Shown: positions 1 to 64,000, counted from the stretch's first letter. The stretch is DNA of 64,000 bases from Pseudomonadota bacterium (GCA_043825875.1 JBDRRF010000111.1:21357-85356), one strand, 5' to 3'. Notes: generated by a model not told the origin, from the sequence alone. Numbers and translations are program-made.

Positions 1-1
1 A

Positions 2-1066
2 ATAGTAAAAGATCGGGTGGTTGTTATCGGTGGTGGAAATGTAGCGATTGATGTTGCGATGACTGCTTTAAGGCTGGGCGCAAAAGATGTCCGAATGATT
101 TGCTTGGAAAAGAAAGAAGAGATGCCTGCACATAAATGGGAAATCGCCCAGGCGGAAGAAGAAGGAATAAAAATAGATACATCATGGGGACCGAGAAAGA
201 TCCTTAATAATAATGGTTGTGTTTCCGGAATAGAACTAATCCGTTGCGAAAGTGTTTTTGATGATGCCTGCGTATTCAATCCTTCCTTTGACGAAGATGA
301 TATCAAAACTATTGAATGTGACAGTGTGATCTTAGCAATCGGACAGGCTTCCGATTTATCAATTATCAATGATATACCGGACATTAAAACCTCCAGGGGC
401 ATTATCTCAACGGATAAAGACCAATATACAGGCGTAGATGGTGTTTTTGCAGGAGGAGATGTAGCCATGGCACCCGGTTCAGTTGTGGATGCCGTGAGGA
501 TGGGCAGAAATGCATCAGTTGCCATTGATAAATATCTTGGTGGAGAGGGAAATATTGAAGAAGTACTTACCGAGCCGGAACCAAGAAATCCTAAAATGGG
601 AAAAGCTGAAGGATTTGGTAATTGGTCCAGAGCTGGTGCGACATGCATTCCTGTGGAAGAACGTAAAAATAATTTTAATCTTGTTGAGCAGGTATACAGT
701 AAGGAAGAAGCAATCAAGGAAGCAAGCCGTTGCATGCAATGTGATTTAAGGCTTGAGATTTGTGGTATAACTTCACCTCCGGAACATTACCTTGAATTCA
801 ATGCTGAAAATGTCGGCAATGTTCCTGAAGTATCCGGGGTTTTTCAGCTTTTAGATAATGATAAAAAAGTAACCACGATTAAAGGCGCAATGAATATTAA
901 AGAAGCGCTTGATGAGGCAATCGAAGGAAATAATGATGCCGCATGGTTTGAATGGGAAGCGGATGAAATGTTTACAAAGAGGGAAAGCGAGCTCATTCAG
1001 CAATATATGCAAAAATACGGTGAAATGCCCGGAGGCGGTATGGACGAGCTTGATGACCTGTTTTAG
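2..1066 (+). CDS. thnG: FAD/NAD(P)-dependent oxidoreductase, GltD/BzdV-like, 5'-truncated by the window edge, with a small extra C-terminal domain
   Basis: Frame is open from base 2 (IVKDRVVVIGGGNVAID); motifs GGGNVAxD, VILAIGQ, GVFAGGD, EAxRCxxC. Symbol from recalled thn gene order only. Confidence 0.75.
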   Translation: MVKDRVVVIGGGNVAIDVAMTALRLGAKDVRMICLEKKEEMPAHKWEIAQAEEEGIKIDTSWGPRKILNNNGCVSGIELIRCESVFDDACVFNPSFDEDDIKTIECDSVILAIGQASDLSIINDIPDIKTSRGIISTDKDQYTGVDGVFAGGDVAMAPGSVVDAVRMGRNASVAIDKYLGGEGNIEEVLTEPEPRNPKMGKAEGFGNWSRAGATCIPVEERKNNFNLVEQVYSKEEAIKEASRCMQCDLRLEICGITSPPEHYLEFNAENVGNVPEVSGVFQLLDNDKKVTTIKGAMNIKEALDEAIEGNNDAAWFEWEADEMFTKRESELIQQYMQKYGEMPGGGMDELDDLF

Positions 1067-1124
1067 AAACTAAGGGTATGCACATATAATATCAAGTTGA
1101 TTTAGTATGTTAATATTATGATAC

Positions 1125-1153
1125 AGCGTGTCAAGCTAATTTCTTGACACGCT
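1125..1153. promoter_or_regulatory. Perfect 11-bp inverted repeat (AGCGTGTCAAG-N7-CTTGACACGCT); terminator or operator
   Basis: Read directly between the first gene and the MaoC gene; each arm contains TTGACA on one strand. Confidence 0.45.
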
Positions 1154-1240
1154 AAAAAATATAATCCATATTCAAATATTATTTAGCGTTTAAGTTCCTT
1201 AAGAAAGAAATAATAATATCGAGTTGTTGTGAGGAGCAAA

Positions 1241-1678
1241 ATGAAGGAAATCTTATATGATGATCTGATTAAAGGTATGCAATTACCTGATATGACTTAT
1301 TCTTTAACAGATGATGTTATAGATAAATATTTAGAAGCAATTGACGATCTCAACCCGCTTTACCTCGATGAAGAGTACGCAAAAAAAACACCATTGAACG
1401 GCTGTATTGTTCCGCCCATTTCAATGGCGATTTACAGTACTGTAAGCAGTGTTATTAAGCCTTTAAATGTAAAAACACCGCCCGGATTGATACATGCAAG
1501 GCAAAGATTTGAATTTACAGGATTGGTCAGGCCTGGCGATGAATTATTAATTAAAACAATTGTAGAAGACAAATATGAAAAAAAGGGACGAAAATACGTT
1601 GTCTTTAAATCAGAAGTATTTAACAAGGATGGTCAAAAGATTGGTGCAAGCTGGCTAAGTCCCATATGGCCCAAGTGA
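1241..1678 (+). CDS. thnH: MaoC-family (hot-dog fold) dehydratase subunit
   Basis: DxNPLYxDEEYAK..., HARQRFEF, VRPGD; ATG at 1241 follows GAGGAG (preferred over GTG 1229). Confidence 0.8.
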   Translation: MKEILYDDLIKGMQLPDMTYSLTDDVIDKYLEAIDDLNPLYLDEEYAKKTPLNGCIVPPISMAIYSTVSSVIKPLNVKTPPGLIHARQRFEFTGLVRPGDELLIKTIVEDKYEKKGRKYVVFKSEVFNKDGQKIGASWLSPIWPK

Positions 1679-1699
1679 TATAATATCAGGAGAAGGGGT

Positions 1700-2134
1700 A
1701 TGAGTGGTTATATAACTTTTGAAGAATTAAACATTGGGGAAGATCTGACTCCGGTAATAAAAAAAATGACGCAGGAAAAGATCAACAGATATGTAAGCAT
1801 TGCAGAAGATTACAATCCTATTCATACTGATGAGGAATTTGCAAAGAAAACTCCGTTTAAGGGGATAATTGCTCCCGGGTATCAGACCATGGCTTATATT
1901 TCCGAATTAATGAGCCGGGATTTTGGTAATGCCTGGTATACAAGCGGAAAAATGGATATCAGAATGGTAAAGGTCGTAAGACCTGGTGATTTATTGACTG
2001 CCAGAGCTAAAGTAGTAGATAAAAAAGAAGAAGAAGGGAAAAACATTGCGGTTTTTGAAGTACGTTTGACAAATCAAAACAATGAAGATGTAATCATCGG
2101 AAATGCAGAGGCAGCGTTTCCTAAAAATAATTAA
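1700..2134 (+). CDS. thnI: MaoC-family (R)-specific enoyl-CoA hydratase
   Basis: Catalytic DYNPIH motif, IIAPG, VRPGD. Confidence 0.85.
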   Translation: MSGYITFEELNIGEDLTPVIKKMTQEKINRYVSIAEDYNPIHTDEEFAKKTPFKGIIAPGYQTMAYISELMSRDFGNAWYTSGKMDIRMVKVVRPGDLLTARAKVVDKKEEEGKNIAVFEVRLTNQNNEDVIIGNAEAAFPKNN

Positions 2135-2254
2135 TTCATTAAATTTACTTTCAGATTACTGAAGTATTTCACATATTGTTTTTACGAGACTGAATCGAGA
2201 CAATTAAGGTCAAACAATTTTGTAATTTAAGTTTAAAAAAAAGGAGAATTAAAT

Positions 2255-3583
2255 ATGGCAGAACTGTTGGATTATCAGGATGTAGTATTGATTGACGGAG
2301 CAAGAACTCCTATTGGAAAGTTTGGAGGCTCTTTAAAGGATTTATTGGTATGGCAGATGGGCGCTATGGCTATAAAGGGTGTTGTGGAAAGAACCGGAAT
2401 AGATCCGGAACTGATTGATGAAGTAATAATGTCACATACCAGACAGGATGGGACAGGAACCAACCCTGCCCGTAACATGATGCTTTTTGCCGGCCTGCCT
2501 AAAAAGATTCCGGCACATACGGTAAATATGGTTTGTGCTGCCGGCTTGAAGGCTATACATCTGGCTGTTCAATCAATTCGCACAGGTGAAACCGAAGTGG
2601 CGATTGTAGGTGGATCCGAGAGCATGAGCAATATTCCTCATATGTTAAGGGGTGCCCGCTGGCGTCCTCTTGGAAGATTGAATAATATTTCAATCGATGA
2701 CGCTTTTTTATATCTTTCAGATAATTACAGCAAACTGACTCCCGGACTTACCGCCGAACGTTGCAGTGAAAGACACGGACTCACCAAAGAAGAAAATGAT
2801 CAGATAGGTTATGAGAGCCATGTTAAAGCTGCTAAATCCTGGGCTGATGGCGTTTTCGACGATGAGGTTTTTCCGGTAGAAATACCGGCTGAACCCGTTA
2901 GGGGAGGACATAAACCTTTTACTTTATATTCCGATGAGTGCTATAGAAAAGATGCTACTATAGAAGGCATGCGAAAACTTGGTACACCTTTTAAAAAAGA
3001 CGGAACAATAACTGCAGGAAGCTCATCGGGTATCACCGACGGAGCTGGAGCTTCATTGATAATGTCACGTAAAAAGGCTGAGGAATTGGGTCTTAAACCT
3101 ATAGCTTCTTTTGTTGATTTCCTCTTTTACGGACTGGAACCTGCAGATTTTCCGGATGGACCAGGACTTTCAATTCCGGTAATACTTAAAAGAAACAATA
3201 TGACTTTAGATGATATGAAGTATGTAGAAATTAATGAGGCTTTCGGAGCTGTGTGTCTTGCTGCTGAGAAAATGATGAACTGGAAAGATCGCGAAAAGAT
3301 GAATCCTCATGGCGGCTGTATTGCTCTTGGACATCCAACAGGCTACAGCGGTGCTCGTCTGACTTTACATCTTGCCCATACCTTGAATAAAGGTGAATAT
3401 GGTTTAGCATGCCTTTGTGGTGGTGGCGGCATGGCCGGCAATATGATATTAAAGAGTGAAAGAGATCCTGATCAGACATATAAAAAGATTGTTGTGGGTC
3501 TTGATGAGAAAACAGGAATGGCTGTTGCAAGAGAGCCATCTGCGGAAGATCTGGAAAAAATGAAAAATCATGAGATCACCTGA
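2255..3583 (+). CDS. thnJ: Thiolase (acetyl-CoA C-acyltransferase) with C-terminal extension
   Basis: RTPIGKFGG, VNMVC(AAG), NEAF, GHPTG, CGGGG motifs. Confidence 0.9.
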   Translation: MAELLDYQDVVLIDGARTPIGKFGGSLKDLLVWQMGAMAIKGVVERTGIDPELIDEVIMSHTRQDGTGTNPARNMMLFAGLPKKIPAHTVNMVCAAGLKAIHLAVQSIRTGETEVAIVGGSESMSNIPHMLRGARWRPLGRLNNISIDDAFLYLSDNYSKLTPGLTAERCSERHGLTKEENDQIGYESHVKAAKSWADGVFDDEVFPVEIPAEPVRGGHKPFTLYSDECYRKDATIEGMRKLGTPFKKDGTITAGSSSGITDGAGASLIMSRKKAEELGLKPIASFVDFLFYGLEPADFPDGPGLSIPVILKRNNMTLDDMKYVEINEAFGAVCLAAEKMMNWKDREKMNPHGGCIALGHPTGYSGARLTLHLAHTLNKGEYGLACLCGGGGMAGNMILKSERDPDQTYKKIVVGLDEKTGMAVAREPSAEDLEKMKNHEIT

Positions 3584-3635
3584 TAGAAATATTATATAGG
3601 TCGATAAATAAAATATATACCAAGGAGGTTTAAAC

Positions 3636-4490
3636 ATGGCTATAGAAAAAGTTGCAGTAATAGGTATGGGCCTTATGGGCGCCGGAATCGCTCAGGTTTA
3701 TGCAGAGGGTGGATGTGATGTATATGTTACTGATATCTCTGAAGACTATATAAAAAAAGGAATGGCCAGCATTGATAAGTTTCTGTCCAAATCTGTGGCT
3801 AAAGGCAAGATGGATGAAGCTAGAAAGGCGGAAATTTTAGCAAAGATCAAGCCTATTAAAGATATTAGCGAAGCAAAAGATATTGATCTTGCTCAGGAAG
3901 CTGTTCCTGAAGATATGGAGCTTAAAAAGAAAATTCACAAGCAGCTTGATGAAGTTCTTCCCCCGAATGTTATTCTTGCAATCTGTACCTCGGCTCTTTG
4001 CGTTAGTGAAATTGCCGGAGCTACAAAAAGACAGGATAAGGTTATCGGAACCCATTTTCACAGTCCTGCCCAGGTTATGAAGATGGTTGAAGTTATTCGC
4101 GGATTGAATACTTCTGATGAGACAGTAAAAGATATAAACGATATATTGGTAAAATGCGGCAAGAACGCCATTAATGTAATGGACTCACCCGGATTTATTA
4201 CCAGCCGTGTATGGTGTCCTTTTGGAATGGCTGCTATCCAGACACTTACGGAAGGAATTGCTTCTAAAGAAGATATTGATGCAGCTCTTCAGGAAGGATT
4301 CCATCATCCAATGGGTCCGCTTAAACTTATGGACATTATCGGATTAGACGTAATGCTGCACGCAGCTTTAGATCTGGAGAAGAATTTTGGGCCTGCCTAC
4401 TCACCTCCTCCTCTTTTGAAGAGAATGGTTGCAGCAGGTCAGCTTGGTGTTAAAACAGGTAAGGGATTTTACGATTATCCAAAGAAGTAA
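3636..4490 (+). CDS. thnK: 3-hydroxyacyl-CoA dehydrogenase
   Basis: [11 protein letters not shown]ossmann motif, EAVPE, GTHF, PMGP, [11 protein letters not shown]. Confidence 0.92.
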
Positions 4491-4522
4491 TTAATATTTT
4501 TTTAATATTGGGGTATTTATTC

Positions 4523-4558
4523 CCCGCCGCTTGCAGGTGTGAATTTGCAAGCGGCGGG
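4523..4558 (+). terminator. GC-rich 13-bp hairpin (terminator or mRNA-stabilising structure)
   Basis: CCCGCCGCTTGCA-N10-TGCAAGCGGCGGG, followed by a T-rich tract. Confidence 0.6.
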
Positions 4559-4678
4559 TCTATTCTGTTTTTTCTGATCGTATCCCTTTTGCAAGTCGGG
4601 ACACAACAGATTAATGATGCTTTTAAAAGTTTTATTTAGTTCGTCTTAGCATGCTAAATAAATGGGATGTAGAATAAA

Positions 4679-5458
4679 ATGGCTTATAATAATATATTGT
4701 ATGAGATTGAAGATGGTGTTGCAAAACTGACATTAAATATACCTGAAAAGATGAATCGCTTAAGCAACGAAACCATGAAAGAAGTAGTTGCCGCTTTAGA
4801 TGAAGCAAAAGCCGATGATTCGGTAAGAGTTGTTGTTATTGGGGCTGCAGGCGATCAGGCCTTTTGTGCCGGAGCTAATCTTGCTGATTTTCAAGGTCTA
4901 TCACCTGTTGAAAGCCGTAAGGTTTTTTCCGCTTTTGCGGATCTTTCCAGAATTTTTATTAATCTTGGGAAACCATCAATTTCTGCGGTAAATGGACTGG
5001 CTCTTGCGGGTGGTTTTGGGTTGGCACTTTATCCTGATATCACGATTGCTTCTGAAAATGCAAAATTCGGTCTTCCTGAAATTAATGTCGGAGTCTGGTC
5101 TTGCATGGTTTCCGCTTCGCTGCCAAAGCTTGTTGGAAGAAAAAAAGCTCTGGAATTGCTGATGACAGGCGATATGATTGATGCCAAAGAAGCTGAAAGA
5201 ATCGGTCTTGTCAATAAAGTTGTTGCTCACGATAAACTGGAAGAAACCGTTATGGCTCTTGCCAAAAAGATCAGCAAAAAGAGCCCGGTAGTAATGAGCT
5301 TAGGACGTGATTCATACTATACAATGCTTGATATGGAATATGACAAGGCTGTTAGCTACCTTTTGGAAATTCTGGCAATAATTGTAAGTACCGAAGACTG
5401 CCAGGAGGGTGTAACGGCTTTTACTGAAAAAAGAAAACCGGTCTGGAAGGGAAAATAA
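4679..5458 (+). CDS. thnL: Enoyl-CoA hydratase/isomerase (crotonase family)
   Basis: AFCAGANL, VNGLALAGG, FGLPEI, EGVTAFTEKRKP. Confidence 0.9.
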   Translation: MAYNNILYEIEDGVAKLTLNIPEKMNRLSNETMKEVVAALDEAKADDSVRVVVIGAAGDQAFCAGANLADFQGLSPVESRKVFSAFADLSRIFINLGKPSISAVNGLALAGGFGLALYPDITIASENAKFGLPEINVGVWSCMVSASLPKLVGRKKALELLMTGDMIDAKEAERIGLVNKVVAHDKLEETVMALAKKISKKSPVVMSLGRDSYYTMLDMEYDKAVSYLLEILAIIVSTEDCQEGVTAFTEKRKPVWKGK

Positions 5459-5465
5459 AAATAAT

Positions 5466-6263
5466 ATGGCGGAAAAATCGGCAAAAAATGAAGGGGTAGT
5501 ACTTCTTTCAATACGCGAGCATGTCGCTGTTGTTACGTTAAACCGTCCTGAAGCAATGAACAGCTTAAACAGCGCTGTCTTTTCCGGTTTGAAAAAGATA
5601 ATTGATGACATGGAAAAAGACGATGAAATTCGCGCAATTATTATAACCGGTGCAGGTGATAAAGCTTTTTGTGCAGGAATTGATCTTCGTGAACGAAAGG
5701 GAATGAGCAGCAAAGAGGTTAATTCCTTAAGAAGTGATATAATCTTTCCATGTTTTAAGAGCCTGGAAGATATGAAAAAACCTTTGATCGGAGCAATAAA
5801 CGGTCTTTCTCTAGGCGGTGGTGCTGAAATAGCTCTGATGTGCGATATAAGAATCGCCTCGAAAAATGCCCGCTTCGGACAGACAGAAGTAAAATGGGCA
5901 ATTATTCCGGCAGCAGGCGCCTGTCAGCGCTTGCCGGCACTTATAGGCTTGGGAAGAGCAAAAGAATTGCTTCTTACAGGAAGAATTATAGATGCAGCAG
6001 AAGGAGAGAAGATAGGATTGTTCAATCATATTACAAGTCAGGATGACTTGATGCAAAAGTCATATGAGATAGCAGATATGATCGGAGAAAACGGTCCTGT
6101 TGCTGTAAGACAGATTAAAAAAGCGGTTGATCTTGGCGCTAAAAATGTGCTTGCCCTTGCTTTTGACAGTGAAGCGTCCGAAGCATGTTATCATACCCAG
6201 GATCGCCTTGAAGGAATAGCGGCTTTTAATGAAAAGAGAAAGCCTAAATATAGCGGAATATAA
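5466..6263 (+). CDS. thnM: Enoyl-CoA hydratase/isomerase (crotonase family)
   Basis: LNRPEAMN, AFCAGIDL, GGGAE, FGQTE. Confidence 0.9.
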   Translation: MAEKSAKNEGVVLLSIREHVAVVTLNRPEAMNSLNSAVFSGLKKIIDDMEKDDEIRAIIITGAGDKAFCAGIDLRERKGMSSKEVNSLRSDIIFPCFKSLEDMKKPLIGAINGLSLGGGAEIALMCDIRIASKNARFGQTEVKWAIIPAAGACQRLPALIGLGRAKELLLTGRIIDAAEGEKIGLFNHITSQDDLMQKSYEIADMIGENGPVAVRQIKKAVDLGAKNVLALAFDSEASEACYHTQDRLEGIAAFNEKRKPKYSGI

Positions 6264-6309
6264 CCTTTGTTATAACACAATATGTTAGCAACACAAGGAG
6301 GACAAGTTT

Positions 6310-7239
6310 ATGGAAGATATTAAAGCAATAGATATAATGAATTATCCCATTCAGGTTAAAAGTATTGTTGATTATGATTTCAACAAATACGAAGAATGGG
6401 CGATGATGGCTAAAACTACATTTAAGCCTTTTTTCCCGTTGGGACGTTTTCCTAATACGCCGGAAGAGTTGGAACAGCATAAGCACCTTTATGGGACATC
6501 ATTTTATCCTTTTGAGACTGTAGATAAATTTATTGCTGCAATGGATAAGGACGGATACGACAGAGTTTGCATAGCAGCGGTTAAGATGTGGTCTTTCAGA
6601 AAAAGTTTCAGCCTGATTTTTGATTTTACTATTGACCAGGTTAATGAGATGGTCAAGCAGGGTAAGGGCCGGATAATAGGAGTTGCCGGTTACAATCCAT
6701 TCAGAATAGATGAAAGTCTTACTGATATTGAAAAATCGGTTAAAGAATATGGTTTTAAATTTGTTTATGCACATCCGATTACTTTCGGTTTACCTTTTAA
6801 TGACAAGAAAATGTATCCACTTTATGGCCTTTGCAGCTCACTTAAAATTCCTGTTTCCATGCAGGTTGGGCACAGTGCTGAACCTCTTCCAAGCTGGGTG
6901 GGAAGTCCCATGACAGTTGATGAGGTTGTGATGGATTTTCCGGATCTTAAGATAAATCTTTCCCACACTGGTTTCCCATGGATTAATGAATGGATCGATC
7001 TGGTCTGGAAACATCCCAATGTTTATGGTGATATTGCAGCATATATGCCCAAAAACCTTGATCCTGAGATAATCAAGTTTATGACAAGCGGAAGAGGGAA
7101 CAGCAAGGTTATGTGGGGCAGCAATGGTATAGGCTTAACGCATGGCAAGCACCAACTTATGGAAATGGACATGAAGGATAAATATAAGGAAAATATCCTT
7201 CGTAATAATGCCTTAAGGTTTATGGGACTGGATAGCTAA
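6310..7239 (+). CDS. thnN: Amidohydrolase_2-family metal-dependent hydrolase/decarboxylase
   Basis: YAHP, PVSMQVGH, FPDLKINLSHTGFPW, HPNVYGD, KVMWGSN, ILRNNALR pattern. Confidence 0.85.
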   Translation: MEDIKAIDIMNYPIQVKSIVDYDFNKYEEWAMMAKTTFKPFFPLGRFPNTPEELEQHKHLYGTSFYPFETVDKFIAAMDKDGYDRVCIAAVKMWSFRKSFSLIFDFTIDQVNEMVKQGKGRIIGVAGYNPFRIDESLTDIEKSVKEYGFKFVYAHPITFGLPFNDKKMYPLYGLCSSLKIPVSMQVGHSAEPLPSWVGSPMTVDEVVMDFPDLKINLSHTGFPWINEWIDLVWKHPNVYGDIAAYMPKNLDPEIIKFMTSGRGNSKVMWGSNGIGLTHGKHQLMEMDMKDKYKENILRNNALRFMGLDS

Positions 7240-7259
7240 TTTAAAGAAGAGGTTAAAAT

Positions 7260-8405
7260 ATGGATTTTCAATTAGATTCTGAACTTGTTCAGATTCAAGA
7301 TACTGTAAGAAAATTTTGCGAAAAAGAAGTAACTCCGCATGCTGAAGAATGGGAAAAAAATGAATTTTTCCCTCGTGAAACAATTAGAAAAATGGGTGGG
7401 CTTGGTTTTTTTGCTTCCCCGTTTCCGGAACAATACGGCGGTACTGAGTTGGGATTTTTAGCCAATATCATTGTCGCCGAAGAACTTGGAAGAGCATCGC
7501 TAGGCCTTGCCTGTTGCCTTAATATGCAAAGTGGTACATGCCCGATGACTCTTTTGTTAAATGGTAATGAAGAACAAAAGGAGAAGTTTCTTCCTGGAAT
7601 AATAAGCGGCGAGCTTTTAGGTTGTTTTGCAGTTACAGAACCGAATGCTGCAACCGATGTGGCTGGTATAGAAACAAAAGCCATCAAAGACGGGGATCAT
7701 TATATTTTAAATGGTTCAAAAATGTGGATTACACATTCATCCGTATTTGATGTAGGAATTTGTTTTGCAAAAACTGACCCAAGCCAAAGACATAAGGGAT
7801 TATCTGCGTTTATTATTGAAAAAGGCATGGAAGGTATGACCGGGATGGCTGAAAAGGATAAGCTTGGTGTTCGCTCTTCCGATACAGGCCAGATAGTTTT
7901 TGAAGATGTGAAGGTACCGAAAGAAAACCTGATTGGTGAAGAAGGTCAGGGTTTTAAAATTGCGGAAAGTGCCTTAACATACGGAAGAGCAAATATTGCC
8001 GGCAGATCTCTTGGAATCGGTCAGGCAGCAGTGGATGCCGCTTTAAAATATGCAAATGAGAGAGAGCAGTTCGGAAAGAAAATCGGTTTTTTCCAGATGA
8101 ACAAGCAGATTATTGCAGATATGGTAGCAGAAATCGATGCTTCAAGATTGCTTGTGTACCGTGCGGCCTGGTTGCAGGATCAAAAAAGGCCAAGTTCAAA
8201 TGAGAGCACCATTGCAAAATTTTATGCATCTGAAGCAGCGGTTAGAGCGGTTATCGGAGCAGCTAAGATTCATGGTGCTTACACTTATTCTTCCGAATAT
8301 CCGGTAGCAAGATTGTACCGTGATGTTATGCTGATGACGGCCGGTGAAGGAACATCGAATATTCAAAGATTAATAATCGCCAACAATGCGTTAGGCTGGA
8401 AGTAA
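7260..8405 (+). CDS. thnO: Acyl-CoA dehydrogenase
   Basis: FAVTEPNAATD, LNGSKMWIT, REQFGKKI, GEGTSNIQR. Confidence 0.92.
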   Translation: MDFQLDSELVQIQDTVRKFCEKEVTPHAEEWEKNEFFPRETIRKMGGLGFFASPFPEQYGGTELGFLANIIVAEELGRASLGLACCLNMQSGTCPMTLLLNGNEEQKEKFLPGIISGELLGCFAVTEPNAATDVAGIETKAIKDGDHYILNGSKMWITHSSVFDVGICFAKTDPSQRHKGLSAFIIEKGMEGMTGMAEKDKLGVRSSDTGQIVFEDVKVPKENLIGEEGQGFKIAESALTYGRANIAGRSLGIGQAAVDAALKYANEREQFGKKIGFFQMNKQIIADMVAEIDASRLLVYRAAWLQDQKRPSSNESTIAKFYASEAAVRAVIGAAKIHGAYTYSSEYPVARLYRDVMLMTAGEGTSNIQRLIIANNALGWK

Positions 8406-8414
8406 GCGGTTTAT

Positions 8415-9707
8415 ATGAAATATGGGAATCAACCTAAAACAGGTAAAATAAGTATTTCAGATGCTATAGGTATGATCAAGAGCGGCCAGCGGGTTTCGTT
8501 GAGCCCTGTATGTGCTGAGCCGCTCAATTTAGTTAAAGAACTGATTGATCAGAAGGATAGGCTTGAAAATGTTACCCTTTATACCATGATGCCTATGGGG
8601 GACTGTGAATATTCCGGTCCGGATATGTTAAAGCACTTTAATGTAAAAGTGTTTTCCGTTGGTCCCAAATTGATGAAGGCTTTAAATCAAGGTTATGCCG
8701 AATATATTCCCTGCCATCTTTCCCAGATACCGTTTTTTTTCAGGGAACGTCTTATAGAATCTGATATAGCACTTGTTCAGATGTCGACTCCGGACAATCA
8801 TGGATATTGCAGCCTTGGAGTTAGTGTAAGCTACATCAGGCCGGTGATAGATAATGCAAAAATTGTTATAGCCGAAATCAATGACCAGCTACCCAGAACT
8901 CTGGGTGACTCTATGGTACATATTTCTCAGGTGGATTATATTGTTGAAACTTCACATCCGATACCGACCATTCCTGTTCCAAAGATTGGAGCCATTGAAA
9001 CAAAGATAGCCCAAATAACGGCAGATCTTGTTCCGGACGGGGCGGCAGTCCAGGTTGGGATCGGGAACATAGCGGATGCAATACTTCAGCAACTGACCTC
9101 AAAAAAGAATCTGACCATACATACAGGGACTTTTTCGGACGGTGCTGTGGCATTGGCAAAATCGGGTGCTCTTGACGGCATGAAAGGCCAGCCGGAAAGC
9201 GGCAGAATGACTACTACCGAATTAATCGGTACAACCGAATTATATGAATTTTGCCATAACAATCCTCTGGTTTCTCTTCGTCCCATAGATTTTACGCATA
9301 ATATTAACGTGTTGAGTCAGATCAATAATTTGATAAGTGTGACCGCAGGTATTGAGATAGATCTTTCAGGTCAGGTTAATGCGGAAATGCGTGGTAAAAC
9401 CCTTGTAAATGGTGTTGGCGGACAGCTTGATTTTGTCCGGGGTGCAGGAGCATCGTTTGGGGGAAAGTCGATAGTAGTTTTTCCATCCACTGCAAAAAAA
9501 GGAGAAATATCCCGGATTGTGCCGAAACTTGGTGCAGGAGTTACAGCGACTGTTGGCAGGGCAGATATAGACTATGTAATTACTGAATTTGGTGTTGCGC
9601 ATCTTAGAGGCAAAACTCTTTCGGAAAGAGCAAGAGAATTGATTGCTATAGCCCATCCGGATTTTCGAGAAGAACTTAAAAGTGCTTTCAATAAGATAAA
9701 CAGTTAG
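8415..9707 (+). CDS. thnP: Acetyl-CoA hydrolase/CoA transferase (4-hydroxybutyrate CoA-transferase-like)
   Basis: QVGIGNI, EIDLSGQVNAE, GVGGQLDF, VITEFG, IAHPDFR. Confidence 0.88.
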   Translation: MKYGNQPKTGKISISDAIGMIKSGQRVSLSPVCAEPLNLVKELIDQKDRLENVTLYTMMPMGDCEYSGPDMLKHFNVKVFSVGPKLMKALNQGYAEYIPCHLSQIPFFFRERLIESDIALVQMSTPDNHGYCSLGVSVSYIRPVIDNAKIVIAEINDQLPRTLGDSMVHISQVDYIVETSHPIPTIPVPKIGAIETKIAQITADLVPDGAAVQVGIGNIADAILQQLTSKKNLTIHTGTFSDGAVALAKSGALDGMKGQPESGRMTTTELIGTTELYEFCHNNPLVSLRPIDFTHNINVLSQINNLISVTAGIEIDLSGQVNAEMRGKTLVNGVGGQLDFVRGAGASFGGKSIVVFPSTAKKGEISRIVPKLGAGVTATVGRADIDYVITEFGVAHLRGKTLSERARELIAIAHPDFREELKSAFNKINS

Positions 9708-9720
9708 GAGGATAAAAGAT

Positions 9721-11085
9721 ATGAAAAAAGTAGTTATTGGTTCCGGTTCAGCCTTTTGGGGCGATATTTTTGAGCCGGCACTTGAAATGGCGCAAAGCGG
9801 CGAAGTCCAGTATATGGGTTTTGATCACCTTGCGGAATTGACCATGGCGATATTAAATCGTATGAAAGCAAAAAACCCGGAAGCCGGTTATGTTCCGGAT
9901 ATTATTCCCTGGACTAAAAGACTTCTTCCGGTCACTCAAAAAAACGGCATTAAAATGATAACCAATGCCGGAGGCGCTAATCCAGTGCAAGCGGCTTTGG
10001 AAGTGGCAAAGGTTGTCAAGGAGTTAAATCTTGCTCCGATGAAGCTTGGTGTTGTTTCCGGAGATGACATCCTGCCTTATATAAATGATATTCGAGCACA
10101 GGGCTGGAAGTTTAAGAATCTGGATACGGGTGAAGAAGACATTGATTCCATTGCTGACAGACTTGGCGCCGCCAATGCTTATATTGGCGCTGATCTTATC
10201 ATAAAAGAGCTTCAAAACGACGCTGATATGATAATTTGCGGCAGGGTTTCGGATAATGCACTGTATGTAGGTCCTATTATGCACGAATTCGGCTGGGATT
10301 ATACGGATGAGTATACGGACCGTATTGCTGCTGCTGTTACAGTCGGCCACATTATTGAATGCTCGGCCTGTGTAAGCGGTGGTATGTCAAATATGTGGAA
10401 GGTGTCAGAAAGGCCCTGGGATATTGGCTTTCCGATTGCCGAATTTTATGAAAACGGTGATGCTCTTATTACAAAAACCAGTGGATCAGGTGGTATTGTG
10501 AATTCATGGACTGTCAAGGAGCATTTGCTTTATGAAATCATTGATCCTGCAAATTATCTGATGCCGGATGGTATTGGTGATTTCACTGCTCTGAAATTGC
10601 ATGATGAAGCCAGAAACCGTGTAATGGTTACAGAGATGAAAGGTAAAAAACGTCCTGATACTTTGAAAGTTTGTATAGGATTCAAAGATGGATTTATCGG
10701 TGAAGGACTGATCTACTTCCCGTCACCTGATGCACTTGCAAAAGCTCAGTGGGCGGAAAAATGGCTAAGAGAGAGATTTAAAAAACTTGGCATAAACTTC
10801 AGAGAACTTCGTATTGATTACATGGGTGTAAACATGCTTCATGGTGAAGCAGCTGAGGTTGAAGACAGGGATTATAATGAAATAGGTCTTAGAATAGCTG
10901 GCCGTACACATACCTATAAAGAAGCGGAAGCCGTACGCAGAGAAGCAACACATTTATGGACAATGGGACCTGTTGGCTCCAGTTTTGGTGTTCCTATGAA
11001 TGTCAGACCGGTTATTGCGCTTTGGCCCTCACTTGTTCCGAGGGATGCCGTTAAGATCGAAAGTCAGTTAATGGAGGTGAGCTAA
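9721..11085 (+). CDS. thnQ: AtuA-like (DUF1446) protein, N-terminal part
   Basis: GSAFWGD, DHLAELTM, ITNAGGANP, NAYIG, GRVSD, GHIIEC, EHLLYEI. Confidence 0.85.
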   Translation: MKKVVIGSGSAFWGDIFEPALEMAQSGEVQYMGFDHLAELTMAILNRMKAKNPEAGYVPDIIPWTKRLLPVTQKNGIKMITNAGGANPVQAALEVAKVVKELNLAPMKLGVVSGDDILPYINDIRAQGWKFKNLDTGEEDIDSIADRLGAANAYIGADLIIKELQNDADMIICGRVSDNALYVGPIMHEFGWDYTDEYTDRIAAAVTVGHIIECSACVSGGMSNMWKVSERPWDIGFPIAEFYENGDALITKTSGSGGIVNSWTVKEHLLYEIIDPANYLMPDGIGDFTALKLHDEARNRVMVTEMKGKKRPDTLKVCIGFKDGFIGEGLIYFPSPDALAKAQWAEKWLRERFKKLGINFRELRIDYMGVNMLHGEAAEVEDRDYNEIGLRIAGRTHTYKEAEAVRREATHLWTMGPVGSSFGVPMNVRPVIALWPSLVPRDAVKIESQLMEVS

Positions 11086-11087
11086 TT

Positions 11088-11465
11088 ATGAAAAAAGTAA
11101 AGCTTACGGAATTGGCTTTTGCCAGATCCGGAGATAAAGGGGATGTCAGCAATATTGGATTGATGGCAAAGTCAAAGAATATTTATGAATTTTTATTGAC
11201 GGTAATAACACCTGAAAGACTTAAGGAATATTTTGGCGGTATGGTTAAAGGTCCGGCTGAGATATATCCTGTGCCTCATCTCGACAGCTTAGAGATCATT
11301 TTACGCCAGGCGCTTGGCGGTGGTGCAACCTGCTCCTTAAGATTTGACCAGACAGGCAAATCAATGGGTCCTGTTTTGTTGGGAATGCAGGTGCTTGTAA
11401 GCGAGGAATTGCTGGAAGAAGCAAGAGCTGTAGATGAAAGCATTATAAAGCAATATGCCGTTTGA
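11088..11465 (+). CDS. thnS: AtuA C-terminal-domain small protein
   Basis: LAFARSGDKGD...ALGGG..SLRFDQTGKS motif; starts 2 nt after the AtuA-like gene. Confidence 0.8.
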   Translation: MKKVKLTELAFARSGDKGDVSNIGLMAKSKNIYEFLLTVITPERLKEYFGGMVKGPAEIYPVPHLDSLEIILRQALGGGATCSLRFDQTGKSMGPVLLGMQVLVSEELLEEARAVDESIIKQYAV

Positions 11466-11476
11466 TAGCTTAAAGA

Positions 11477-11605
11477 GAGACCTTTGGATAATGTCCGGTT
11501 TCGCCGTATTTTAAGGATCATTATAATTTCAACAGCACTAATACTGCGTGTTTTTTAAAGAGTAATCAGGCGGAAAATAAAAAGAGGGTGTGATCCAAAG
11601 GTCTC
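11477..11605. mobile_element. MITE-like element, family B (129 bp)
   Basis: Perfect 13-bp TIR GAGACCTTTGGAT...ATCCAAAGGTCTC, flanked on both sides by AAAGA (11472-11476, 11606-11610); no transposase. Confidence 0.75.
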
Positions 11606-11746
11606 AAAGAGTAATATCTTACAGCAGAGTTCTTGTGAAAAATTATTCAAGAATGAAATAATATTAGACTTACGGGTGCACGAGGGAGCAAAGGCGCTCT
11701 GTATAGAATAATTGACAATTTATGATAGTGGCTTAGGAGGATAATA

Positions 11747-12898
11747 ATGGATTTTGAGCTTTCTGAAGAACAGATAATGTTCAGAGACCAGATTCGTAAT
11801 TTTGCAGAGACTGAAATTGCTCCTTTGGTAGATGAAGCCGAAGAGAAAGAGGTTACACCTCTGCAACTTTTTCCAATGATGGGAAAACTCGGCTATCTTG
11901 GTATTACCTATTCGGAAAAATATGGTGGAGCAGAGGTCGATAAGATTACGGAGTGTATTCTGATTGAGGAGTTAAACAAGGTATGCGCCGGTATAGCCGG
12001 AGTGGTCAGTACCACCCATTCGGGTCTTGGCACAAGAGCAATAAATGATTACGGAACGGAAGAACAAAAGCAGAGATTTCTTGTGCCTGCTATCAAAGGT
12101 GAGAAAATAGCCGCTTTTGCATTAACTGAGGCCGATGCCGGTTCAGATGCTATTGCCCTTCGGACAAGAGCAGTAAAAGACGGCGATGATTATATTATTA
12201 ACGGCAGCAAGATGTTTATCTCAAACGGCACCTTTTGTGATTTTGTGCCTGTTGCCTGTTATACTACCGATCCCAAAGAAGTAAAAAAGAGAGGGCAAGG
12301 AATAAGCCTTATTGTTGTTGAAAAAGGCATGCCGGGCTTTTCTGCGACAAAGTTAAAAAAGTCGGGAAATCGCTCTCATGAAACAGCCCAGCTATATTTT
12401 GAAGATGTAAGAGTGCCGAAAGAAAATCTGATAGGCGAAGAGGGTAAGGGCTTGGCTCAGATACTGACAACCCTCAAGTCAGGAAGAATTTCTTATGGTG
12501 CAAGAGCAACGGGTATGGCTCAGGCTGCATATGATCTTGCATTCAAATATGCCCATGAGAGAGAGCAGTTCGGCAAACAGATCGCAAAATTCCAGATCAA
12601 CACTGTAAAGCTTGTTGATATGGCCATGCATATAGATATCATGCGGATGATGACCTACCGGGCGGCCTGGATGTACTCAGAGGGAATGAATTGTATGAAA
12701 GAGGCTTGCATGCTAAAGATTTATGCAACTGAGAAAGTACAAGAGCTGATGCTTTTAGCTCTCGATCTGCACGGCGGTTATGGTTATATGCGCGAATATG
12801 CGATTGAACGTCTGTGGCGCGATGCCAAGATGTTGAATCTTACTGAAGGAACCACGCCTATAAACTATATGGCTGCGGCAAGAGAACTTGGTATATAA
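11747..12898 (+). CDS. thnT: Acyl-CoA dehydrogenase
   Basis: FALTEADAGSD, INGSKMFISNG, REQFGKQI, HGGYGY, TEGT. Confidence 0.92.
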   Translation: MDFELSEEQIMFRDQIRNFAETEIAPLVDEAEEKEVTPLQLFPMMGKLGYLGITYSEKYGGAEVDKITECILIEELNKVCAGIAGVVSTTHSGLGTRAINDYGTEEQKQRFLVPAIKGEKIAAFALTEADAGSDAIALRTRAVKDGDDYIINGSKMFISNGTFCDFVPVACYTTDPKEVKKRGQGISLIVVEKGMPGFSATKLKKSGNRSHETAQLYFEDVRVPKENLIGEEGKGLAQILTTLKSGRISYGARATGMAQAAYDLAFKYAHEREQFGKQIAKFQINTVKLVDMAMHIDIMRMMTYRAAWMYSEGMNCMKEACMLKIYATEKVQELMLLALDLHGGYGYMREYAIERLWRDAKMLNLTEGTTPINYMAAARELGI

Positions 12899-12922
12899 GC
12901 CGTTTATTAAAAAGCTAAGTTA

Positions 12923-13064
12923 GACGGCAAAGTAAAAAGTTTCGGGCAACTGGTTGTCGGTTATCGGTTAACATGTAGCAGTGAAAAGTGATTTGAAAAA
13001 CGAATCATAAACAAAGAAACTGTGAATCACAAATTAGCCAGATGGGATTTTTTACTTTGCCGTC
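12923..13064. mobile_element. MITE-like element, family C (142 bp)
   Basis: Perfect 16-bp TIR GACGGCAAAGTAAAAA...TTTTTACTTTGCCGTC; no clear target duplication. Confidence 0.6.
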
Positions 13065-13183
13065 AATAGAATCAGCTGAGGTGGCGGCAAATAAAATGCC
13101 ACCCTGCGAAAGATAATAGTAGGGCTGGGTTTTACACCCCGTCGTATCTTACAGTTTGATTGCATAAGATAAGAGAGGATAAA

Positions 13184-13963
13184 ATGGAGTCACAACTGGT
13201 TCACTACGAAATTGAAAACAAGGTGGCCATTGTCAGCCTTGATAACCCCCCTATGAATGCTTTGGATGTTCCGACCAAAGAAAGTATCAGAGATGTTTTT
13301 ACCGAACTCGATGCCAAAAGAAATGAAATCCGTGTAGTCATATTACAGGGCGCCAACAAGGCTTTTGCGGCAGGAGCTGATATAAAAGCTTTTCTGGATC
13401 TTCAACCGGATACTGCTAAACGGCGTCTTATGAGAAGCCACAGTATGTATTCAGTTGTTGAAAACTGTGAATGGCCCGTAATTGCAGCTATACACGGATA
13501 TTGTCTGGGCGGTGGGCTTGAGCTTGCTCTTTGCTGTGATATACGTTATGCAGATGAAACCGCTCAGTTTGGATTCCCGGAAGTTGGTTTGTCGATTTTT
13601 CCGGGTAATGGTGGAACAAGACGGGCATTATATGCTACCAACCTTGGTAGAATGAAAGAGCTTGTTTACACTGGGGAGATGATTAAAGCGGAAGAAGCAT
13701 TTCGGATAGGTTTGATAGAAAAGGTTGTCCCGGCCGGAACAGCTCTTGAAAAAGCTAAAGAGCTGGCAGCAAAAATAATGAAAAAAGGACCGCTTGGTGT
13801 TGCGGCGGCAAAAAAAGTATTAAACCGTACACGGGATCTTACTTTAGAGCAAGGTCTGGAACTGGAATCCGATGTTTGGGCAAGTCTTGCAGCAACAGAA
13901 GATATGAAAGAAGGGGCACGGGCCTTTGTCGAAAAAAGAAAACCTGAATATAAATGTAAATAA
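13184..13963 (+). CDS. thnU: Enoyl-CoA hydratase (crotonase family)
   Basis: AFAAGADI, GGGLE, FGFPE; ATG at 13184 follows GAGGA. Confidence 0.9.
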   Translation: MESQLVHYEIENKVAIVSLDNPPMNALDVPTKESIRDVFTELDAKRNEIRVVILQGANKAFAAGADIKAFLDLQPDTAKRRLMRSHSMYSVVENCEWPVIAAIHGYCLGGGLELALCCDIRYADETAQFGFPEVGLSIFPGNGGTRRALYATNLGRMKELVYTGEMIKAEEAFRIGLIEKVVPAGTALEKAKELAAKIMKKGPLGVAAAKKVLNRTRDLTLEQGLELESDVWASLAATEDMKEGARAFVEKRKPEYKCK

Positions 13964-13978
13964 GAGGAGTAAAGCCTT

Positions 13979-15166
13979 ATGGCAAAAGAGCTAAGAGACG
14001 TAGTAGTAGTTGACGCAGTTAGAACGGCCTTTGGTAAGTCGGGAGAAAAAGGTATTTTCTGGAAGACGAGAGCTGATGATTTGGTTGTTCCCCTGCTGAA
14101 GGCTTTAATAGCAAGAAACCCCGGTGTTACTCCGGCTATGATTGAAGACAGCATCTGGGGCATAACAAATCAGATGAAAGAGCAAGGCGGAACTCTTGGC
14201 CGTGTTGCAACCATGCTCGCTGATCTGGGCCAGGAAATTCCAGGATGTTCAATAGACAGGATGTGCGCCGGAGGTCTTACGGCAATAGGTTTTGGATTAA
14301 CTTATATTGCAGCAGGTATGGCTGACTGTCTTATAGCAGGCGGTGTAGAGCATATGGGGCATCTGCCCATGGGCTTTATGCGTGATCCTCATCCAAGATC
14401 ATTGGAAGTAATGGGCGGACCCACATCTTTAAATATGGGACAGACGGCTGAAAATATTCATGAGCGCTTTCCTGAATTTACAAAAGAAATGGCGGACAGA
14501 TATGCTGTGGACTGCCAGCGCAAAGCCGACGAAGCAATTAAAGCCGGCAAGATGAAGGACATGATAATTCCAATAGACGTTGAACTGGAAGACGGGACAA
14601 AAATGGTAGCTGATAAGGATCAGCCACCAAGAGCAGGCGCCACTATGGAAGGCATGGCAAGTCTGAAAACACCGTTTAAGGAAAACGGAAATGTTACGGC
14701 AGGCAATGCATCCGGATTAAATGACGGAGCAGCGGCATCTTTGCTTATGAGTGAAGAGAAAGCAAAAGCAATGGGTCTTAAACCCAAAATGCGCTGGGTT
14801 GCAACTGCAGTTGCTGCCGTAGATCCAACAATAATGGGCACAGCGCCTGTTCCTGCAACTATTAAAGTTCTTGAAAAGGCCGGGCTGACGATTGATGACA
14901 TGGATATAATAGAAATGAACGAGGCATTTGCCGTTCAGGCCCTTTATTTTCTGGACCGCTTTAAAATGAAATGGGATGATCCGAGAGTCAATAAATGGGG
15001 TGGAGCAATCGCTTACGGCCATCCATTGGCATCATCAGGCCCTCGTCTTATTGCTTTTCTTTCCGGATTATTCAAGGAAAATCCGGGTGCTAAATATGGC
15101 TTGGCTACCATGTGCGTAGGACGCGGACAGGGCTATTCGGTTATATTTGAGAATTTACAGAGATAG
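13979..15166 (+). CDS. thnV: Thiolase (3-ketoacyl-CoA thiolase)
   Basis: IDRMCAGG, NEAF, GHPL, MCVGRGQG. Confidence 0.92.
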   Translation: MAKELRDVVVVDAVRTAFGKSGEKGIFWKTRADDLVVPLLKALIARNPGVTPAMIEDSIWGITNQMKEQGGTLGRVATMLADLGQEIPGCSIDRMCAGGLTAIGFGLTYIAAGMADCLIAGGVEHMGHLPMGFMRDPHPRSLEVMGGPTSLNMGQTAENIHERFPEFTKEMADRYAVDCQRKADEAIKAGKMKDMIIPIDVELEDGTKMVADKDQPPRAGATMEGMASLKTPFKENGNVTAGNASGLNDGAAASLLMSEEKAKAMGLKPKMRWVATAVAAVDPTIMGTAPVPATIKVLEKAGLTIDDMDIIEMNEAFAVQALYFLDRFKMKWDDPRVNKWGGAIAYGHPLASSGPRLIAFLSGLFKENPGAKYGLATMCVGRGQGYSVIFENLQR

Positions 15167-15201
15167 ACGCAAAAATTGTTATAGCGTTTAAATAAGAAAA
15201 G

Positions 15202-15247
15202 AACCCCTGTTTGCCAAAAAAAATATGGCAAACAGGAGTTTTGTTTT
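15202..15247 (+). terminator. Rho-independent terminator ending the catabolic operon
   Basis: CCTGTTTGCCA-N9-TGGCAAACAGG followed by AGTTTTGTTTT. Confidence 0.7.
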
Positions 15248-15256
15248 GAGACAAGC

Positions 15257-15399
15257 GAGCCAGTTTCAAAACGCCCCATTTTGGCCGATCCTCTGCGTTG
15301 GGTTCAAATTTCAATCCTCGAAATACTCGATGTATTCCTGTGGTTGAAATTTTCTCCCGCCTTGAGCTTGACCAAACTGAAACGTTTTGAAAGTGGCTC
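15257..15399 (+). mobile_element. MITE family A, copy 1 (143 bp)
   Basis: 17-bp TIR GAGCCAGTTTCAAAACG...CGTTTTGAAAGTGGCTC (1 mismatch); flanks AAGC/AGGC; interior nearly identical to copy 3. Confidence 0.85.
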
Positions 15400-15542
15400 A
15401 GGCAAATATCATTTATCTTTGCTATGAGCAAGATATCAATATATGTAAGCACAATTTCATCATTATGATTTTTAGGGCTTATTCTTTCTTTTACGATTTC
15501 ATGGTCGTTTTTATTTTCTGAATTCCGTTTGTCAATGCATTG

Positions 15543-15684
15543 GAGCCAGTTTCAAAACGTCCCATTTTGGCCGATCTCTGCGTTGGTTGAAAATTATAAT
15601 CCTCGAAATACTCCATGTATTCCTGCGGTTAAAATTTTCACCCGCCTTGACCTTGACCAAACTGAAACGTTTTGAAAGTGGCTC
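15543..15684 (+). mobile_element. MITE family A, copy 2 (142 bp)
   Basis: Same TIRs; 4-bp direct repeat ATTG on both sides. Confidence 0.85.
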
Positions 15685-15757
15685 ATTGTTATTCACTATT
15701 CCATAGAATTATACAAATATGCTACGCTCATTAAATTAAGGTTTAACAGGTAAAAAC

Positions 15758-17491
15758 ATGTTCAGAATACGAAAAATATCAAATCCATATCTGGATGTTA
15801 ACATGAAGGCTATGGAAAAAGTTAAAAGCATTATCAGACAACAGTTTTCCGGAATAAAGGAAGAAAAAATCAATGAGGTACATGAACAGCTCATAAACCC
15901 TCTGAAATATAAATACCAGACAACCCTGATAATTGCAGATGATTTAAATGAAAGCATTCGCGGATTTGCACTCCTGTTATATATGCCTGATCTGAAATTT
16001 TGTTTTCTTGATTTTCTAGCCGTACCTCAAGGTAAGGTTTCATCAGGAGTTGGAGGAGCACTATATGAAAGAATAAGGGAGGAAGCCGGATCAATAGGAT
16101 CCATAGGAATTTTTTTTGAATGTCTGCCGGATGACCCAAAATTATACAAAGACCAGGAATACATACCGCAAAACAAAAAACGCCTTGCTTTTTATGAACG
16201 TTATGGCGCAATGCCTATTGCGAACACACTTTATGAAACGGTTGTAAATCCCGAAGATGACGGCCCTCCATACCTTGTATATGACGGATTGGGGCTTAAA
16301 AAAGACATACCGAAAGATATCGCAAAAAAAGTTGTAAGAGCGATACTTGAGCGCAAATACGGCGATTATTGCAATGAAGAGTACGTTCGTAAGGTGCTTG
16401 AAAGCATAAAGGATGATCCTGTTAAACTTCGCCCCCCGAAATACCACAGGAAGGAAGATCCTTTAGCGGTAAAAGCCATTACTCCCGAAAGAGACAAAAT
16501 ATTTATGGTTATAAACGATAAACACAACATACACCATATAAGAGAAAGAGGTTACGTAGAATCTCCTGTAAGAATAGCAAGCATTAAAAAAGAACTGGAT
16601 AAAACCGGATACTTCAGATTAGGAAAAGCTCGGGAATTTCCTGAAAAATATATACTTGATGTGCATGATATAGGATATGTGAACTATTTTAAAAAAGTAT
16701 GTAAAAATCTGTTGCCTGGAAAATCTGTATATCCATATGTTTTTCCAATCAGAAACAGTGCGAGACCGCCCAAGGAGTTATCTGTAAGAGCTGGCTATTA
16801 TTGTATAGATACCTTTACTCCTCTTAACCGCAATGCCTTCTTTGCCGCGCGCTGGGGAGTCAATAGCACATTAACTGCCGCAAACGAAATGCTTAATGGA
16901 TGTAAACGCGCCTACGTACTGACCAGGCCCCCCGGACATCATGCCGAAAGATTTGTATTCGGCGGGTTTTGTTATTTTAATAATTGTGCCATTGCAGCAA
17001 ACTATTTAAGCAAGTTTGGAAAGATCGCAATTATAGATATTGATTATCATCATGGAAATGGGCAGCAACAGATATTTTATTCTAAAGCCAACGTAATGAC
17101 CATTTCAATTCACGGCCACCCATCCTTTGCCTATCCTTATTTTTCGGGATTCAAGGAAGAAAAAGGAGAAGAAGAAGGCCTTGGTTTCAATATTAATTTC
17201 CCTCTTGCCGAAACCTTATCATATCAAGAATATAAAGAAGTATTGATAAAGGCTTTAAAGTCAGTAAGCTCATACAAACCGGATTATTTTATCGTATCAC
17301 TTGGCCTTGATACGGCAAAAGGCGACCCAACGGGTACATGGAGCTTTTCGTTTAAAGATTTTGAACAAACCGGACATCTGATAGGTGCCATGAAATTACC
17401 CACTTTAATTATTCAGGAGGGAGGCTATAAGAATCAGGCATTGGGTTCAAATGCCAGAGCTTTTTTTAATGGTTTATTTAAAGCATCATAG
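15758..17491 (+). CDS. GNAT-like acetyltransferase fused to a histone deacetylase/acetylpolyamine amidohydrolase domain
   Basis: N-terminal FLDFLAV...SSGVGGALYE...FYERYG (GNAT-like); C-terminal RPPGHHA, GFCYFNN, DIDYHHGNG, SLGLD, QEGGY (HDAC family). Confidence 0.82.
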   Translation: MFRIRKISNPYLDVNMKAMEKVKSIIRQQFSGIKEEKINEVHEQLINPLKYKYQTTLIIADDLNESIRGFALLLYMPDLKFCFLDFLAVPQGKVSSGVGGALYERIREEAGSIGSIGIFFECLPDDPKLYKDQEYIPQNKKRLAFYERYGAMPIANTLYETVVNPEDDGPPYLVYDGLGLKKDIPKDIAKKVVRAILERKYGDYCNEEYVRKVLESIKDDPVKLRPPKYHRKEDPLAVKAITPERDKIFMVINDKHNIHHIRERGYVESPVRIASIKKELDKTGYFRLGKAREFPEKYILDVHDIGYVNYFKKVCKNLLPGKSVYPYVFPIRNSARPPKELSVRAGYYCIDTFTPLNRNAFFAARWGVNSTLTAANEMLNGCKRAYVLTRPPGHHAERFVFGGFCYFNNCAIAANYLSKFGKIAIIDIDYHHGNGQQQIFYSKANVMTISIHGHPSFAYPYFSGFKEEKGEEEGLGFNINFPLAETLSYQEYKEVLIKALKSVSSYKPDYFIVSLGLDTAKGDPTGTWSFSFKDFEQTGHLIGAMKLPTLIIQEGGYKNQALGSNARAFFNGLFKAS

Positions 17492-17523
17492 ATTTTTACG
17501 GTAATAATAAACCATTAATCAGT

Positions 17524-17541
17524 AACCCCTATGCAGGGGTT
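17524..17541. terminator. Small hairpin between convergent genes
   Basis: AACCCCT-ATGC-AGGGGTT. Confidence 0.4.
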
Positions 17542-17542
17542 C

Positions 17543-18292
17543 TTATATTATACTTCTTATAACAATCACAAGCAGCAAAACCACGACTCCTATTATGCCG
17601 TATTCGGGATGGGTCACGGTCTCGTTTTTACTGGCAAGAAGGCCTGGCAGTTCATTGCCAAGCCCATATAAAGCATATACAATCGCATTCCACATCCCGT
17701 GAGCAAGTCCGGCAACAAGCAGGGATTTCGACTTATAATACAACCCGCCGAATATAAGGCCTACTAAAGAAGTTCCTATAACATACAACAGAATTTCCCA
17801 TCCTTTAAGTTTATAAAAAATCCCGAAAGGCAAATGCCAGAGACCGAAAATAAACGATGCAAAGACAATAGCGTAGAAGGGAGAATAAGTTTCATATAAT
17901 TCTCTCTGGACTACACCCCGAAAGAAAAGCTCTTCGGTGAAAGTGGCTATTGTTCCCAATATTATTGCAGATATCGGGATGTTAACCGCTAATTTTAACC
18001 AATCCGTTGATGTCATTTCCTTGCCCAGCTTAAGCCCACCCGACATCCATCCTATAGCTAATGTCAAGCCAAGCACTATGGATACCATCAATATTGCTTC
18101 CAGGTAATAGGAATGACCTCCCACTATAAAACCCATTTTTGAGATAGGTTCATCTCTTCTGAAAAGAAAATGGTATAGTAAACCTAAAAAGCCTACAATA
18201 AATGGAATATAAGAGGCTGTTTTATGTCCGAACAGATTTGGCAGAATAAATGAAAGTAGATAAACAATTAAGATAATAATAGTGATTCGCAT
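17543..18292 (-). CDS. CPBP/CAAX (Abi) family intramembrane metalloprotease
   Basis: EELFFRG, FGLWH, HGMWN motifs and multiple TM helices; ATG at 18292 follows AAGGTG. Confidence 0.88.
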   Translation of the reverse strand: MRITIIILIVYLLSFILPNLFGHKTASYIPFIVGFLGLLYHFLFRRDEPISKMGFIVGGHSYYLEAILMVSIVLGLTLAIGWMSGGLKLGKEMTSTDWLKLAVNIPISAIILGTIATFTEELFFRGVVQRELYETYSPFYAIVFASFIFGLWHLPFGIFYKLKGWEILLYVIGTSLVGLIFGGLYYKSKSLLVAGLAHGMWNAIVYALYGLGNELPGLLASKNETVTHPEYGIIGVVVLLLVIVIRSII

Positions 18293-18337
18293 AAAGCACC
18301 TTCTTTTCATCACATGTTTGTTAAGTCAGCCCTGTCA

Positions 18338-20332
18338 TCAACCTTTAGTTGGTTTGGCGCCTATCCAGTAACCTGCGGGGTAGTCCGTTGATTTTGGGAA
18401 AGGCCTGTAAGGAAGCTCTATTGCCAGAGCCAAAATATGGTCATCAATTATTAGCAACAAGTTCTGATCTATTAAAAACTTTACCGCCTTATCAAAATCA
18501 TTGTTTGAAGCCCCCTCCTTATTAATAAATGTTTTCCTCAATACATCAATTTTTTGAGCCGCATCGCATGCCAGATATATTTTTGCCTCTAGTCCATCTA
18601 ATTCGTAAATGGTACGAACTGCAACCGGACGGGTATCAATAATATATACAACTGAAGACTTTCTTACAATCAGCAGTTCAGGACGATCAGGCTCTTTTCC
18701 CCAGAAGAGATTGTTCCATTCTTTTACTGCTCTTTTGACTTTGTGCAGTCCGGTTCTGGAATTCGTTCCAATAAGGGCAGATAAGATGGGATCATTGTCA
18801 CGTTTTCTGCGTTTTACATCTTCAAAATAGCTGGATAAATCTATTAACTCTTTTTCAGGCAGGCCATAATTGAAAGCAATCAGTGGGTATGGTTTAAGAT
18901 CCAGCTTGTAGCGGTCTGCATGCCAATAATAATCACTATATCTGTCATACCTAACCTGATTTACGGAATCCGGTGGCTCCAGGTGAAACAACAGGGGGAT
19001 AATCTTTGCCATTTCATCATACCATTCATCTTTTTCATCCGGAAAATCAAACATGATTTTCCAGACGGAACGAATGCCATACTGGCGAGCCCACTTGAGA
19101 TACTGTATGTTTTGCCAGGCAAAGGTGCCCTTTTTCATAAGGTGAAGTATTTTACTATGCAGACTCTCAATACCCGGTTGTGTCCAGATGACGCCACCCT
19201 CCGACATAATCTTGATATCATCCCGTTTAAGGGTTGTCCGGACCTCATAAAATATCCGGTATCTACTACCCTGGCAGATAAATTGCTTAAAAAGATCCGG
19301 AACATGTGAGGAATGTAACGCATTATCTACAGCCTCTATCCTGTCTATGTTGTAGCGGTCATGCAATTTTGCTATTTCATTAACGACTTGTTCTACCGGT
19401 TTTGCTCTTTGTCCGTCATTTCTTCCGTTCAAACCACAGAACCTGCATTTTCCCCAGAAGCAACCCCGCGATGTTTCAACAGGCAGGCAGGATACAAGCG
19501 TTCGCTTCAATTCCGGAAAACCGGCGAGTGTTGTAAAATACGCATCATAATCAGGAGGCGGAATGTTTTTTAGAGATGACAAGGTGGCCCTCGGGAAGGG
19601 ATCAGGATACAGGCTTGCTTCCTGACAGGCTTTCGGATAGCCTTTTATCCTGTGTAAAGGGGCAAAAACGCCTTGGGGGATCTCATCCGGGGGTACATCG
19701 GCCCCATTCCCTAAGATAGTTTTGACGAGAGGTACTATTAACTCATCAGCCTCACCGCTTACTACATAATCCACAAATATAAAATTTTTGTGGGTCGCTA
19801 CCCCCATGGTGGTTTCGCAATTTGCGCCACCCATCAATGTAACGATTTCGGGGCATTTTTCCCGCACCCTTTTAAGCAATGCAAGGCTTGGCAGGTGTTG
19901 CTGGAAAGTGGAAGAACACCCGACCATGCGCGGATTTTCTGCGGCAATACGGTCTGCAATCTCTTCAATATAGCTTTTCGCTGTTTTTTTGACAGCGCGA
20001 AGCCGATCCCGAAATGTATCCGGCGGTATATAAGCTGATAACTTCAACTCTTCGATTAGTTTATCAAGATATATTTCATCAGTATCGGTTTTATCCTCAA
20101 ATACAAGACTTGAAAAAACCCAATCGGCTATCCCGAATGTGGAAGATGATTTTTCAATCATCACATAATCTTCTACTTTAACATGGTCACATAAAAGAAG
20201 ATTGCCATAAAGGATTTGAACCTTGATTTCACTTGATGCCAGAATGGAAGAAAGTATTCCAAGTGCCAAGGATGGCCGCTCAAGAGCAGCAAAAGGCATG
20301 TTCACCAGAATTATATCACTTGAAATTTTAAT
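18338..20332 (-). CDS. B12-dependent radical SAM RiPP maturase (TIGR03975/PoyB-PoyC-like C-methyltransferase), paralog 2
   Basis: LVNMPF...RPSLALG, FQQH, GGANCE, ETSRGCFWGKCRFCGLNG, QPGIES. Homology to paralog 1 extends to an ATT at 20332 (the ORF track uses GTG 20305). Confidence 0.85.
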   Translation of the reverse strand: MKISSDIILVNMPFAALERPSLALGILSSILASSEIKVQILYGNLLLCDHVKVEDYVMIEKSSSTFGIADWVFSSLVFEDKTDTDEIYLDKLIEELKLSAYIPPDTFRDRLRAVKKTAKSYIEEIADRIAAENPRMVGCSSTFQQHLPSLALLKRVREKCPEIVTLMGGANCETTMGVATHKNFIFVDYVVSGEADELIVPLVKTILGNGADVPPDEIPQGVFAPLHRIKGYPKACQEASLYPDPFPRATLSSLKNIPPPDYDAYFTTLAGFPELKRTLVSCLPVETSRGCFWGKCRFCGLNGRNDGQRAKPVEQVVNEIAKLHDRYNIDRIEAVDNALHSSHVPDLFKQFICQGSRYRIFYEVRTTLKRDDIKIMSEGGVIWTQPGIESLHSKILHLMKKGTFAWQNIQYLKWARQYGIRSVWKIMFDFPDEKDEWYDEMAKIIPLLFHLEPPDSVNQVRYDRYSDYYWHADRYKLDLKPYPLIAFNYGLPEKELIDLSSYFEDVKRRKRDNDPILSALIGTNSRTGLHKVKRAVKEWNNLFWGKEPDRPELLIVRKSSVVYIIDTRPVAVRTIYELDGLEAKIYLACDAAQKIDVLRKTFINKEGASNNDFDKAVKFLIDQNLLLIIDDHILALAIELPYRPFPKSTDYPAGYWIGAKPTKG

Positions 20333-20366
20333 TTATTCACCTCTTTTTTAAACTGGCTCTTTTGCC

Positions 20367-22412
20367 TCAGATATAATATTGCATATTGTCTATCAGAACA
20401 TTTCCATTTTTGTTGCAAACATCTTCGCACAGTTCCTCTTGTGCCGGATTAAAAAGCCCAAGAGGACAGTCCTCCACTTCGGATAGGGGATTTATTTCTT
20501 CATCAAAAGCAAGCGATAAAATCCTGTTGTCAATTTTAAGCATGATTTTACTATTCAGCATATAATCGATAGCCGAATCGAATTTTTGTGCTGAGAAACC
20601 ATCGGCTTTATATAATTTTCTTAATTTATCCGGATTTTTTGCAGCATCACATGCCAGGTATATTGAACTCTGAAGTTCATCTAACTCAACAGATATGTTA
20701 TTGGTTACGGGACGTGTATCAACGATTTTGACTATCGGATTTTTTTCCTTAATGAACAGAGCAGGCCTTTCATAATTCTTATCCCAGAAATTAGTTCTCC
20801 ACTTGCGAATGGCATTTCTTACCATTTCCAACCCATTTCGTGATCTTATTCCTATTAAATTGGCAAGTAAGGGAGTGGCCTCTTTCTGGGAACGGTTTGA
20901 ATCTTCAAAAAAATATGTTTGGGCCATTAAATCAGCAGGCTTTAGCCTGTAAACCATGCCATAGGATTTAAAAGGTTTCAGCTCCAGATCGAAGTTATCC
21001 GGGTGTTTGCAATATTCGCTGTAGCGATCAAATCTAACCTGGTTTATGGCATCCGGCGGTTCCAGATGAGATAGCAAGGGGATAATTTCAGCCATTTCCT
21101 CATACCATTCATCTTGTTCATCAGGAAAGCCAAACATGATTTTCCATACAGACCGGATTCCATATTGACCGGCCCATTTCAATAATTGTATGTTTTGCCA
21201 GGCAGATGACCCCTTTTTCATTATATCAAGCACCTTGCTGTGAAGGCTCTCTATCCCGGGCTGAATCCAGTTTACTCCCGCTGTATGCAACAACTCAATG
21301 TCTTTTCGTTTAAGGAAAGTCCGAACCTCATAGAATATCCTGTATTTTTTGGACTGCTTTGTCAGTTTGTCAAATAAGTCCGGCAGATGTTTAGGATGCA
21401 ATACGTTATCTACCATATCTATACGATCAATGCCGTAACGTTTTGCCAATGTATTAATTTCAGCAAGTACTCTTTCAGCGGGTTTTATCCGCTGGCCGTC
21501 CTTAGACCCGTTCAGGCCGCAAAAACGGCATTTACCCCAGAAACATCCGCGGGAGGATTCTACCGGCAGAGATGAAATAACCGATTTCTTTAACTCCGGC
21601 ATAGAGTTTAACGTCGCAAAATAATCATCATAATCCGGTATGGGTGATTTGCTCAGATTTTGAGAATCGGCACGAGGGTAGCCATCTCCGGAATTATCCT
21701 TGTTTATTCCAGGATAGCCCGACCGGCGGTGAAGCGGTGCAAAAACCCCATAGGGTATTATTTCAGCGGGTATGTTAATTCCATATTTTATGATTGCCTC
21801 AACGAGCGGTTTTATCAGGTCATCAGCCTCTCCGCTTACAACATAATCAATGAAATCGAAATTTTTGTGGGTTGCCACTCCCATTATAGTCTCGCAATTG
21901 GCGCCTCCTATCAATGTAATGATATCGGGGTTTCTTTCCTTTACTGTTTTAAGAAGTGCGAGACTTGCTAAATGCTGCTGAAATGTAGATGTGCATGCCA
22001 GGATGCGCGGTTTTTCTGAAAGAACAAGCCTTGCAATTTCTTCAACAAAAGCTTCTCCCGCTTCCCTGATTGTTAAGATACGTTGCTTAAAAGTGGCTTT
22101 GTCCAGACGTTTGAAAAGAGGAACATTGTCTATCAGAGCGTTTATATAGTCATCGGAATTTTCATTTGTTTCCGGAAACACCTTCCCGGAAAATATCCAA
22201 TCCCCAAAGGAGTTTTCAGGCGGGATCTTTTCTACGAGAATATAGTCTTGTTTTTTGATGGTTTTCAGAAACAGGATGTTGGCATAAAGGTTGGTAACAT
22301 TGATATTGCCGGCTCTAAGCAAAGACGAAAGAATGCCCAAAGCAAGTGATGGCCTTTCTATTGCAACAAAAGGCATATTTACCAGCATTATATCAGTTTG
22401 TCCTTTAATCAT
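20367..22412 (-). CDS. B12-dependent radical SAM RiPP maturase (TIGR03975/PoyB-PoyC-like C-methyltransferase), paralog 1
   Basis: Same motifs: LVNMPF, GGANCE, ESSRGCFWGKCRFCGLNG, WIQPGIES, QNIQLLKW. Confidence 0.87.
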   Translation of the reverse strand: MIKGQTDIMLVNMPFVAIERPSLALGILSSLLRAGNINVTNLYANILFLKTIKKQDYILVEKIPPENSFGDWIFSGKVFPETNENSDDYINALIDNVPLFKRLDKATFKQRILTIREAGEAFVEEIARLVLSEKPRILACTSTFQQHLASLALLKTVKERNPDIITLIGGANCETIMGVATHKNFDFIDYVVSGEADDLIKPLVEAIIKYGINIPAEIIPYGVFAPLHRRSGYPGINKDNSGDGYPRADSQNLSKSPIPDYDDYFATLNSMPELKKSVISSLPVESSRGCFWGKCRFCGLNGSKDGQRIKPAERVLAEINTLAKRYGIDRIDMVDNVLHPKHLPDLFDKLTKQSKKYRIFYEVRTFLKRKDIELLHTAGVNWIQPGIESLHSKVLDIMKKGSSAWQNIQLLKWAGQYGIRSVWKIMFGFPDEQDEWYEEMAEIIPLLSHLEPPDAINQVRFDRYSEYCKHPDNFDLELKPFKSYGMVYRLKPADLMAQTYFFEDSNRSQKEATPLLANLIGIRSRNGLEMVRNAIRKWRTNFWDKNYERPALFIKEKNPIVKIVDTRPVTNNISVELDELQSSIYLACDAAKNPDKLRKLYKADGFSAQKFDSAIDYMLNSKIMLKIDNRILSLAFDEEINPLSEVEDCPLGLFNPAQEELCEDVCNKNGNVLIDNMQYYI

Positions 22413-22505
22413 ATTCCAATCCTTGATTCAAAATTACTCATAATCGGGATTGCCTTTACAGATACTGGTTCAAGATTAAGCCTGGCCGGTCTTGTATTGG
22501 TGAGT

Positions 22506-23921
22506 TTATAAGGCATCGTCAAAAATTCCGTTTTGAAAAATTGATTGCAAAGTTGCGATGACCGCAAAATAATCTGCGCCGGAGGCAAGCAGTTTCCTGT
22601 TAATTTCCATCGTATTCATCTCACCTGATGCGATCATATCACCCATCTCCTTTAAAAAATCATGCCCCGAAAAACTTGTTTCCCTATACTTTGAACTAAA
22701 ACATATCCCATCATTTGTAGAATGGTATTTCAGGTCCTGACGCAACTTCAGTACCTTGTCATTTTCAAGATTCGATGAAATATTTTCGGAAACGACTTTC
22801 TTTAATATTTGACGGAAATCATCCCCATTTATAAATGTTCCTTCAAAAAATACTTTATAGCCTGAAGGCCATTTTTCGGAAGCGGGGCAGGGACTGATCA
22901 GTTTGATCTTTTTGGTTGCCATGTTGACAACAAAGCCGCTCATACAGGCAATTGTACTACCATCGGCTGTTACGGTTGGATCAGCGTTTGAATACAGGTG
23001 ACGTCCCGCTCTGGCTTTTTTTAGATATAACGGTTTGTTATAAAGCAATAGTCTGGCATTTACCAATTCTTCCGGGGTGAAATTATCATGAACACGCCTG
23101 AGCATAGAGGTTGAGAGAACCGAAAACCGTGTCGAAATGGCATGAAATCTATTTTGCATATTCAACAGTTCGCGCGTTATCTGCACATTGCGCAAGGGTG
23201 CAGCAGTTGTGGTTTGGGGCAGTTCCCCGATAATTTCATGAAAATCCTTTATATAATCCAGATAATGTGGATTATCCATAGGCTCGGTAGCCCAGTAGCA
23301 TACGGATGTCTGACAGGCATCTCCAAAAAGGTCTAACACGGCCTCCAGCACTGAGCGCCATAATTTTGTATTTTGTTCCGTTCGTTCAAATGCACCCTTG
23401 AAATCCTTGGCGGATACACCACAGAAAGGACAGCCCATCGAACAGCCGTCACTTAATTCAAAGGCAAAAAGAGGATAACTGAATATTTTGGAATGTCCTC
23501 CCAGTTCGCTCTCACACCTTTTGCTTTGACGCTGCCGCCAGGCATGGAAGCGCGGCTGTTTTTCCGGAGTATCGCCATGTGACCGCATAAGTTCATTTGC
23601 ATCACAGATTCCCGTAGTCCATTGTGCCCACATTTTGGCAAGAGGACTGTCCCCCATATCTTCGGCAAGAAGCGGCAGAGGATCGCCCCTATCCCATACG
23701 GAGGCCAGGTCCTGAGGGTCAATATCCGCCCCGCATCCGCGGGCAAATTCCTTTCCTTTGCCGGGGTCTTTTCTTAAGGCATCAAGGAATTTACTATCAC
23801 CATAAATGCGTTCGATAAGGCGCTTGGTATGAGCAATGGTTTTTAATTCAACCTCGCTTAATGCAGATAATTTATCTCGGAACAGTTTAAAAACCGATTC
23901 GTTTATTTTATTGGATACCAT
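22506..23921 (-). CDS. Radical SAM peptide epimerase (PoyD/OspD-like)
   Basis: AWRQRQ, FELSDGCSMGCPFCGVSA (CxxxCxxC), YWATEP, PQTTTA, TIACMSGF, ISPC; ATG at 23921 follows GAGAGG. Confidence 0.85.
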   Translation of the reverse strand: MVSNKINESVFKLFRDKLSALSEVELKTIAHTKRLIERIYGDSKFLDALRKDPGKGKEFARGCGADIDPQDLASVWDRGDPLPLLAEDMGDSPLAKMWAQWTTGICDANELMRSHGDTPEKQPRFHAWRQRQSKRCESELGGHSKIFSYPLFAFELSDGCSMGCPFCGVSAKDFKGAFERTEQNTKLWRSVLEAVLDLFGDACQTSVCYWATEPMDNPHYLDYIKDFHEIIGELPQTTTAAPLRNVQITRELLNMQNRFHAISTRFSVLSTSMLRRVHDNFTPEELVNARLLLYNKPLYLKKARAGRHLYSNADPTVTADGSTIACMSGFVVNMATKKIKLISPCPASEKWPSGYKVFFEGTFINGDDFRQILKKVVSENISSNLENDKVLKLRQDLKYHSTNDGICFSSKYRETSFSGHDFLKEMGDMIASGEMNTMEINRKLLASGADYFAVIATLQSIFQNGIFDDAL

Positions 23922-23965
23922 TATTCCTCTCAAAAAAAGATAATGAACTACCCGCCGTAAAGCAG

Positions 23966-23996
23966 AGCGAGATTACCATCAAATGGTAATCCCGCT
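23966..23996 (-). terminator. 14-bp stem-loop between the precursors and the epimerase (leaky terminator or stabiliser)
   Basis: Minus-strand RNA AGCGGGAUUACCAU-UUG-AUGGUAAUCUCGCU (one G-U pair), followed by CUGCUUU. Confidence 0.6.
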
Positions 23997-24025
23997 ATCC
24001 TATTAATCCATAATAACTACAGTGA

Positions 24026-24304
24026 TCAAATAACTCCTACGCAGACCGTAACAACAACCCCTGTGACCGTAACGGCTGTGGCATTGCCGGCACCGCCTGC
24101 TACCTTTTCGAGATCGTCATCACTTAAGCGGCTCTTGGCCTCTTCCGCAAATTTCGTCAACTCATCTTTGCTGAATTTATAGCCGTTTTTATTTGCAATA
24201 GACACGATTTTGTCCATATCCGAACCTGCAGCAGCTAATTCATCCTGAAGGTTCTTCTTCCCCTTGACTTCTGTCTGAAACCTCTTAATTTCTTCATTGC
24301 TCAT
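24026..24304 (-). CDS. Nif11-leader RiPP precursor A; predicted core AGNATAVTVTGVVVTVCVGVI
   Basis: Nif11-type leader (EEIKRF...IVSIANKNGYKFSKDEL) ending in LSDDDLEKVAGG; GGAG RBS. Confidence 0.9.
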   Translation of the reverse strand: MSNEEIKRFQTEVKGKKNLQDELAAAGSDMDKIVSIANKNGYKFSKDELTKFAEEAKSRLSDDDLEKVAGGAGNATAVTVTGVVVTVCVGVI

Positions 24305-24360
24305 ATCATATCTCCATTTGATTGTTATTGATTACGAGTATTGCAATCCGGTGATAGACT

Positions 24361-24624
24361 CTATATTGCTGCACCGGCTAGTACTGATACAACGGCGCCG
24401 CCTGCTACCTTTTCAAGATCGTCATCACCCAGCGCACCGTCTGCCTGGCTTGTTTTTTTGGCATCGATTGCGGCTTGAAGCTCTTTCTGTGTGAATTTAT
24501 AGCCGTGCTTATTGGCACGTTCTACAATTTTAGCCAAGTCACTGCCGACTTCCACAAGTTCCTTTTGAAGTGCCTTGTTTTTATTTGCTTCGGTTTGGAA
24601 TCTTTTGATTTCTTCTGCGCTCAT
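24361..24624 (-). CDS. Nif11-leader RiPP precursor B; predicted core AVVSVLAGAAI
   Basis: Paralogous leader (MSAEEIKRFQTE...GYKFTQKEL...LGDDDLEKVAGG); start 24624 chosen from AAGGA RBS and alignment with precursor A. Confidence 0.88.
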   Translation of the reverse strand: MSAEEIKRFQTEANKNKALQKELVEVGSDLAKIVERANKHGYKFTQKELQAAIDAKKTSQADGALGDDDLEKVAGGAVVSVLAGAAI

Positions 24625-24740
24625 TTTTATTTTCCTTTTTTTAGATGTTGATATTTGTGTTGCATCCATAAGATCGTAACAAGGAGCAACAGTGGGTGTA
24701 AAAGCTCTAATTATGTTTAGATATTTTTATCACCTCCTTT

Positions 24741-25934
24741 TTATTTATACAGGTTTGATGTTTTCAGGGCCTTTTGGAGATATACAGGTGCATCTTTTGA
24801 GGCCAGCTCTTCAAGAGTCAGTAAAGTCAGTGCCAGAAAAATATCGGTTCTGTGATTAACATTGTCAGATCCATGCATAAATGCCCTGTCAAAGTGCTCT
24901 AAATTTTCAGCCGCATATTTTGCAAGTTTCTGGAGTATTTTAAAAGCGCCGTCCGATAGCGGCGGGGACCCCCGGTAATTTTCAATCCTGCCCCCTTTCC
25001 GGTATTCGGGGAAATTTTCCAGACCGAGAAAGCAAAGGAACCAGTCTGCCCGAAAGTGCCCTATCGCCGCTGTAATCCCCATATAGTCGGCGATCAATTC
25101 GTCTAACAACCGGCTGCGCATGGAAGAGAGAACGTGCCGTGTGAAGTAGTGGGCGCACTCATGGTCACGCCGGATTATAATCGACAAACGTATCCAGTCT
25201 TCTTCGGATAGCCCCATTGCTTTGGCCGGTATGCCGCTGTAATGGCCGTCGCTAATGATGATAAACCGGTCCTGGTAAAGATCCTTTTGCAAAACGAGAC
25301 GTTTAAATTCTTCATTCCAGCTTTCTCCGGAAAAATCGAAAGGTTTATCAGCTTCCCATCTTTTGCGATACCTGCCAACCCTGTCCCAGTTATTGTATCC
25401 GGCTATCATGATTGCACCCATGGATTCGGGGATAGGGGCAGGCTCGTTTTTTTCGGTTAGGGCCTGAACAAGGGCTACAAAATCTTCTCTGGCAGCCGTG
25501 ATAATGATGGGCACTCGTCCGGCCGCCGTTTGGTGCAGGTTCAATCTGAGGTCTTCAGGTTTTTTTAACTTCAGGCCGGTTGCCTGTGAGATTTCTTCAG
25601 GATGGATGCCCTTATTCGTGACAGATTTGTAGAATTCCTTTTTGCTGATTCCCTTTTGAATGGGAAACCAGAGCTGCACCAGCGGGATTTTCAGGGAATC
25701 AAAAATGCCTTTGACATCGGCAGATGACAAGTACTCTTCCCAGGCTAAAATATGAGGCTTATCAGGTAGTGGCAGGTTAAGAGGTAGTGCCAAACTGCTG
25801 TGGTCAAACAGGTTCTCGTTATATTTAAGGAGTTCATCTCTCTCATTGGGTTTTGCTCCCAATGATATGAGTACAGAATACCGAAAATGGATACGGCTTT
25901 TTGCAAAAGAGTTTGTTTTACTGGCTGGTGACAT
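24741..25934 (-). CDS. Uncharacterised HExxH-motif protein in the RiPP cluster
   Basis: 397 aa; HECAHYFT followed by LLDELIAD; overlaps the upstream gene by 17 nt. Confidence 0.7.
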   Translation of the reverse strand: MSPASKTNSFAKSRIHFRYSVLISLGAKPNERDELLKYNENLFDHSSLALPLNLPLPDKPHILAWEEYLSSADVKGIFDSLKIPLVQLWFPIQKGISKKEFYKSVTNKGIHPEEISQATGLKLKKPEDLRLNLHQTAAGRVPIIITAAREDFVALVQALTEKNEPAPIPESMGAIMIAGYNNWDRVGRYRKRWEADKPFDFSGESWNEEFKRLVLQKDLYQDRFIIISDGHYSGIPAKAMGLSEEDWIRLSIIIRRDHECAHYFTRHVLSSMRSRLLDELIADYMGITAAIGHFRADWFLCFLGLENFPEYRKGGRIENYRGSPPLSDGAFKILQKLAKYAAENLEHFDRAFMHGSDNVNHRTDIFLALTLLTLEELASKDAPVYLQKALKTSNLYK

Positions 25935-27072
25935 ATTTGAAACTTCCGTTTTTCACAATTTTTATGGAGATGTCCATGTCCACAATATCGCCGTTTTGGG
26001 CAAAGGTGTGAGACCCTGTTACCCCATCCCATTTTTTAAGTTTGTGAAGCTCATCGGCAATCTTTTGGGGGACGGTGGACTTTGCCTTTTTAATGGCGTA
26101 TACAAGCAGGTTCACGGTATCATACCCTTGAGCGGCTGAAGAGTCGGGTTTCACTTTGTATTTTTCTGAAAAATTTTGGATAAAATCATGTGCTTTTTTT
26201 ATTGGAACTTCCGTATGGAATACTGATCCCACATAGGTATTCTCGGCGCTCTTACCGGCGATATTGATTAATTCAGGAGTATCGAGCCCCTCTCCACCGA
26301 TAACTGGAATCATGATACCCAATTTTCTTGCCTCTATCAGAAAAAGGGACACTTGGGGCGTGACACCGGCCAGAAAAATGGCATCAAAATGGAAATTTTC
26401 TTTCCAGTAGTATAAATCCTTTCTGAAAGTTCTTGAGCCGCTCAAAGAGTCATAATCCACTCGGTCAAGAATGGCTATTCCGGTTTGTTCCGCCTGCGTC
26501 TCAAAAGCATTGGCCAATCCCTGGCCATACTCATTATTGGAATGATAAATCATCATGTTTTTATAACCCTGTTTTGCACAGAAATCGGCCAGTTCGCTGC
26601 CGAAAACGGCATCGCTCGGGATGTTCCGAAAAATAAGCTTAAAACCCTGCTGGGTTAATTTGGGGCTTGTGGAACTGGGAGACAGCATGATAAGGCCGTA
26701 ATACTCATAAATAACCGATGCCGGTATGGATACATAGGAATTATAGTGCCCTATGACTGCAATTAGATCCTTATTTTCCGCAAATTGCTGGGCCACGATC
26801 TGACCCGCGGATACGGCAGCTTTATCATCTTTCTTGATCACCTGTATTTTTCGACCGAGTACACCCCCGCTACTGTTAATTTCCTGAACGGCGAATTCTA
26901 TCCCATCCCACAAACCATCCTGTAGTTCGGACCATGGCGCAGCGGCTCCAATAATAATATCGCCGGTTGATTTATCGGCACGCCGGGCCCGTTCCTCGGC
27001 AAGGTTATCCGCTTGAGTGCAGGCCATCATTACGAAAAAAAGAATTGCCGACCCGATGAGTTTTATTTTCAC
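25918..27072 (-). CDS. Branched-chain amino acid-type (LivK/PBP1) substrate-binding lipoprotein
   Basis: Lipobox MMAC; EINSSGGVLGRKI, VIGHYNS, YGQGLA, AQGYD, GVTG motifs; AGGAGG RBS. Confidence 0.85.
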   Translation of the reverse strand: MKIKLIGSAILFFVMMACTQADNLAEERARRADKSTGDIIIGAAAPWSELQDGLWDGIEFAVQEINSSGGVLGRKIQVIKKDDKAAVSAGQIVAQQFAENKDLIAVIGHYNSYVSIPASVIYEYYGLIMLSPSSTSPKLTQQGFKLIFRNIPSDAVFGSELADFCAKQGYKNMMIYHSNNEYGQGLANAFETQAEQTGIAILDRVDYDSLSGSRTFRKDLYYWKENFHFDAIFLAGVTPQVSLFLIEARKLGIMIPVIGGEGLDTPELINIAGKSAENTYVGSVFHTEVPIKKAHDFIQNFSEKYKVKPDSSAAQGYDTVNLLVYAIKKAKSTVPQKIADELHKLKKWDGVTGSHTFAQNGDIVDMDISIKIVKNGSFKYVTSQ

Positions 27073-27159
27073 GATAGTGCCTCCTGCTGCTAACTCTCAT
27101 ACAAACCTTATCATATCCAAATGGAGTGAAATAATGAGAGTATAATAAAAAAACTATGC

Positions 27160-27301
27160 GAGCCAGTTTCAAAACGCCCCAGCTTGGCCGATCTCTGCGT
27201 TGGGCTCAAATTTCAATCCTCGAAATACTCAATGTATTCCTGTGGTTGAAATTTTCTCCCGCCTTGAGCTTGACCAAGCTGAAACGTTTTGAAAGTGGCT
27301 C
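27160..27301 (+). mobile_element. MITE family A, copy 3 (142 bp)
   Basis: Same TIRs; 4-bp direct repeat ATGC at 27156-27159 and 27302-27305. Confidence 0.88.
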
Positions 27302-30206
27302 ATGCGAGCTGTCTTTTTGCCAGATCAGCGAAAAACCCTTCAAGGGCCATGAGTTCGTCATAGGTTCCCGTTTCCAGAATTTCACCGTGCTGAAGGACAA
27401 AAATTCGGTCCGCGTTGATAATCGTGCTGAGCCGGTGCGCGATTACCACACGGGTTACCTGAAGCTTCTCAAGGCTGCGGCTTACGATCGCCTGAGTGTG
27501 GTTGTCCAGTGCACTGGTAGCTTCATCAAAAAATAGAATCCTGGGTCTTCTGACAATTGCCCTGGCTATGATCAATCTTTGTCTCTGGCCTCCGGATAGC
27601 GTGCCTCCGCCTGCGCTGACCACCGTGTGCATACCCATGGGCATGGCTTCAATGTCTTTATCAACGCCCACCATCCTGGCCGCTGTCCAGGCATCATCAA
27701 GAGTAAGGTTGGAGGTTCCGACAATATTTTTAAAAATATCACCCGGCATTACTTTAGCATTTTGAAGCACAACACCCATCTGGCGCCTTACTTCGCGGAT
27801 ATCAATGGATTCCAAATCCTTACCGTCGTAATAAATAGTGCCGGCCTCCTGGGTATCAAAGCCGAGCAAAAGCCTCAACAGGGTTGATTTCCCTGATCCT
27901 GATCCTCCAACGAGTGCGATAAACTCTCCCGGTGAAATCTGCATGGAAACATCTTTTAATATAAGCGGGCCGTCCGGGTTATAACGAAAATATATATTAC
28001 TGACTTCAATCTCACCGGCCAACTCACCAGGTTTGGCCTTCGTTTCATCAGACTCCGGTACATTTTCAATTATGGGTTTTATCCTCTCATAAAGAGGGAT
28101 TATATTTAAAGAGGTCGTGATGGCTGCAGCCATCTGCAGCATAGCCGCCTGGAAATTACCGTAAGCGGCATTGAATGCCAGAAAATTACCCGTGCTCAAT
28201 CCGCCTTCGTTTGATTTCCAGATTACCCATGCAAAGATGGCCATTGAGGCCACTAAGGGGAAGGCGGCATTAAAGGAAGTTACAACGTTTTGAATCATGC
28301 CCGCCTTGTAGGCGAATTTTTTTTTCTCGGCGAAATTTCGTGTCCACTCGGCAAAAGCACGATCTTCTGTGCCGGAAACCCTAAGCTTGGCAATACCTGT
28401 AATAAACTGCAAAACCATGCCTGATATTTTACCTTCAATTTCAGTCATTTGTCTTTGATAATTTACAATCAGATAACTTGCAAAAACAGTGGAAAGAATG
28501 CTGAAAACGGATAATCCAACCCCAATTATGGCTAGCTTCCAATCGTAATAAAAAAGGAGTACCAGATTAAAAGCAGAAAAAAGACAGGCCAGTATGGCGT
28601 TTACGGTAACACCTGAAAGAATCTGCCTTATCTGGTTGATTCCCATCGCCCTTTTTGCCAGATCTCCTGCGGTGTAATTGCGAAAAAATGGTACGGGCAA
28701 GGCTATGAGTCGATCCCAGAGCGCCGTTTGAACGGTTGAATCCATTATTCCCTCTATGCGCAAAAGAGCAATCCCCTTGGTAACATTGAACATGACGGTC
28801 GCTACCGCAGATGTTGCCAGAATGATGGAGATCTGCATGAGCTGGCCCCGAGCAGCTTCGGGTATAATCGTGCCAAAGATAATGCCGGTCATGATCGGTG
28901 TGAGCAGACCGAGAAGAGCGCCGATGATTCCCATGAAAACAACTGTTGCCAAGGTTCCTGAACATCCTTGAAATCCGAACTTCAAAAGGTCGGCTCCCGT
29001 AAGAGGTCGTTCCGGAAATGGCCTGTAAAAGCAGAAGGCCTCTGAATCCAGGGTATCTGCCATCTGGGAAGTTACTTTATTTTGGGTTCCCTTGACCGGA
29101 TCATGAATATGATATTTTCGTGGCGAGATGGGAATCAATGCTACCGGCTGTTTCCCTTCGTTTATAAATGCGAGCAAGGGACCGTGGTCGAAACGCCACC
29201 AGGTATCTCTTAAAATGACGCTGCGGATACGAAAACCGGAAGTTCGGGCAATATCTTCCAGTGAGGTTTTCCGGCTTTCCTCCTCCGGACCCGAGGGTGA
29301 TCGCACCTTGATATTGAGGGCATTCCCAACCATCTCACAGGCGGATAGCAATGCTTCCCCTTCTCCCCTCCTTGGTACGGGTTTTTCCTTTTTTGTCTCA
29401 AGAATATCCCCAAGGCGGGAAAAGGAACTCATCAGATTGTAACGGTCGGATTCGCCTTTTTTCCGGAGACGCTCCTGTTCAGCAATTTCAGTTCGGCCTC
29501 TGTTAATATCAATGCATTTCAAAACAAATTGATGGAAGGCTTCAAGTGCGTGCCATTGGGGATCTTCTAAAAGAAAGGACGACATATCGATCACATTAAA
29601 AAGTGCTTCACCGGATGTGACGAGCCATGCCTTTGTGGATAAGGGGAAAAGGCTTTTGCCTGAAATTTCGGGCCAGTCTTCCCGGCCCATCAATCGGAGT
29701 TTGCCTTCTATAAGACTGACCCAAATGGTCTCATCCGGCGTACTGAAAGTGCTTCCATCCTTATCCGATATCTGAACCCCGATTTCTATATTCTTGAAGT
29801 TTCGTGGGAAAATATTGTTATCGCGGATTCCTGACGAAAGTCCGTCAATCCACATTTCGACAAGGTTTTTGATCGTTTTGCTGTGTGTTGGCTCAATGGC
29901 AAGTTCAATAAATCTTGATCTTGCGCATGCTACCAGTGATGTCCCCGGACCACCCACAGCCATCAGGGATGTGGCCTGACCAAGCTGGTCCACATTCATC
30001 CCAAACAGAGCCTCTCCCTTTTTAGCCCGAAAAAGATGAATGCGGGGGCCGACGGCATCTCCCTTGTCTGTCCGAACGGAAAACACATCCACCTGTCCGG
30101 AAAGGACAATAAAGACCTTTTCAATATCGGCAAGAAGAAGAGGCCGGTTACCTCTTGTTTCGAAGGGGGTGCCTTCTTTTGAAAATATGTCGAGGTTCTC
30201 TTTCAA
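27300..30206 (-). CDS. NHLP/Nif11 bacteriocin export ABC transporter permease/ATPase (TIGR03797-like) with N-terminal cNMP-binding-like region
   Basis: GGSGSGKS, LSGGQRQR, FFDEATSALD, 6 TM segments; WWRFDHGPL degenerate peptidase-like region. Confidence 0.9.
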   Translation of the reverse strand: MKENLDIFSKEGTPFETRGNRPLLLADIEKVFIVLSGQVDVFSVRTDKGDAVGPRIHLFRAKKGEALFGMNVDQLGQATSLMAVGGPGTSLVACARSRFIELAIEPTHSKTIKNLVEMWIDGLSSGIRDNNIFPRNFKNIEIGVQISDKDGSTFSTPDETIWVSLIEGKLRLMGREDWPEISGKSLFPLSTKAWLVTSGEALFNVIDMSSFLLEDPQWHALEAFHQFVLKCIDINRGRTEIAEQERLRKKGESDRYNLMSSFSRLGDILETKKEKPVPRRGEGEALLSACEMVGNALNIKVRSPSGPEEESRKTSLEDIARTSGFRIRSVILRDTWWRFDHGPLLAFINEGKQPVALIPISPRKYHIHDPVKGTQNKVTSQMADTLDSEAFCFYRPFPERPLTGADLLKFGFQGCSGTLATVVFMGIIGALLGLLTPIMTGIIFGTIIPEAARGQLMQISIILATSAVATVMFNVTKGIALLRIEGIMDSTVQTALWDRLIALPVPFFRNYTAGDLAKRAMGINQIRQILSGVTVNAILACLFSAFNLVLLFYYDWKLAIIGVGLSVFSILSTVFASYLIVNYQRQMTEIEGKISGMVLQFITGIAKLRVSGTEDRAFAEWTRNFAEKKKFAYKAGMIQNVVTSFNAAFPLVASMAIFAWVIWKSNEGGLSTGNFLAFNAAYGNFQAAMLQMAAAITTSLNIIPLYERIKPIIENVPESDETKAKPGELAGEIEVSNIYFRYNPDGPLILKDVSMQISPGEFIALVGGSGSGKSTLLRLLLGFDTQEAGTIYYDGKDLESIDIREVRRQMGVVLQNAKVMPGDIFKNIVGTSNLTLDDAWTAARMVGVDKDIEAMPMGMHTVVSAGGGTLSGGQRQRLIIARAIVRRPRILFFDEATSALDNHTQAIVSRSLEKLQVTRVVIAHRLSTIINADRIFVLQHGEILETGTYDELMALEGFFADLAKRQLA

Positions 30207-30256
30207 ATTATTTAATTTCCCACTTGGTTAAATAAACCTTAAATATGGGGAGAAAC

Positions 30257-32461
30257 TTATTGTTCCCCGATTAATTCAGCGTAAGGCCCCTTGATATTGC
30301 GCATCTCTTCATGGGTGCCCCTTTGCAAGACCTTTCCCTGGTCAAGAACGATTATTTCATCACAATCTCTGATTGTGCTTAAACGATGCGCCACAATAAT
30401 ACAGGTACATCCCCGACGCCTGAGATTGTCATCAACGATTTTCTCTGTATGGGGATCAAGGGCGCTGGTGGCTTCATCCAGGACAAGGATTGTTGGATTA
30501 TTAACCAGTGCCCTGGCTATTTCCAGTCTCTGGCGTTGTCCACCGCTAAAGTTATTTCCTCCCTCTTCAACATTGCTCGAATATCCCCCCGCGCGCATTG
30601 CAATATCGGGATGGATACAGGCATCTTTTGCAGCATGGATGATTGTGGATTCCGGAATGGATTCATCCCACATGGCCAGGTTGGAACTAATTGACTCTTC
30701 AAACATAAAGATATCCTGATCAACCATGGCTAATGAGTTGCAGAATATATCCCGCGGTATTTCATTCATTTTTTTGCCATCAAAAAGGATTTCACCTTCC
30801 CAGGATTCATAAAGTCCGGTAATGAGCTTTGCGATGGTTGATTTGCCGGACCCGGAACCTCCGACCAAAGCTACCCGCATTCCGGGTTTCAAGTTCATGC
30901 TGAAATTTTCTATTAATGGTGGAGCCATGCGGCTGTAACCATAAGTAATATTATTGAGACTCAGATTACCGGATAGTTTTACGGCCAACGAATCCTCTTG
31001 TTTCGATTCCTGATCTGAAAAGTTTGGGGGGAGACCTTGCTCAATGCTAAAACGATTGTCTACGGGATAACTCTGGACATCATCTAACCGATTCATATCG
31101 GCCTGGGTTTCCTGAAGCGTACTGCCTAAATTGACCATATGATTTACAGGCTGCATAAAGCTGCTCATGAGGCTTTGGAAGGCGACCAGCATACCCATAC
31201 TCAAATAGCCGTCCATAACACGCGCGCCCCCGACACCCAGAATTACTACGGTATTCAGACTTGCAAGAAATGGCGGCACCAGGGAAAGTAGTTGGCTGGA
31301 AACGGCCAACTGCTGTTGCGCATTCAGTACCTTGGCCTGATATCCGGACCACTGGGAGAAAAAATCAGATTCTGACCCGGTGGCTTTCAGTGTTTCGATC
31401 ATTTGGAGGCCGTTCATAGCGGTTCCAATCATCTTACCCGCCTCCTGCTGCAAACGCATATTAAGGTCCGTTCGTTTTCGGGATACATATTTCAAAACGG
31501 CAAGATTCAAAAGGGCGATAAAGATACCTACAAGGGTAAGCACTATGTCGTATTGTAACATCAGGATCGCATAAAACATAATCATGGCAAGATTAATGAT
31601 ATTGGTCGCCAACTCCCCTGAAAGTAAGTGAGCCACCTTGTCATTGAGTAATACACGGTCGCCTACCTCTCCCCCAAATCGCTGGGCAAAAAATTCAACC
31701 GGTAATCTGAATACATGCCGGAAAAATTTGCTGGAAGAGGTAAGTGCAAGCTTGGTTTCAAACCTAAGGAGGTAGTACTCCTGAAGCCATGTCAGACCGC
31801 CCCGAATAAGGGCGGTTAATCCCATTGCCAGCAGCAATGGCCTCAGCCAGCCCTCCATGCCGTCGACCAGAATATTATCCACAAAGATCTTGGAAAAGAT
31901 CGGAATTACGAGCCCTGGAATTACAAGAAAAAGACCGGCAAGAACCACAAAGGTGAGTGCTGATTTGGTGCCGACAAAACGTTGACGAAGGGCGCGGAAG
32001 AGGCTTTTTTTCTCTCCCCCTTTTTGGAAGTCCTCTGTTGGTTTAAATATCAGGACGACCCCGGTAAAAGATTGATCGAATTCTTCTACAGAAATTACTC
32101 TGGGGCCTACGGCAGGATCATTCAAAAAAGCGCGACCGTTTTTAATCCCTTCAAGAACAACAAAGTGGTTGAAATTCCAGAAAACGATCATCGGAAGTTC
32201 AAATTCCCTAAGCCCGTCCGGTTCCTTTTTATACCCTTTGGCCTCAAAACCGTATTTTCGCGCCGCCTTAAGGATGTTACTTGCCTTGCTGCCGTCACGC
32301 GAGATGCCGCACTCAATTCTCAGCTTTTCAAGAGGAACAAAGCGATGAAAATAGGCCAGAATCATGGCAAGGGATGCCGCACCACACTCCACAGCCTCCA
32401 TCTGAAGAACCGTCGGTGTTTTTACCCGCTTGTTGCTCCATACTTTTTTCGGTTCGTCCAT
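30257..32461 (-). CDS. NHLP/Nif11 bacteriocin export ABC transporter peptidase/permease/ATPase (TIGR03796-like, C39 peptidase)
   Basis: TPTVLQMEAVECGAASL (catalytic Cys), NHFVV, NDPA; Walker A/B and signature motifs. Confidence 0.93.
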   Translation of the reverse strand: MDEPKKVWSNKRVKTPTVLQMEAVECGAASLAMILAYFHRFVPLEKLRIECGISRDGSKASNILKAARKYGFEAKGYKKEPDGLREFELPMIVFWNFNHFVVLEGIKNGRAFLNDPAVGPRVISVEEFDQSFTGVVLIFKPTEDFQKGGEKKSLFRALRQRFVGTKSALTFVVLAGLFLVIPGLVIPIFSKIFVDNILVDGMEGWLRPLLLAMGLTALIRGGLTWLQEYYLLRFETKLALTSSSKFFRHVFRLPVEFFAQRFGGEVGDRVLLNDKVAHLLSGELATNIINLAMIMFYAILMLQYDIVLTLVGIFIALLNLAVLKYVSRKRTDLNMRLQQEAGKMIGTAMNGLQMIETLKATGSESDFFSQWSGYQAKVLNAQQQLAVSSQLLSLVPPFLASLNTVVILGVGGARVMDGYLSMGMLVAFQSLMSSFMQPVNHMVNLGSTLQETQADMNRLDDVQSYPVDNRFSIEQGLPPNFSDQESKQEDSLAVKLSGNLSLNNITYGYSRMAPPLIENFSMNLKPGMRVALVGGSGSGKSTIAKLITGLYESWEGEILFDGKKMNEIPRDIFCNSLAMVDQDIFMFEESISSNLAMWDESIPESTIIHAAKDACIHPDIAMRAGGYSSNVEEGGNNFSGGQRQRLEIARALVNNPTILVLDEATSALDPHTEKIVDDNLRRRGCTCIIVAHRLSTIRDCDEIIVLDQGKVLQRGTHEEMRNIKGPYAELIGEQ

Positions 32462-32481
32462 TAAAGAATATCCTTTACAAC

Positions 32482-33753
32482 TTACTCCTTACCCACACCG
32501 AGGAAGCTTTTTTTGAATAGGGGAACGATCAGGCTAACGGGACGTTGTTCGGAAATGGTAACCGATGAATAACAGAGTGTTCCCGTATTGACCTTGATGG
32601 GAGGCCCATTAGAGGAAGACCATTTATAGCCGCTGGGAGTTCGTGGATCAGGAATCAGATCCGCGCGTACTTCTATGGGCGCTCCTCCCTGAGAGAGATT
32701 TTGTACCAGCGCTTCGTTTTGAAGATCTCTCATCATACCCTGATGTGTAGAAGGAAACTCTGAAACATAAGTTACCATTCCCCGTATGAAGCCGTATTTT
32801 TCCTGTTTAACGGTGGATGGAGAGATCTGTGCAGCCATGCCAAGTCGAATTTTTTTCCCCTGCCTTGGGGGAAAGTACAAGACGGCTTCCAGATTCTTGA
32901 TATTTTTTCCAATGAGTTCAATGCTGATAAGCGGTATGCCTTTACCGACAACGGAACCTTCATCAACAGCAATTTCCAGGATGCGCCCCGTATAGGGACT
33001 GACGACTTTAGAGGTATCATTCAGATCATTTTGCAACTGATCAATATTCCTTCCCGCCTCGCTTATTTTCTGTTCCATGGCTCTTAGATCTTTTTCCTGC
33101 TGGTTTTTGAGTTGCAGCTTTCTGATAGAGATCTGTTGCAGTTTGTTGAGGTTTTCCCTGTTTTGTTGCAGTGTATTATTTAATTCTTCCTGTGTGTCCA
33201 TCAGCTGTTGCTTTGTAATCAGGCCCATGTCCATAATGACTTTCTGGCTCTCAATTTTATTTTCCAGGTATGTAATGCGGACTTTCAGGGTGGCTATGGT
33301 GCGGTTCAGATTAGCCTTCTGATTTGACATGGACTCTCTTTCAAGTTTCATTTCATTTGATCCAAAAACTGCAATTTGCTCACGTTCACCCAAAAGCTCC
33401 TGTAAAACAGCCCTGGCTGATTTTATCCGGTCTAAAATTTCGGGCTGTTCCAGGCGGGCAACGATCTGACCACTGTGAATTATATCATCCACACTAAAAT
33501 AAAGGTTTTGTACACGGCCTGCGCTATTGGAAACGATTTTAAATACGCCTCCTGATTTCATTAAAATTCCCTGGCCCGCCACTTTATCCGGAATGGTTCC
33601 CCAAAACCCCCAGAAGATTGCACAGGCCAGGAGTCCCATCGCGGCGATGAGCGCAACCCAGCCCTTTGGAGTGGTAATCCTCATCAACTGATCGAGTTGC
33701 TCAGGAGAGGATAACCTCTCCAGGGCAACTTTACGAAAGATTTGATCGGCCAT
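32482..33753 (-). CDS. NHLP bacteriocin system secretion protein (HlyD/MFP, TIGR03794-like)
   Basis: IFRKVALERLSSPEQLDQL N-terminus, coiled coil, SGYKWSSSNGP. Confidence 0.92.
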   Translation of the reverse strand: MADQIFRKVALERLSSPEQLDQLMRITTPKGWVALIAAMGLLACAIFWGFWGTIPDKVAGQGILMKSGGVFKIVSNSAGRVQNLYFSVDDIIHSGQIVARLEQPEILDRIKSARAVLQELLGEREQIAVFGSNEMKLERESMSNQKANLNRTIATLKVRITYLENKIESQKVIMDMGLITKQQLMDTQEELNNTLQQNRENLNKLQQISIRKLQLKNQQEKDLRAMEQKISEAGRNIDQLQNDLNDTSKVVSPYTGRILEIAVDEGSVVGKGIPLISIELIGKNIKNLEAVLYFPPRQGKKIRLGMAAQISPSTVKQEKYGFIRGMVTYVSEFPSTHQGMMRDLQNEALVQNLSQGGAPIEVRADLIPDPRTPSGYKWSSSNGPPIKVNTGTLCYSSVTISEQRPVSLIVPLFKKSFLGVGKE

Positions 33754-33778
33754 GGCCTGTGACCCTCCTCAATCTGTT

Positions 33779-35353
33779 CTAACGGTTCTGCTTGTAATCG
33801 GGAATTTCAGCCAGTTGTTCCATAGTGATAGTATACTCCCCATTGTACTCATGCAGCAGTGTTCCTGTTGCAAAACGAAGTTGGAGCAGAGCGCCGGCAT
33901 ATTGCCTATGAGAAACAACATCGGTTAGCAGGGCATTTCTGTACTTATCCTCAATTCCCACGACATCAATTACTGTGGATAGCCCTATCTTAAGTTTAAA
34001 TTTTTCGTTTTCCAGAGCCTTTTTATAGCTGGCAACTGATTTTTGTGATTCCTGAAGTTCCTTTGTCCTTTGTATGAGGGCATTTATGGCTATGGCAACA
34101 TCGGAATGGATATTTCTCTCCAGGTCAGTAGATCGAATACGTGCCTGTTGATAGGAAGATTTTCTCTGATAATAAAGCCCTTTAGGCGCATTGTTTCCGA
34201 AAGGATAAACTAAACTGATCATGGCTGAGCCGTTTAAACCCCTTACATTTTCCTGAAAAGCATCATAATACCCTGATTCGCTGTCGCTTTCTTCAAGTCC
34301 TTGATAGCCCATGCTAAAAGAAAGATCCAGTTGAGGCCGCATATTTAGTCTGGCGGCCGAGAGCAGTATCCTGGCGGATTCCTGCAACTTTTTTAACGCT
34401 ATCAGATCGGCGCGGTTTTCAGTTGATATCTGAAAGAATTTTTCTCTCTGGCTTATAATTGAAAGTTTCTTTTCAGACAGAAGTTCAGGAAAAATATCAG
34501 CAGGAGTGGGAAGCTCAATAATCTTGCTGTATTGAAGACCCATAGCAATGCCTAATTGCTGATAGTTTTCATACAGATTTTGTTCTCCTTGTATTCGATT
34601 GCCTGTTTTTGAAGCCAGATTTGCCCTGAGCTGGTCAAGATCAGAAGATGGCCGCTCATCAGCTTCTACAAGTTTTTCAACATCTTCTAACAGTTGTTGA
34701 GCCCTGGATTCCGTCTCTTTGAGGATTTTGAGATTCATAAAGGCCGCTAAAAGTGTCCAGTAAGCATTTCCCGTTTCCAGCACGGATGCTGAGACCGTGT
34801 GCCTAAGATCCCTTTCAGAAGCTTGAAGCCGGATTTTCGCCGACATCTCTTCAGCCCCTGCGGCTTCTTTGCCGCTACCCTTGAGAAGGGGGAAAATCAA
34901 AGCGAAATTGACACTGCTTTTATTTGTGGTTTGAGCGCCAAAACTCAGATCATCGTTGCGAGTCATCTGCAGATTTGGTTTTATGGTGATGCCGTTTCTA
35001 AGCTTTTTGCTCAAACTCATCGTATATGTGGTCAGATTTTCCACATCTTTTGAACGCCCGTATAACGCCCTGTCTGCGGCTGTCAGAGGTGTGCTGTTGC
35101 GGGTACGATTAATATCAGCTATTATGGTCGGGTCGAACTGTCCCTGAGTTTGTTGCAGCGCCCCTTTGCTGATTTGTACTTCTTCTTCTTGAATTTTTAT
35201 GGAAGGTTGATGGGAGAGAGTTGTTTTGATGGCATCAATGATACTAAGCCCTTTAGATTTTTCCTGAGCAATAATTTGCGCCGGAACAAAAAGCAGCAAA
35301 GAAAAAAAGATAAGATAAACAGCTCTGATATAAACTTTTTTCTGACTGAGCAT
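33779..35353 (-). CDS. TolC-family outer membrane efflux protein
   Basis: Signal peptide, GQFDP, two OEP helical repeats, ENEKFKLKIGLST; adjacent to HlyD/ABC genes. Confidence 0.85.
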   Translation of the reverse strand: MLSQKKVYIRAVYLIFFSLLLFVPAQIIAQEKSKGLSIIDAIKTTLSHQPSIKIQEEEVQISKGALQQTQGQFDPTIIADINRTRNSTPLTAADRALYGRSKDVENLTTYTMSLSKKLRNGITIKPNLQMTRNDDLSFGAQTTNKSSVNFALIFPLLKGSGKEAAGAEEMSAKIRLQASERDLRHTVSASVLETGNAYWTLLAAFMNLKILKETESRAQQLLEDVEKLVEADERPSSDLDQLRANLASKTGNRIQGEQNLYENYQQLGIAMGLQYSKIIELPTPADIFPELLSEKKLSIISQREKFFQISTENRADLIALKKLQESARILLSAARLNMRPQLDLSFSMGYQGLEESDSESGYYDAFQENVRGLNGSAMISLVYPFGNNAPKGLYYQRKSSYQQARIRSTDLERNIHSDVAIAINALIQRTKELQESQKSVASYKKALENEKFKLKIGLSTVIDVVGIEDKYRNALLTDVVSHRQYAGALLQLRFATGTLLHEYNGEYTITMEQLAEIPDYKQNR

Positions 35354-35433
35354 ATATTACCCTGAATTAAGCCCAAGATTTAAATTCTTTCAAGTCATTC
35401 ATAATAAATAGGCTGGAAAAAACATAAACAAAA

Positions 35434-35597
35434 GAGCCACTTTCAAAACGTTTCAGTTTGGTCAAGCTCAAGGCGGGAGAAAATTTCAACCACAGAAATA
35501 CATTTAGTATTTCGAGGATAGCGCTTAAGCTTCACTTCGTGCGAAATTTGAGCCCAACGCTAAGATCGGCTAAAATGGGGCGTTTTGAAACTGACTC
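35434..35597 (-). mobile_element. MITE family A, copy 4 (164 bp, inverted, with internal insertion)
   Basis: Reverse orientation; one TIR mutated (CTGACTC); extra segment at 35520-35542; no target duplication. Confidence 0.82.
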
Positions 35598-35617
35598 GAG
35601 TAATTATTAATTAAATT

Positions 35618-35917
35618 TTATACTTCACCGCCGAGTATAAAACATTGCAGAACATCCTTATCATAAGGCTCCCGGAGAAGATTCATCGACCCCCGTAGCA
35701 CCTTAAAATGTTCCGATTTCATGGAGTTAATAAGGTTTTCATGTGTATCCCATTCTTCTATAAGAAAGAGCCGGTTCTCATCCTCGTTACTCTGGCAGAA
35801 GTCGCAGCGTCGGCATCCCTTTTCCCTTCTTATGGAACCGGACAGTGAAGTAATCGTTTGTGACAACTCCAAGCGCTTCTCAGGAATAGCCTTCATTTGT
35901 GTGATTACAAGCATCAT
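35618..35917 (-). CDS. Antibiotic biosynthesis monooxygenase (ABM) family protein, possibly frameshifted near the 3' end
   Basis: IRREKGC, LIEEWDT, KSEHF pattern. Confidence 0.75.
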   Translation of the reverse strand: MMLVITQMKAIPEKRLELSQTITSLSGSIRREKGCRRCDFCQSNEDENRLFLIEEWDTHENLINSMKSEHFKVLRGSMNLLREPYDKDVLQCFILGGEV

Positions 35918-35928
35918 GTCATTGAGTT

Positions 35929-35944
35929 AGCAAATAGTCTGCCA
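35929..35944 (-). promoter_or_regulatory. Sigma54 -24/-12 promoter
   Basis: TGGCAGACTATTTGCT (GG-N10-GC); conserved in the paralogous copy at 49089-49104. Confidence 0.7.
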
Positions 35945-36089
35945 ATGGCTGACGATAAGTCAAATGAGTTGGTTAAACAAATGATAACAATGGATTATAC
36001 TAACAGGAGAAAAGAGCTGGAAAGTATGAAACAAGTTGTTTGGCCTCAATATTTGGTAGAATATCTATATACTGATGGATATATTTAAA

Positions 36090-36120
36090 GAGAGCCAGAC
36101 AGCTTATTTATCTGGCTCTC
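36090..36120 (-). terminator. Hairpin downstream of the glucan synthase gene
   Basis: GAGAGCCAGA-N11-TCTGGCTCTC, then TTT on the minus strand. Confidence 0.55.
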
Positions 36121-36132
36121 AAGTCAATCAAT

Positions 36133-39100
36133 TTAATTGGTAGTCACTCTCACCTCTACTGAGTGTTCCTGCCGGTCATCAACAAGGGTAATCGTTTTAC
36201 CCTGTTGCGGGGCCCCATCAACGATCACACTCGGTGTGCTGTCGCCAGGCTGCGTGCGCAAAACTGCAATGTGGTAGACGGTTTCCCGATACCGGTAATG
36301 TAAAGTGAAGCCCTCCCAATCCGCAGGAAAAAGCGGTTTGATACTCAGCTTATCCACTTCCAGTTTCAAACCCAGTAGTGATTCCACGATCAGCCGGTAC
36401 ATCCAGCCTGCCGAACCGGTGTACCACGTCCATCCGCCACGGCCGGTGTGAGGTGAGACAGCATAAACATCAGCCGCAACAACATAGGGTTCGACTTTGT
36501 ATGTCGCAACCGATTCAGGAGAGTTTGCGTGGTTCACCGGATTGATCATTGTCATCAGCTCCCAGGCACGCTGGCTATCACCCAATTTAGCGAAGGCCAT
36601 CGCCAACCAGATTGCCCCATGAGTGTATTGCCCGCCATTCTCACGTACACCGGGGACGTATCCCTTTATATAGCCTGGATTTAAATCGGACTTGTCGAAT
36701 GGCGGGTCCAGGAGTTGGATCAGCGCCTGGTCCCTGTTGATAAGATGTTGATCCGCCGCCGCCATGGCAATGCGCGCACGTTCGGCATCACCGGCACCGG
36801 AGAGAACAGACCAGCTTTGCGCAATTGAATCAATCCGGCATTCGGGGTTGTCCATAGACCCAAGCGGCGAGCCGTCATCGAAGTAAGCGCGTCGGTACCA
36901 ACCACCATCCCAGCCATGCTGCTCGATGTTTCCGCGCAAGAGGGCAGACTCTGCTTCGCAGCGTTCGGCAAAGGATAGATCGCCGCGTATTCGGGCAACC
37001 TCAACAAATTGCATAAGTACTGCATAAAGGAAAAAACCAAGCCATATGCTTTCGCCTTTCCCCTCTATTCCCACCATGTTCATGCCGTCGTTCCAGTCGC
37101 CGGAGCCCATGAGCGGCAATCCGTGCTCGCCATAGTTGAGGCCTCTCAATATGGCTTTTACGCAATGTTCGTACAAACCGGCTGATTCCTGAGACCGGCT
37201 GGGCAAATCATAATAGGAATCCTCATTTGTATTTATCTGTCGGCCCTGAAGAAAGTGGGTGGTCTCATCCAGCACACCATAATCCCCGGTGCTCCGAACG
37301 TAGCGGCACATGGCCAACGGCAGCCAGAGGTAATCATCGGAACATTGCGTGCGCACCCCGCGGCCAACAGGAGGATGCCACCAGTGCTGCACATCTCCCT
37401 CGGAGAATTGACGGCTTGCGGCAAGAAGGAGGTGCTCACGGACGAGGCGGGGCTCGGTGTGAATGAGCGCCATAACATCCTGCAACTGATCGCGAAAACC
37501 GAAGGCGCCACCGGACTGGTAGTAGCCGCTGCGTGCCCATAGTCTGCACACTATAGTCTGGTACAAAAGCCAGCCGTTGGTCAATAAGTTGAGGGACTGG
37601 TCAGGTGTTTCCACGTTCACAGCACCGAGCGTATGTTTCCAGTATTGCCAGATCTTTTCTATTGCCTGGTGCGCAGCAGCAGTTCCCCGGAAGCGACGGA
37701 CCAGGTTACCGGCATCCTCGGCGTTTCGCCCGACACCAAGCCTGAACACTATTTCGCGCTCCTGACCAGCGGCCAGCTCGAAGGAAACCTGGACCGCAGC
37801 ACAGGGATCCATTGCAGCTCCCACCCTGTTGGAAAGTCGCACTCGGGTCATAGCGGCCGGACTGGCTAGCGTACCATTGCGTCCGATAAATTCAGTCCGG
37901 TCACCACTTACCGTCCGGGTAGCTTCGTCCACATCGAAAAAGGCGGTACGGTCGGGAAATTCAGTATTGTAGGGGTTCCGCGCAAAGAGCGCTCCACTGT
38001 TGGGGTCAATTTCGGTAATTACATGCATGGTCGATTTGGGTCGCAGATCTCCCAGAACCCATTCAACAAATCCGGTAGCGGAAAGCCGTCGTGATCTTTC
38101 TGACTCGTTTCTCACCTTTAAGACCGTAAACTTGATCGATGCGTCCATGTCCACGTAAATCCAAACCTCGGAACGGATGCCACGTTCTGTGTGCTCAAAG
38201 ACGGTGTAGCCGAATCCGTGCCGTGTAACATAGGGCATCAGCCCACGGGTTGGCAGCGGCATGGGGGACCAGAAATGGCCGCGCTCTTCATCGCGTAGGT
38301 AGAACGCTTCCCCGCTTGTATCGCTCACGGAATCATTGTACCAGGGAGTGAGGCGGAATTCGTGGGCATTTTCAGCCCAGGTATAGGCAGAGCCGCTCTC
38401 CGAGACGACGGCTCCAAAGTGCGGATTCGCAAGTACATTCACCCATGGTGCCGGCGTAACCTGATCTGGCGTAGTAGTAATGATGTACTCATGGCCGTCA
38501 GGAGTAAATCCTCCAAATCCATTGAAAAACAGCAAATCATGGCGAGGCATAGCAGAAACTGCTTGGGGGGAAGCACCACCGTGAATTCGGGTTGGTGTAA
38601 GGCTTGGTACCATGGATTCCACAAGGTTTCTCCGGTTAATCTGGTCAGCCAGCATACCCCTGCCGTCAGTTATTATTGCACGGGCGACTGTTTGGAGCAG
38701 GATATGTTCCTCGCTCGATATCTGGTCCGCGGGCCTTACGAAAATGCCGCCCGGTTGATCCGTCAAATGGGCTCCAGCGCCTTCGGCGATGAGCCCCATG
38801 ATTTGTTCATGGAGTTGCTGCCTGTAACCGGCGTGATCCTCGTTCCAGATCACCAGGTCCACAGCCAAACCTTTTAAGCGCCAGTATGTATGTGCTTGTA
38901 TAAGTTGACGCACCAGTTCAATATTAGCCGGATCTTGAATCCGCAGGAGTATGATCGGTAAATCACCTGAAATGGCATAGCCCCATAGACCGGATTGCCC
39001 ACGGTTATTCTTGATAATAACACTTGCGTCGGCGCGCAGGGAAGCATTGGCATAGATCACCGAGCCGGCGAGATGTCCATAGAGCTGCGCTTCGCCCTCT

Positions 39101-42100
39101 GTGGCATTGATTTGCCGTAGAAAGATATCGCTGTGTGTCCATGCCAGATCAAAAACCCTATCCGCAAGACGCCGGTCCTGGTATTTCTTGACCAGGCTTA
39201 AGGCTATTTCGCGAGTCTCACCAATGCCTGAGACAATATTGACCGTTACCGTTTCTTCAGCATCGAGCGTGATTTGATAACGGATCGAAACAATCGGATC
39301 AAGCACGGAGCCATCACTGCCCGAGAGGGGTGATGCATTACTCATTGCTTGAGGGTTGGCAACCGTATTTCCGCGTCCGATAAACCGCAAGCGGTCAGTC
39401 TCGTAAGAAATTTCTCCTATCTTAGCGCCATGAACTGCCATCAAGTGAAACATCCATGGAACGTTCTCGCCCTGGGATCTGGGCCGGCGCGTGCAGAGAA
39501 TTGCCCGTTGTCGCATAAGAATTTCGGTTTGAACAAAAAGATTACTAAACGCCGGATGCAATGTATCCGAAGCCGCTGAGGCAAGGACAACCTCCGCATA
39601 ACTCGTAACATCTATGGACCTGCGTTTTCCGGAACGGTTGATGATGGTGATGCGGCGCAGCTCAATGTCATCTTCAGGCGAAACTGCAATTTCCGTATGC
39701 ATATCAATGTCATGATGGCTACAACGAAACTCAGCTTTTGCCTCCGAGAATATCGTTTCATACTTATCTGCTTGTTTGAGCGCCGGTTGATAAGCTGTTG
39801 ACCAGAATTCTCCGCTTCCCATGTCCCGGATGTAACAGAAGGAGCCCCAATTATCACAGGTAGTGTCTTCACGCCAGCGGGTTACGGCCATATCTTTCCA
39901 GCGGCTATACCCGCCGCCGGCGTTAGTGACCATCGTGTGATATCTGCCGTTTGACAACAGGTGTACTTCCGGTTTTGGAGTGTTCGGACTGCCGAACACG
40001 CGTATTGGTGCTTCCGCGTCCAGTGATTCTGTATGGCTTTCGGAGAGCTCGGCAGAGTGAACAAAAAACGCAGTAGCTTTGGGAATTCTCTCCTGAAGCA
40101 ACAGCATGGTTGCCTGGAACATGGGTTCCGACTCAAATCGCTTCTGCATCGGGCGGTCTAAAAGCACATAAGCCAGAGAAAGAAAACTCATGCCCAGATG
40201 ATGTGCCATGAAGGACTTTACCACTGCTCTTGATTGTCCGCGCGGTAAACGTGAAGGAGTATAGTCGATTGCTTCATAGAAGCCATATTCACCGATAAAT
40301 TTCTCAGCTGCAAGTCGCTCAAGATTCAGGCACGCCTCTTTGGGTGCAACCATCAGCGCCAAAGCCGTGGCGTAGGGTGCAATAACCAGATCATCTGCGA
40401 GCCCGCGCTTGATACCTAAGCCGGGTATGCCAAATGCACGATACTGGTAATTAAGTTGAACATCGGTTGCGTTGTACCCGGATTCCGAACTGCCCCATGG
40501 CACCCCTTGTTTTTTCCCATATTCTATCTGCCGGGCCACCGCCGCCTTGTATGTCTGGTCTAGTAGTGTGTGTTCGTAGGTTGGCATCACCAAAAGCGGC
40601 ATAAGGTATTCAAACATCGAGCCACTCCACGAAAGCAGTATTTGCTCTCTACCGACAGTGGTCAGCAAACGCCCAAGGGCAAACCAACTCTCCTGCGGCA
40701 AATGTCCCTGAGCAATCGCTATGAAACTGCAAAATCTTGCTTCGGAAGCCAGCAGATCGTAGTAACTTGTATCCCGCCGACGTTCACCAACATTGTAACC
40801 TATAGCCAGTAGATTGCACGCCTCGTCGTACAGAAAGTCGTATTTCATAAGGGAAAGTTCGTCGATTTTTTGTGCCACCTCTTCGATAGTCCTGATCCTC
40901 GCAACGGCGCTCCGGGTTGCCTCCGCAAGGTAGGGACTGATCAGGTGCGCCTCTGTATCAAGGTTGGCTAATTGGCGCAACGTTGGGATTTCATCAATAT
41001 CCGGCATTTCGCTGAGCCTGTCCGGCGAATCCGGCAATGATGTCCGGGCCGTAAAAAGTATTAGCTCATCGATGGCGGCCCGGCATTGTCCGGCAAGGGC
41101 ATGCACCCACCAATGTGTCTGGTTTTCGGGTTCTGCATTGACAGCATTGACACTGGTGATGATCTCCGCAACGGCCGTTGCCAACTCATCAAGGCACAGG
41201 CGCAGTGCCACAAGCGTGGTTGGGGGGAAATCTATTGACGATTCCAGCAATTTTTTGAGTTCAAGGAGTTGGCCTGAAGCAGTTTTGCCATCCATGTCCC
41301 CGATGATATTTACAGTATCTCTGATTCCTTCAAACACTCGCGGTCCCAGAATCGGATCATGAGGTAGAGCGAGCAGACCCTGCCGCAATGTCAATAGGTG
41401 GCCTGCAAGGTTTCCGCTGTCCACGGTCGAGATATAGGCAGGTTGCAGTGGTTGCAGGGATTGAGTGTCATACCAGTTATAGAAGTGGCCTCGGTAACGT
41501 TCCAATGCTTCCATCGTATTGAGAGCATTTGTCGTGCGTTCGATGAGTTGTCCCGCCGTGATATAGCCGAAGTCGTAGGCAGACAAATTTGAAAGAAGCG
41601 ATAGGCCCATGTTGGTCGGCGACGTGCGATGCGCAATTACTGTAACCGGGTGTTCCTGATAATTGTCAGGGGGCAGCCAATGATCTTCAGGGCCGACGAA
41701 GGTTTCGAAAAAGGCCCATGTCCTGCGGGAAAGTTTCCGGAGAAAAGTGGTCTGGTCAGCCGTCAGTCTTGCTTCCCTATGAGCAACCTGTCGGCTGATC
41801 CACCAGGCAACAACAGGGGAGATAAACCAGAGTCCCAGTATAGGACCGGCTACTGCCAATGTCATCGGCATAGAAATTGTCAGATAGATAGCTGTTGCAC
41901 CAGCAAGAATCGGTGCAATCCACATTAATAGGCAAAAAGAACCAAGCTTCGCACTAATACTGCTATAACGTTCGTCCGACGTGCTCCATTCAAGAAGCCG
42001 CTTGTGGGTGATCAGCATCCTCCAGCACGTACGCAAAATCGCATCAAGACTGAAAAACGCCTCATAGGGAAGGCAGATGAGCGTAAATACAGCCTGAGCA

Positions 42101-44805
42101 ATGTGCCGGCCCATGAAGTGAATGCAGGCAGTAAGGTGCTGGCCCAGAAGCACATCGCCTGGTTTCTGAATTACTTGCAGGAGAGAGGCAATCAAAGAAG
42201 GGATCAGGATAATTCCGAGTACCGATAGGGTCCATAACAAGGACGCCGGCAAGACCGTCCAGCCCAGCAGCAAAAGGATTGTCAATGCCGCAGGCACGAG
42301 ACTGCGCCGCAGGTTATCGAATATCTTCCATTGGGACAGCCATGAGAGCTGATTCTTTTGACGATGCTCATCAGGACTTGGAACATCCGACAGTAACCAT
42401 TGCAGTAGCTGCCAATCACCGCGTATCCAGCGATGCCGGCGATTCACATCCGCATTATAGTGGGACGGATATTCCTCATAGACCATCACATCACTCAACA
42501 GGCCCGACCGCGCGTAACATCCTTCTAAAAGGTCATGGCTGAGAATCCGGTTTTCGGGAAAACGTCCTTTAAGCGTTTGCTCGAAGGCATCAACCTCGTA
42601 TATCCCCTTACCGATGAATGAGCCTTCGCCAAACAGGTCCTGGTAAACATCGGAAACTGTACGCGTATAGGGGTCGATGCCTGGCTCGTTTCCGCACATT
42701 GCCGCATACCGCGAACGATTCATTCCTGGCAGGCTCTCAGCTACACGTGGCTGGAGAATGCCGTATCCTTCGCCAATACGCTGCTTGTCTTTGTTATATT
42801 GCGAACGATTCAGCGGGTGCGCCATGGCACCTATAAACTGCCAAGCCGCATCGCGTGGCAGCTGAGTATCCATATCCAGGGTGATCACATACTTCACGCT
42901 CGACAAGAGTGAAGTGTTACCAATTACAAGGGAAAAGCGATCCATCGCATTTTCCTCGCCGCGCAACAGAGCATTTAATTCTGATAGTTTCCCTCTTTTG
43001 CGCTCATAACCCATCCATATCCGCTCATTAGAATTCCATCGACGGGGGCGATGAAAAAGGAAGAAGGCGTTCTCTTGAGGTTGGCTGTATTTGTTATTCA
43101 AAGCTTCTATCTTCTGGCTGGCAAGCCGCAAAAGTGGTTCGTCCTCAGGAAGCATTTCCTCCTGTGCATCTCTAAAATCAGTCAACAGGCCAAAGTGCAG
43201 GTTAGCGTCCCGATTTGCCAGGAATCGAACTTCCAGAGACTCTGTCAGGTCTGCGATACTTTGCGCGTTTATGAGCATTGTCGGAACTACGGTCAGGGTA
43301 CGAAATTCCGGTGGGATCCCTTTCGAGAAGTCCAGGCGCGGTAGCCTATGAGGTGTCGCCAGCAGAGTTGCCAGCCAATTCGTCAGAGCAACGGCAAGTT
43401 GACTTACGCTTAGAACCAAAAGGAGTCCGATCAGAACCATTGCCCATCCAGGCAATATACCGACATCTCCCTTCATAAGTAAACCTCCTGCAAAGATTGT
43501 TGACAGCAGCGTGATTGTACCCAGAAATAGGGGGAAAGAAAACCGGCGGCCCCATCTCTGCAGATGCTCAGACAAGGAAAGGCGTACCTCCATCGCCTGT
43601 TCGAGTTGGAGCAATCCCTTGTCGATCAGGTAGAATCCGACATGTGATGCGCGATCATTGCCTTTGTTTCCGTCCGCACCCTTTTGTGCCAGCCCGATAG
43701 CTTTATCCGCCACCTCACTCTCAGAAAAGCGGCTGTGTTTTGCTATCTTTTCAATTACATGGCGATAACGGTCACGGGTAGAAAAATCCATTTTATTGTA
43801 TACGCCGGTGGGATCATTGCGCAGAGTCTGGTCAACAATGCTTATCGACTCGACGAATTCTTTCCAGTCCATTGCGCCCAGAAAACGAAGACTGCCGATG
43901 CTGTTACTCATGGAAACCTGATCCGCAGCCTGTTGCTGGTTTTCCGCCTGTACAAGTTGCCGGATTGTCTGGCCGCACTCGGACAACCGCTGCTCAAACC
44001 AGGTAAGCGGCAATGACAGAGCCGGACCCTGCCCCTGTAACCGGCGTGTCATTTCCGCGATAAACGAGCCTACTAATGGCGGGTTCGATCGGGCCATATC
44101 TGCAATTACCAGAATCAGTCTTTTAGGGTCCTTCGTAGCGCTTTCTGTCATCTGGTCTGCCCAATAATCGGCCAGATTGCGATCGATTCTATCAGTAGCG
44201 ATCCGGGCAGTAACGCGCCGGAGATTTTCGATCAGCGCCAGACGAAGCATAATGGGTATTGCCCATAATTCGCCTAACTTCAGTGTAGTGACAGTTTGGT
44301 AAGCTTTGGCAAATCTGCTGAGAATCTCAGGGTCTACCCGCCCATCGCCATGGGAGATCATTTCCAGCGCAATGTCATAGACGCGCGGCAGATCAGCCGA
44401 AGGGCCATTCATCAGGCGGGGAAGTTCCCGGCTATATCCTTTAGGTAAATGCCTCCTGGCAGTGCGAATCTGCTCTTCAATCAGGTAGAAGTTATCGAGC
44501 AGCCATTCCCCGGCCGGTGTAATCCGACGGTTTGCCTTTACCGCCTCTGTAAGCAAATTATGTACGTCTATCAGGATACTCTCATTCTCGGCCAGTCGTC
44601 CCAGAAGTTGATCCCGAGGGTGTCCGGAACTTAAAATATGTGAATTTGCGAGTGTCTTGCCATGTTGCTCCATTTGATCGGCGCTGAACAACTCCTCTCG
44701 AAGCGGCGGCTCAACACAGGCAAGCTTTTGTGACAAACCGTTGCCGCGAAGGTTTGCCCAAATATTGGATAGGTCATCGAAAATGGCCTTGGTGTTGAAC
44801 TTCAT
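36133..44805 (-). CDS. ndvB: Cyclic beta-1,2-glucan synthase (Cgs/NdvB/ChvB) with C-terminal GH94 phosphorylase region
   Basis: 2890 aa; WLLDNFY, YERKRGK, SHDLLEG, RHRWIRGDWQ, PPDNYQ, YDLLASEAR, QSGGAFGFRDQLQD, GDWNDGMN, RENGGQYTH. Confidence 0.93.
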   Translation of the reverse strand: MKFNTKAIFDDLSNIWANLRGNGLSQKLACVEPPLREELFSADQMEQHGKTLANSHILSSGHPRDQLLGRLAENESILIDVHNLLTEAVKANRRITPAGEWLLDNFYLIEEQIRTARRHLPKGYSRELPRLMNGPSADLPRVYDIALEMISHGDGRVDPEILSRFAKAYQTVTTLKLGELWAIPIMLRLALIENLRRVTARIATDRIDRNLADYWADQMTESATKDPKRLILVIADMARSNPPLVGSFIAEMTRRLQGQGPALSLPLTWFEQRLSECGQTIRQLVQAENQQQAADQVSMSNSIGSLRFLGAMDWKEFVESISIVDQTLRNDPTGVYNKMDFSTRDRYRHVIEKIAKHSRFSESEVADKAIGLAQKGADGNKGNDRASHVGFYLIDKGLLQLEQAMEVRLSLSEHLQRWGRRFSFPLFLGTITLLSTIFAGGLLMKGDVGILPGWAMVLIGLLLVLSVSQLAVALTNWLATLLATPHRLPRLDFSKGIPPEFRTLTVVPTMLINAQSIADLTESLEVRFLANRDANLHFGLLTDFRDAQEEMLPEDEPLLRLASQKIEALNNKYSQPQENAFFLFHRPRRWNSNERIWMGYERKRGKLSELNALLRGEENAMDRFSLVIGNTSLLSSVKYVITLDMDTQLPRDAAWQFIGAMAHPLNRSQYNKDKQRIGEGYGILQPRVAESLPGMNRSRYAAMCGNEPGIDPYTRTVSDVYQDLFGEGSFIGKGIYEVDAFEQTLKGRFPENRILSHDLLEGCYARSGLLSDVMVYEEYPSHYNADVNRRHRWIRGDWQLLQWLLSDVPSPDEHRQKNQLSWLSQWKIFDNLRRSLVPAALTILLLLGWTVLPASLLWTLSVLGIILIPSLIASLLQVIQKPGDVLLGQHLTACIHFMGRHIAQAVFTLICLPYEAFFSLDAILRTCWRMLITHKRLLEWSTSDERYSSISAKLGSFCLLMWIAPILAGATAIYLTISMPMTLAVAGPILGLWFISPVVAWWISRQVAHREARLTADQTTFLRKLSRRTWAFFETFVGPEDHWLPPDNYQEHPVTVIAHRTSPTNMGLSLLSNLSAYDFGYITAGQLIERTTNALNTMEALERYRGHFYNWYDTQSLQPLQPAYISTVDSGNLAGHLLTLRQGLLALPHDPILGPRVFEGIRDTVNIIGDMDGKTASGQLLELKKLLESSIDFPPTTLVALRLCLDELATAVAEIITSVNAVNAEPENQTHWWVHALAGQCRAAIDELILFTARTSLPDSPDRLSEMPDIDEIPTLRQLANLDTEAHLISPYLAEATRSAVARIRTIEEVAQKIDELSLMKYDFLYDEACNLLAIGYNVGERRRDTSYYDLLASEARFCSFIAIAQGHLPQESWFALGRLLTTVGREQILLSWSGSMFEYLMPLLVMPTYEHTLLDQTYKAAVARQIEYGKKQGVPWGSSESGYNATDVQLNYQYRAFGIPGLGIKRGLADDLVIAPYATALALMVAPKEACLNLERLAAEKFIGEYGFYEAIDYTPSRLPRGQSRAVVKSFMAHHLGMSFLSLAYVLLDRPMQKRFESEPMFQATMLLLQERIPKATAFFVHSAELSESHTESLDAEAPIRVFGSPNTPKPEVHLLSNGRYHTMVTNAGGGYSRWKDMAVTRWREDTTCDNWGSFCYIRDMGSGEFWSTAYQPALKQADKYETIFSEAKAEFRCSHHDIDMHTEIAVSPEDDIELRRITIINRSGKRRSIDVTSYAEVVLASAASDTLHPAFSNLFVQTEILMRQRAILCTRRPRSQGENVPWMFHLMAVHGAKIGEISYETDRLRFIGRGNTVANPQAMSNASPLSGSDGSVLDPIVSIRYQITLDAEETVTVNIVSGIGETREIALSLVKKYQDRRLADRVFDLAWTHSDIFLRQINATEGEAQLYGHLAGSVIYANASLRADASVIIKNNRGQSGLWGYAISGDLPIILLRIQDPANIELVRQLIQAHTYWRLKGLAVDLVIWNEDHAGYRQQLHEQIMGLIAEGAGAHLTDQPGGIFVRPADQISSEEHILLQTVARAIITDGRGMLADQINRRNLVESMVPSLTPTRIHGGASPQAVSAMPRHDLLFFNGFGGFTPDGHEYIITTTPDQVTPAPWVNVLANPHFGAVVSESGSAYTWAENAHEFRLTPWYNDSVSDTSGEAFYLRDEERGHFWSPMPLPTRGLMPYVTRHGFGYTVFEHTERGIRSEVWIYVDMDASIKFTVLKVRNESERSRRLSATGFVEWVLGDLRPKSTMHVITEIDPNSGALFARNPYNTEFPDRTAFFDVDEATRTVSGDRTEFIGRNGTLASPAAMTRVRLSNRVGAAMDPCAAVQVSFELAAGQEREIVFRLGVGRNAEDAGNLVRRFRGTAAAHQAIEKIWQYWKHTLGAVNVETPDQSLNLLTNGWLLYQTIVCRLWARSGYYQSGGAFGFRDQLQDVMALIHTEPRLVREHLLLAASRQFSEGDVQHWWHPPVGRGVRTQCSDDYLWLPLAMCRYVRSTGDYGVLDETTHFLQGRQINTNEDSYYDLPSRSQESAGLYEHCVKAILRGLNYGEHGLPLMGSGDWNDGMNMVGIEGKGESIWLGFFLYAVLMQFVEVARIRGDLSFAERCEAESALLRGNIEQHGWDGGWYRRAYFDDGSPLGSMDNPECRIDSIAQSWSVLSGAGDAERARIAMAAADQHLINRDQALIQLLDPPFDKSDLNPGYIKGYVPGVRENGGQYTHGAIWLAMAFAKLGDSQRAWELMTMINPVNHANSPESVATYKVEPYVVAADVYAVSPHTGRGGWTWYTGSAGWMYRLIVESLLGLKLEVDKLSIKPLFPADWEGFTLHYRYRETVYHIAVLRTQPGDSTPSVIVDGAPQQGKTITLVDDRQEHSVEVRVTTN

Positions 44806-45091
44806 CTTTCAAACCTCTCTATTATTGAAAAGAATATTTGCAAAGCAGTTACAGTGGCGGCAGTGGCTTTTTCAATTTCTTGAAGAAAATTTCGTCTGAA
44901 TAATCGATCAAATTGGAATCATTTTCCCATTTCTATACGATATCGGAATGGAATGTGTTAAAATAAAATCCTGCTCCTTCACAGGTATTTATTATACATG
45001 AAAGCTATCCACGGGTGCAAAACAAAAAGGGAAGATATCTGAATTAGATATATTCCCAAATTTCTGCGGATATATATTTATCAATAAAACT

Positions 45092-45976
45092 TTAGGGATT
45101 CCGTTGATATTTTGACCAGTAATCATAGTTTTGTATTGGAGTTTTTATTGCTATGTCCATAATCTCTCTTATCCTTGATACAGGTTCTATTAATGCAAAA
45201 TCCGAACTGTTGGAAGCTATCAAAACTCCTAGCAGGTTTATATTCCCGGTAGCACTCATTACAGGACTTCCGCTGTTTCCGGGAAATGCTTTTATGTCTA
45301 ACAAGCTGCATCTTCCATTAGCAAATTTTTTGTTGTCGATTTTTATAAATTCTTCACCTGTAACCATTGCTATAATACCGAACCTACCCATAGGTCTTTG
45401 TTCTCTTAATTTAAAGCCGGTATCTCCCGGGAAACCAAATGCCACAACTTGCTCCGGCGGCAAAGCATCTTTACCCGGCAGTTGATTATCTTTTGCATTA
45501 TTCGGATCATATATAAAAGCTCCGAAGCTGTTTGAAAAATCGCCTTCTATTACCGGAATGGGCAATTTAATTATTGCAACATCAACTGCGTCGATTTTAT
45601 CATTGCCATTATCCGGATGAAAAATCCAATTTTTCCTGGGTAATCTCAGCAAGAGAATTGCGCTTTTATTAGTAACTTCGTTAAATATGTTTACACGTGC
45701 ACGTAAATCATGATCGGTATCAACCACATGTCTGGCTGTAACCAGAAATAAACTATTGCCGCTTAATATAAAGAAGCCAGTTCCTTGCGGGTTACTAGCG
45801 GTAACAGACTTAACATTACCCTCTTTTAATGTTTCTGTAAGATATTCGAGTCTTATTACTGTTCTTCCAATCTTAGCGTAAAATGATTCCTGATTATCCC
45901 CGGCAATTGCATTACCGGTTAATCCAATTAACAGTAAATATATTACAATAGCTATTCTTGCCATTTTTTCCCTCAT
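45092..45976 (-). CDS. Secreted trypsin-like (S1) serine protease
   Basis: Signal peptide; GTGF, VTARHV, VDVA, PGNSGSP catalytic triad. Confidence 0.85.
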   Translation of the reverse strand: MREKMARIAIVIYLLLIGLTGNAIAGDNQESFYAKIGRTVIRLEYLTETLKEGNVKSVTASNPQGTGFFILSGNSLFLVTARHVVDTDHDLRARVNIFNEVTNKSAILLLRLPRKNWIFHPDNGNDKIDAVDVAIIKLPIPVIEGDFSNSFGAFIYDPNNAKDNQLPGKDALPPEQVVAFGFPGDTGFKLREQRPMGRFGIIAMVTGEEFIKIDNKKFANGRCSLLDIKAFPGNSGSPVMSATGNINLLGVLIASNSSDFALIEPVSRIREIMDIAIKTPIQNYDYWSKYQRNP

Positions 45977-46015
45977 GTTATAATTATTAACCGCATTAAG
46001 TTTGGGCTCCTTTAT

Positions 46016-46165
46016 CTAAAGGGGCCTCCGCCCCTGAATGACTCTGACCAGTACAACGATAATGGCGATGACCAGCAGGATATGAATAAAACTACCCATA
46101 GTATAGCCACTCACCAGCCCCAACAGCCATAAAATTATCAGTACTACAGCAACAGTCCACAACAT
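46016..46165 (-). CDS. 49-aa lmo0937-family small membrane protein (not in ORF track)
   Basis: Translated by hand: MLWTVAVVLIILWLLGLVSGYTMGSFIHILLVIAIIVVLVRVIQGRRPL; AGGAGG RBS. Confidence 0.85.
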   Translation of the reverse strand: MLWTVAVVLIILWLLGLVSGYTMGSFIHILLVIAIIVVLVRVIQGRRPL

Positions 46166-46262
46166 ATAAGCCTCCTTTTTGATGGTTATTTTCCACCATC
46201 TGTGATTGCATCACTATGCCAGCCGGTAGTAATCATAAAGTCTCTTTGGCCTTGGGCCCGGA

Positions 46263-47039
46263 CTACTTGATGGTCATCCGGTTATTTACGCTTTCCACAC
46301 CGTTTACGTCTCTGGCGAGTTTGGTGGCGAAGTCAAATTCGGCTGCGTTGCCGGCTTTACCGTATAAAGTTACGTTGCCATTGTTCGTCTCTACCTTGGT
46401 GTTAATGGCGCTGGTGGAGCGATGATATAGCAGCATAATCTTGACCTGGGCGGTGATGGAAGCGTCATCAATCTTTTCGCCCACCGTTTGCGCCTTTTTC
46501 GGGGTCTTTGTTACGGCCATCTCATTTTTGACGTCTTTGACCCCTTCAATATCTTTGGCGTATTCGGTCGTCAAATCCTTTAGCGCCTGACTATCAGTAT
46601 CGCCTCGCAGGGTCACGATGCCGTCTTTGACGTCAACCTCGGTTGTGCCTGTGCTCATCACACTATGATGAAACAAGAGTGTGGCTTTTACTTTATCACG
46701 GAGCCATGCATCTGAGTTTGCGGTGGGGAACGTGCCTTTGACTTCCAGCCTGTTGTCCACACTCTTGACACCTGGGAGGCCTGATAGGGTCTCCTGGGCC
46801 AAAGGTTTGTGGTATTCTGCGGAGACGATCCCCGTCAAGACGACGACGCCGTCAATAGACTCGATTTTGATATCATCATCCTTGAGATAGGTTTTGAATA
46901 CATACGACTTTTTGGCTGATGATGCGATGCGGTCATCCATCTCGGAAGCATACGCAGGTATGTTGGTTACTAACAGAGCGACCACAGCCATCTTCATTAC
47001 TGCGTAATATAGTATTTTCATTTTCAATGTGTTCTCCAC
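46263..47039 (-). CDS. Triple BON-domain (OsmY-like) periplasmic protein
   Basis: Three repeats ending GVKSVDNRL, GVKDVKNEM, GVESVNNRM; true start probably a few codons downstream. Confidence 0.88.
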   Translation of the reverse strand: MENTLKMKILYYAVMKMAVVALLVTNIPAYASEMDDRIASSAKKSYVFKTYLKDDDIKIESIDGVVVLTGIVSAEYHKPLAQETLSGLPGVKSVDNRLEVKGTFPTANSDAWLRDKVKATLLFHHSVMSTGTTEVDVKDGIVTLRGDTDSQALKDLTTEYAKDIEGVKDVKNEMAVTKTPKKAQTVGEKIDDASITAQVKIMLLYHRSTSAINTKVETNNGNVTLYGKAGNAAEFDFATKLARDVNGVESVNNRMTIK

Positions 47040-47056
47040 CTTTATAGTAGAATAAA

Positions 47057-47806
47057 CTAGTAGTCATTATAGCTTCTATCATGTTTATCTTCATTCCCTC
47101 TTTCATGTTTTCCGTGTTGAGATTTATCTTGTTGTGGGTCTTTCCGACCTTGTTGCTGTGAGTTCTGCCGTTGGGCCTTTCCGGATTGTTGTCTCGATTG
47201 TTGTGGCGTCTCCCGGTATTGTGGTTGTGAGTGTTGTTGCCGTACCTCACGGGATTGAGGTCTTTGTTGTTGTGGTCTGGCTGCCTCACGGCGTTGAGGT
47301 TGAACCTCACGATTTTGCTTTAGGTATTTCGTTCCGGGTCTCAAACCATGGACACCCCAGGTATTTTGCTTCTCCCAATGTTTGCTCTTTTCCCAGTTGT
47401 TCCAGTTCCGTTGGACTTGCTGGTGGGGTATCCTTTGGTAGTTCCATTGATGTCCTTTCCAACGATGCTCTCTGTAGTCATTCCTCCAGCCTGACGGTAT
47501 CCCTCTATAAAAAGATGGAACCTGTTGATAGTAGCTCCAACCTGAATTATAATTTTGTGAGCGGTACCATCGCCCTTGCCACGGCCGCCACCACCAACCA
47601 TTATAGAAAAAGAAATCCACATCTATATCAGGGACTGCATAGACATAAGTTTCAGGTATCACCACCACCTCAGGAGGTGCGGCAAATACGAAGGGTGGAG
47701 GCAGAGGAATGCTAACGCCTACATCTACCCTTCCCATTGCAAATGTTGTAATTGGTACTGCAATTATCAACGGCAAAAGTATTATTCCTAAAAGCAATTT
47801 TTTCAT
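47057..47806 (-). CDS. Secreted Trp/Pro-rich hypothetical protein with Gln/Arg-rich tail
   Basis: Signal peptide, PPPFVFAAPP, GWWWRPWQGRWY; GAGG RBS. Confidence 0.7.
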   Translation of the reverse strand: MKKLLLGIILLPLIIAVPITTFAMGRVDVGVSIPLPPPFVFAAPPEVVVIPETYVYAVPDIDVDFFFYNGWWWRPWQGRWYRSQNYNSGWSYYQQVPSFYRGIPSGWRNDYREHRWKGHQWNYQRIPHQQVQRNWNNWEKSKHWEKQNTWGVHGLRPGTKYLKQNREVQPQRREAARPQQQRPQSREVRQQHSQPQYRETPQQSRQQSGKAQRQNSQQQGRKDPQQDKSQHGKHERGNEDKHDRSYNDY

Positions 47807-47823
47807 TTTGTCGCCTCACCTTT

Positions 47824-47863
47824 AAAAACAGAACATACTGCTGTTACAGCATGTTCTGTTTTT
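47824..47863 (-). terminator. Rho-independent terminator-like hairpin
   Basis: AAAAACAGAACATACTG-N6-CAGCATGTTCTGTTTTT. Confidence 0.6.
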
Positions 47864-47871
47864 GCTAATCA

Positions 47872-48426
47872 TTATTGTTTTTTCATCATCTTCTTTGCCG
47901 GTTTTTTCTCACCTGTCTTCATATGTTTCATCTTCTTCATCTTCTTCATGTTATGCATTTTCTGCATTTTCTTGAACTGTTCGTCCGTCAAAACAGTTCG
48001 TATTTCTTTCATTGCTTTTAATATTTCCAAATGATGGGCTGCTCTTATCTCTTCAATTTTTTTAACTACAGAGTTGGCCTTATCTAAGTCAAAATCTTTC
48101 ACATCCATTATTCCCATGAGATCGATTTCTGCAATTTTTAAGTCAGCTTTGAATTGGGCCTGCTTTTTTTGCATTTCTCTATGTGTAGGCTTTATTTTCA
48201 TCATCTGGTCATCGGTAAGCCCCATATGCTCTGCACGTTCAATGCACATGTCCATCATTTCGCCCATCTTGTCCATATGACCCATTCCCATCATCTGCCC
48301 ATGTCCTTTACTATGCTCCTTCATGGACATATCCGTCATTTGTGAAAAAGCCGGTACAGGCACGCTGGTCATTAGCATCGTGATAACCGCCACTATCATT
48401 ACTACTATTCCATATTTTGTTTTCAT
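47872..48426 (-). CDS. Spy/CpxP-family periplasmic protein, Met-rich
   Basis: Signal peptide; LTDDQ and LTDEQ motifs. Confidence 0.82.
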   Translation of the reverse strand: MKTKYGIVVMIVAVITMLMTSVPVPAFSQMTDMSMKEHSKGHGQMMGMGHMDKMGEMMDMCIERAEHMGLTDDQMMKIKPTHREMQKKQAQFKADLKIAEIDLMGIMDVKDFDLDKANSVVKKIEEIRAAHHLEILKAMKEIRTVLTDEQFKKMQKMHNMKKMKKMKHMKTGEKKPAKKMMKKQ

Positions 48427-48502
48427 TTGTGAGTTCCCCTTTAATTGTTGTTACTGTTATTTTTATGAACATTTTATAGAAAAGACTTCATTTCTCTTTC
48501 TC

Positions 48503-48817
48503 CTATTTCACGATCAGATTATTCTTTACTGATTTTACTCCTTTGACGCTTCTTGCGATTTCACCCGCTTTATAGACGGCCTTTTGAGAATTAACGAATC
48601 CGCTCAATTGAACGGTGCCCTGGAAAGTTTCGACACTGATCTGAAATGACTTGAGAAAACTATCTGCTCCAAGCAGAGATTTTACCTTTGTAGTGATAAC
48701 CGAATCATCAACATATTCACCTGTACTTTCATGTGTACGTGTTGATGAACAGGCTGCAAAAGCGGCGAACAGCATAAGAAGTATTAAAAAGTGGATAACG
48801 ATGTTTCTTTTTTTCAT
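48503..48817 (-). CDS. Single BON-domain lipoprotein
   Basis: Lipobox FAAC, STGEYVDDSVITTKVK, VQLSGFV, GVKSVKNNL; ATG at 48817 follows AAGG. Confidence 0.88.
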   Translation of the reverse strand: MKKRNIVIHFLILLMLFAAFAACSSTRTHESTGEYVDDSVITTKVKSLLGADSFLKSFQISVETFQGTVQLSGFVNSQKAVYKAGEIARSVKGVKSVKNNLIVK

Positions 48818-48955
48818 AATGGGTATTCCTTTATAAGTTTGTGGCGAACTGATTGGTGGTGAGACCATTTGCTACGGCAGTGTTACAATTTTTGGCAAAA
48901 TCTTTTCGGACATGCCGGATGCAATCTTTTCAAATTTAATAAGAGCATTTATTGA

Positions 48956-49077
48956 TTAAACCTCTTCCACCCCCTCCGGGTGGAAAACGGTGTGAAGCTG
49001 AACAGTGACGCAATAATCTGAGGCAACTTCAAACATTTCTCAGGAAGGAAGTTCATTTGCATGATTACAAGGGTCAC
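48956..49077 (-). pseudogene. Internally deleted ABM-family gene remnant
   Basis: VTLVIMQMNFLPEKCLKLPQIIASL aligns to the N-terminus of the 35917 gene; joined out of frame to LHTVFHPEGVEEV-stop. Confidence 0.7.
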
Positions 49078-49088
49078 GTCATAGTAAA

Positions 49089-49104
49089 TGCAAATAGCTT
49101 GCCA
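49089..49104 (-). promoter_or_regulatory. Sigma54 -24/-12 promoter upstream of the BON/Spy genes
   Basis: TGGCAAGCTATTTGCA (GG-N10-GC). Confidence 0.72.
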
Positions 49105-49345
49105 ATAACCAATGGAAAATCAGAAGTTTAGATTCAACGTTTAATAACAGGGGATTAGATTAAAAAGAGATAAAAGCTAAAAGTTTTGAAATAAATAATT
49201 TAGCCTCAACATTTGGTTGAACCTCAGTATGTTGATGGATACATTGAAGGGAGGCGGATAGCCTAATGCCGATGCCGGCATAAATCGTGATATCCTCCAT
49301 GCTGTTCTGTCTTCGTCATATTATTACCTTTTAATAAGTCCCTAA

Positions 49346-50809
49346 CTACAGGTACGGTGTAAGCAATCGCGCAATGCCGTCGCGCAGGCGAGCTGGCAGT
49401 GAGCGGCTATTGACCTCCTCCAGCGTCACTGGACGGGCGCTATTCCGTTTTGTCTCGACCCACTGATCAAGCTGTCGGGCAAGTTCAACATCGTAGCATT
49501 CCAGGTTAAATTCAAAATTGAGGCGCAGGCTTCGTGAATCCCAGTTGGCCGATCCCAGCAGTACCCAGCAGCCATCCACCAGCATGAGTTTGGAGTGATC
49601 AAATGGAGGCGGGGTTAGCCAAATCCGGCATCCATGTTGAAGAACTTGCGACCACATTGCCCGGGAGGCGCACATGACGAAGGGCAGATTGCTCCGTGAT
49701 GGTAAAATGATATCAACTTGCACACCCCGCATTGATGCCAGATTCAAAGCGGAGATCAGGGCAGGGTCGGGCAGAAAATAGGGAGTCATGATCCGAATGG
49801 AATAGCGGGCGATTGAGATTGCGCCCAGCAGCGCCCAAAGAAGCTTCTCAAAATTCTCGTCCGGACCATCGATCACGCCCCGCGCAAACACCCGCCCCGC
49901 GCTTTCGTTTTTGGGAAACCATGAATCACCATGCAAAGATTCGCCGGTCGTAAACAGCCAGTCGTCGGCGAACACTTCTTGCAGTTGGGTAACCACAGGG
50001 CCTTTCACCCGGAAATGGATGTCCTGCACCGGGTTTTGCGGCCGGCGTTGAAGGCAGTGTCCCTCCCGGATATTCATACCGCCGGTAAATCCTACGCACC
50101 CATCCGTCACCAAAATCTTTCTGTGTGTGCGCATGTTCATCAACATCAGGTGCCGCAACGCAAACGGCGGGAGAAACCGTGCATATTTTACCCCCTCTCG
50201 TTGCAGCGTACGAAGAATGGTTGGAAAGGAATACCGGGTTCCCGTGGCGTCAATCAAAACACGCACTTGTACTCCCCGGCGCACGGCTTCGCCAAGCGCA
50301 TGCGCAAAGGTTATCCCGATTTCGTCCCGGTCGAAGATATAGGTCACAAAAGAGATTGTCCGGCATGCGTGTTGGATCGCTTCCAGCATGGCCGGATAGG
50401 CTTCATCGCCGTTCACTAAAGGATCGATCCGGTTTCCCGGCAGCAAGGGTCGCTCTACCACACCCCCAACCACTCGAGCCAGCATCTTGAGATGCCCTCC
50501 ATGATCCGGCAGATGATGCTGCAACTCTTCCGGCAGACATTCCGGTTGTGCGTATTCTGACTGGTGTCGCTCAAGGTTCCTTCTCAGCAAAGCAGCTTTA
50601 TGGCGAATGCGATTGACTCCGAAGATAAAGTATATGACAGCCCCGACCAGGGGCACGAACCAAACAAAACCCACCCATGCGATAGCTGCGCGCGAATCAC
50701 GCTTGCTTAAAACTGCGTGCCCGGTCGCCAACACTGAGAGAAGCAAGCCAAGTCCGATGAAAGCGATGTGCCAGATTTCGTGCATCAGATTACCAACGGT
50801 CGCCATCAT
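49346..50809 (-). CDS. cls: Cardiolipin synthase
   Basis: N-terminal TM pair; two HKD motifs (HRKILVTD, HSKLMLVD); GGMNI, GSANWD. Confidence 0.92.
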   Translation of the reverse strand: MMATVGNLMHEIWHIAFIGLGLLLSVLATGHAVLSKRDSRAAIAWVGFVWFVPLVGAVIYFIFGVNRIRHKAALLRRNLERHQSEYAQPECLPEELQHHLPDHGGHLKMLARVVGGVVERPLLPGNRIDPLVNGDEAYPAMLEAIQHACRTISFVTYIFDRDEIGITFAHALGEAVRRGVQVRVLIDATGTRYSFPTILRTLQREGVKYARFLPPFALRHLMLMNMRTHRKILVTDGCVGFTGGMNIREGHCLQRRPQNPVQDIHFRVKGPVVTQLQEVFADDWLFTTGESLHGDSWFPKNESAGRVFARGVIDGPDENFEKLLWALLGAISIARYSIRIMTPYFLPDPALISALNLASMRGVQVDIILPSRSNLPFVMCASRAMWSQVLQHGCRIWLTPPPFDHSKLMLVDGCWVLLGSANWDSRSLRLNFEFNLECYDVELARQLDQWVETKRNSARPVTLEEVNSRSLPARLRDGIARLLTPYL

Positions 50810-50866
50810 TGCAGTCTCTTTCTAAGGTTAGTTTTCTTCGTTTTCATGGTGTATTTCCTTTTCTGT

Positions 50867-51505
50867 TCATGCCCCCACTCGGCTACGCAGTTTCTGCCTC
50901 ATATAGGACCGGTCGCCCATCATACGCAATAAAGGACCGTTCACCGCCATTTCCACAATGGTGACAGAAGCCACAGGCATACTGATGCGATCGCGGTAAC
51001 GCCCAACATCAATACCTATCAGGGAACAAAGCATAATCCTTGTTGTAGCTTTATGAGAGACTACAAGAACATTTCCTGTAGTGAATGTTTTTTCAATATC
51101 CTCGATAACAGACGAACTACGCCGGGAAACGTCGATACCTCTTTCCCCTCCGGTTGGAGCATTCCACCCCGGATCGGCTAACCAGCGAACATAGGTATCA
51201 TGAAACCCGCGATTCACCTCTTCAGGGGTTTTCCCTTCCCATTGACCATAAGCAATTTCTTTCAACCCTTCTTTGAGTTGCATTTGTATTCCTGTCGCAT
51301 TGCAAAGAGGTTTGGCTGTGGCAATGGCACGGCGCAGCGGACTGGAAAAGACGGCGACCCATGGAAGAGATTTATAAGCAACGGCAAAATCTTCTGCCAT
51401 CTGATACCCTTGTTGGGTTAAATCCGGGTCAAGTGTACCGCAGTAACCACCTGCCTGGCTTGAAACGGTTTCCCCATGTCGCAGAAAATAGATGGTTAAA
51501 CTCAT
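50867..51505 (-). CDS. Histidine phosphatase (phosphoglycerate mutase family)
   Basis: LRHGET, SSPLRRA, EIAYGQWEG, VVSH. Confidence 0.9.
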   Translation of the reverse strand: MSLTIYFLRHGETVSSQAGGYCGTLDPDLTQQGYQMAEDFAVAYKSLPWVAVFSSPLRRAIATAKPLCNATGIQMQLKEGLKEIAYGQWEGKTPEEVNRGFHDTYVRWLADPGWNAPTGGERGIDVSRRSSSVIEDIEKTFTTGNVLVVSHKATTRIMLCSLIGIDVGRYRDRISMPVASVTIVEMAVNGPLLRMMGDRSYMRQKLRSRVGA

Positions 51506-51670
51506 TATTTAGTTCCTCCTCTTTCAAACATCGCCCGATTGGCAATTCCTTGCAGGATCGAGCGGAGTTTTCGGTCGCCAGAAAAGTTTTCATGCGGCGG
51601 GAACCCTTTTTCAAATCGACCAGCTACCGCTGTTGAGTGAATGTCTCCGCGGTCACTCGGTAGTCCTCCC

Positions 51671-52954
51671 CTATCGATGACGGCTTTCCGTTTTTACATG
51701 GCGGAGCAGTAGCGGACGTCCGAACAAAGCGACGAGCACCAGTAGGCCGAGAAAAACAAGCGCCAGCGGGTTGGTTTCGATCAAACGAACAATAAGGGCA
51801 ACTGAAGCAGTGGCTCCGGCCAGTGCACCAAATCCTGTAATAATCCGCGCGCCGGCACTTTGATAAAAAGCGAGTCCGCACACAACGGTAAACGTAAACA
51901 GGAACGTGAGGCTGGCGGCCTCAACGAGGGTGGTGAGTGTTCCCAAAGCGGCAAGTACTGCTGCCGCCGTACCTAGCACGATCACCGCCCGATCTGGTAT
52001 GCCTGCTGCATTCTTGTGATCCATTGCGGCCGGTAATTCCCCATCCTCGGCCACCTTGTTCGCAAGACGTGCTGTGGCAAAGAGCGTGGCGTTGATGGCC
52101 GACCCGGTGGAAAACGCCGCGGCAATCGTTACGACCACGAGACCAACGGTTCCGAGCGCTCGGCGTCCCGCTATGGCCAGTGCGACCTCTTTGTACTGCA
52201 CGACCTGGTCCGCTCCGATCAGCATGGCCGTTCCAAGGGCAACGACAACGTAGACTACGGTCACAATGACGATTGCCGACAGCACTGCGCGGGGCAATGT
52301 CTTCTGCGGGGTCTCGATATCCTTGTAATCATAGGTCAACAGTTGAAATCCCTCGAAGGCCATGAACACGGACGCCGCCCCGAACAGCGCTGCACCGACC
52401 CCAGCGTCCGGAACATCCCGCGATAGCATCGGTGGATCCCACTGTGAAAGCCCCCAGCCTGCCAACCCCACAAGCACGACCAGTTTGAACCACATGAGAA
52501 AAACTTCTACGCCGCCGGCTTCACCGACTCCCCGCAGGTTTAGCCCAATAAACAAAGCCACGATGGCAATGCCGGCAAGGCGTGGAAACCATGACCCCAG
52601 GCCCACGACATGTCCTATGTACTGCCCGAAGGTGAAAGCATACACCGCGTTTGTCAGCACGTAACCAACGATAAGTACCCACGAGAGGCTGCCGGCAACC
52701 CCATCTGCATTGATCTCGCGGAGAAAGGTGAACGCTCCTCCCCCTTCGTCGTAGTGAATGGCGAGTTTAACGTAGCTATATCCTGCAGCCAGCGCGATGA
52801 GCCCCGCGGCTGCGAAGCTGAGCCATGCCCATGCACCAGCGATGCCGACAACCACACCGAGGGTCGAGAAGATACCGCCGCCGACCATACCGCCAACGGC
52901 CATCGACCATGTCGCGTTGAAGCCGAGCTTTGATTTGGGCTGATTCACATTCAA
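51671..52954 (-). CDS. APC-family amino acid permease
   Basis: GGMVGGGIF, AFEGF, about 12 TM helices. Confidence 0.88.
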   Translation of the reverse strand: MNVNQPKSKLGFNATWSMAVGGMVGGGIFSTLGVVVGIAGAWAWLSFAAAGLIALAAGYSYVKLAIHYDEGGGAFTFLREINADGVAGSLSWVLIVGYVLTNAVYAFTFGQYIGHVVGLGSWFPRLAGIAIVALFIGLNLRGVGEAGGVEVFLMWFKLVVLVGLAGWGLSQWDPPMLSRDVPDAGVGAALFGAASVFMAFEGFQLLTYDYKDIETPQKTLPRAVLSAIVIVTVVYVVVALGTAMLIGADQVVQYKEVALAIAGRRALGTVGLVVVTIAAAFSTGSAINATLFATARLANKVAEDGELPAAMDHKNAAGIPDRAVIVLGTAAAVLAALGTLTTLVEAASLTFLFTFTVVCGLAFYQSAGARIITGFGALAGATASVALIVRLIETNPLALVFLGLLVLVALFGRPLLLRHVKTESRHR

Positions 52955-53027
52955 GTCCTTTGAGCTATATTTTTACAGGCAGAGTAAGGCTGTTCCAAAA
53001 ATACTTTTTTTAGCTGAGGCAGTTTTA

Positions 53028-53049
53028 CCCTATCGTTGCAACGATAGGG
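53028..53049. terminator. Perfect 22-bp palindrome directly after the stop of the upstream minus-strand gene
   Basis: CCCTATCGTTGCAACGATAGGG. Confidence 0.45.
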
Positions 53050-53050
53050 C

Positions 53051-53452
53051 TTAATTATAATAATCCCGGACTTTCGCTGCAATCTGGGGATCCGTCATCT
53101 GATCAACTGTTTCAACAGCTTGGATGAGGTGATCAAGATGGTCATTTTCTAAACGTTTCTTGAGCTCACCTTTTGCCTCTCCCGGACCAAAAAGCAAAAT
53201 AGATTTGGCGTCACGAAGCACCGAAATGACCTCATCGTAGTATACGTTGAGTTTGTCGGCAAATTTTATATCCTGTCTGCCATCCGCTTTAACCTTCTGA
53301 GCTTCATAGGAAGTCGTCGAACGTACCCCGTCAAACCGCCCGGGCTGTTTTTCTGCATTTGATTCGATAACGCTTATTTCCTCGCCCTTGCCCGAAACTG
53401 CCACAATCACCGCCTTGCGATGATCTATCCACAATCCCATTTTTGTTTTCAT
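53051..53452 (-). CDS. Host-attachment/baeRF-like small protein
   Basis: GLWIDHRKAVIV...ILLFGPGEAKGEL pattern. Confidence 0.65.
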   Translation of the reverse strand: MKTKMGLWIDHRKAVIVAVSGKGEEISVIESNAEKQPGRFDGVRSTTSYEAQKVKADGRQDIKFADKLNVYYDEVISVLRDAKSILLFGPGEAKGELKKRLENDHLDHLIQAVETVDQMTDPQIAAKVRDYYN

Positions 53453-53469
53453 ATATTTTCCCTTTCTTC

Positions 53470-54099
53470 TTATGATGAATATTTCCGACCATTCAAGTTT
53501 AAATCCTTTTTCTGAGTGTGCGAAATTCGTACAATTTCTTGAGCAATATCCTCAGGTGAAAGAATAAAATCTATACACCCGCTTTCTATTGCGCTTTCAG
53601 GCATATCAGGCTGTTTGGCGGTATCGAGTTTCTGAGCGATGGTAATGCCCCCCACATCTTTTATGCCGCACAATGCCGCAGCCCCATCACCATCATATCC
53701 GGACACAATGACGGCAATAAGTTTGCCGTCCCAGTGCTCCGTTAGGGAACGCAGAAAAACCGTAATCACGTCAGGCCATCCCCTGGGCTTTGATATCGGC
53801 TTTAAACGGAACTCTCCTTCAAAAACGTGCAAATCACGCTTTTCCGGGATGATGAACACATGGTTGGGTTCGATGAGCAAGCTTTCCGTGATCAGCTCAA
53901 CCGGCATTTCGGTAAAATGTGGGAGAATCTCGTGGAGTCTGGTGGCCACGGTTCTCAGGTGATTAACGATGACAATTGCAACACCCATATCGGCCGGCAT
54001 ATGCCGAAGCAAACGGGTATACGCGTCAAGGCCCCCTGCCGAACCGCCCACGCAAACGACAGGAAAGTCTTTTGCAACACTTCTAATATTCATTGGCAA
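53470..54099 (-). CDS. cheB: Stand-alone CheB-type methylesterase domain protein
   Basis: GGSAGG, VNHL, SGYDGDG, PDMPESA; no receiver domain. Confidence 0.8.
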   Translation of the reverse strand: MPMNIRSVAKDFPVVCVGGSAGGLDAYTRLLRHMPADMGVAIVIVNHLRTVATRLHEILPHFTEMPVELITESLLIEPNHVFIIPEKRDLHVFEGEFRLKPISKPRGWPDVITVFLRSLTEHWDGKLIAVIVSGYDGDGAAALCGIKDVGGITIAQKLDTAKQPDMPESAIESGCIDFILSPEDIAQEIVRISHTQKKDLNLNGRKYSS

Positions 54100-54185
54100 T
54101 TACCCCCTTTATGTAAAAAAGCCGTTTGCTTCAACGGGAATGCTCCTCGGGAGCCGATTCATCGACCCAGTATCCTTGATCAAAA

Positions 54186-56807
54186 TCACATTCCCCCTTG
54201 AGGCTTGTCCTTTGACTCAGGCTTCGGTTCGGCCTGGGCGTTGTCTTTTTGGATTTCCCGTTCTGCCTGCTTCCAGTTCTGAAGTGCTCTACCATCTTTA
54301 TGGCCTTGTTGCTCATAGATTTCATAGGCCCGTGTAGCGATCTGCTGGTTCAAACCGGAGGGTGTATTGGTTTTGACCGGATCTAATATCCGGTACGCGA
54401 GCAGCTTCAGGCGGTCATTCAAGAGGAACCACGCCAGCGCATACCCCCAAAGGAATAGTGCCCACCCCCAGCCTATCGGTGTCATAAACAGCCCATAGAC
54501 CGCTATTAACGTTGCCACGATTTGTGTGCCGAGCACGGCAACCCATAGAACCAGAGCCGGACGATGTGACCAGAACGGGCCGCGCGTGCGCGTCAGGAAA
54601 ATCGTCAGATGTCCGGCAACGGACAGCTTTAAATACATCAGCGTCTGGATGTGCGCACGATCGAGATGAAAGACCCGCTCACCGAGATAAAATAAAGTGA
54701 AGGCGGAGATGACACCGATGACGCCCAGCACTGTGGAGATCCCCAGCACCACGCGCATGTTCCAAGCCTCGGGCTGATCCTTGTATTGAACATTGTCATA
54801 AGCAATAGACAGGATTGCGCCGTCATTAAGCAATGCCAGCATAACGATCATAACCGCCGTCAATGGATAAAAGTTAAAGATCAAAATCGCCAGCGTCATG
54901 AACAACAGTACGCGCAGCGTTTCGGCGATGCGGTAGATAGCGTAACTGTTCATCCGCTGGAAAATTCTCCGGCTCTCCTTGATCGCGTCAATAATCACCG
55001 ACAGGCCGGGCGTGAGCAACACGATGTCCGCAGCCGCGCGCGCCGCGTCAGTTGCAGCCGAAACGGCGATGCCACAGTCGGCTTTTTTCAGTGCGGGAGC
55101 GTCGTTTACCCCGTCGCCGGTCATGCCAACAATGTGGCCAAGTTTTTGCAGAACATCTACAATATGAAACTTATGCTCAGGGAACACCTGGGCGAAACCG
55201 TCGGCCTCCTCTATAGACTTGGCCATCTCCTTGCTCTCCTCATGCTTTACGTCGCCCAGACCACTGGCATCGAGGATGTTTGCGCCCATATCTAATTTTT
55301 TGGCGGTTTCCTTGGCGATAGCCAGTGCATCACCCGTAACCATCTTGATCTTTACACCCATCGCAAGAGCGGTCGCAATGGTTGCCTTGGCATCTTCGCG
55401 TGGCGGATCGAACAAGGGCAAGACGCCGACAAACTGCCATTGCCCGTCGCCTTCGGTTCGGGCCACACCCAACGAGCGAAAGCCACGCGCCGCAAATTCG
55501 TTGACGGCCTTCTCGATAACGGTCTTCACCTGCCCGGCATTGGCCGATAATTCCAAAATCACCTGCGGAGCACCCTTGGTTACCTTGAACTCCTTTCCGT
55601 CCGCGGTTTTGACGGTTGCTTCGGTGCGCTTATGCACCGGGTCGAAAGGCTGGAAATGAACAACCTCATAACCCTTTAACGAATCCTTGTCTTTCAGTCC
55701 GGCCAGGACGGCAAGGTCGATGGTGTCGTTATTGTCTGCGCGCGATGCCATAGCGGCATATAGGATAACTTGTCCGGCTGAAATATTCTCCATGCAGAAC
55801 GGATCGCCAAGCGACAGCTTGTTCTGAGTCAGGGTGCCGGTCTTATCCGCGCACAGCACATCAACGCCTGCCAATTCTTCGATGGCCACCAGCCGGCTCA
55901 CAATCGCCTCTTTTTTGGCCAGCAGGCGCGCGCCTACCGCCATCGTTACCGATAGTACTGTTGGCATCGCCACGGGAATCGCAGCTACGGTCAGCACCAG
56001 GGCGAACTGAAGCGTGGTTAGTATCCGGTCGCCGCGGAAGATCGCGACGGCAATAATTACCGCCACCAGGGCTACCGCGAGAATAATCAGGTAATTGCCG
56101 ATTTTCAAAACCGCCTTTTGAAAGTGGCTGGTGGTATGGGCTTCCTGTACCAGTTGCGCCGTCGTGCCGAAGTAGGTGTTAGAACCAGTGGCATAGATGA
56201 GTGCACCGATTTCACCCTGACGGATGATCGAGCCGGAAAACACAGCCTCGCCGGATATGCGCTTGGCGGGCAACGACTCTCCGGTCAACGCTGATTGATC
56301 CACTTCCACTGGGTCACCCTCAAGCAAGCGGGCATCCGCAGGCACGATGTCGCCCAGACGCAGGCGGATGACGTCACCCGGAACAAGTTCGCGCGCTTCC
56401 GGGGTGACCCATTTCCCGTCACGTTTCACGCGCGCCTTGACCGCCAGTTTAGCCTTGAGAGCCTCAATGGCGTTGCCCGCTTCATGTTCTTCCCAGAATC
56501 CGACCACGGAGTTTGCCAGAAGCAGGATGAGGATGATGAAAAAATCGGGCCAATGCCGGGCTACCGCCGAAAGGATCACGGCCGCTTCGATCATCCACGG
56601 GATGGGACCCCAAAAATAGGTGAGGAATTTCAGAAAAAGATTGGTTTTCTTTTCTTCAATCTCGTTTGGTCCATATTGGGTCAGCCGTTTCTGTGCCTCG
56701 GCCTGACTAAGGCCATCCGGCGAAGACTCCAATTTTGCCTGCAGTTCCGACATGGGAAGGGTCTTCAGATCGTCTTTCGCCTTGGGCAGATCAGTATTGG
56801 GTTTCAT
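54186..56807 (-). CDS. Plasma-membrane-type (P3A) proton-efflux P-type ATPase with C-terminal DUF2934-like domain
   Basis: TGES, AIPVAMP, DKTGT, KGAP, GDGVNDAP, YRIAET, LLNDG; tail IATRAYEIYEQQG...NWKQAEREI. Confidence 0.9.
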   Translation of the reverse strand: MKPNTDLPKAKDDLKTLPMSELQAKLESSPDGLSQAEAQKRLTQYGPNEIEEKKTNLFLKFLTYFWGPIPWMIEAAVILSAVARHWPDFFIILILLLANSVVGFWEEHEAGNAIEALKAKLAVKARVKRDGKWVTPEARELVPGDVIRLRLGDIVPADARLLEGDPVEVDQSALTGESLPAKRISGEAVFSGSIIRQGEIGALIYATGSNTYFGTTAQLVQEAHTTSHFQKAVLKIGNYLIILAVALVAVIIAVAIFRGDRILTTLQFALVLTVAAIPVAMPTVLSVTMAVGARLLAKKEAIVSRLVAIEELAGVDVLCADKTGTLTQNKLSLGDPFCMENISAGQVILYAAMASRADNNDTIDLAVLAGLKDKDSLKGYEVVHFQPFDPVHKRTEATVKTADGKEFKVTKGAPQVILELSANAGQVKTVIEKAVNEFAARGFRSLGVARTEGDGQWQFVGVLPLFDPPREDAKATIATALAMGVKIKMVTGDALAIAKETAKKLDMGANILDASGLGDVKHEESKEMAKSIEEADGFAQVFPEHKFHIVDVLQKLGHIVGMTGDGVNDAPALKKADCGIAVSAATDAARAAADIVLLTPGLSVIIDAIKESRRIFQRMNSYAIYRIAETLRVLLFMTLAILIFNFYPLTAVMIVMLALLNDGAILSIAYDNVQYKDQPEAWNMRVVLGISTVLGVIGVISAFTLFYLGERVFHLDRAHIQTLMYLKLSVAGHLTIFLTRTRGPFWSHRPALVLWVAVLGTQIVATLIAVYGLFMTPIGWGWALFLWGYALAWFLLNDRLKLLAYRILDPVKTNTPSGLNQQIATRAYEIYEQQGHKDGRALQNWKQAEREIQKDNAQAEPKPESKDKPQGGM

Positions 56808-56874
56808 AATTGGTATTCCTCCTGTCTTTGATTTGCCGCAGGTTTTGTTAGCTGCTGGATACTTGTTGCCATAT

Positions 56875-57060
56875 TCATGTCATTTCCAGCGCTGCTACTT
56901 TCGTAAGGCGGCGCTTGAACCATTCTTCTCCCTTGAAACGGGCGCTTAAAAACGTATGGACCAAATCCCAGGATAGCGCATATCCGGCGGCCTTGAGGGC
57001 GGCAGTCAGGTTCACTTTCAACTCAAATCCACCATGGTCCGCAGCTATACCAATACGCAT
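56875..57060 (-). pseudogene. rpiB: Ribose-5-phosphate isomerase B remnant with in-frame internal deletion
   Basis: N-terminus [15 protein letters not shown] fused to C-terminus LVHTFLSARF...RRLTKV; the CGSG/AANK catalytic core is missing; 61 aa. Confidence 0.8.
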
Positions 57061-57953
57061 TATTTCTCCTTTACGCTCAGCGCTTCGAAGCCGGAGATGA
57101 CGTCGAACAGTTCCTCGTCAATGCCACTCTGGCGCAGCCTATGGTATGTCCTGTTGAGGTCCTCAAGCAATTCGTCGATGTTTCTGTCGGCGCGCTGCAT
57201 CGCCGCCAGGCGGCTCGCGTTCTCGCTCGCAAGGGATTCGGCGCACGCCCTGAAAAGCGAAACGAACAGATACTCGCGGATGAGGGCTCGCAATGTCCCG
57301 GTGTCGCCGCCCATAACCTCGGGCAAATTCTTTGTCGGCCAGGGAAGCTTTTCAATTTCGCGTCGCCAGATTCCGTCCAGCGGTAGAAGTCGCTGATTGA
57401 CCGGCTCATAAATCGCTCCGGATGTGGGGCGGTTGTAGAAGAGGTGAAGTTCGTCGATTTCGCCCCGGCTACGGCGGGCCTCACTTTCCACGAGGATCTG
57501 GCCGATGAGCGGTGGGATGGCCTTGACGGAGTTCGGCACGGGGAAGAGTCCGACCAGCGGCAGGCCCGCATCCGCCAGGCGTGCATGAACACGCTCGCCG
57601 ACCGCCCAGACCACGGGTTTTCCAGGCAGAGCCGGCAGCGTCTTGACCGCATGATCGGCCACCGTATCATTAAACTGGCCCACCAGTCCCTGATCTGATC
57701 CGAAAACGACCGCGCCGGTAAAACCCGCATTTGATCGTCTTGTTTCTCCGGTCATAAATCCCGTTGAACCGGTGCCCCGGAAACAGACTCCCAACCCCAG
57801 CTCAACGGTTCGGTAGTAGTCACCCAACGCGCGCACCGATTGCTCGTATTGACCAATACTCGAAGCGGCCAGAGCCTTCATGGTGCGGACGACGGATTGG
57901 AGATTTCCGGCGCTTTCGATCTTTCGGCGCAGGCTCGAAGTGGTGTCGCTCAT
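57060..57953 (-). CDS. atpG: N-type ATPase gamma subunit
   Basis: [39 protein letters not shown]. Confidence 0.93.
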
Positions 57954-59629
57954 ACCTTCTCCTTGGGTCCATCCTTTGGCTTGGGTTTCACTTTTTTTTG
58001 GGCCCCCGATTTGTCCTCAGGTTCAGGCTTGGGCTCGCCTTTCGCTTCATGTTTGACCTGCTTTTTGGTCTCCTGTTCCGGCTCGGACGTGTTGCCTGAA
58101 CCGCGCGAGAACTTTTCTATTGCTTGGCGGCTGATTTCGATGATCGTTTCGCGATCCTCATTGCTCAACTTATCGGCGGTATCCAATCGCCCGCTCACCA
58201 CCGCCGGGATTTCTGCCGCCGCTTTGCGTACGGCCTGCTCTGCGTCTGTCATAACGTCAAGCGGTACGTCATCGAAGATTCCGGCAGTCAACGCCAGCAG
58301 CACGGCGATTTGCTGGGGCACGGACACCGGGGTGAATTCCGGCTGCTTGAGGCAGGCCCGGATGCGCCGTCCGTGCTCGATGACTTTGCGGTTATCTTCA
58401 TCCAGCCGGGCGCCGAACCGGGCAAAGGTTTCAAGTTCTTCAAATTGCGAATAGGCGAGTTTGAGGTCGCCCGCCACCGCACGGTAGGCCGCCCGTTGCG
58501 CCTTGCCGCCAACGCGTGAAACGGATTTGCCTACATCGACCGCCGGCAATACGCCCAGTTCGAACAGTGAAGGCGACAGGTAGATCTGTCCATCGGTGAT
58601 GGAGATGAGATTGGTCGGAATATAGGCGGAGATGTTTTGCGCTTCGGTTTCGATGATAGGTAGCGCGGTGAGCGAGCCGCCACCAAGTTCCTTGCGCAAG
58701 TGCGTCGCGCGCTCCAGCAGTCTCGAGTGGATATAAAAGATGTCGCCGGGGAAGGCTTCGCGACCTGGGGGACGGCGCAGCAACAAAGAAAGCTCACGAT
58801 AGGCGCGGGCGTGATGGGTGAGATCGTCATATACGATCAGCACATCCCGGCCGGTTTCCATGAAATACTCCGCAATGCTGGATGCGGCGTAGGGTGCGAT
58901 GTAGGCGAGGCCCGGCGGGTCGTTCCCTTCGGTGACAACCACGACGGTGTAATCCATCACATCCTTTTGTCGGAAGGTCGCCACGGCCTTTGCGATGGCG
59001 GAGCCTCTCTGGCCGATAGCACAATAGATACACAATACATCCTTGCCACGTTGATTAAGGATGGTATCGATGGCAATGGCGGTCTTGCCCGTCTGCCGGT
59101 CACCGAGAATCAGCTCACGTTGGCCGCGCCCGATGGGAATGAGTGCGTCAATAACTTTCAGACCGGTCTGGAGCGGCACGGTGACTGGAGCTCGATCCAT
59201 GATTGGCGCGGCGGGGCGTTCGATAGGCAGGCGCAGGCTTGCGACTACCGGCCCGTTGCCGTCGAGGGGCCGGCCGAGTGGGTCAATGACGCGTCCCAGC
59301 AATCCGTCGCCCACGGCCACGTCCATGACCCGGCCCGTGCGCTGGACTTCATCTCCTGCATGGAGATGCCAGTATTCACCGAGCAGCACCACGCCGATTT
59401 CGTTTTCGTCCACGTTGAATGCAATTCCAAACACATCGCCGGGAAATTTTACCAACTCCTCAAAGCCGACGCCGGGGAGCCCGGATACCCGGGCGATGCC
59501 CGTAGAGACGCTGGTGATTGTGCCCACCTCGCGCGACCTCAGTTTAGGCATGAAGGTTTCGCGCCCCTGGATTATACCAGCGAACGTGCGGTCAAAGACA
59601 CTTTGCAATGGATCGGGCGGTGTGCTCAT
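57950..59629 (-). CDS. atpA: N-type ATPase alpha subunit with charged C-terminal tail
   Basis: [31 protein letters not shown]. Confidence 0.95.
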
Positions 59630-60426
59630 TTGGCCTCCTCGGGAACAGCAGGTTTATCTTTTGGATTGGACTGATCCTTCAGCAGCTCACTGATGCTCTT
59701 TTCCATTGACGCGAGATAATCCGCGATGCTCCACGCCACCTTTTGTCCATTCGTGGTGAGTTCAATGCCGCTGATCACCTCCGGCGCGGTCTCGAACCTA
59801 ACCTGGATTTCAGCCGAGAAGGTTTCATTGAGCGCATTTTGTATCAAAGATCTTTGTTCCAACGGCAGCTCGAAGGCGCTACGCAAGATCGCCGGATCGG
59901 ACGATGTCTTTAGGACTGTAGCGAGACTTTCCTTAGACTTATCGTCCAGATTTCGCAATCGGAGATCGAACACCTCGCTCATACGTTTTTCCAGTGTCGT
60001 ACCCGCAAGGTCGGACAGCGTCTTTCGTGTTATAGCAAAAACTTCGTCCCGTGTTCGGCGGGTTATTTCGTCGTTCAAGCTCTGTTGTTCGCGTTTTAAC
60101 GCGTCCTGTCGTTTGGCACGAAGGTCGTCCGCCGCTTGCCGAACTTCATTGAGAAGCCGCTGCCTTTCGCCTTTTACCTCGTCCTTCGCCTTGCTCAGGA
60201 GCTCGTCTCGCTGCTGGTCGAACTTCTCGTTCTTGTGCTTGAACTCGTCCCTCTCCTTTTGTGCTACGGCCATTTTCGCTTCAGCATCCGCAAGTTCTTT
60301 AGCGATGCGCTGTTCCCGCGCGTCGATGGCGTGAAGGATGGGCTTGTAGAGAAAGTGCTTCATCAGCCACACCAGGATGATAAAGTTTAATACCTGTGCA
60401 CTGACGGTGAACCAGTCGATTAGCAT
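59626..60426 (-). CDS. atpF: N-type ATPase b subunit (extended, b/delta-like)
   Basis: [21 protein letters not shown]-terminal GIEL...[13 protein letters not shown] at 60426. Confidence 0.9.
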
Positions 60427-60428
60427 GG

Positions 60429-60710
60429 CTACTTTCCTCCGGCTTGGGCGATAGCGTAGTTCCAAAACGGGTTGGCGAAGATAAGAATCATCGAGACCAC
60501 GAAACAGTAAATGGCCGTTGACTCGATCATCGCCAGGCCTACGAACAGCGTCCGGGTGATGGTAGCGGAGGCGTCGGGCTGCTGGGCCAGCGAACTCAGC
60601 GCTGCCGCGACTGATCGTCCTTCGCCTAGTGCTGGTGCCATGGTACCGAAAGCGGTGGTAATGCCGGCGATGACAATTGATGCCACCGCGATAATAGTCA
60701 TGTTATCCAT
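60429..60710 (-). CDS. atpE: N-type ATPase c subunit with Na+-binding signature
   Basis: PALGEG, QQPD, MIESTAIY. Confidence 0.95.
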   Translation of the reverse strand: MDNMTIIAVASIVIAGITTAFGTMAPALGEGRSVAAALSSLAQQPDASATITRTLFVGLAMIESTAIYCFVVSMILIFANPFWNYAIAQAGGK

Positions 60711-60733
60711 AGTTTCTCCTTTTTGGGTTTAAT

Positions 60734-61432
60734 TCAAGCTTCATTTTCTTCGTGTTTGGTTTTGGATTGACGGACTCTCGTGGCCGCCGCGATATAAACC
60801 GCTGCCAGGATGCTGAAAATATAGGCCTGCACCATGCCGGTAAGAAGCCCGAGTGCCGTCATGATGATCGGGAAGATGAACGGAGTAATAGTGAGTAAAA
60901 TACCGATGATCATCGCCCCGCTCATCATGTTGCCGAACAGACGAACGGCCAGGGCCAGCGTACGCGAAATTTCGCTAATGATGTTAAACGGCAGCATGAT
61001 GAACGTTGGCTTCACATAGGACTTCAGGTAGCTGCCCACCCCTTGCTCCTCGATGCCGAACAGCGGCACGGCCACAAAAACACACAGCGCAAGTGCAGCC
61101 GTGGTCGAGAGCGAGCCGGTTGGTGGCTCGTACCCGGGAATGACTGTGCAGAGGCTTGCTGCGGCGACAAACAGGAAGATCGTGCCCAGAAAGCCGAGAT
61201 ATTTCCGTGGCTGACTCAGACCTACCTCTTCAATTTGTTTCTCGATGCCGGTGACGACGATTTCCAGAAGGTTCTGCCAGCGGGAACGTTTATGATCCAT
61301 GGAAAGGTTGCGCGTAATTATTTTTGAACCGACGGCCAGAACAAGCATCAGCCCCCACGTGAACACAATTGTGGCATTGAGTTTGAAAAACCCGTGTTGC
61401 CAGAAGATGATACTGTCAGGACTAAGACGCAT
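60734..61432 (-). CDS. atpB: N-type ATPase a subunit
   Basis: EPPTGSLSTT, LALAVRLFGNM, QAYIF; ATG at 61432. Confidence 0.93.
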   Translation of the reverse strand: MRLSPDSIIFWQHGFFKLNATIVFTWGLMLVLAVGSKIITRNLSMDHKRSRWQNLLEIVVTGIEKQIEEVGLSQPRKYLGFLGTIFLFVAAASLCTVIPGYEPPTGSLSTTAALALCVFVAVPLFGIEEQGVGSYLKSYVKPTFIMLPFNIISEISRTLALAVRLFGNMMSGAMIIGILLTITPFIFPIIMTALGLLTGMVQAYIFSILAAVYIAAATRVRQSKTKHEENEA

Positions 61433-61736
61433 GGCCGGCCTCCTTCGCTGGGGAGTTGTGGAGTTCAACCGAAGGGCCGGTAAGCCGTGTCACGATGAAA
61501 CGCGCGATGAAAAATCCGAAGAGACACGCCAGCAGACGATCCCAATGACCGCTGGAGACAAAATAGAATCCAGCCAGGGCAATGCTCATCCGCAGCAGCA
61601 GGCTGCCGAAGAACCAAAGTACCGGCTGTTTGGACGAAACCCCCTTGCGAACCGTCCACCAAAGGCCGCCGAAGAACATCGCACCGAGCAAAACGCCCAT
61701 TACCATAGCCAACACCAGCGTTACCGTTTCATTCAT
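61422..61736 (-). CDS. atpR: N-ATPase AtpR subunit
   Basis: FFGGLWWTVR, SLLLR, GFFIAR; position between atpQ and atpB. Confidence 0.85.
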   Translation of the reverse strand: MNETVTLVLAMVMGVLLGAMFFGGLWWTVRKGVSSKQPVLWFFGSLLLRMSIALAGFYFVSSGHWDRLLACLFGFFIARFIVTRLTGPSVELHNSPAKEAGHAS

Positions 61737-62059
61737 CTTTATCCTCCTGCTCTTTTTGCATTTCCTTGTCTTCCCTGGCCACCCAATGCCAGGCATTCAA
61801 ACAGCCGATGAAAAGGCCGATGACCAGCAGCATCAGCGTCCAGGAATGACTTCCCGGATGGTGATTGTCCAGCCAGATACCCAGGGCCGCGCCAAGCAGC
61901 GTCGGAACCGTCACCGACCAGCCGATCAGTCCCATCATGCCTAAACCAAACCAGACGGTTCGCGTGACATGGCGTTGAGCGCGGAGTTTACGCGCGGCTT
62001 TAGCCCCGACCTCCTGACCAAGCTGCGTCTTCGGCTTCAATAGGTTATTATTATGTTCG

Positions 62060-62067
<8 letters not shown>
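61729..62067 (-). CDS. atpQ: N-ATPase AtpQ (AtpZ/AtpI-like) subunit
   Basis: GLGMMGLIGWSV, GIWLD, GCLNAWHW. Confidence 0.85.

Positions 62068-64000
<1,933 letters not shown>

Follow-up and report, generated by a model that had tools for sequence, protein, structure and literature searches.

The analysed window is a 64-kb stretch of DNA from the genome (G000) of a dsrA-bearing groundwater bacterium. Positions 17543-35353 hold an intact operon of 12 genes, all on the minus strand, with intergenic gaps of -17 to 227 bp in a tabulation that places the epimerase and second methyltransferase starts slightly late. The original prediction of 12 co-oriented genes of named families was confirmed, and the profiles TIGR03975, TIGR03794/6/7, Nif11 and RiPP epimerase all matched above curated cut-offs. 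The export genes encode a TolC-like outer-membrane efflux protein (524 aa; 33779-35353; two PF02321 stretches, 111 bits; TIGR01844, 76 bits, under cut-off), an NHLP-system HlyD adaptor (423 aa; 32482-33753; TIGR03794, 399 bits, cut-off 156), a C39 peptidase-ABC transporter predicted to be leader peptidase and exporter (734 aa; 30257-32461; TIGR03796, 1135 bits, cut-off 853), with the Cys, His and Asp motifs of its C39 domain all present, and a second ABC subunit without a peptidase (ABC2; 968 aa; 27300-30206; TIGR03797, 999 bits over residues 283-967, cut-off 709). The ABC2 N-terminal extension (approximately 280 aa) had no Pfam match and gave only weak cNMP-binding-like leads (0.83-0.84). These genes are followed by those for a LivK-like substrate-binding lipoprotein (384 aa; 25918-27072; PF13458, 139 bits; lipobox-like Cys), for which the cluster has no permease partner, and a DUF7005 protein, earlier termed the HExxH protein (397 aa; 24741-25934; PF22541, 513 bits). 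Two Nif11 precursors (24361-24624 and 24026-24304), a PoyD-family radical SAM epimerase (471 aa; 22506-23921; TIGR04517, 448 bits, cut-off 325), two B12 radical SAM methyltransferases, MT1 (20367-22412; TIGR03975, 591 bits, cut-off 282) and MT2 (18338-20332; 561 bits, same cut-off), and a CPBP/CAAX-family intramembrane protease (256 aa; 17543-18313; PF02517, 75 bits), which may have an immunity or processing role, complete the operon. Because Pfam and NCBIfam profiles revealed no further family in the 12 genes, the cluster lacks an N-methyltransferase, a dehydratase and a LanM, as first proposed.

The most likely starts, as refined, are ATG 24624 for the first precursor, ATG 23921 for the epimerase, and an ATT codon at 20332 for MT2, which has no canonical start ahead of the first strand that is conserved. 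A minus-strand RNA hairpin of 14 pairs (23966-23996; intergenic fold z = -4.4, with 1 of 200 shuffles equally stable) separates the precursor genes from the epimerase gene and may stabilise or partly terminate the precursor transcript. A second hairpin (17524-17541; fold z = -2.9), a terminator-like match between the converging CPBP and deacetylase genes, is the probable operon end. A 142-bp MITE-like repeat at the ABC2 stop codon (27160-27301), present in 215 near-full-length copies in the genome, is outside the pathway.

The two precursors are the only Nif11 precursors in the whole genome. Precursor 1 (87 aa) consists of a 76-aa leader and an 11-aa core (24364-24396; 4 Ala, 3 Val, Ser, Leu, Gly and Ile; GRAVY 2.45), and precursor 2 (92 aa) of a 71-aa leader and a 21-aa core (24029-24091; 8 Val, 4 Thr, 3 Ala, 3 Gly, Asn, Cys and Ile; GRAVY 1.83) with Val at alternate positions across residues 12-20. 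The predicted core lengths after Gly-Gly thus held. Both are N11P precursors, with TIGR03798/PF07862 leaders (TIGR03798, 53 and 40 bits, cut-off 32), a terminal double Gly, and a linked export cassette whose TIGR03794, TIGR03796 and TIGR03797 members all exceed their cut-offs. In each leader, positions -4/-7/-12 are V/L/L, which is the pattern recognised by PCATs (PMC10885120). TIGR03798 was the only NCBIfam match of either precursor, and the nitrile-hydratase-like leader (TIGR03793) that defines proteusins is absent. The cluster is therefore not a proteusin in the strict sense, although the term has also been loosely applied to one Nif11 product (PMC8784127).

The epimerase has a CxxxCxxC motif (Cys160/164/167) and a single extra invariant Cys; these three residues and Cys326 are invariant in 84 of 84 aligned epimerases. 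Cys326, which may correspond to PoyD Cys372, is a candidate H-atom donor. Epimerases of other clusters reach no more than 53% identity, and no solved relative was found for the epimerase profile or for MT1. Since some PoyD-like enzymes epimerise a single residue (PMC11583998, PMC10676384), D-amino-acid-rich products are likely but not assured; the original prediction of short, hydrophobic, epimerised, C-methylated and exported peptides otherwise stands.

MT1 and MT2 were previously likened to the PoyB/PoyC pair of polytheonamide biosynthesis, a reading that the data do not support. The two are 52% identical to each other and at most 42% identical to each of 45 others in a tree of 47 sequences that leaves out PoyB and PoyC, and they form sisters excluding all 45. 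They are a local duplication; their sisterhood favours independent duplication over one-to-one orthology, and they are probably not PoyB/PoyC orthologues. Both match TIGR03975 strongly, with a weak PF02310 (B12-binding) match under its cut-off, and a cobS gene is present in the genome. Their cluster motif is Cx4Cx2C, shared by 11 of the 47 sequences (35 have Cx7Cx2C and 1 has no pattern match), and Bacillota methyltransferases with Cx4Cx2C are the sister group of the window pair (support 0.935). In contrast, PoyC has Cx7Cx2C (PMC11285071), and thus MT1/MT2 chemistry may differ from that of PoyC.

Together, these genes would form a self-contained RiPP pathway in which one module matures the peptides and another, of NHLP type, exports them. 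Two Nif11-leader precursors would be made, perhaps in excess over the enzymes, as the hairpin suggests. The PoyD-family enzyme would then remove the C-alpha hydrogen and return one from the opposite face via the invariant Cys, leaving, by analogy with the family, several D-residues in the Val/Ala/Thr cores. MT1 and MT2 would methylate unactivated carbons, most likely converting Val to tert-Leu, as judged from PoyC, AerC and EreB; because they are a local duplicate pair, they may divide the work by precursor or core region, for which the chances appear about even. Finally, the C39 domain would cleave after Gly-Gly, and the ABC, HlyD and TolC proteins would export products of 21 and 11 residues. 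The precursors, epimerase, MT1/MT2 and export trio score above curated cut-offs with intact catalytic motifs, and we consider it probable that the cluster yields short, hydrophobic, exported peptides with several D-residues and β-methylated Val/Ile, which are probably membrane-active. Membrane-active antagonism among anaerobes is the likeliest product role, at slightly less than an even chance, and signalling a less likely one. The CPBP protease and LivK-like lipoprotein would most likely serve, on tentative grounds, in self-protection or product binding.

An unlikely variant of this scheme is that only one or two residues are epimerised, that methylation by the Cx4Cx2C enzymes falls on other atoms or repeatedly lengthens a single side chain, and that the lightly modified peptides serve as signals and not as membrane agents. 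NstF and CcaD seem to act on just one Pro, cyanobacterial homologues introduce few epimerisations, the proposed role of NstA is to build an isobutyl group, and the motif unlike that of PoyC fits such chemistry. However, the window cores carry no Pro and are built of residues that multi-site enzymes modify, and both enzymes score far over their family cut-offs. In favour of the variant, three relatives with short cores (L048, L067 and L075) have ECF sigma-factor genes adjoining the precursor, and a LivK-like binding protein accompanies the cassette, but no sensor or regulator gene is present in the window cluster.

The polytheonamide (poy) and aeronamide (aer) systems share with the window cluster a PoyD/AerD-family epimerase, a long Gly-Gly-ended leader with a hydrophobic core, and B12 C-methyltransferases of TIGR03975, of which poy and the window cluster have two each and aer one (PMC9060474, PMC11285071). 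They have NHLP rather than Nif11 leaders, cores of >40 aa rather than 11 and 21 aa, and Cx7Cx2C methyltransferases rather than local Cx4Cx2C duplicates, whereas the window cluster has its C39 transporter in place of a stand-alone PoyH/AerH protease and lacks the Nx5N motif, N-methyltransferase and LanM-type dehydratase. The Nx5N Asn ladder is absent from both cores (the 21-mer has a single Asn and the 11-mer has no Asn), and the search for an N-methyltransferase (PoyE/AerE) covered the 12 cluster genes. A genome search with PF13575 (LanM-type) was blank, though the control likewise gave no match. The Nif11 leader and the missing Nx5N, N-methyltransferase and dehydratase exclude the polytheonamide class, and the leader type and the lack of Nx5N leave the label mini-polytheonamide unsupported.

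Pythonamide (ere) combines an epimerase and a B12 methyltransferase with a Val-rich core without Nx5N or lanthionine, and D-Val/D-Ala and tert-Leu have been demonstrated, with EreD and EreB introducing approximately 7 D-Val/D-Ala residues and methylating Val up to 7 times (PMC9259500). Unlike the window cluster, with its two short precursors and two methyltransferases, it has a core of 46 aa and includes an oxygenase as well as an FkbM enzyme for N-methylation of the backbone. For the anaerobes Desulfitobacterium and Desulfotomaculum, Letzel et al. 2014 (PMC4289311) predicted clusters in which Nif11-type precursors with 14-18-aa cores accompany a peptidase-ABC transporter and multiple radical SAM genes; Haft et al. 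2010 (PMC2887384) placed the TIGR03794/6/7 cassette beside N11P genes. Those clusters are predictions only, and the text consulted neither places the radical SAM enzymes in epimerase or methyltransferase families nor mentions DUF7005 or a LivK-like gene. Epipeptides (EpeE/YydG) resemble the proposed product in being short, membrane-acting and endowed with D-Val/D-Ile by a radical SAM enzyme, but have an unrelated epimerase family, a short leader and no methyltransferases (PMC8326336). Literature searches found no characterised match to the cluster, in agreement with the original prediction, and no report of a product of the short-core epimerase/methyltransferase group; the cluster is an uncharacterised short-core variant within a known RiPP type.

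The implied rarity of the design is not borne out. A TIGR03975 methyltransferase is present in 42 of 78 epimerase loci, the combination with a hydrophobic core recurs in distant taxa, and 8 to 11 loci, mostly from anaerobic Bacillota, combine both enzymes with a short Nif11 core. Uncharacterised relatives are L059 (Desulfosporosinus), L048, L066, L067, L075, L076, L079 and L082 (other Bacillota), L018, L040, L072, the Desulfomonile-type L007/L011/L012/L024, and G418. L059 has a precursor with a 10-aa core, epimerase, TIGR03975 enzyme, DUF7005, LivK-like protein, HlyD and C39-ABC, as in the window, and the Desulfomonile-type loci share its precursor-epimerase-MT-MT order. Short-core relatives have one methyltransferase per epimerase, whereas the window has two, and relatives with tandem methyltransferases have cores of 46-51 aa; short cores with tandem methyltransferases were seen only in G000 and contigs of the type of its congener G008. 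The G418 export cassette is 58-78% identical to that of the window but is paired with a SPASM-like enzyme and Cys-containing cores.

DUF7005 has at least 2,627 homologues, and no mention of it was found in the literature searched. The window protein has HExxH at 258-262 and ExxxD at 279-283, its metal-site residues are invariant in 119 aligned sequences, and HExxH-x16-ExxxD, hence HExxH with a downstream Glu, occurs in 79 of 80 DUF7005 ORFs. Thermolysin and M1 peptidases have a longer spacing. A structure model (pLDDT 91.8) gave weak zincin-type matches (best Z 4.6, all <5, a level that may merely mirror a shared helical arrangement), including thermolysin (Z 4.4, rmsd 4.8, 174 aligned) and an M1 peptidase (TM 0.37/0.24). 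DUF7005 is probably a cytoplasmic metallopeptidase with a gluzincin-like conserved site, and a role as a zinc peptidase that clears released leaders or trims precursors is somewhat favoured. In 29 of 37 long loci its gene has an export, precursor or epimerase gene no more than 3 kb away, and just 5 of the 37 have an epimerase homologue; a LivK-like homologue, which travels with the export cassette, is present in 14 of 80 DUF7005 loci. DUF7005 is newly recognised as a recurrent component of NHLP-type export cassettes, an association that provides its first functional context. Alternatively, DUF7005 or the CPBP protease could trim, cap or alter the core, so that the product is not a linear Gly-Gly-released peptide. 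The DUF7005 gene is directly upstream of the precursors, and its metal site is strictly conserved. HEXXH proteins can be non-hydrolytic iron enzymes, and some RiPP enzymes with HEXXH and a zincin-like fold are described as dependent on alpha-KG (PMC12636437). Nevertheless, the family tracks the export cassette and no single core chemistry, its neighbouring cores being mutually unrelated, and O2-dependent chemistry is unlikely in this dsrA-bearing host. The third Glu ligand also presumably fits a gluzincin better, and such tailoring is considered improbable.

The short cores also bear on how the product might act. Both fall short of the >40 residues needed for a monomeric bilayer span, and because no capping enzyme is encoded, a channel role is limited. 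Gramicidin is a 15-residue D/L channel that functions as a dimer. It is conceivable, if rather a long shot, that the cluster is the leading representative of an as yet undescribed family of gramicidin-length ribosomal peptides in anaerobes. In that case the 21-mer would adopt an alternating D/L, tert-Leu-rich beta-helix and, paired with itself or with the 11-mer, span the membrane; methyltransferases with Cx4Cx2C would make up a separate subfamily for short cores; and hundreds of NHLP/Nif11 export systems would be served by DUF7005 as a new family of metalloenzymes. Few epimerase/B12-methyltransferase RiPPs have been characterised, all of them long, and the 11- and 21-residue cores offer a minimal system for enzyme site choice and the division of labour between duplicated methyltransferases, as well as possible tools for placing D-residues and tert-Leu into short peptides. 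The cluster points to an unstudied group in strict anaerobes, with no new biosynthetic principle unless DUF7005 or the product activity turns out to be unusual.

The host was originally described as an anaerobic hydrocarbon degrader, which is unsupported by tests for fumarate-adding, BamA and EbdA-type enzymes. For both glycyl-radical enzymes in G000, MasD and TutD/BssA are near the bottom of the PDB matches and outranked by glycerol dehydratase and CutC; one entry of 793 aa that bears the label benzylsuccinate synthase is placed 5th and 15th. A single full activase was scanned and scored 238 against a BssD cut-off of 496, and no fumarate-adding enzyme (BssA/AssA/MasD) with a BssD-type activase was identified in G000. 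The best TIGR03200 (BamA) score was 71 (cut-off 464, with the control likewise under it), and the best TIGR03479 (EbdA-type) score 243 (cut-off 985).

The cluster is patchily distributed, being present in 2 of 17 genus genomes. This distribution, the MITE within the operon and the non-canonical MT2 start could indicate a recently acquired, silent or decaying island without a product. However, all 12 frames are intact in both species (G000 and G008), dN/dS between them lies in the range 0 to 0.33 in every gene, consistent with purifying selection, and no frameshifting indel is listed within genes for runs X2 and X3, which makes such an island highly improbable. The cores are identical in G008, with 4 synonymous and 0 non-synonymous changes; as just 4 changes fall there, selection on the cores is only weakly tested. 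A single 22.4-kb contig from a separate study (run X2) covers nearly the whole cluster, and the MITE-like repeat is missing at this site in G008 and skipped by the X2 and X3 contigs. Identity between G000 and G008 stops at 17533, leaving the CPBP gene as the last of the common block. In three genomes from the same phylum the sets are larger, comprising 2 epimerases and 4 methyltransferases.

The minus-strand block running from 35353 to 17543 contains 12 genes in the window annotation, and the gene list of the original prediction is borne out by Pfam and NCBIfam families. In order, the genes encode an OEP/TolC-like protein, a TIGR03794 protein, a TIGR03796 C39-ABC, a second ABC subunit (ABC2; TIGR03797), a PF13458 LivK-like protein, DUF7005, two TIGR03798 Nif11 precursors, a TIGR04517 PoyD-family epimerase, two TIGR03975 B12 radical SAM C-methyltransferases (MT1 and MT2), and a PF02517 CPBP protease. 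For both precursors, the epimerase, the two methyltransferases, and the export trio, scores lie above curated NCBIfam cut-offs. As had been stated, no N-methyltransferase, dehydratase, or LanM is present among the families of the 12 genes. PF23525 was rejected as an N-methyltransferase marker, being AprA-like and not AerE-like, and a blank with it is uninformative; PF13575 and TIGR03793 likewise gave blanks when searched against the genome, with controls that were silent too. An Atlas feature search with the N-terminal extension of ABC2 gave only leads below 0.9. The precursors share V/L/L at -4/-7/-12 in their leaders, and their cores, counted after Gly-Gly, have 21 and 11 residues, GRAVY values of 1.83 and 2.45, and unmodified monoisotopic masses of 1929.06 and 969.59 Da, respectively. 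They are the only Nif11 precursors of the host genome (G000; 99.8% complete), which has one epimerase and one DUF7005.

A second genome of the same genus (G008) carries a block matching window positions 17533 to 35519 at 95-97% DNA identity. Between the two genomes, 12 of 12 frames are intact, dN/dS ranges from 0 to 0.33, and the cores differ by 4 synonymous and 0 non-synonymous changes, which are small numbers. Because the left flank of G008 is different, the flanking deacetylase and beta-oxidation genes lie outside the cluster and were ruled out as pathway members. In the G008 flank, a lysine-2,3-aminomutase-like gene and two D-Ala-D-Ala-ligase-like ATP-grasp genes (L005:980-4371) are co-oriented with the cluster; they are missing from this place in G000. 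In sequencing run X2, a single 22.4-kb contig reaches from 17533 to 35391; in run X3, the region is covered by fragments. Both are groundwater runs from two other studies, and their sequences may belong to the G008 strain. The distribution is patchy, with the epimerase in 2/61 relatives and the C39-ABC in 2/17 genus genomes.

The hairpin that comes after the CPBP gene probably closes the operon; another hairpin, of 14 pairs, lies behind the precursors. Neither the terminator scan (23 vs 19.3 +/- 4.9 for shuffles) nor the promoter scan (43 vs 36.5 +/- 5.7) rose above shuffles, and therefore no promoter is claimed. Ribosome-binding sites and alignment place the start of the first precursor (87 aa) at 24624 and that of the epimerase at 23921. 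MT2 has no ATG, GTG, or TTG before its first conserved strand. In G000 as in G008, a GAGGTG site is followed after five bases by an ATT codon (20332), and a non-canonical start at this ATT is therefore likely. A lone MITE terminal-repeat remnant (20332-20366) abuts the MT2 ribosome-binding site. G000 contains 215 near-full-length copies of a MITE-like element of 142 bp that has terminal inverted repeats (325 hits over 85 contigs); in the window, the element is found at 27160-27301, 35434-35597, 15257-15399, and 15543-15684. The 27160 copy inserted recently and is absent from G008, and another copy, interrupted by an internal insert, sits a short way upstream of TolC. A 126-aa ORF at 27156-27536 was rejected as a gene, having no family and beginning inside the repeat. 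Two RNA runs cover almost solely the repeat and are uninformative on cluster expression.

What was observed directly is which genes the cluster contains, that their motifs are intact, that they are inherited together, and that they are under selection. From the behaviour of their families, the epimerase would act at multiple sites via an invariant Cys (PMC8326336), the methyltransferases would beta-methylate Val to tert-Leu as in EreB (PMC9259500), the C39 domain would cleave at Gly-Gly (PMC10885120), and the peptides would leave by type I export. Such a complete pathway is reasonably probable, although NstF and CcaD appear to modify a single Pro, the methyltransferase cluster motif is unlike that of PoyC, and no gene to cap the peptide termini is present. 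The role of the product is less certain than this mechanism: membrane-active antagonism has slightly less than an even chance, signalling is rather unlikely, and a ribosomal family of gramicidin-length channels is more doubtful still.

The epimerase/methyltransferase core works like those of polytheonamide, aeronamide, and pythonamide, and to that extent the proposed likeness to polytheonamide stands. Class membership does not: because the leader is of Nif11 type, the cores are short and without the Nx5N motif, and N-methyltransferase and dehydratase are missing, the cluster, judged from its sequence, is not in the polytheonamide class as PMC9060474 and PMC8784127 describe it. It fits the Nif11-type RiPP definition of Haft et al. 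(PMC2887384), and Letzel et al. (PMC4289311) had already described NHLP/Nif11 clusters of anaerobes in which cores of 14-18 aa go together with a peptidase transporter and several radical SAM genes. The 2,346-cluster NHLP/Nif11 list of PMC8784127 may include this type. No short-core epimerase/methyltransferase cluster with a characterised product was found in the literature searched, where coverage of primary journals was partial and MIBiG lay outside the search, in agreement with the earlier view that the cluster is not a characterised one. The cluster is real, intact, and, as far as searched, uncharacterised; it is built from known enzyme families in an outline that recurs at a dozen other loci. 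It is of value because it offers a minimal test system and puts DUF7005 in context.

Methyltransferase relationships were examined in a FastTree of 47 sequences, limited to ORFs of >=600 aa and >=33% identity and leaving out shorter or more distant ones. MT1 and MT2 are sisters (support 1.0), 52% identical to each other and <=42% identical to the rest of the tree. The pair groups with Bacillota short-core enzymes (support 0.935); the Cys motif is Cx4Cx2C in these 11 of the 47 sequences, the pair included, and Cx7Cx2C, the PoyC motif (PMC11285071), in 35, while 1 has no match to the pattern. The simpler reading, from a tree without PoyB and PoyC, is that the pair arose by independent duplication rather than as PoyB/PoyC orthologues. 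The epimerase groups with a Desulfomonile-type long-core clade (support 0.96; 84-sequence tree), and the export genes share 58-78% identity with the cassette of genome G418, which serves other enzymes and cores. Since epimerase, methyltransferases, and export genes each side with different relatives, the cluster looks like a mosaic. The partners of that export cassette at the G418 locus (L087:9653-15227) are Nif11 cores of 10-13 aa that contain Cys, a distantly related PoyD-family epimerase scoring 348 bits, and a SPASM-like radical SAM enzyme. PDB sequence searches with MT1 and the epimerase profile returned nothing significant.

An alignment-based epimerase scan of species-representative genomes confirmed at least 334 stretches, and 78 loci were kept; a genome scan with a single epimerase sequence as query gave no match. 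By blastp, a methyltransferase homologue is present in 42/78 kept loci and a Nif11-like ORF in 51/78, both lower bounds because many of the loci stop at contig edges. Under the rule that all cores are <=26 aa, 8 kept loci combine short hydrophobic cores with an epimerase and a methyltransferase; the number becomes 11 if L048, L079, and L082, which also have a longer core, are added. These short-core loci are eight from Bacillota plus L018, L040, and L072. For 13 selected loci, 30 enzymes were scored against TIGR04517 or TIGR03975, and every one passes. A Desulfosporosinus locus (L059) has nearly the gene set of the window and a 10-aa core. The order epimerase-MT-MT is found in 5 loci, with cores of 46-51 aa in the 4 that include the precursor; among the matches listed, short cores with tandem methyltransferases occur only in G000 and G008-type contigs. 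Within the phylum, TIGR04517 is passed in 7/401 genomes, and the three regions analysed of six each have 1 precursor, 2 epimerases, and 4 methyltransferase homologues.

Several of the compared loci have further features. In L190, L191, and L193 (G077, G154, and G218), one Nif11 precursor with a 35-40-aa Thr/Glu/Val core is followed by two tandem epimerase-MT-MT modules, which makes these loci a richer target than the cluster in the window. Immediately after the methyltransferases comes a gene for a MetX-like alpha/beta hydrolase at L007:6085-7182, L024:15367-16464, and L040:13434-13997; in two of these loci, L007 and L024, the gene of an AprA-MT2-like methyltransferase runs convergently towards it. 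Both are possible extra tailoring enzymes. Near epimerase genes, a Nif11 leader is fused to a 1278-aa protein with no other family (L038:2690-6523) and to a dCache/HAMP protein (L071:14181-15914).

DUF7005 has at least 2,627 homologues among 8,000 scored candidates. An alignment of 119 sequences shows no variation at His258, Glu259, His262, Glu279, or Asp283, and HExxH-x16-ExxxD occurs in 79/80 ORFs of a metagenome scan. In 29/37 loci of >=10 kb, an export, precursor, or epimerase gene is located no more than 3 kb from DUF7005; these loci are not independent, since they include near-duplicates and one G008-type copy. An epimerase homologue is found in only 5/37, and specificity for epimerase clusters was rejected. 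These features suggest that DUF7005 is most likely a fixed accessory of NHLP-type export and a peptidase. A rival reading is an alpha-KG/Fe HEXXH-type enzyme, of the kind described in PMC12636437. An alignment-based model (pLDDT 91.8; 36 for the single-sequence fold) had no Foldseek match in the PDB at E <= 0.001, and the profile gave nothing significant against PDB sequences. The best wide-search fold matches are weak (Z 4.0-4.6) and include thermolysin, lugdulysin, DPP III, and an M36 protease; TM to M1 peptidases is <=0.37 (Atlas listing). No paper naming 'DUF7005' was found in the literature searched. cNMP-binding proteins make up 14 of the 59 DUF7005 neighbours scanned (78 listed). L093, L106, L117, L132, and similar loci share the order ParA/MinD-like ATPase, DUF7005, cNMP-binding protein, in most cases with HlyD and the ABC pair coming next.

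The original description of the host as a hydrocarbon degrader found no support: the two glycyl-radical enzymes of G000 do not look BssA- or MasD-like, and no BamA or EbdA-type gene exceeds the cut-off in this genome. dsrA is over the cut-off, cobS is present, and beta-oxidation enzymes are encoded in the left part of the window; from its genes, a better guess is a sulfate reducer that oxidises fatty acids. G000 contig C83 encodes, together with its activase, a glycyl-radical enzyme that passes no named family cut-off (L167:1435-3843). Positions 36133-64000 of the window probably form an island adjoining the cluster. The GC content is 51-58% over most of this stretch, compared to a genome mean of 39%, and a 2890-aa cyclic beta-glucan synthase-like ORF and an ATP-synthase-like operon were recognised there by eye.
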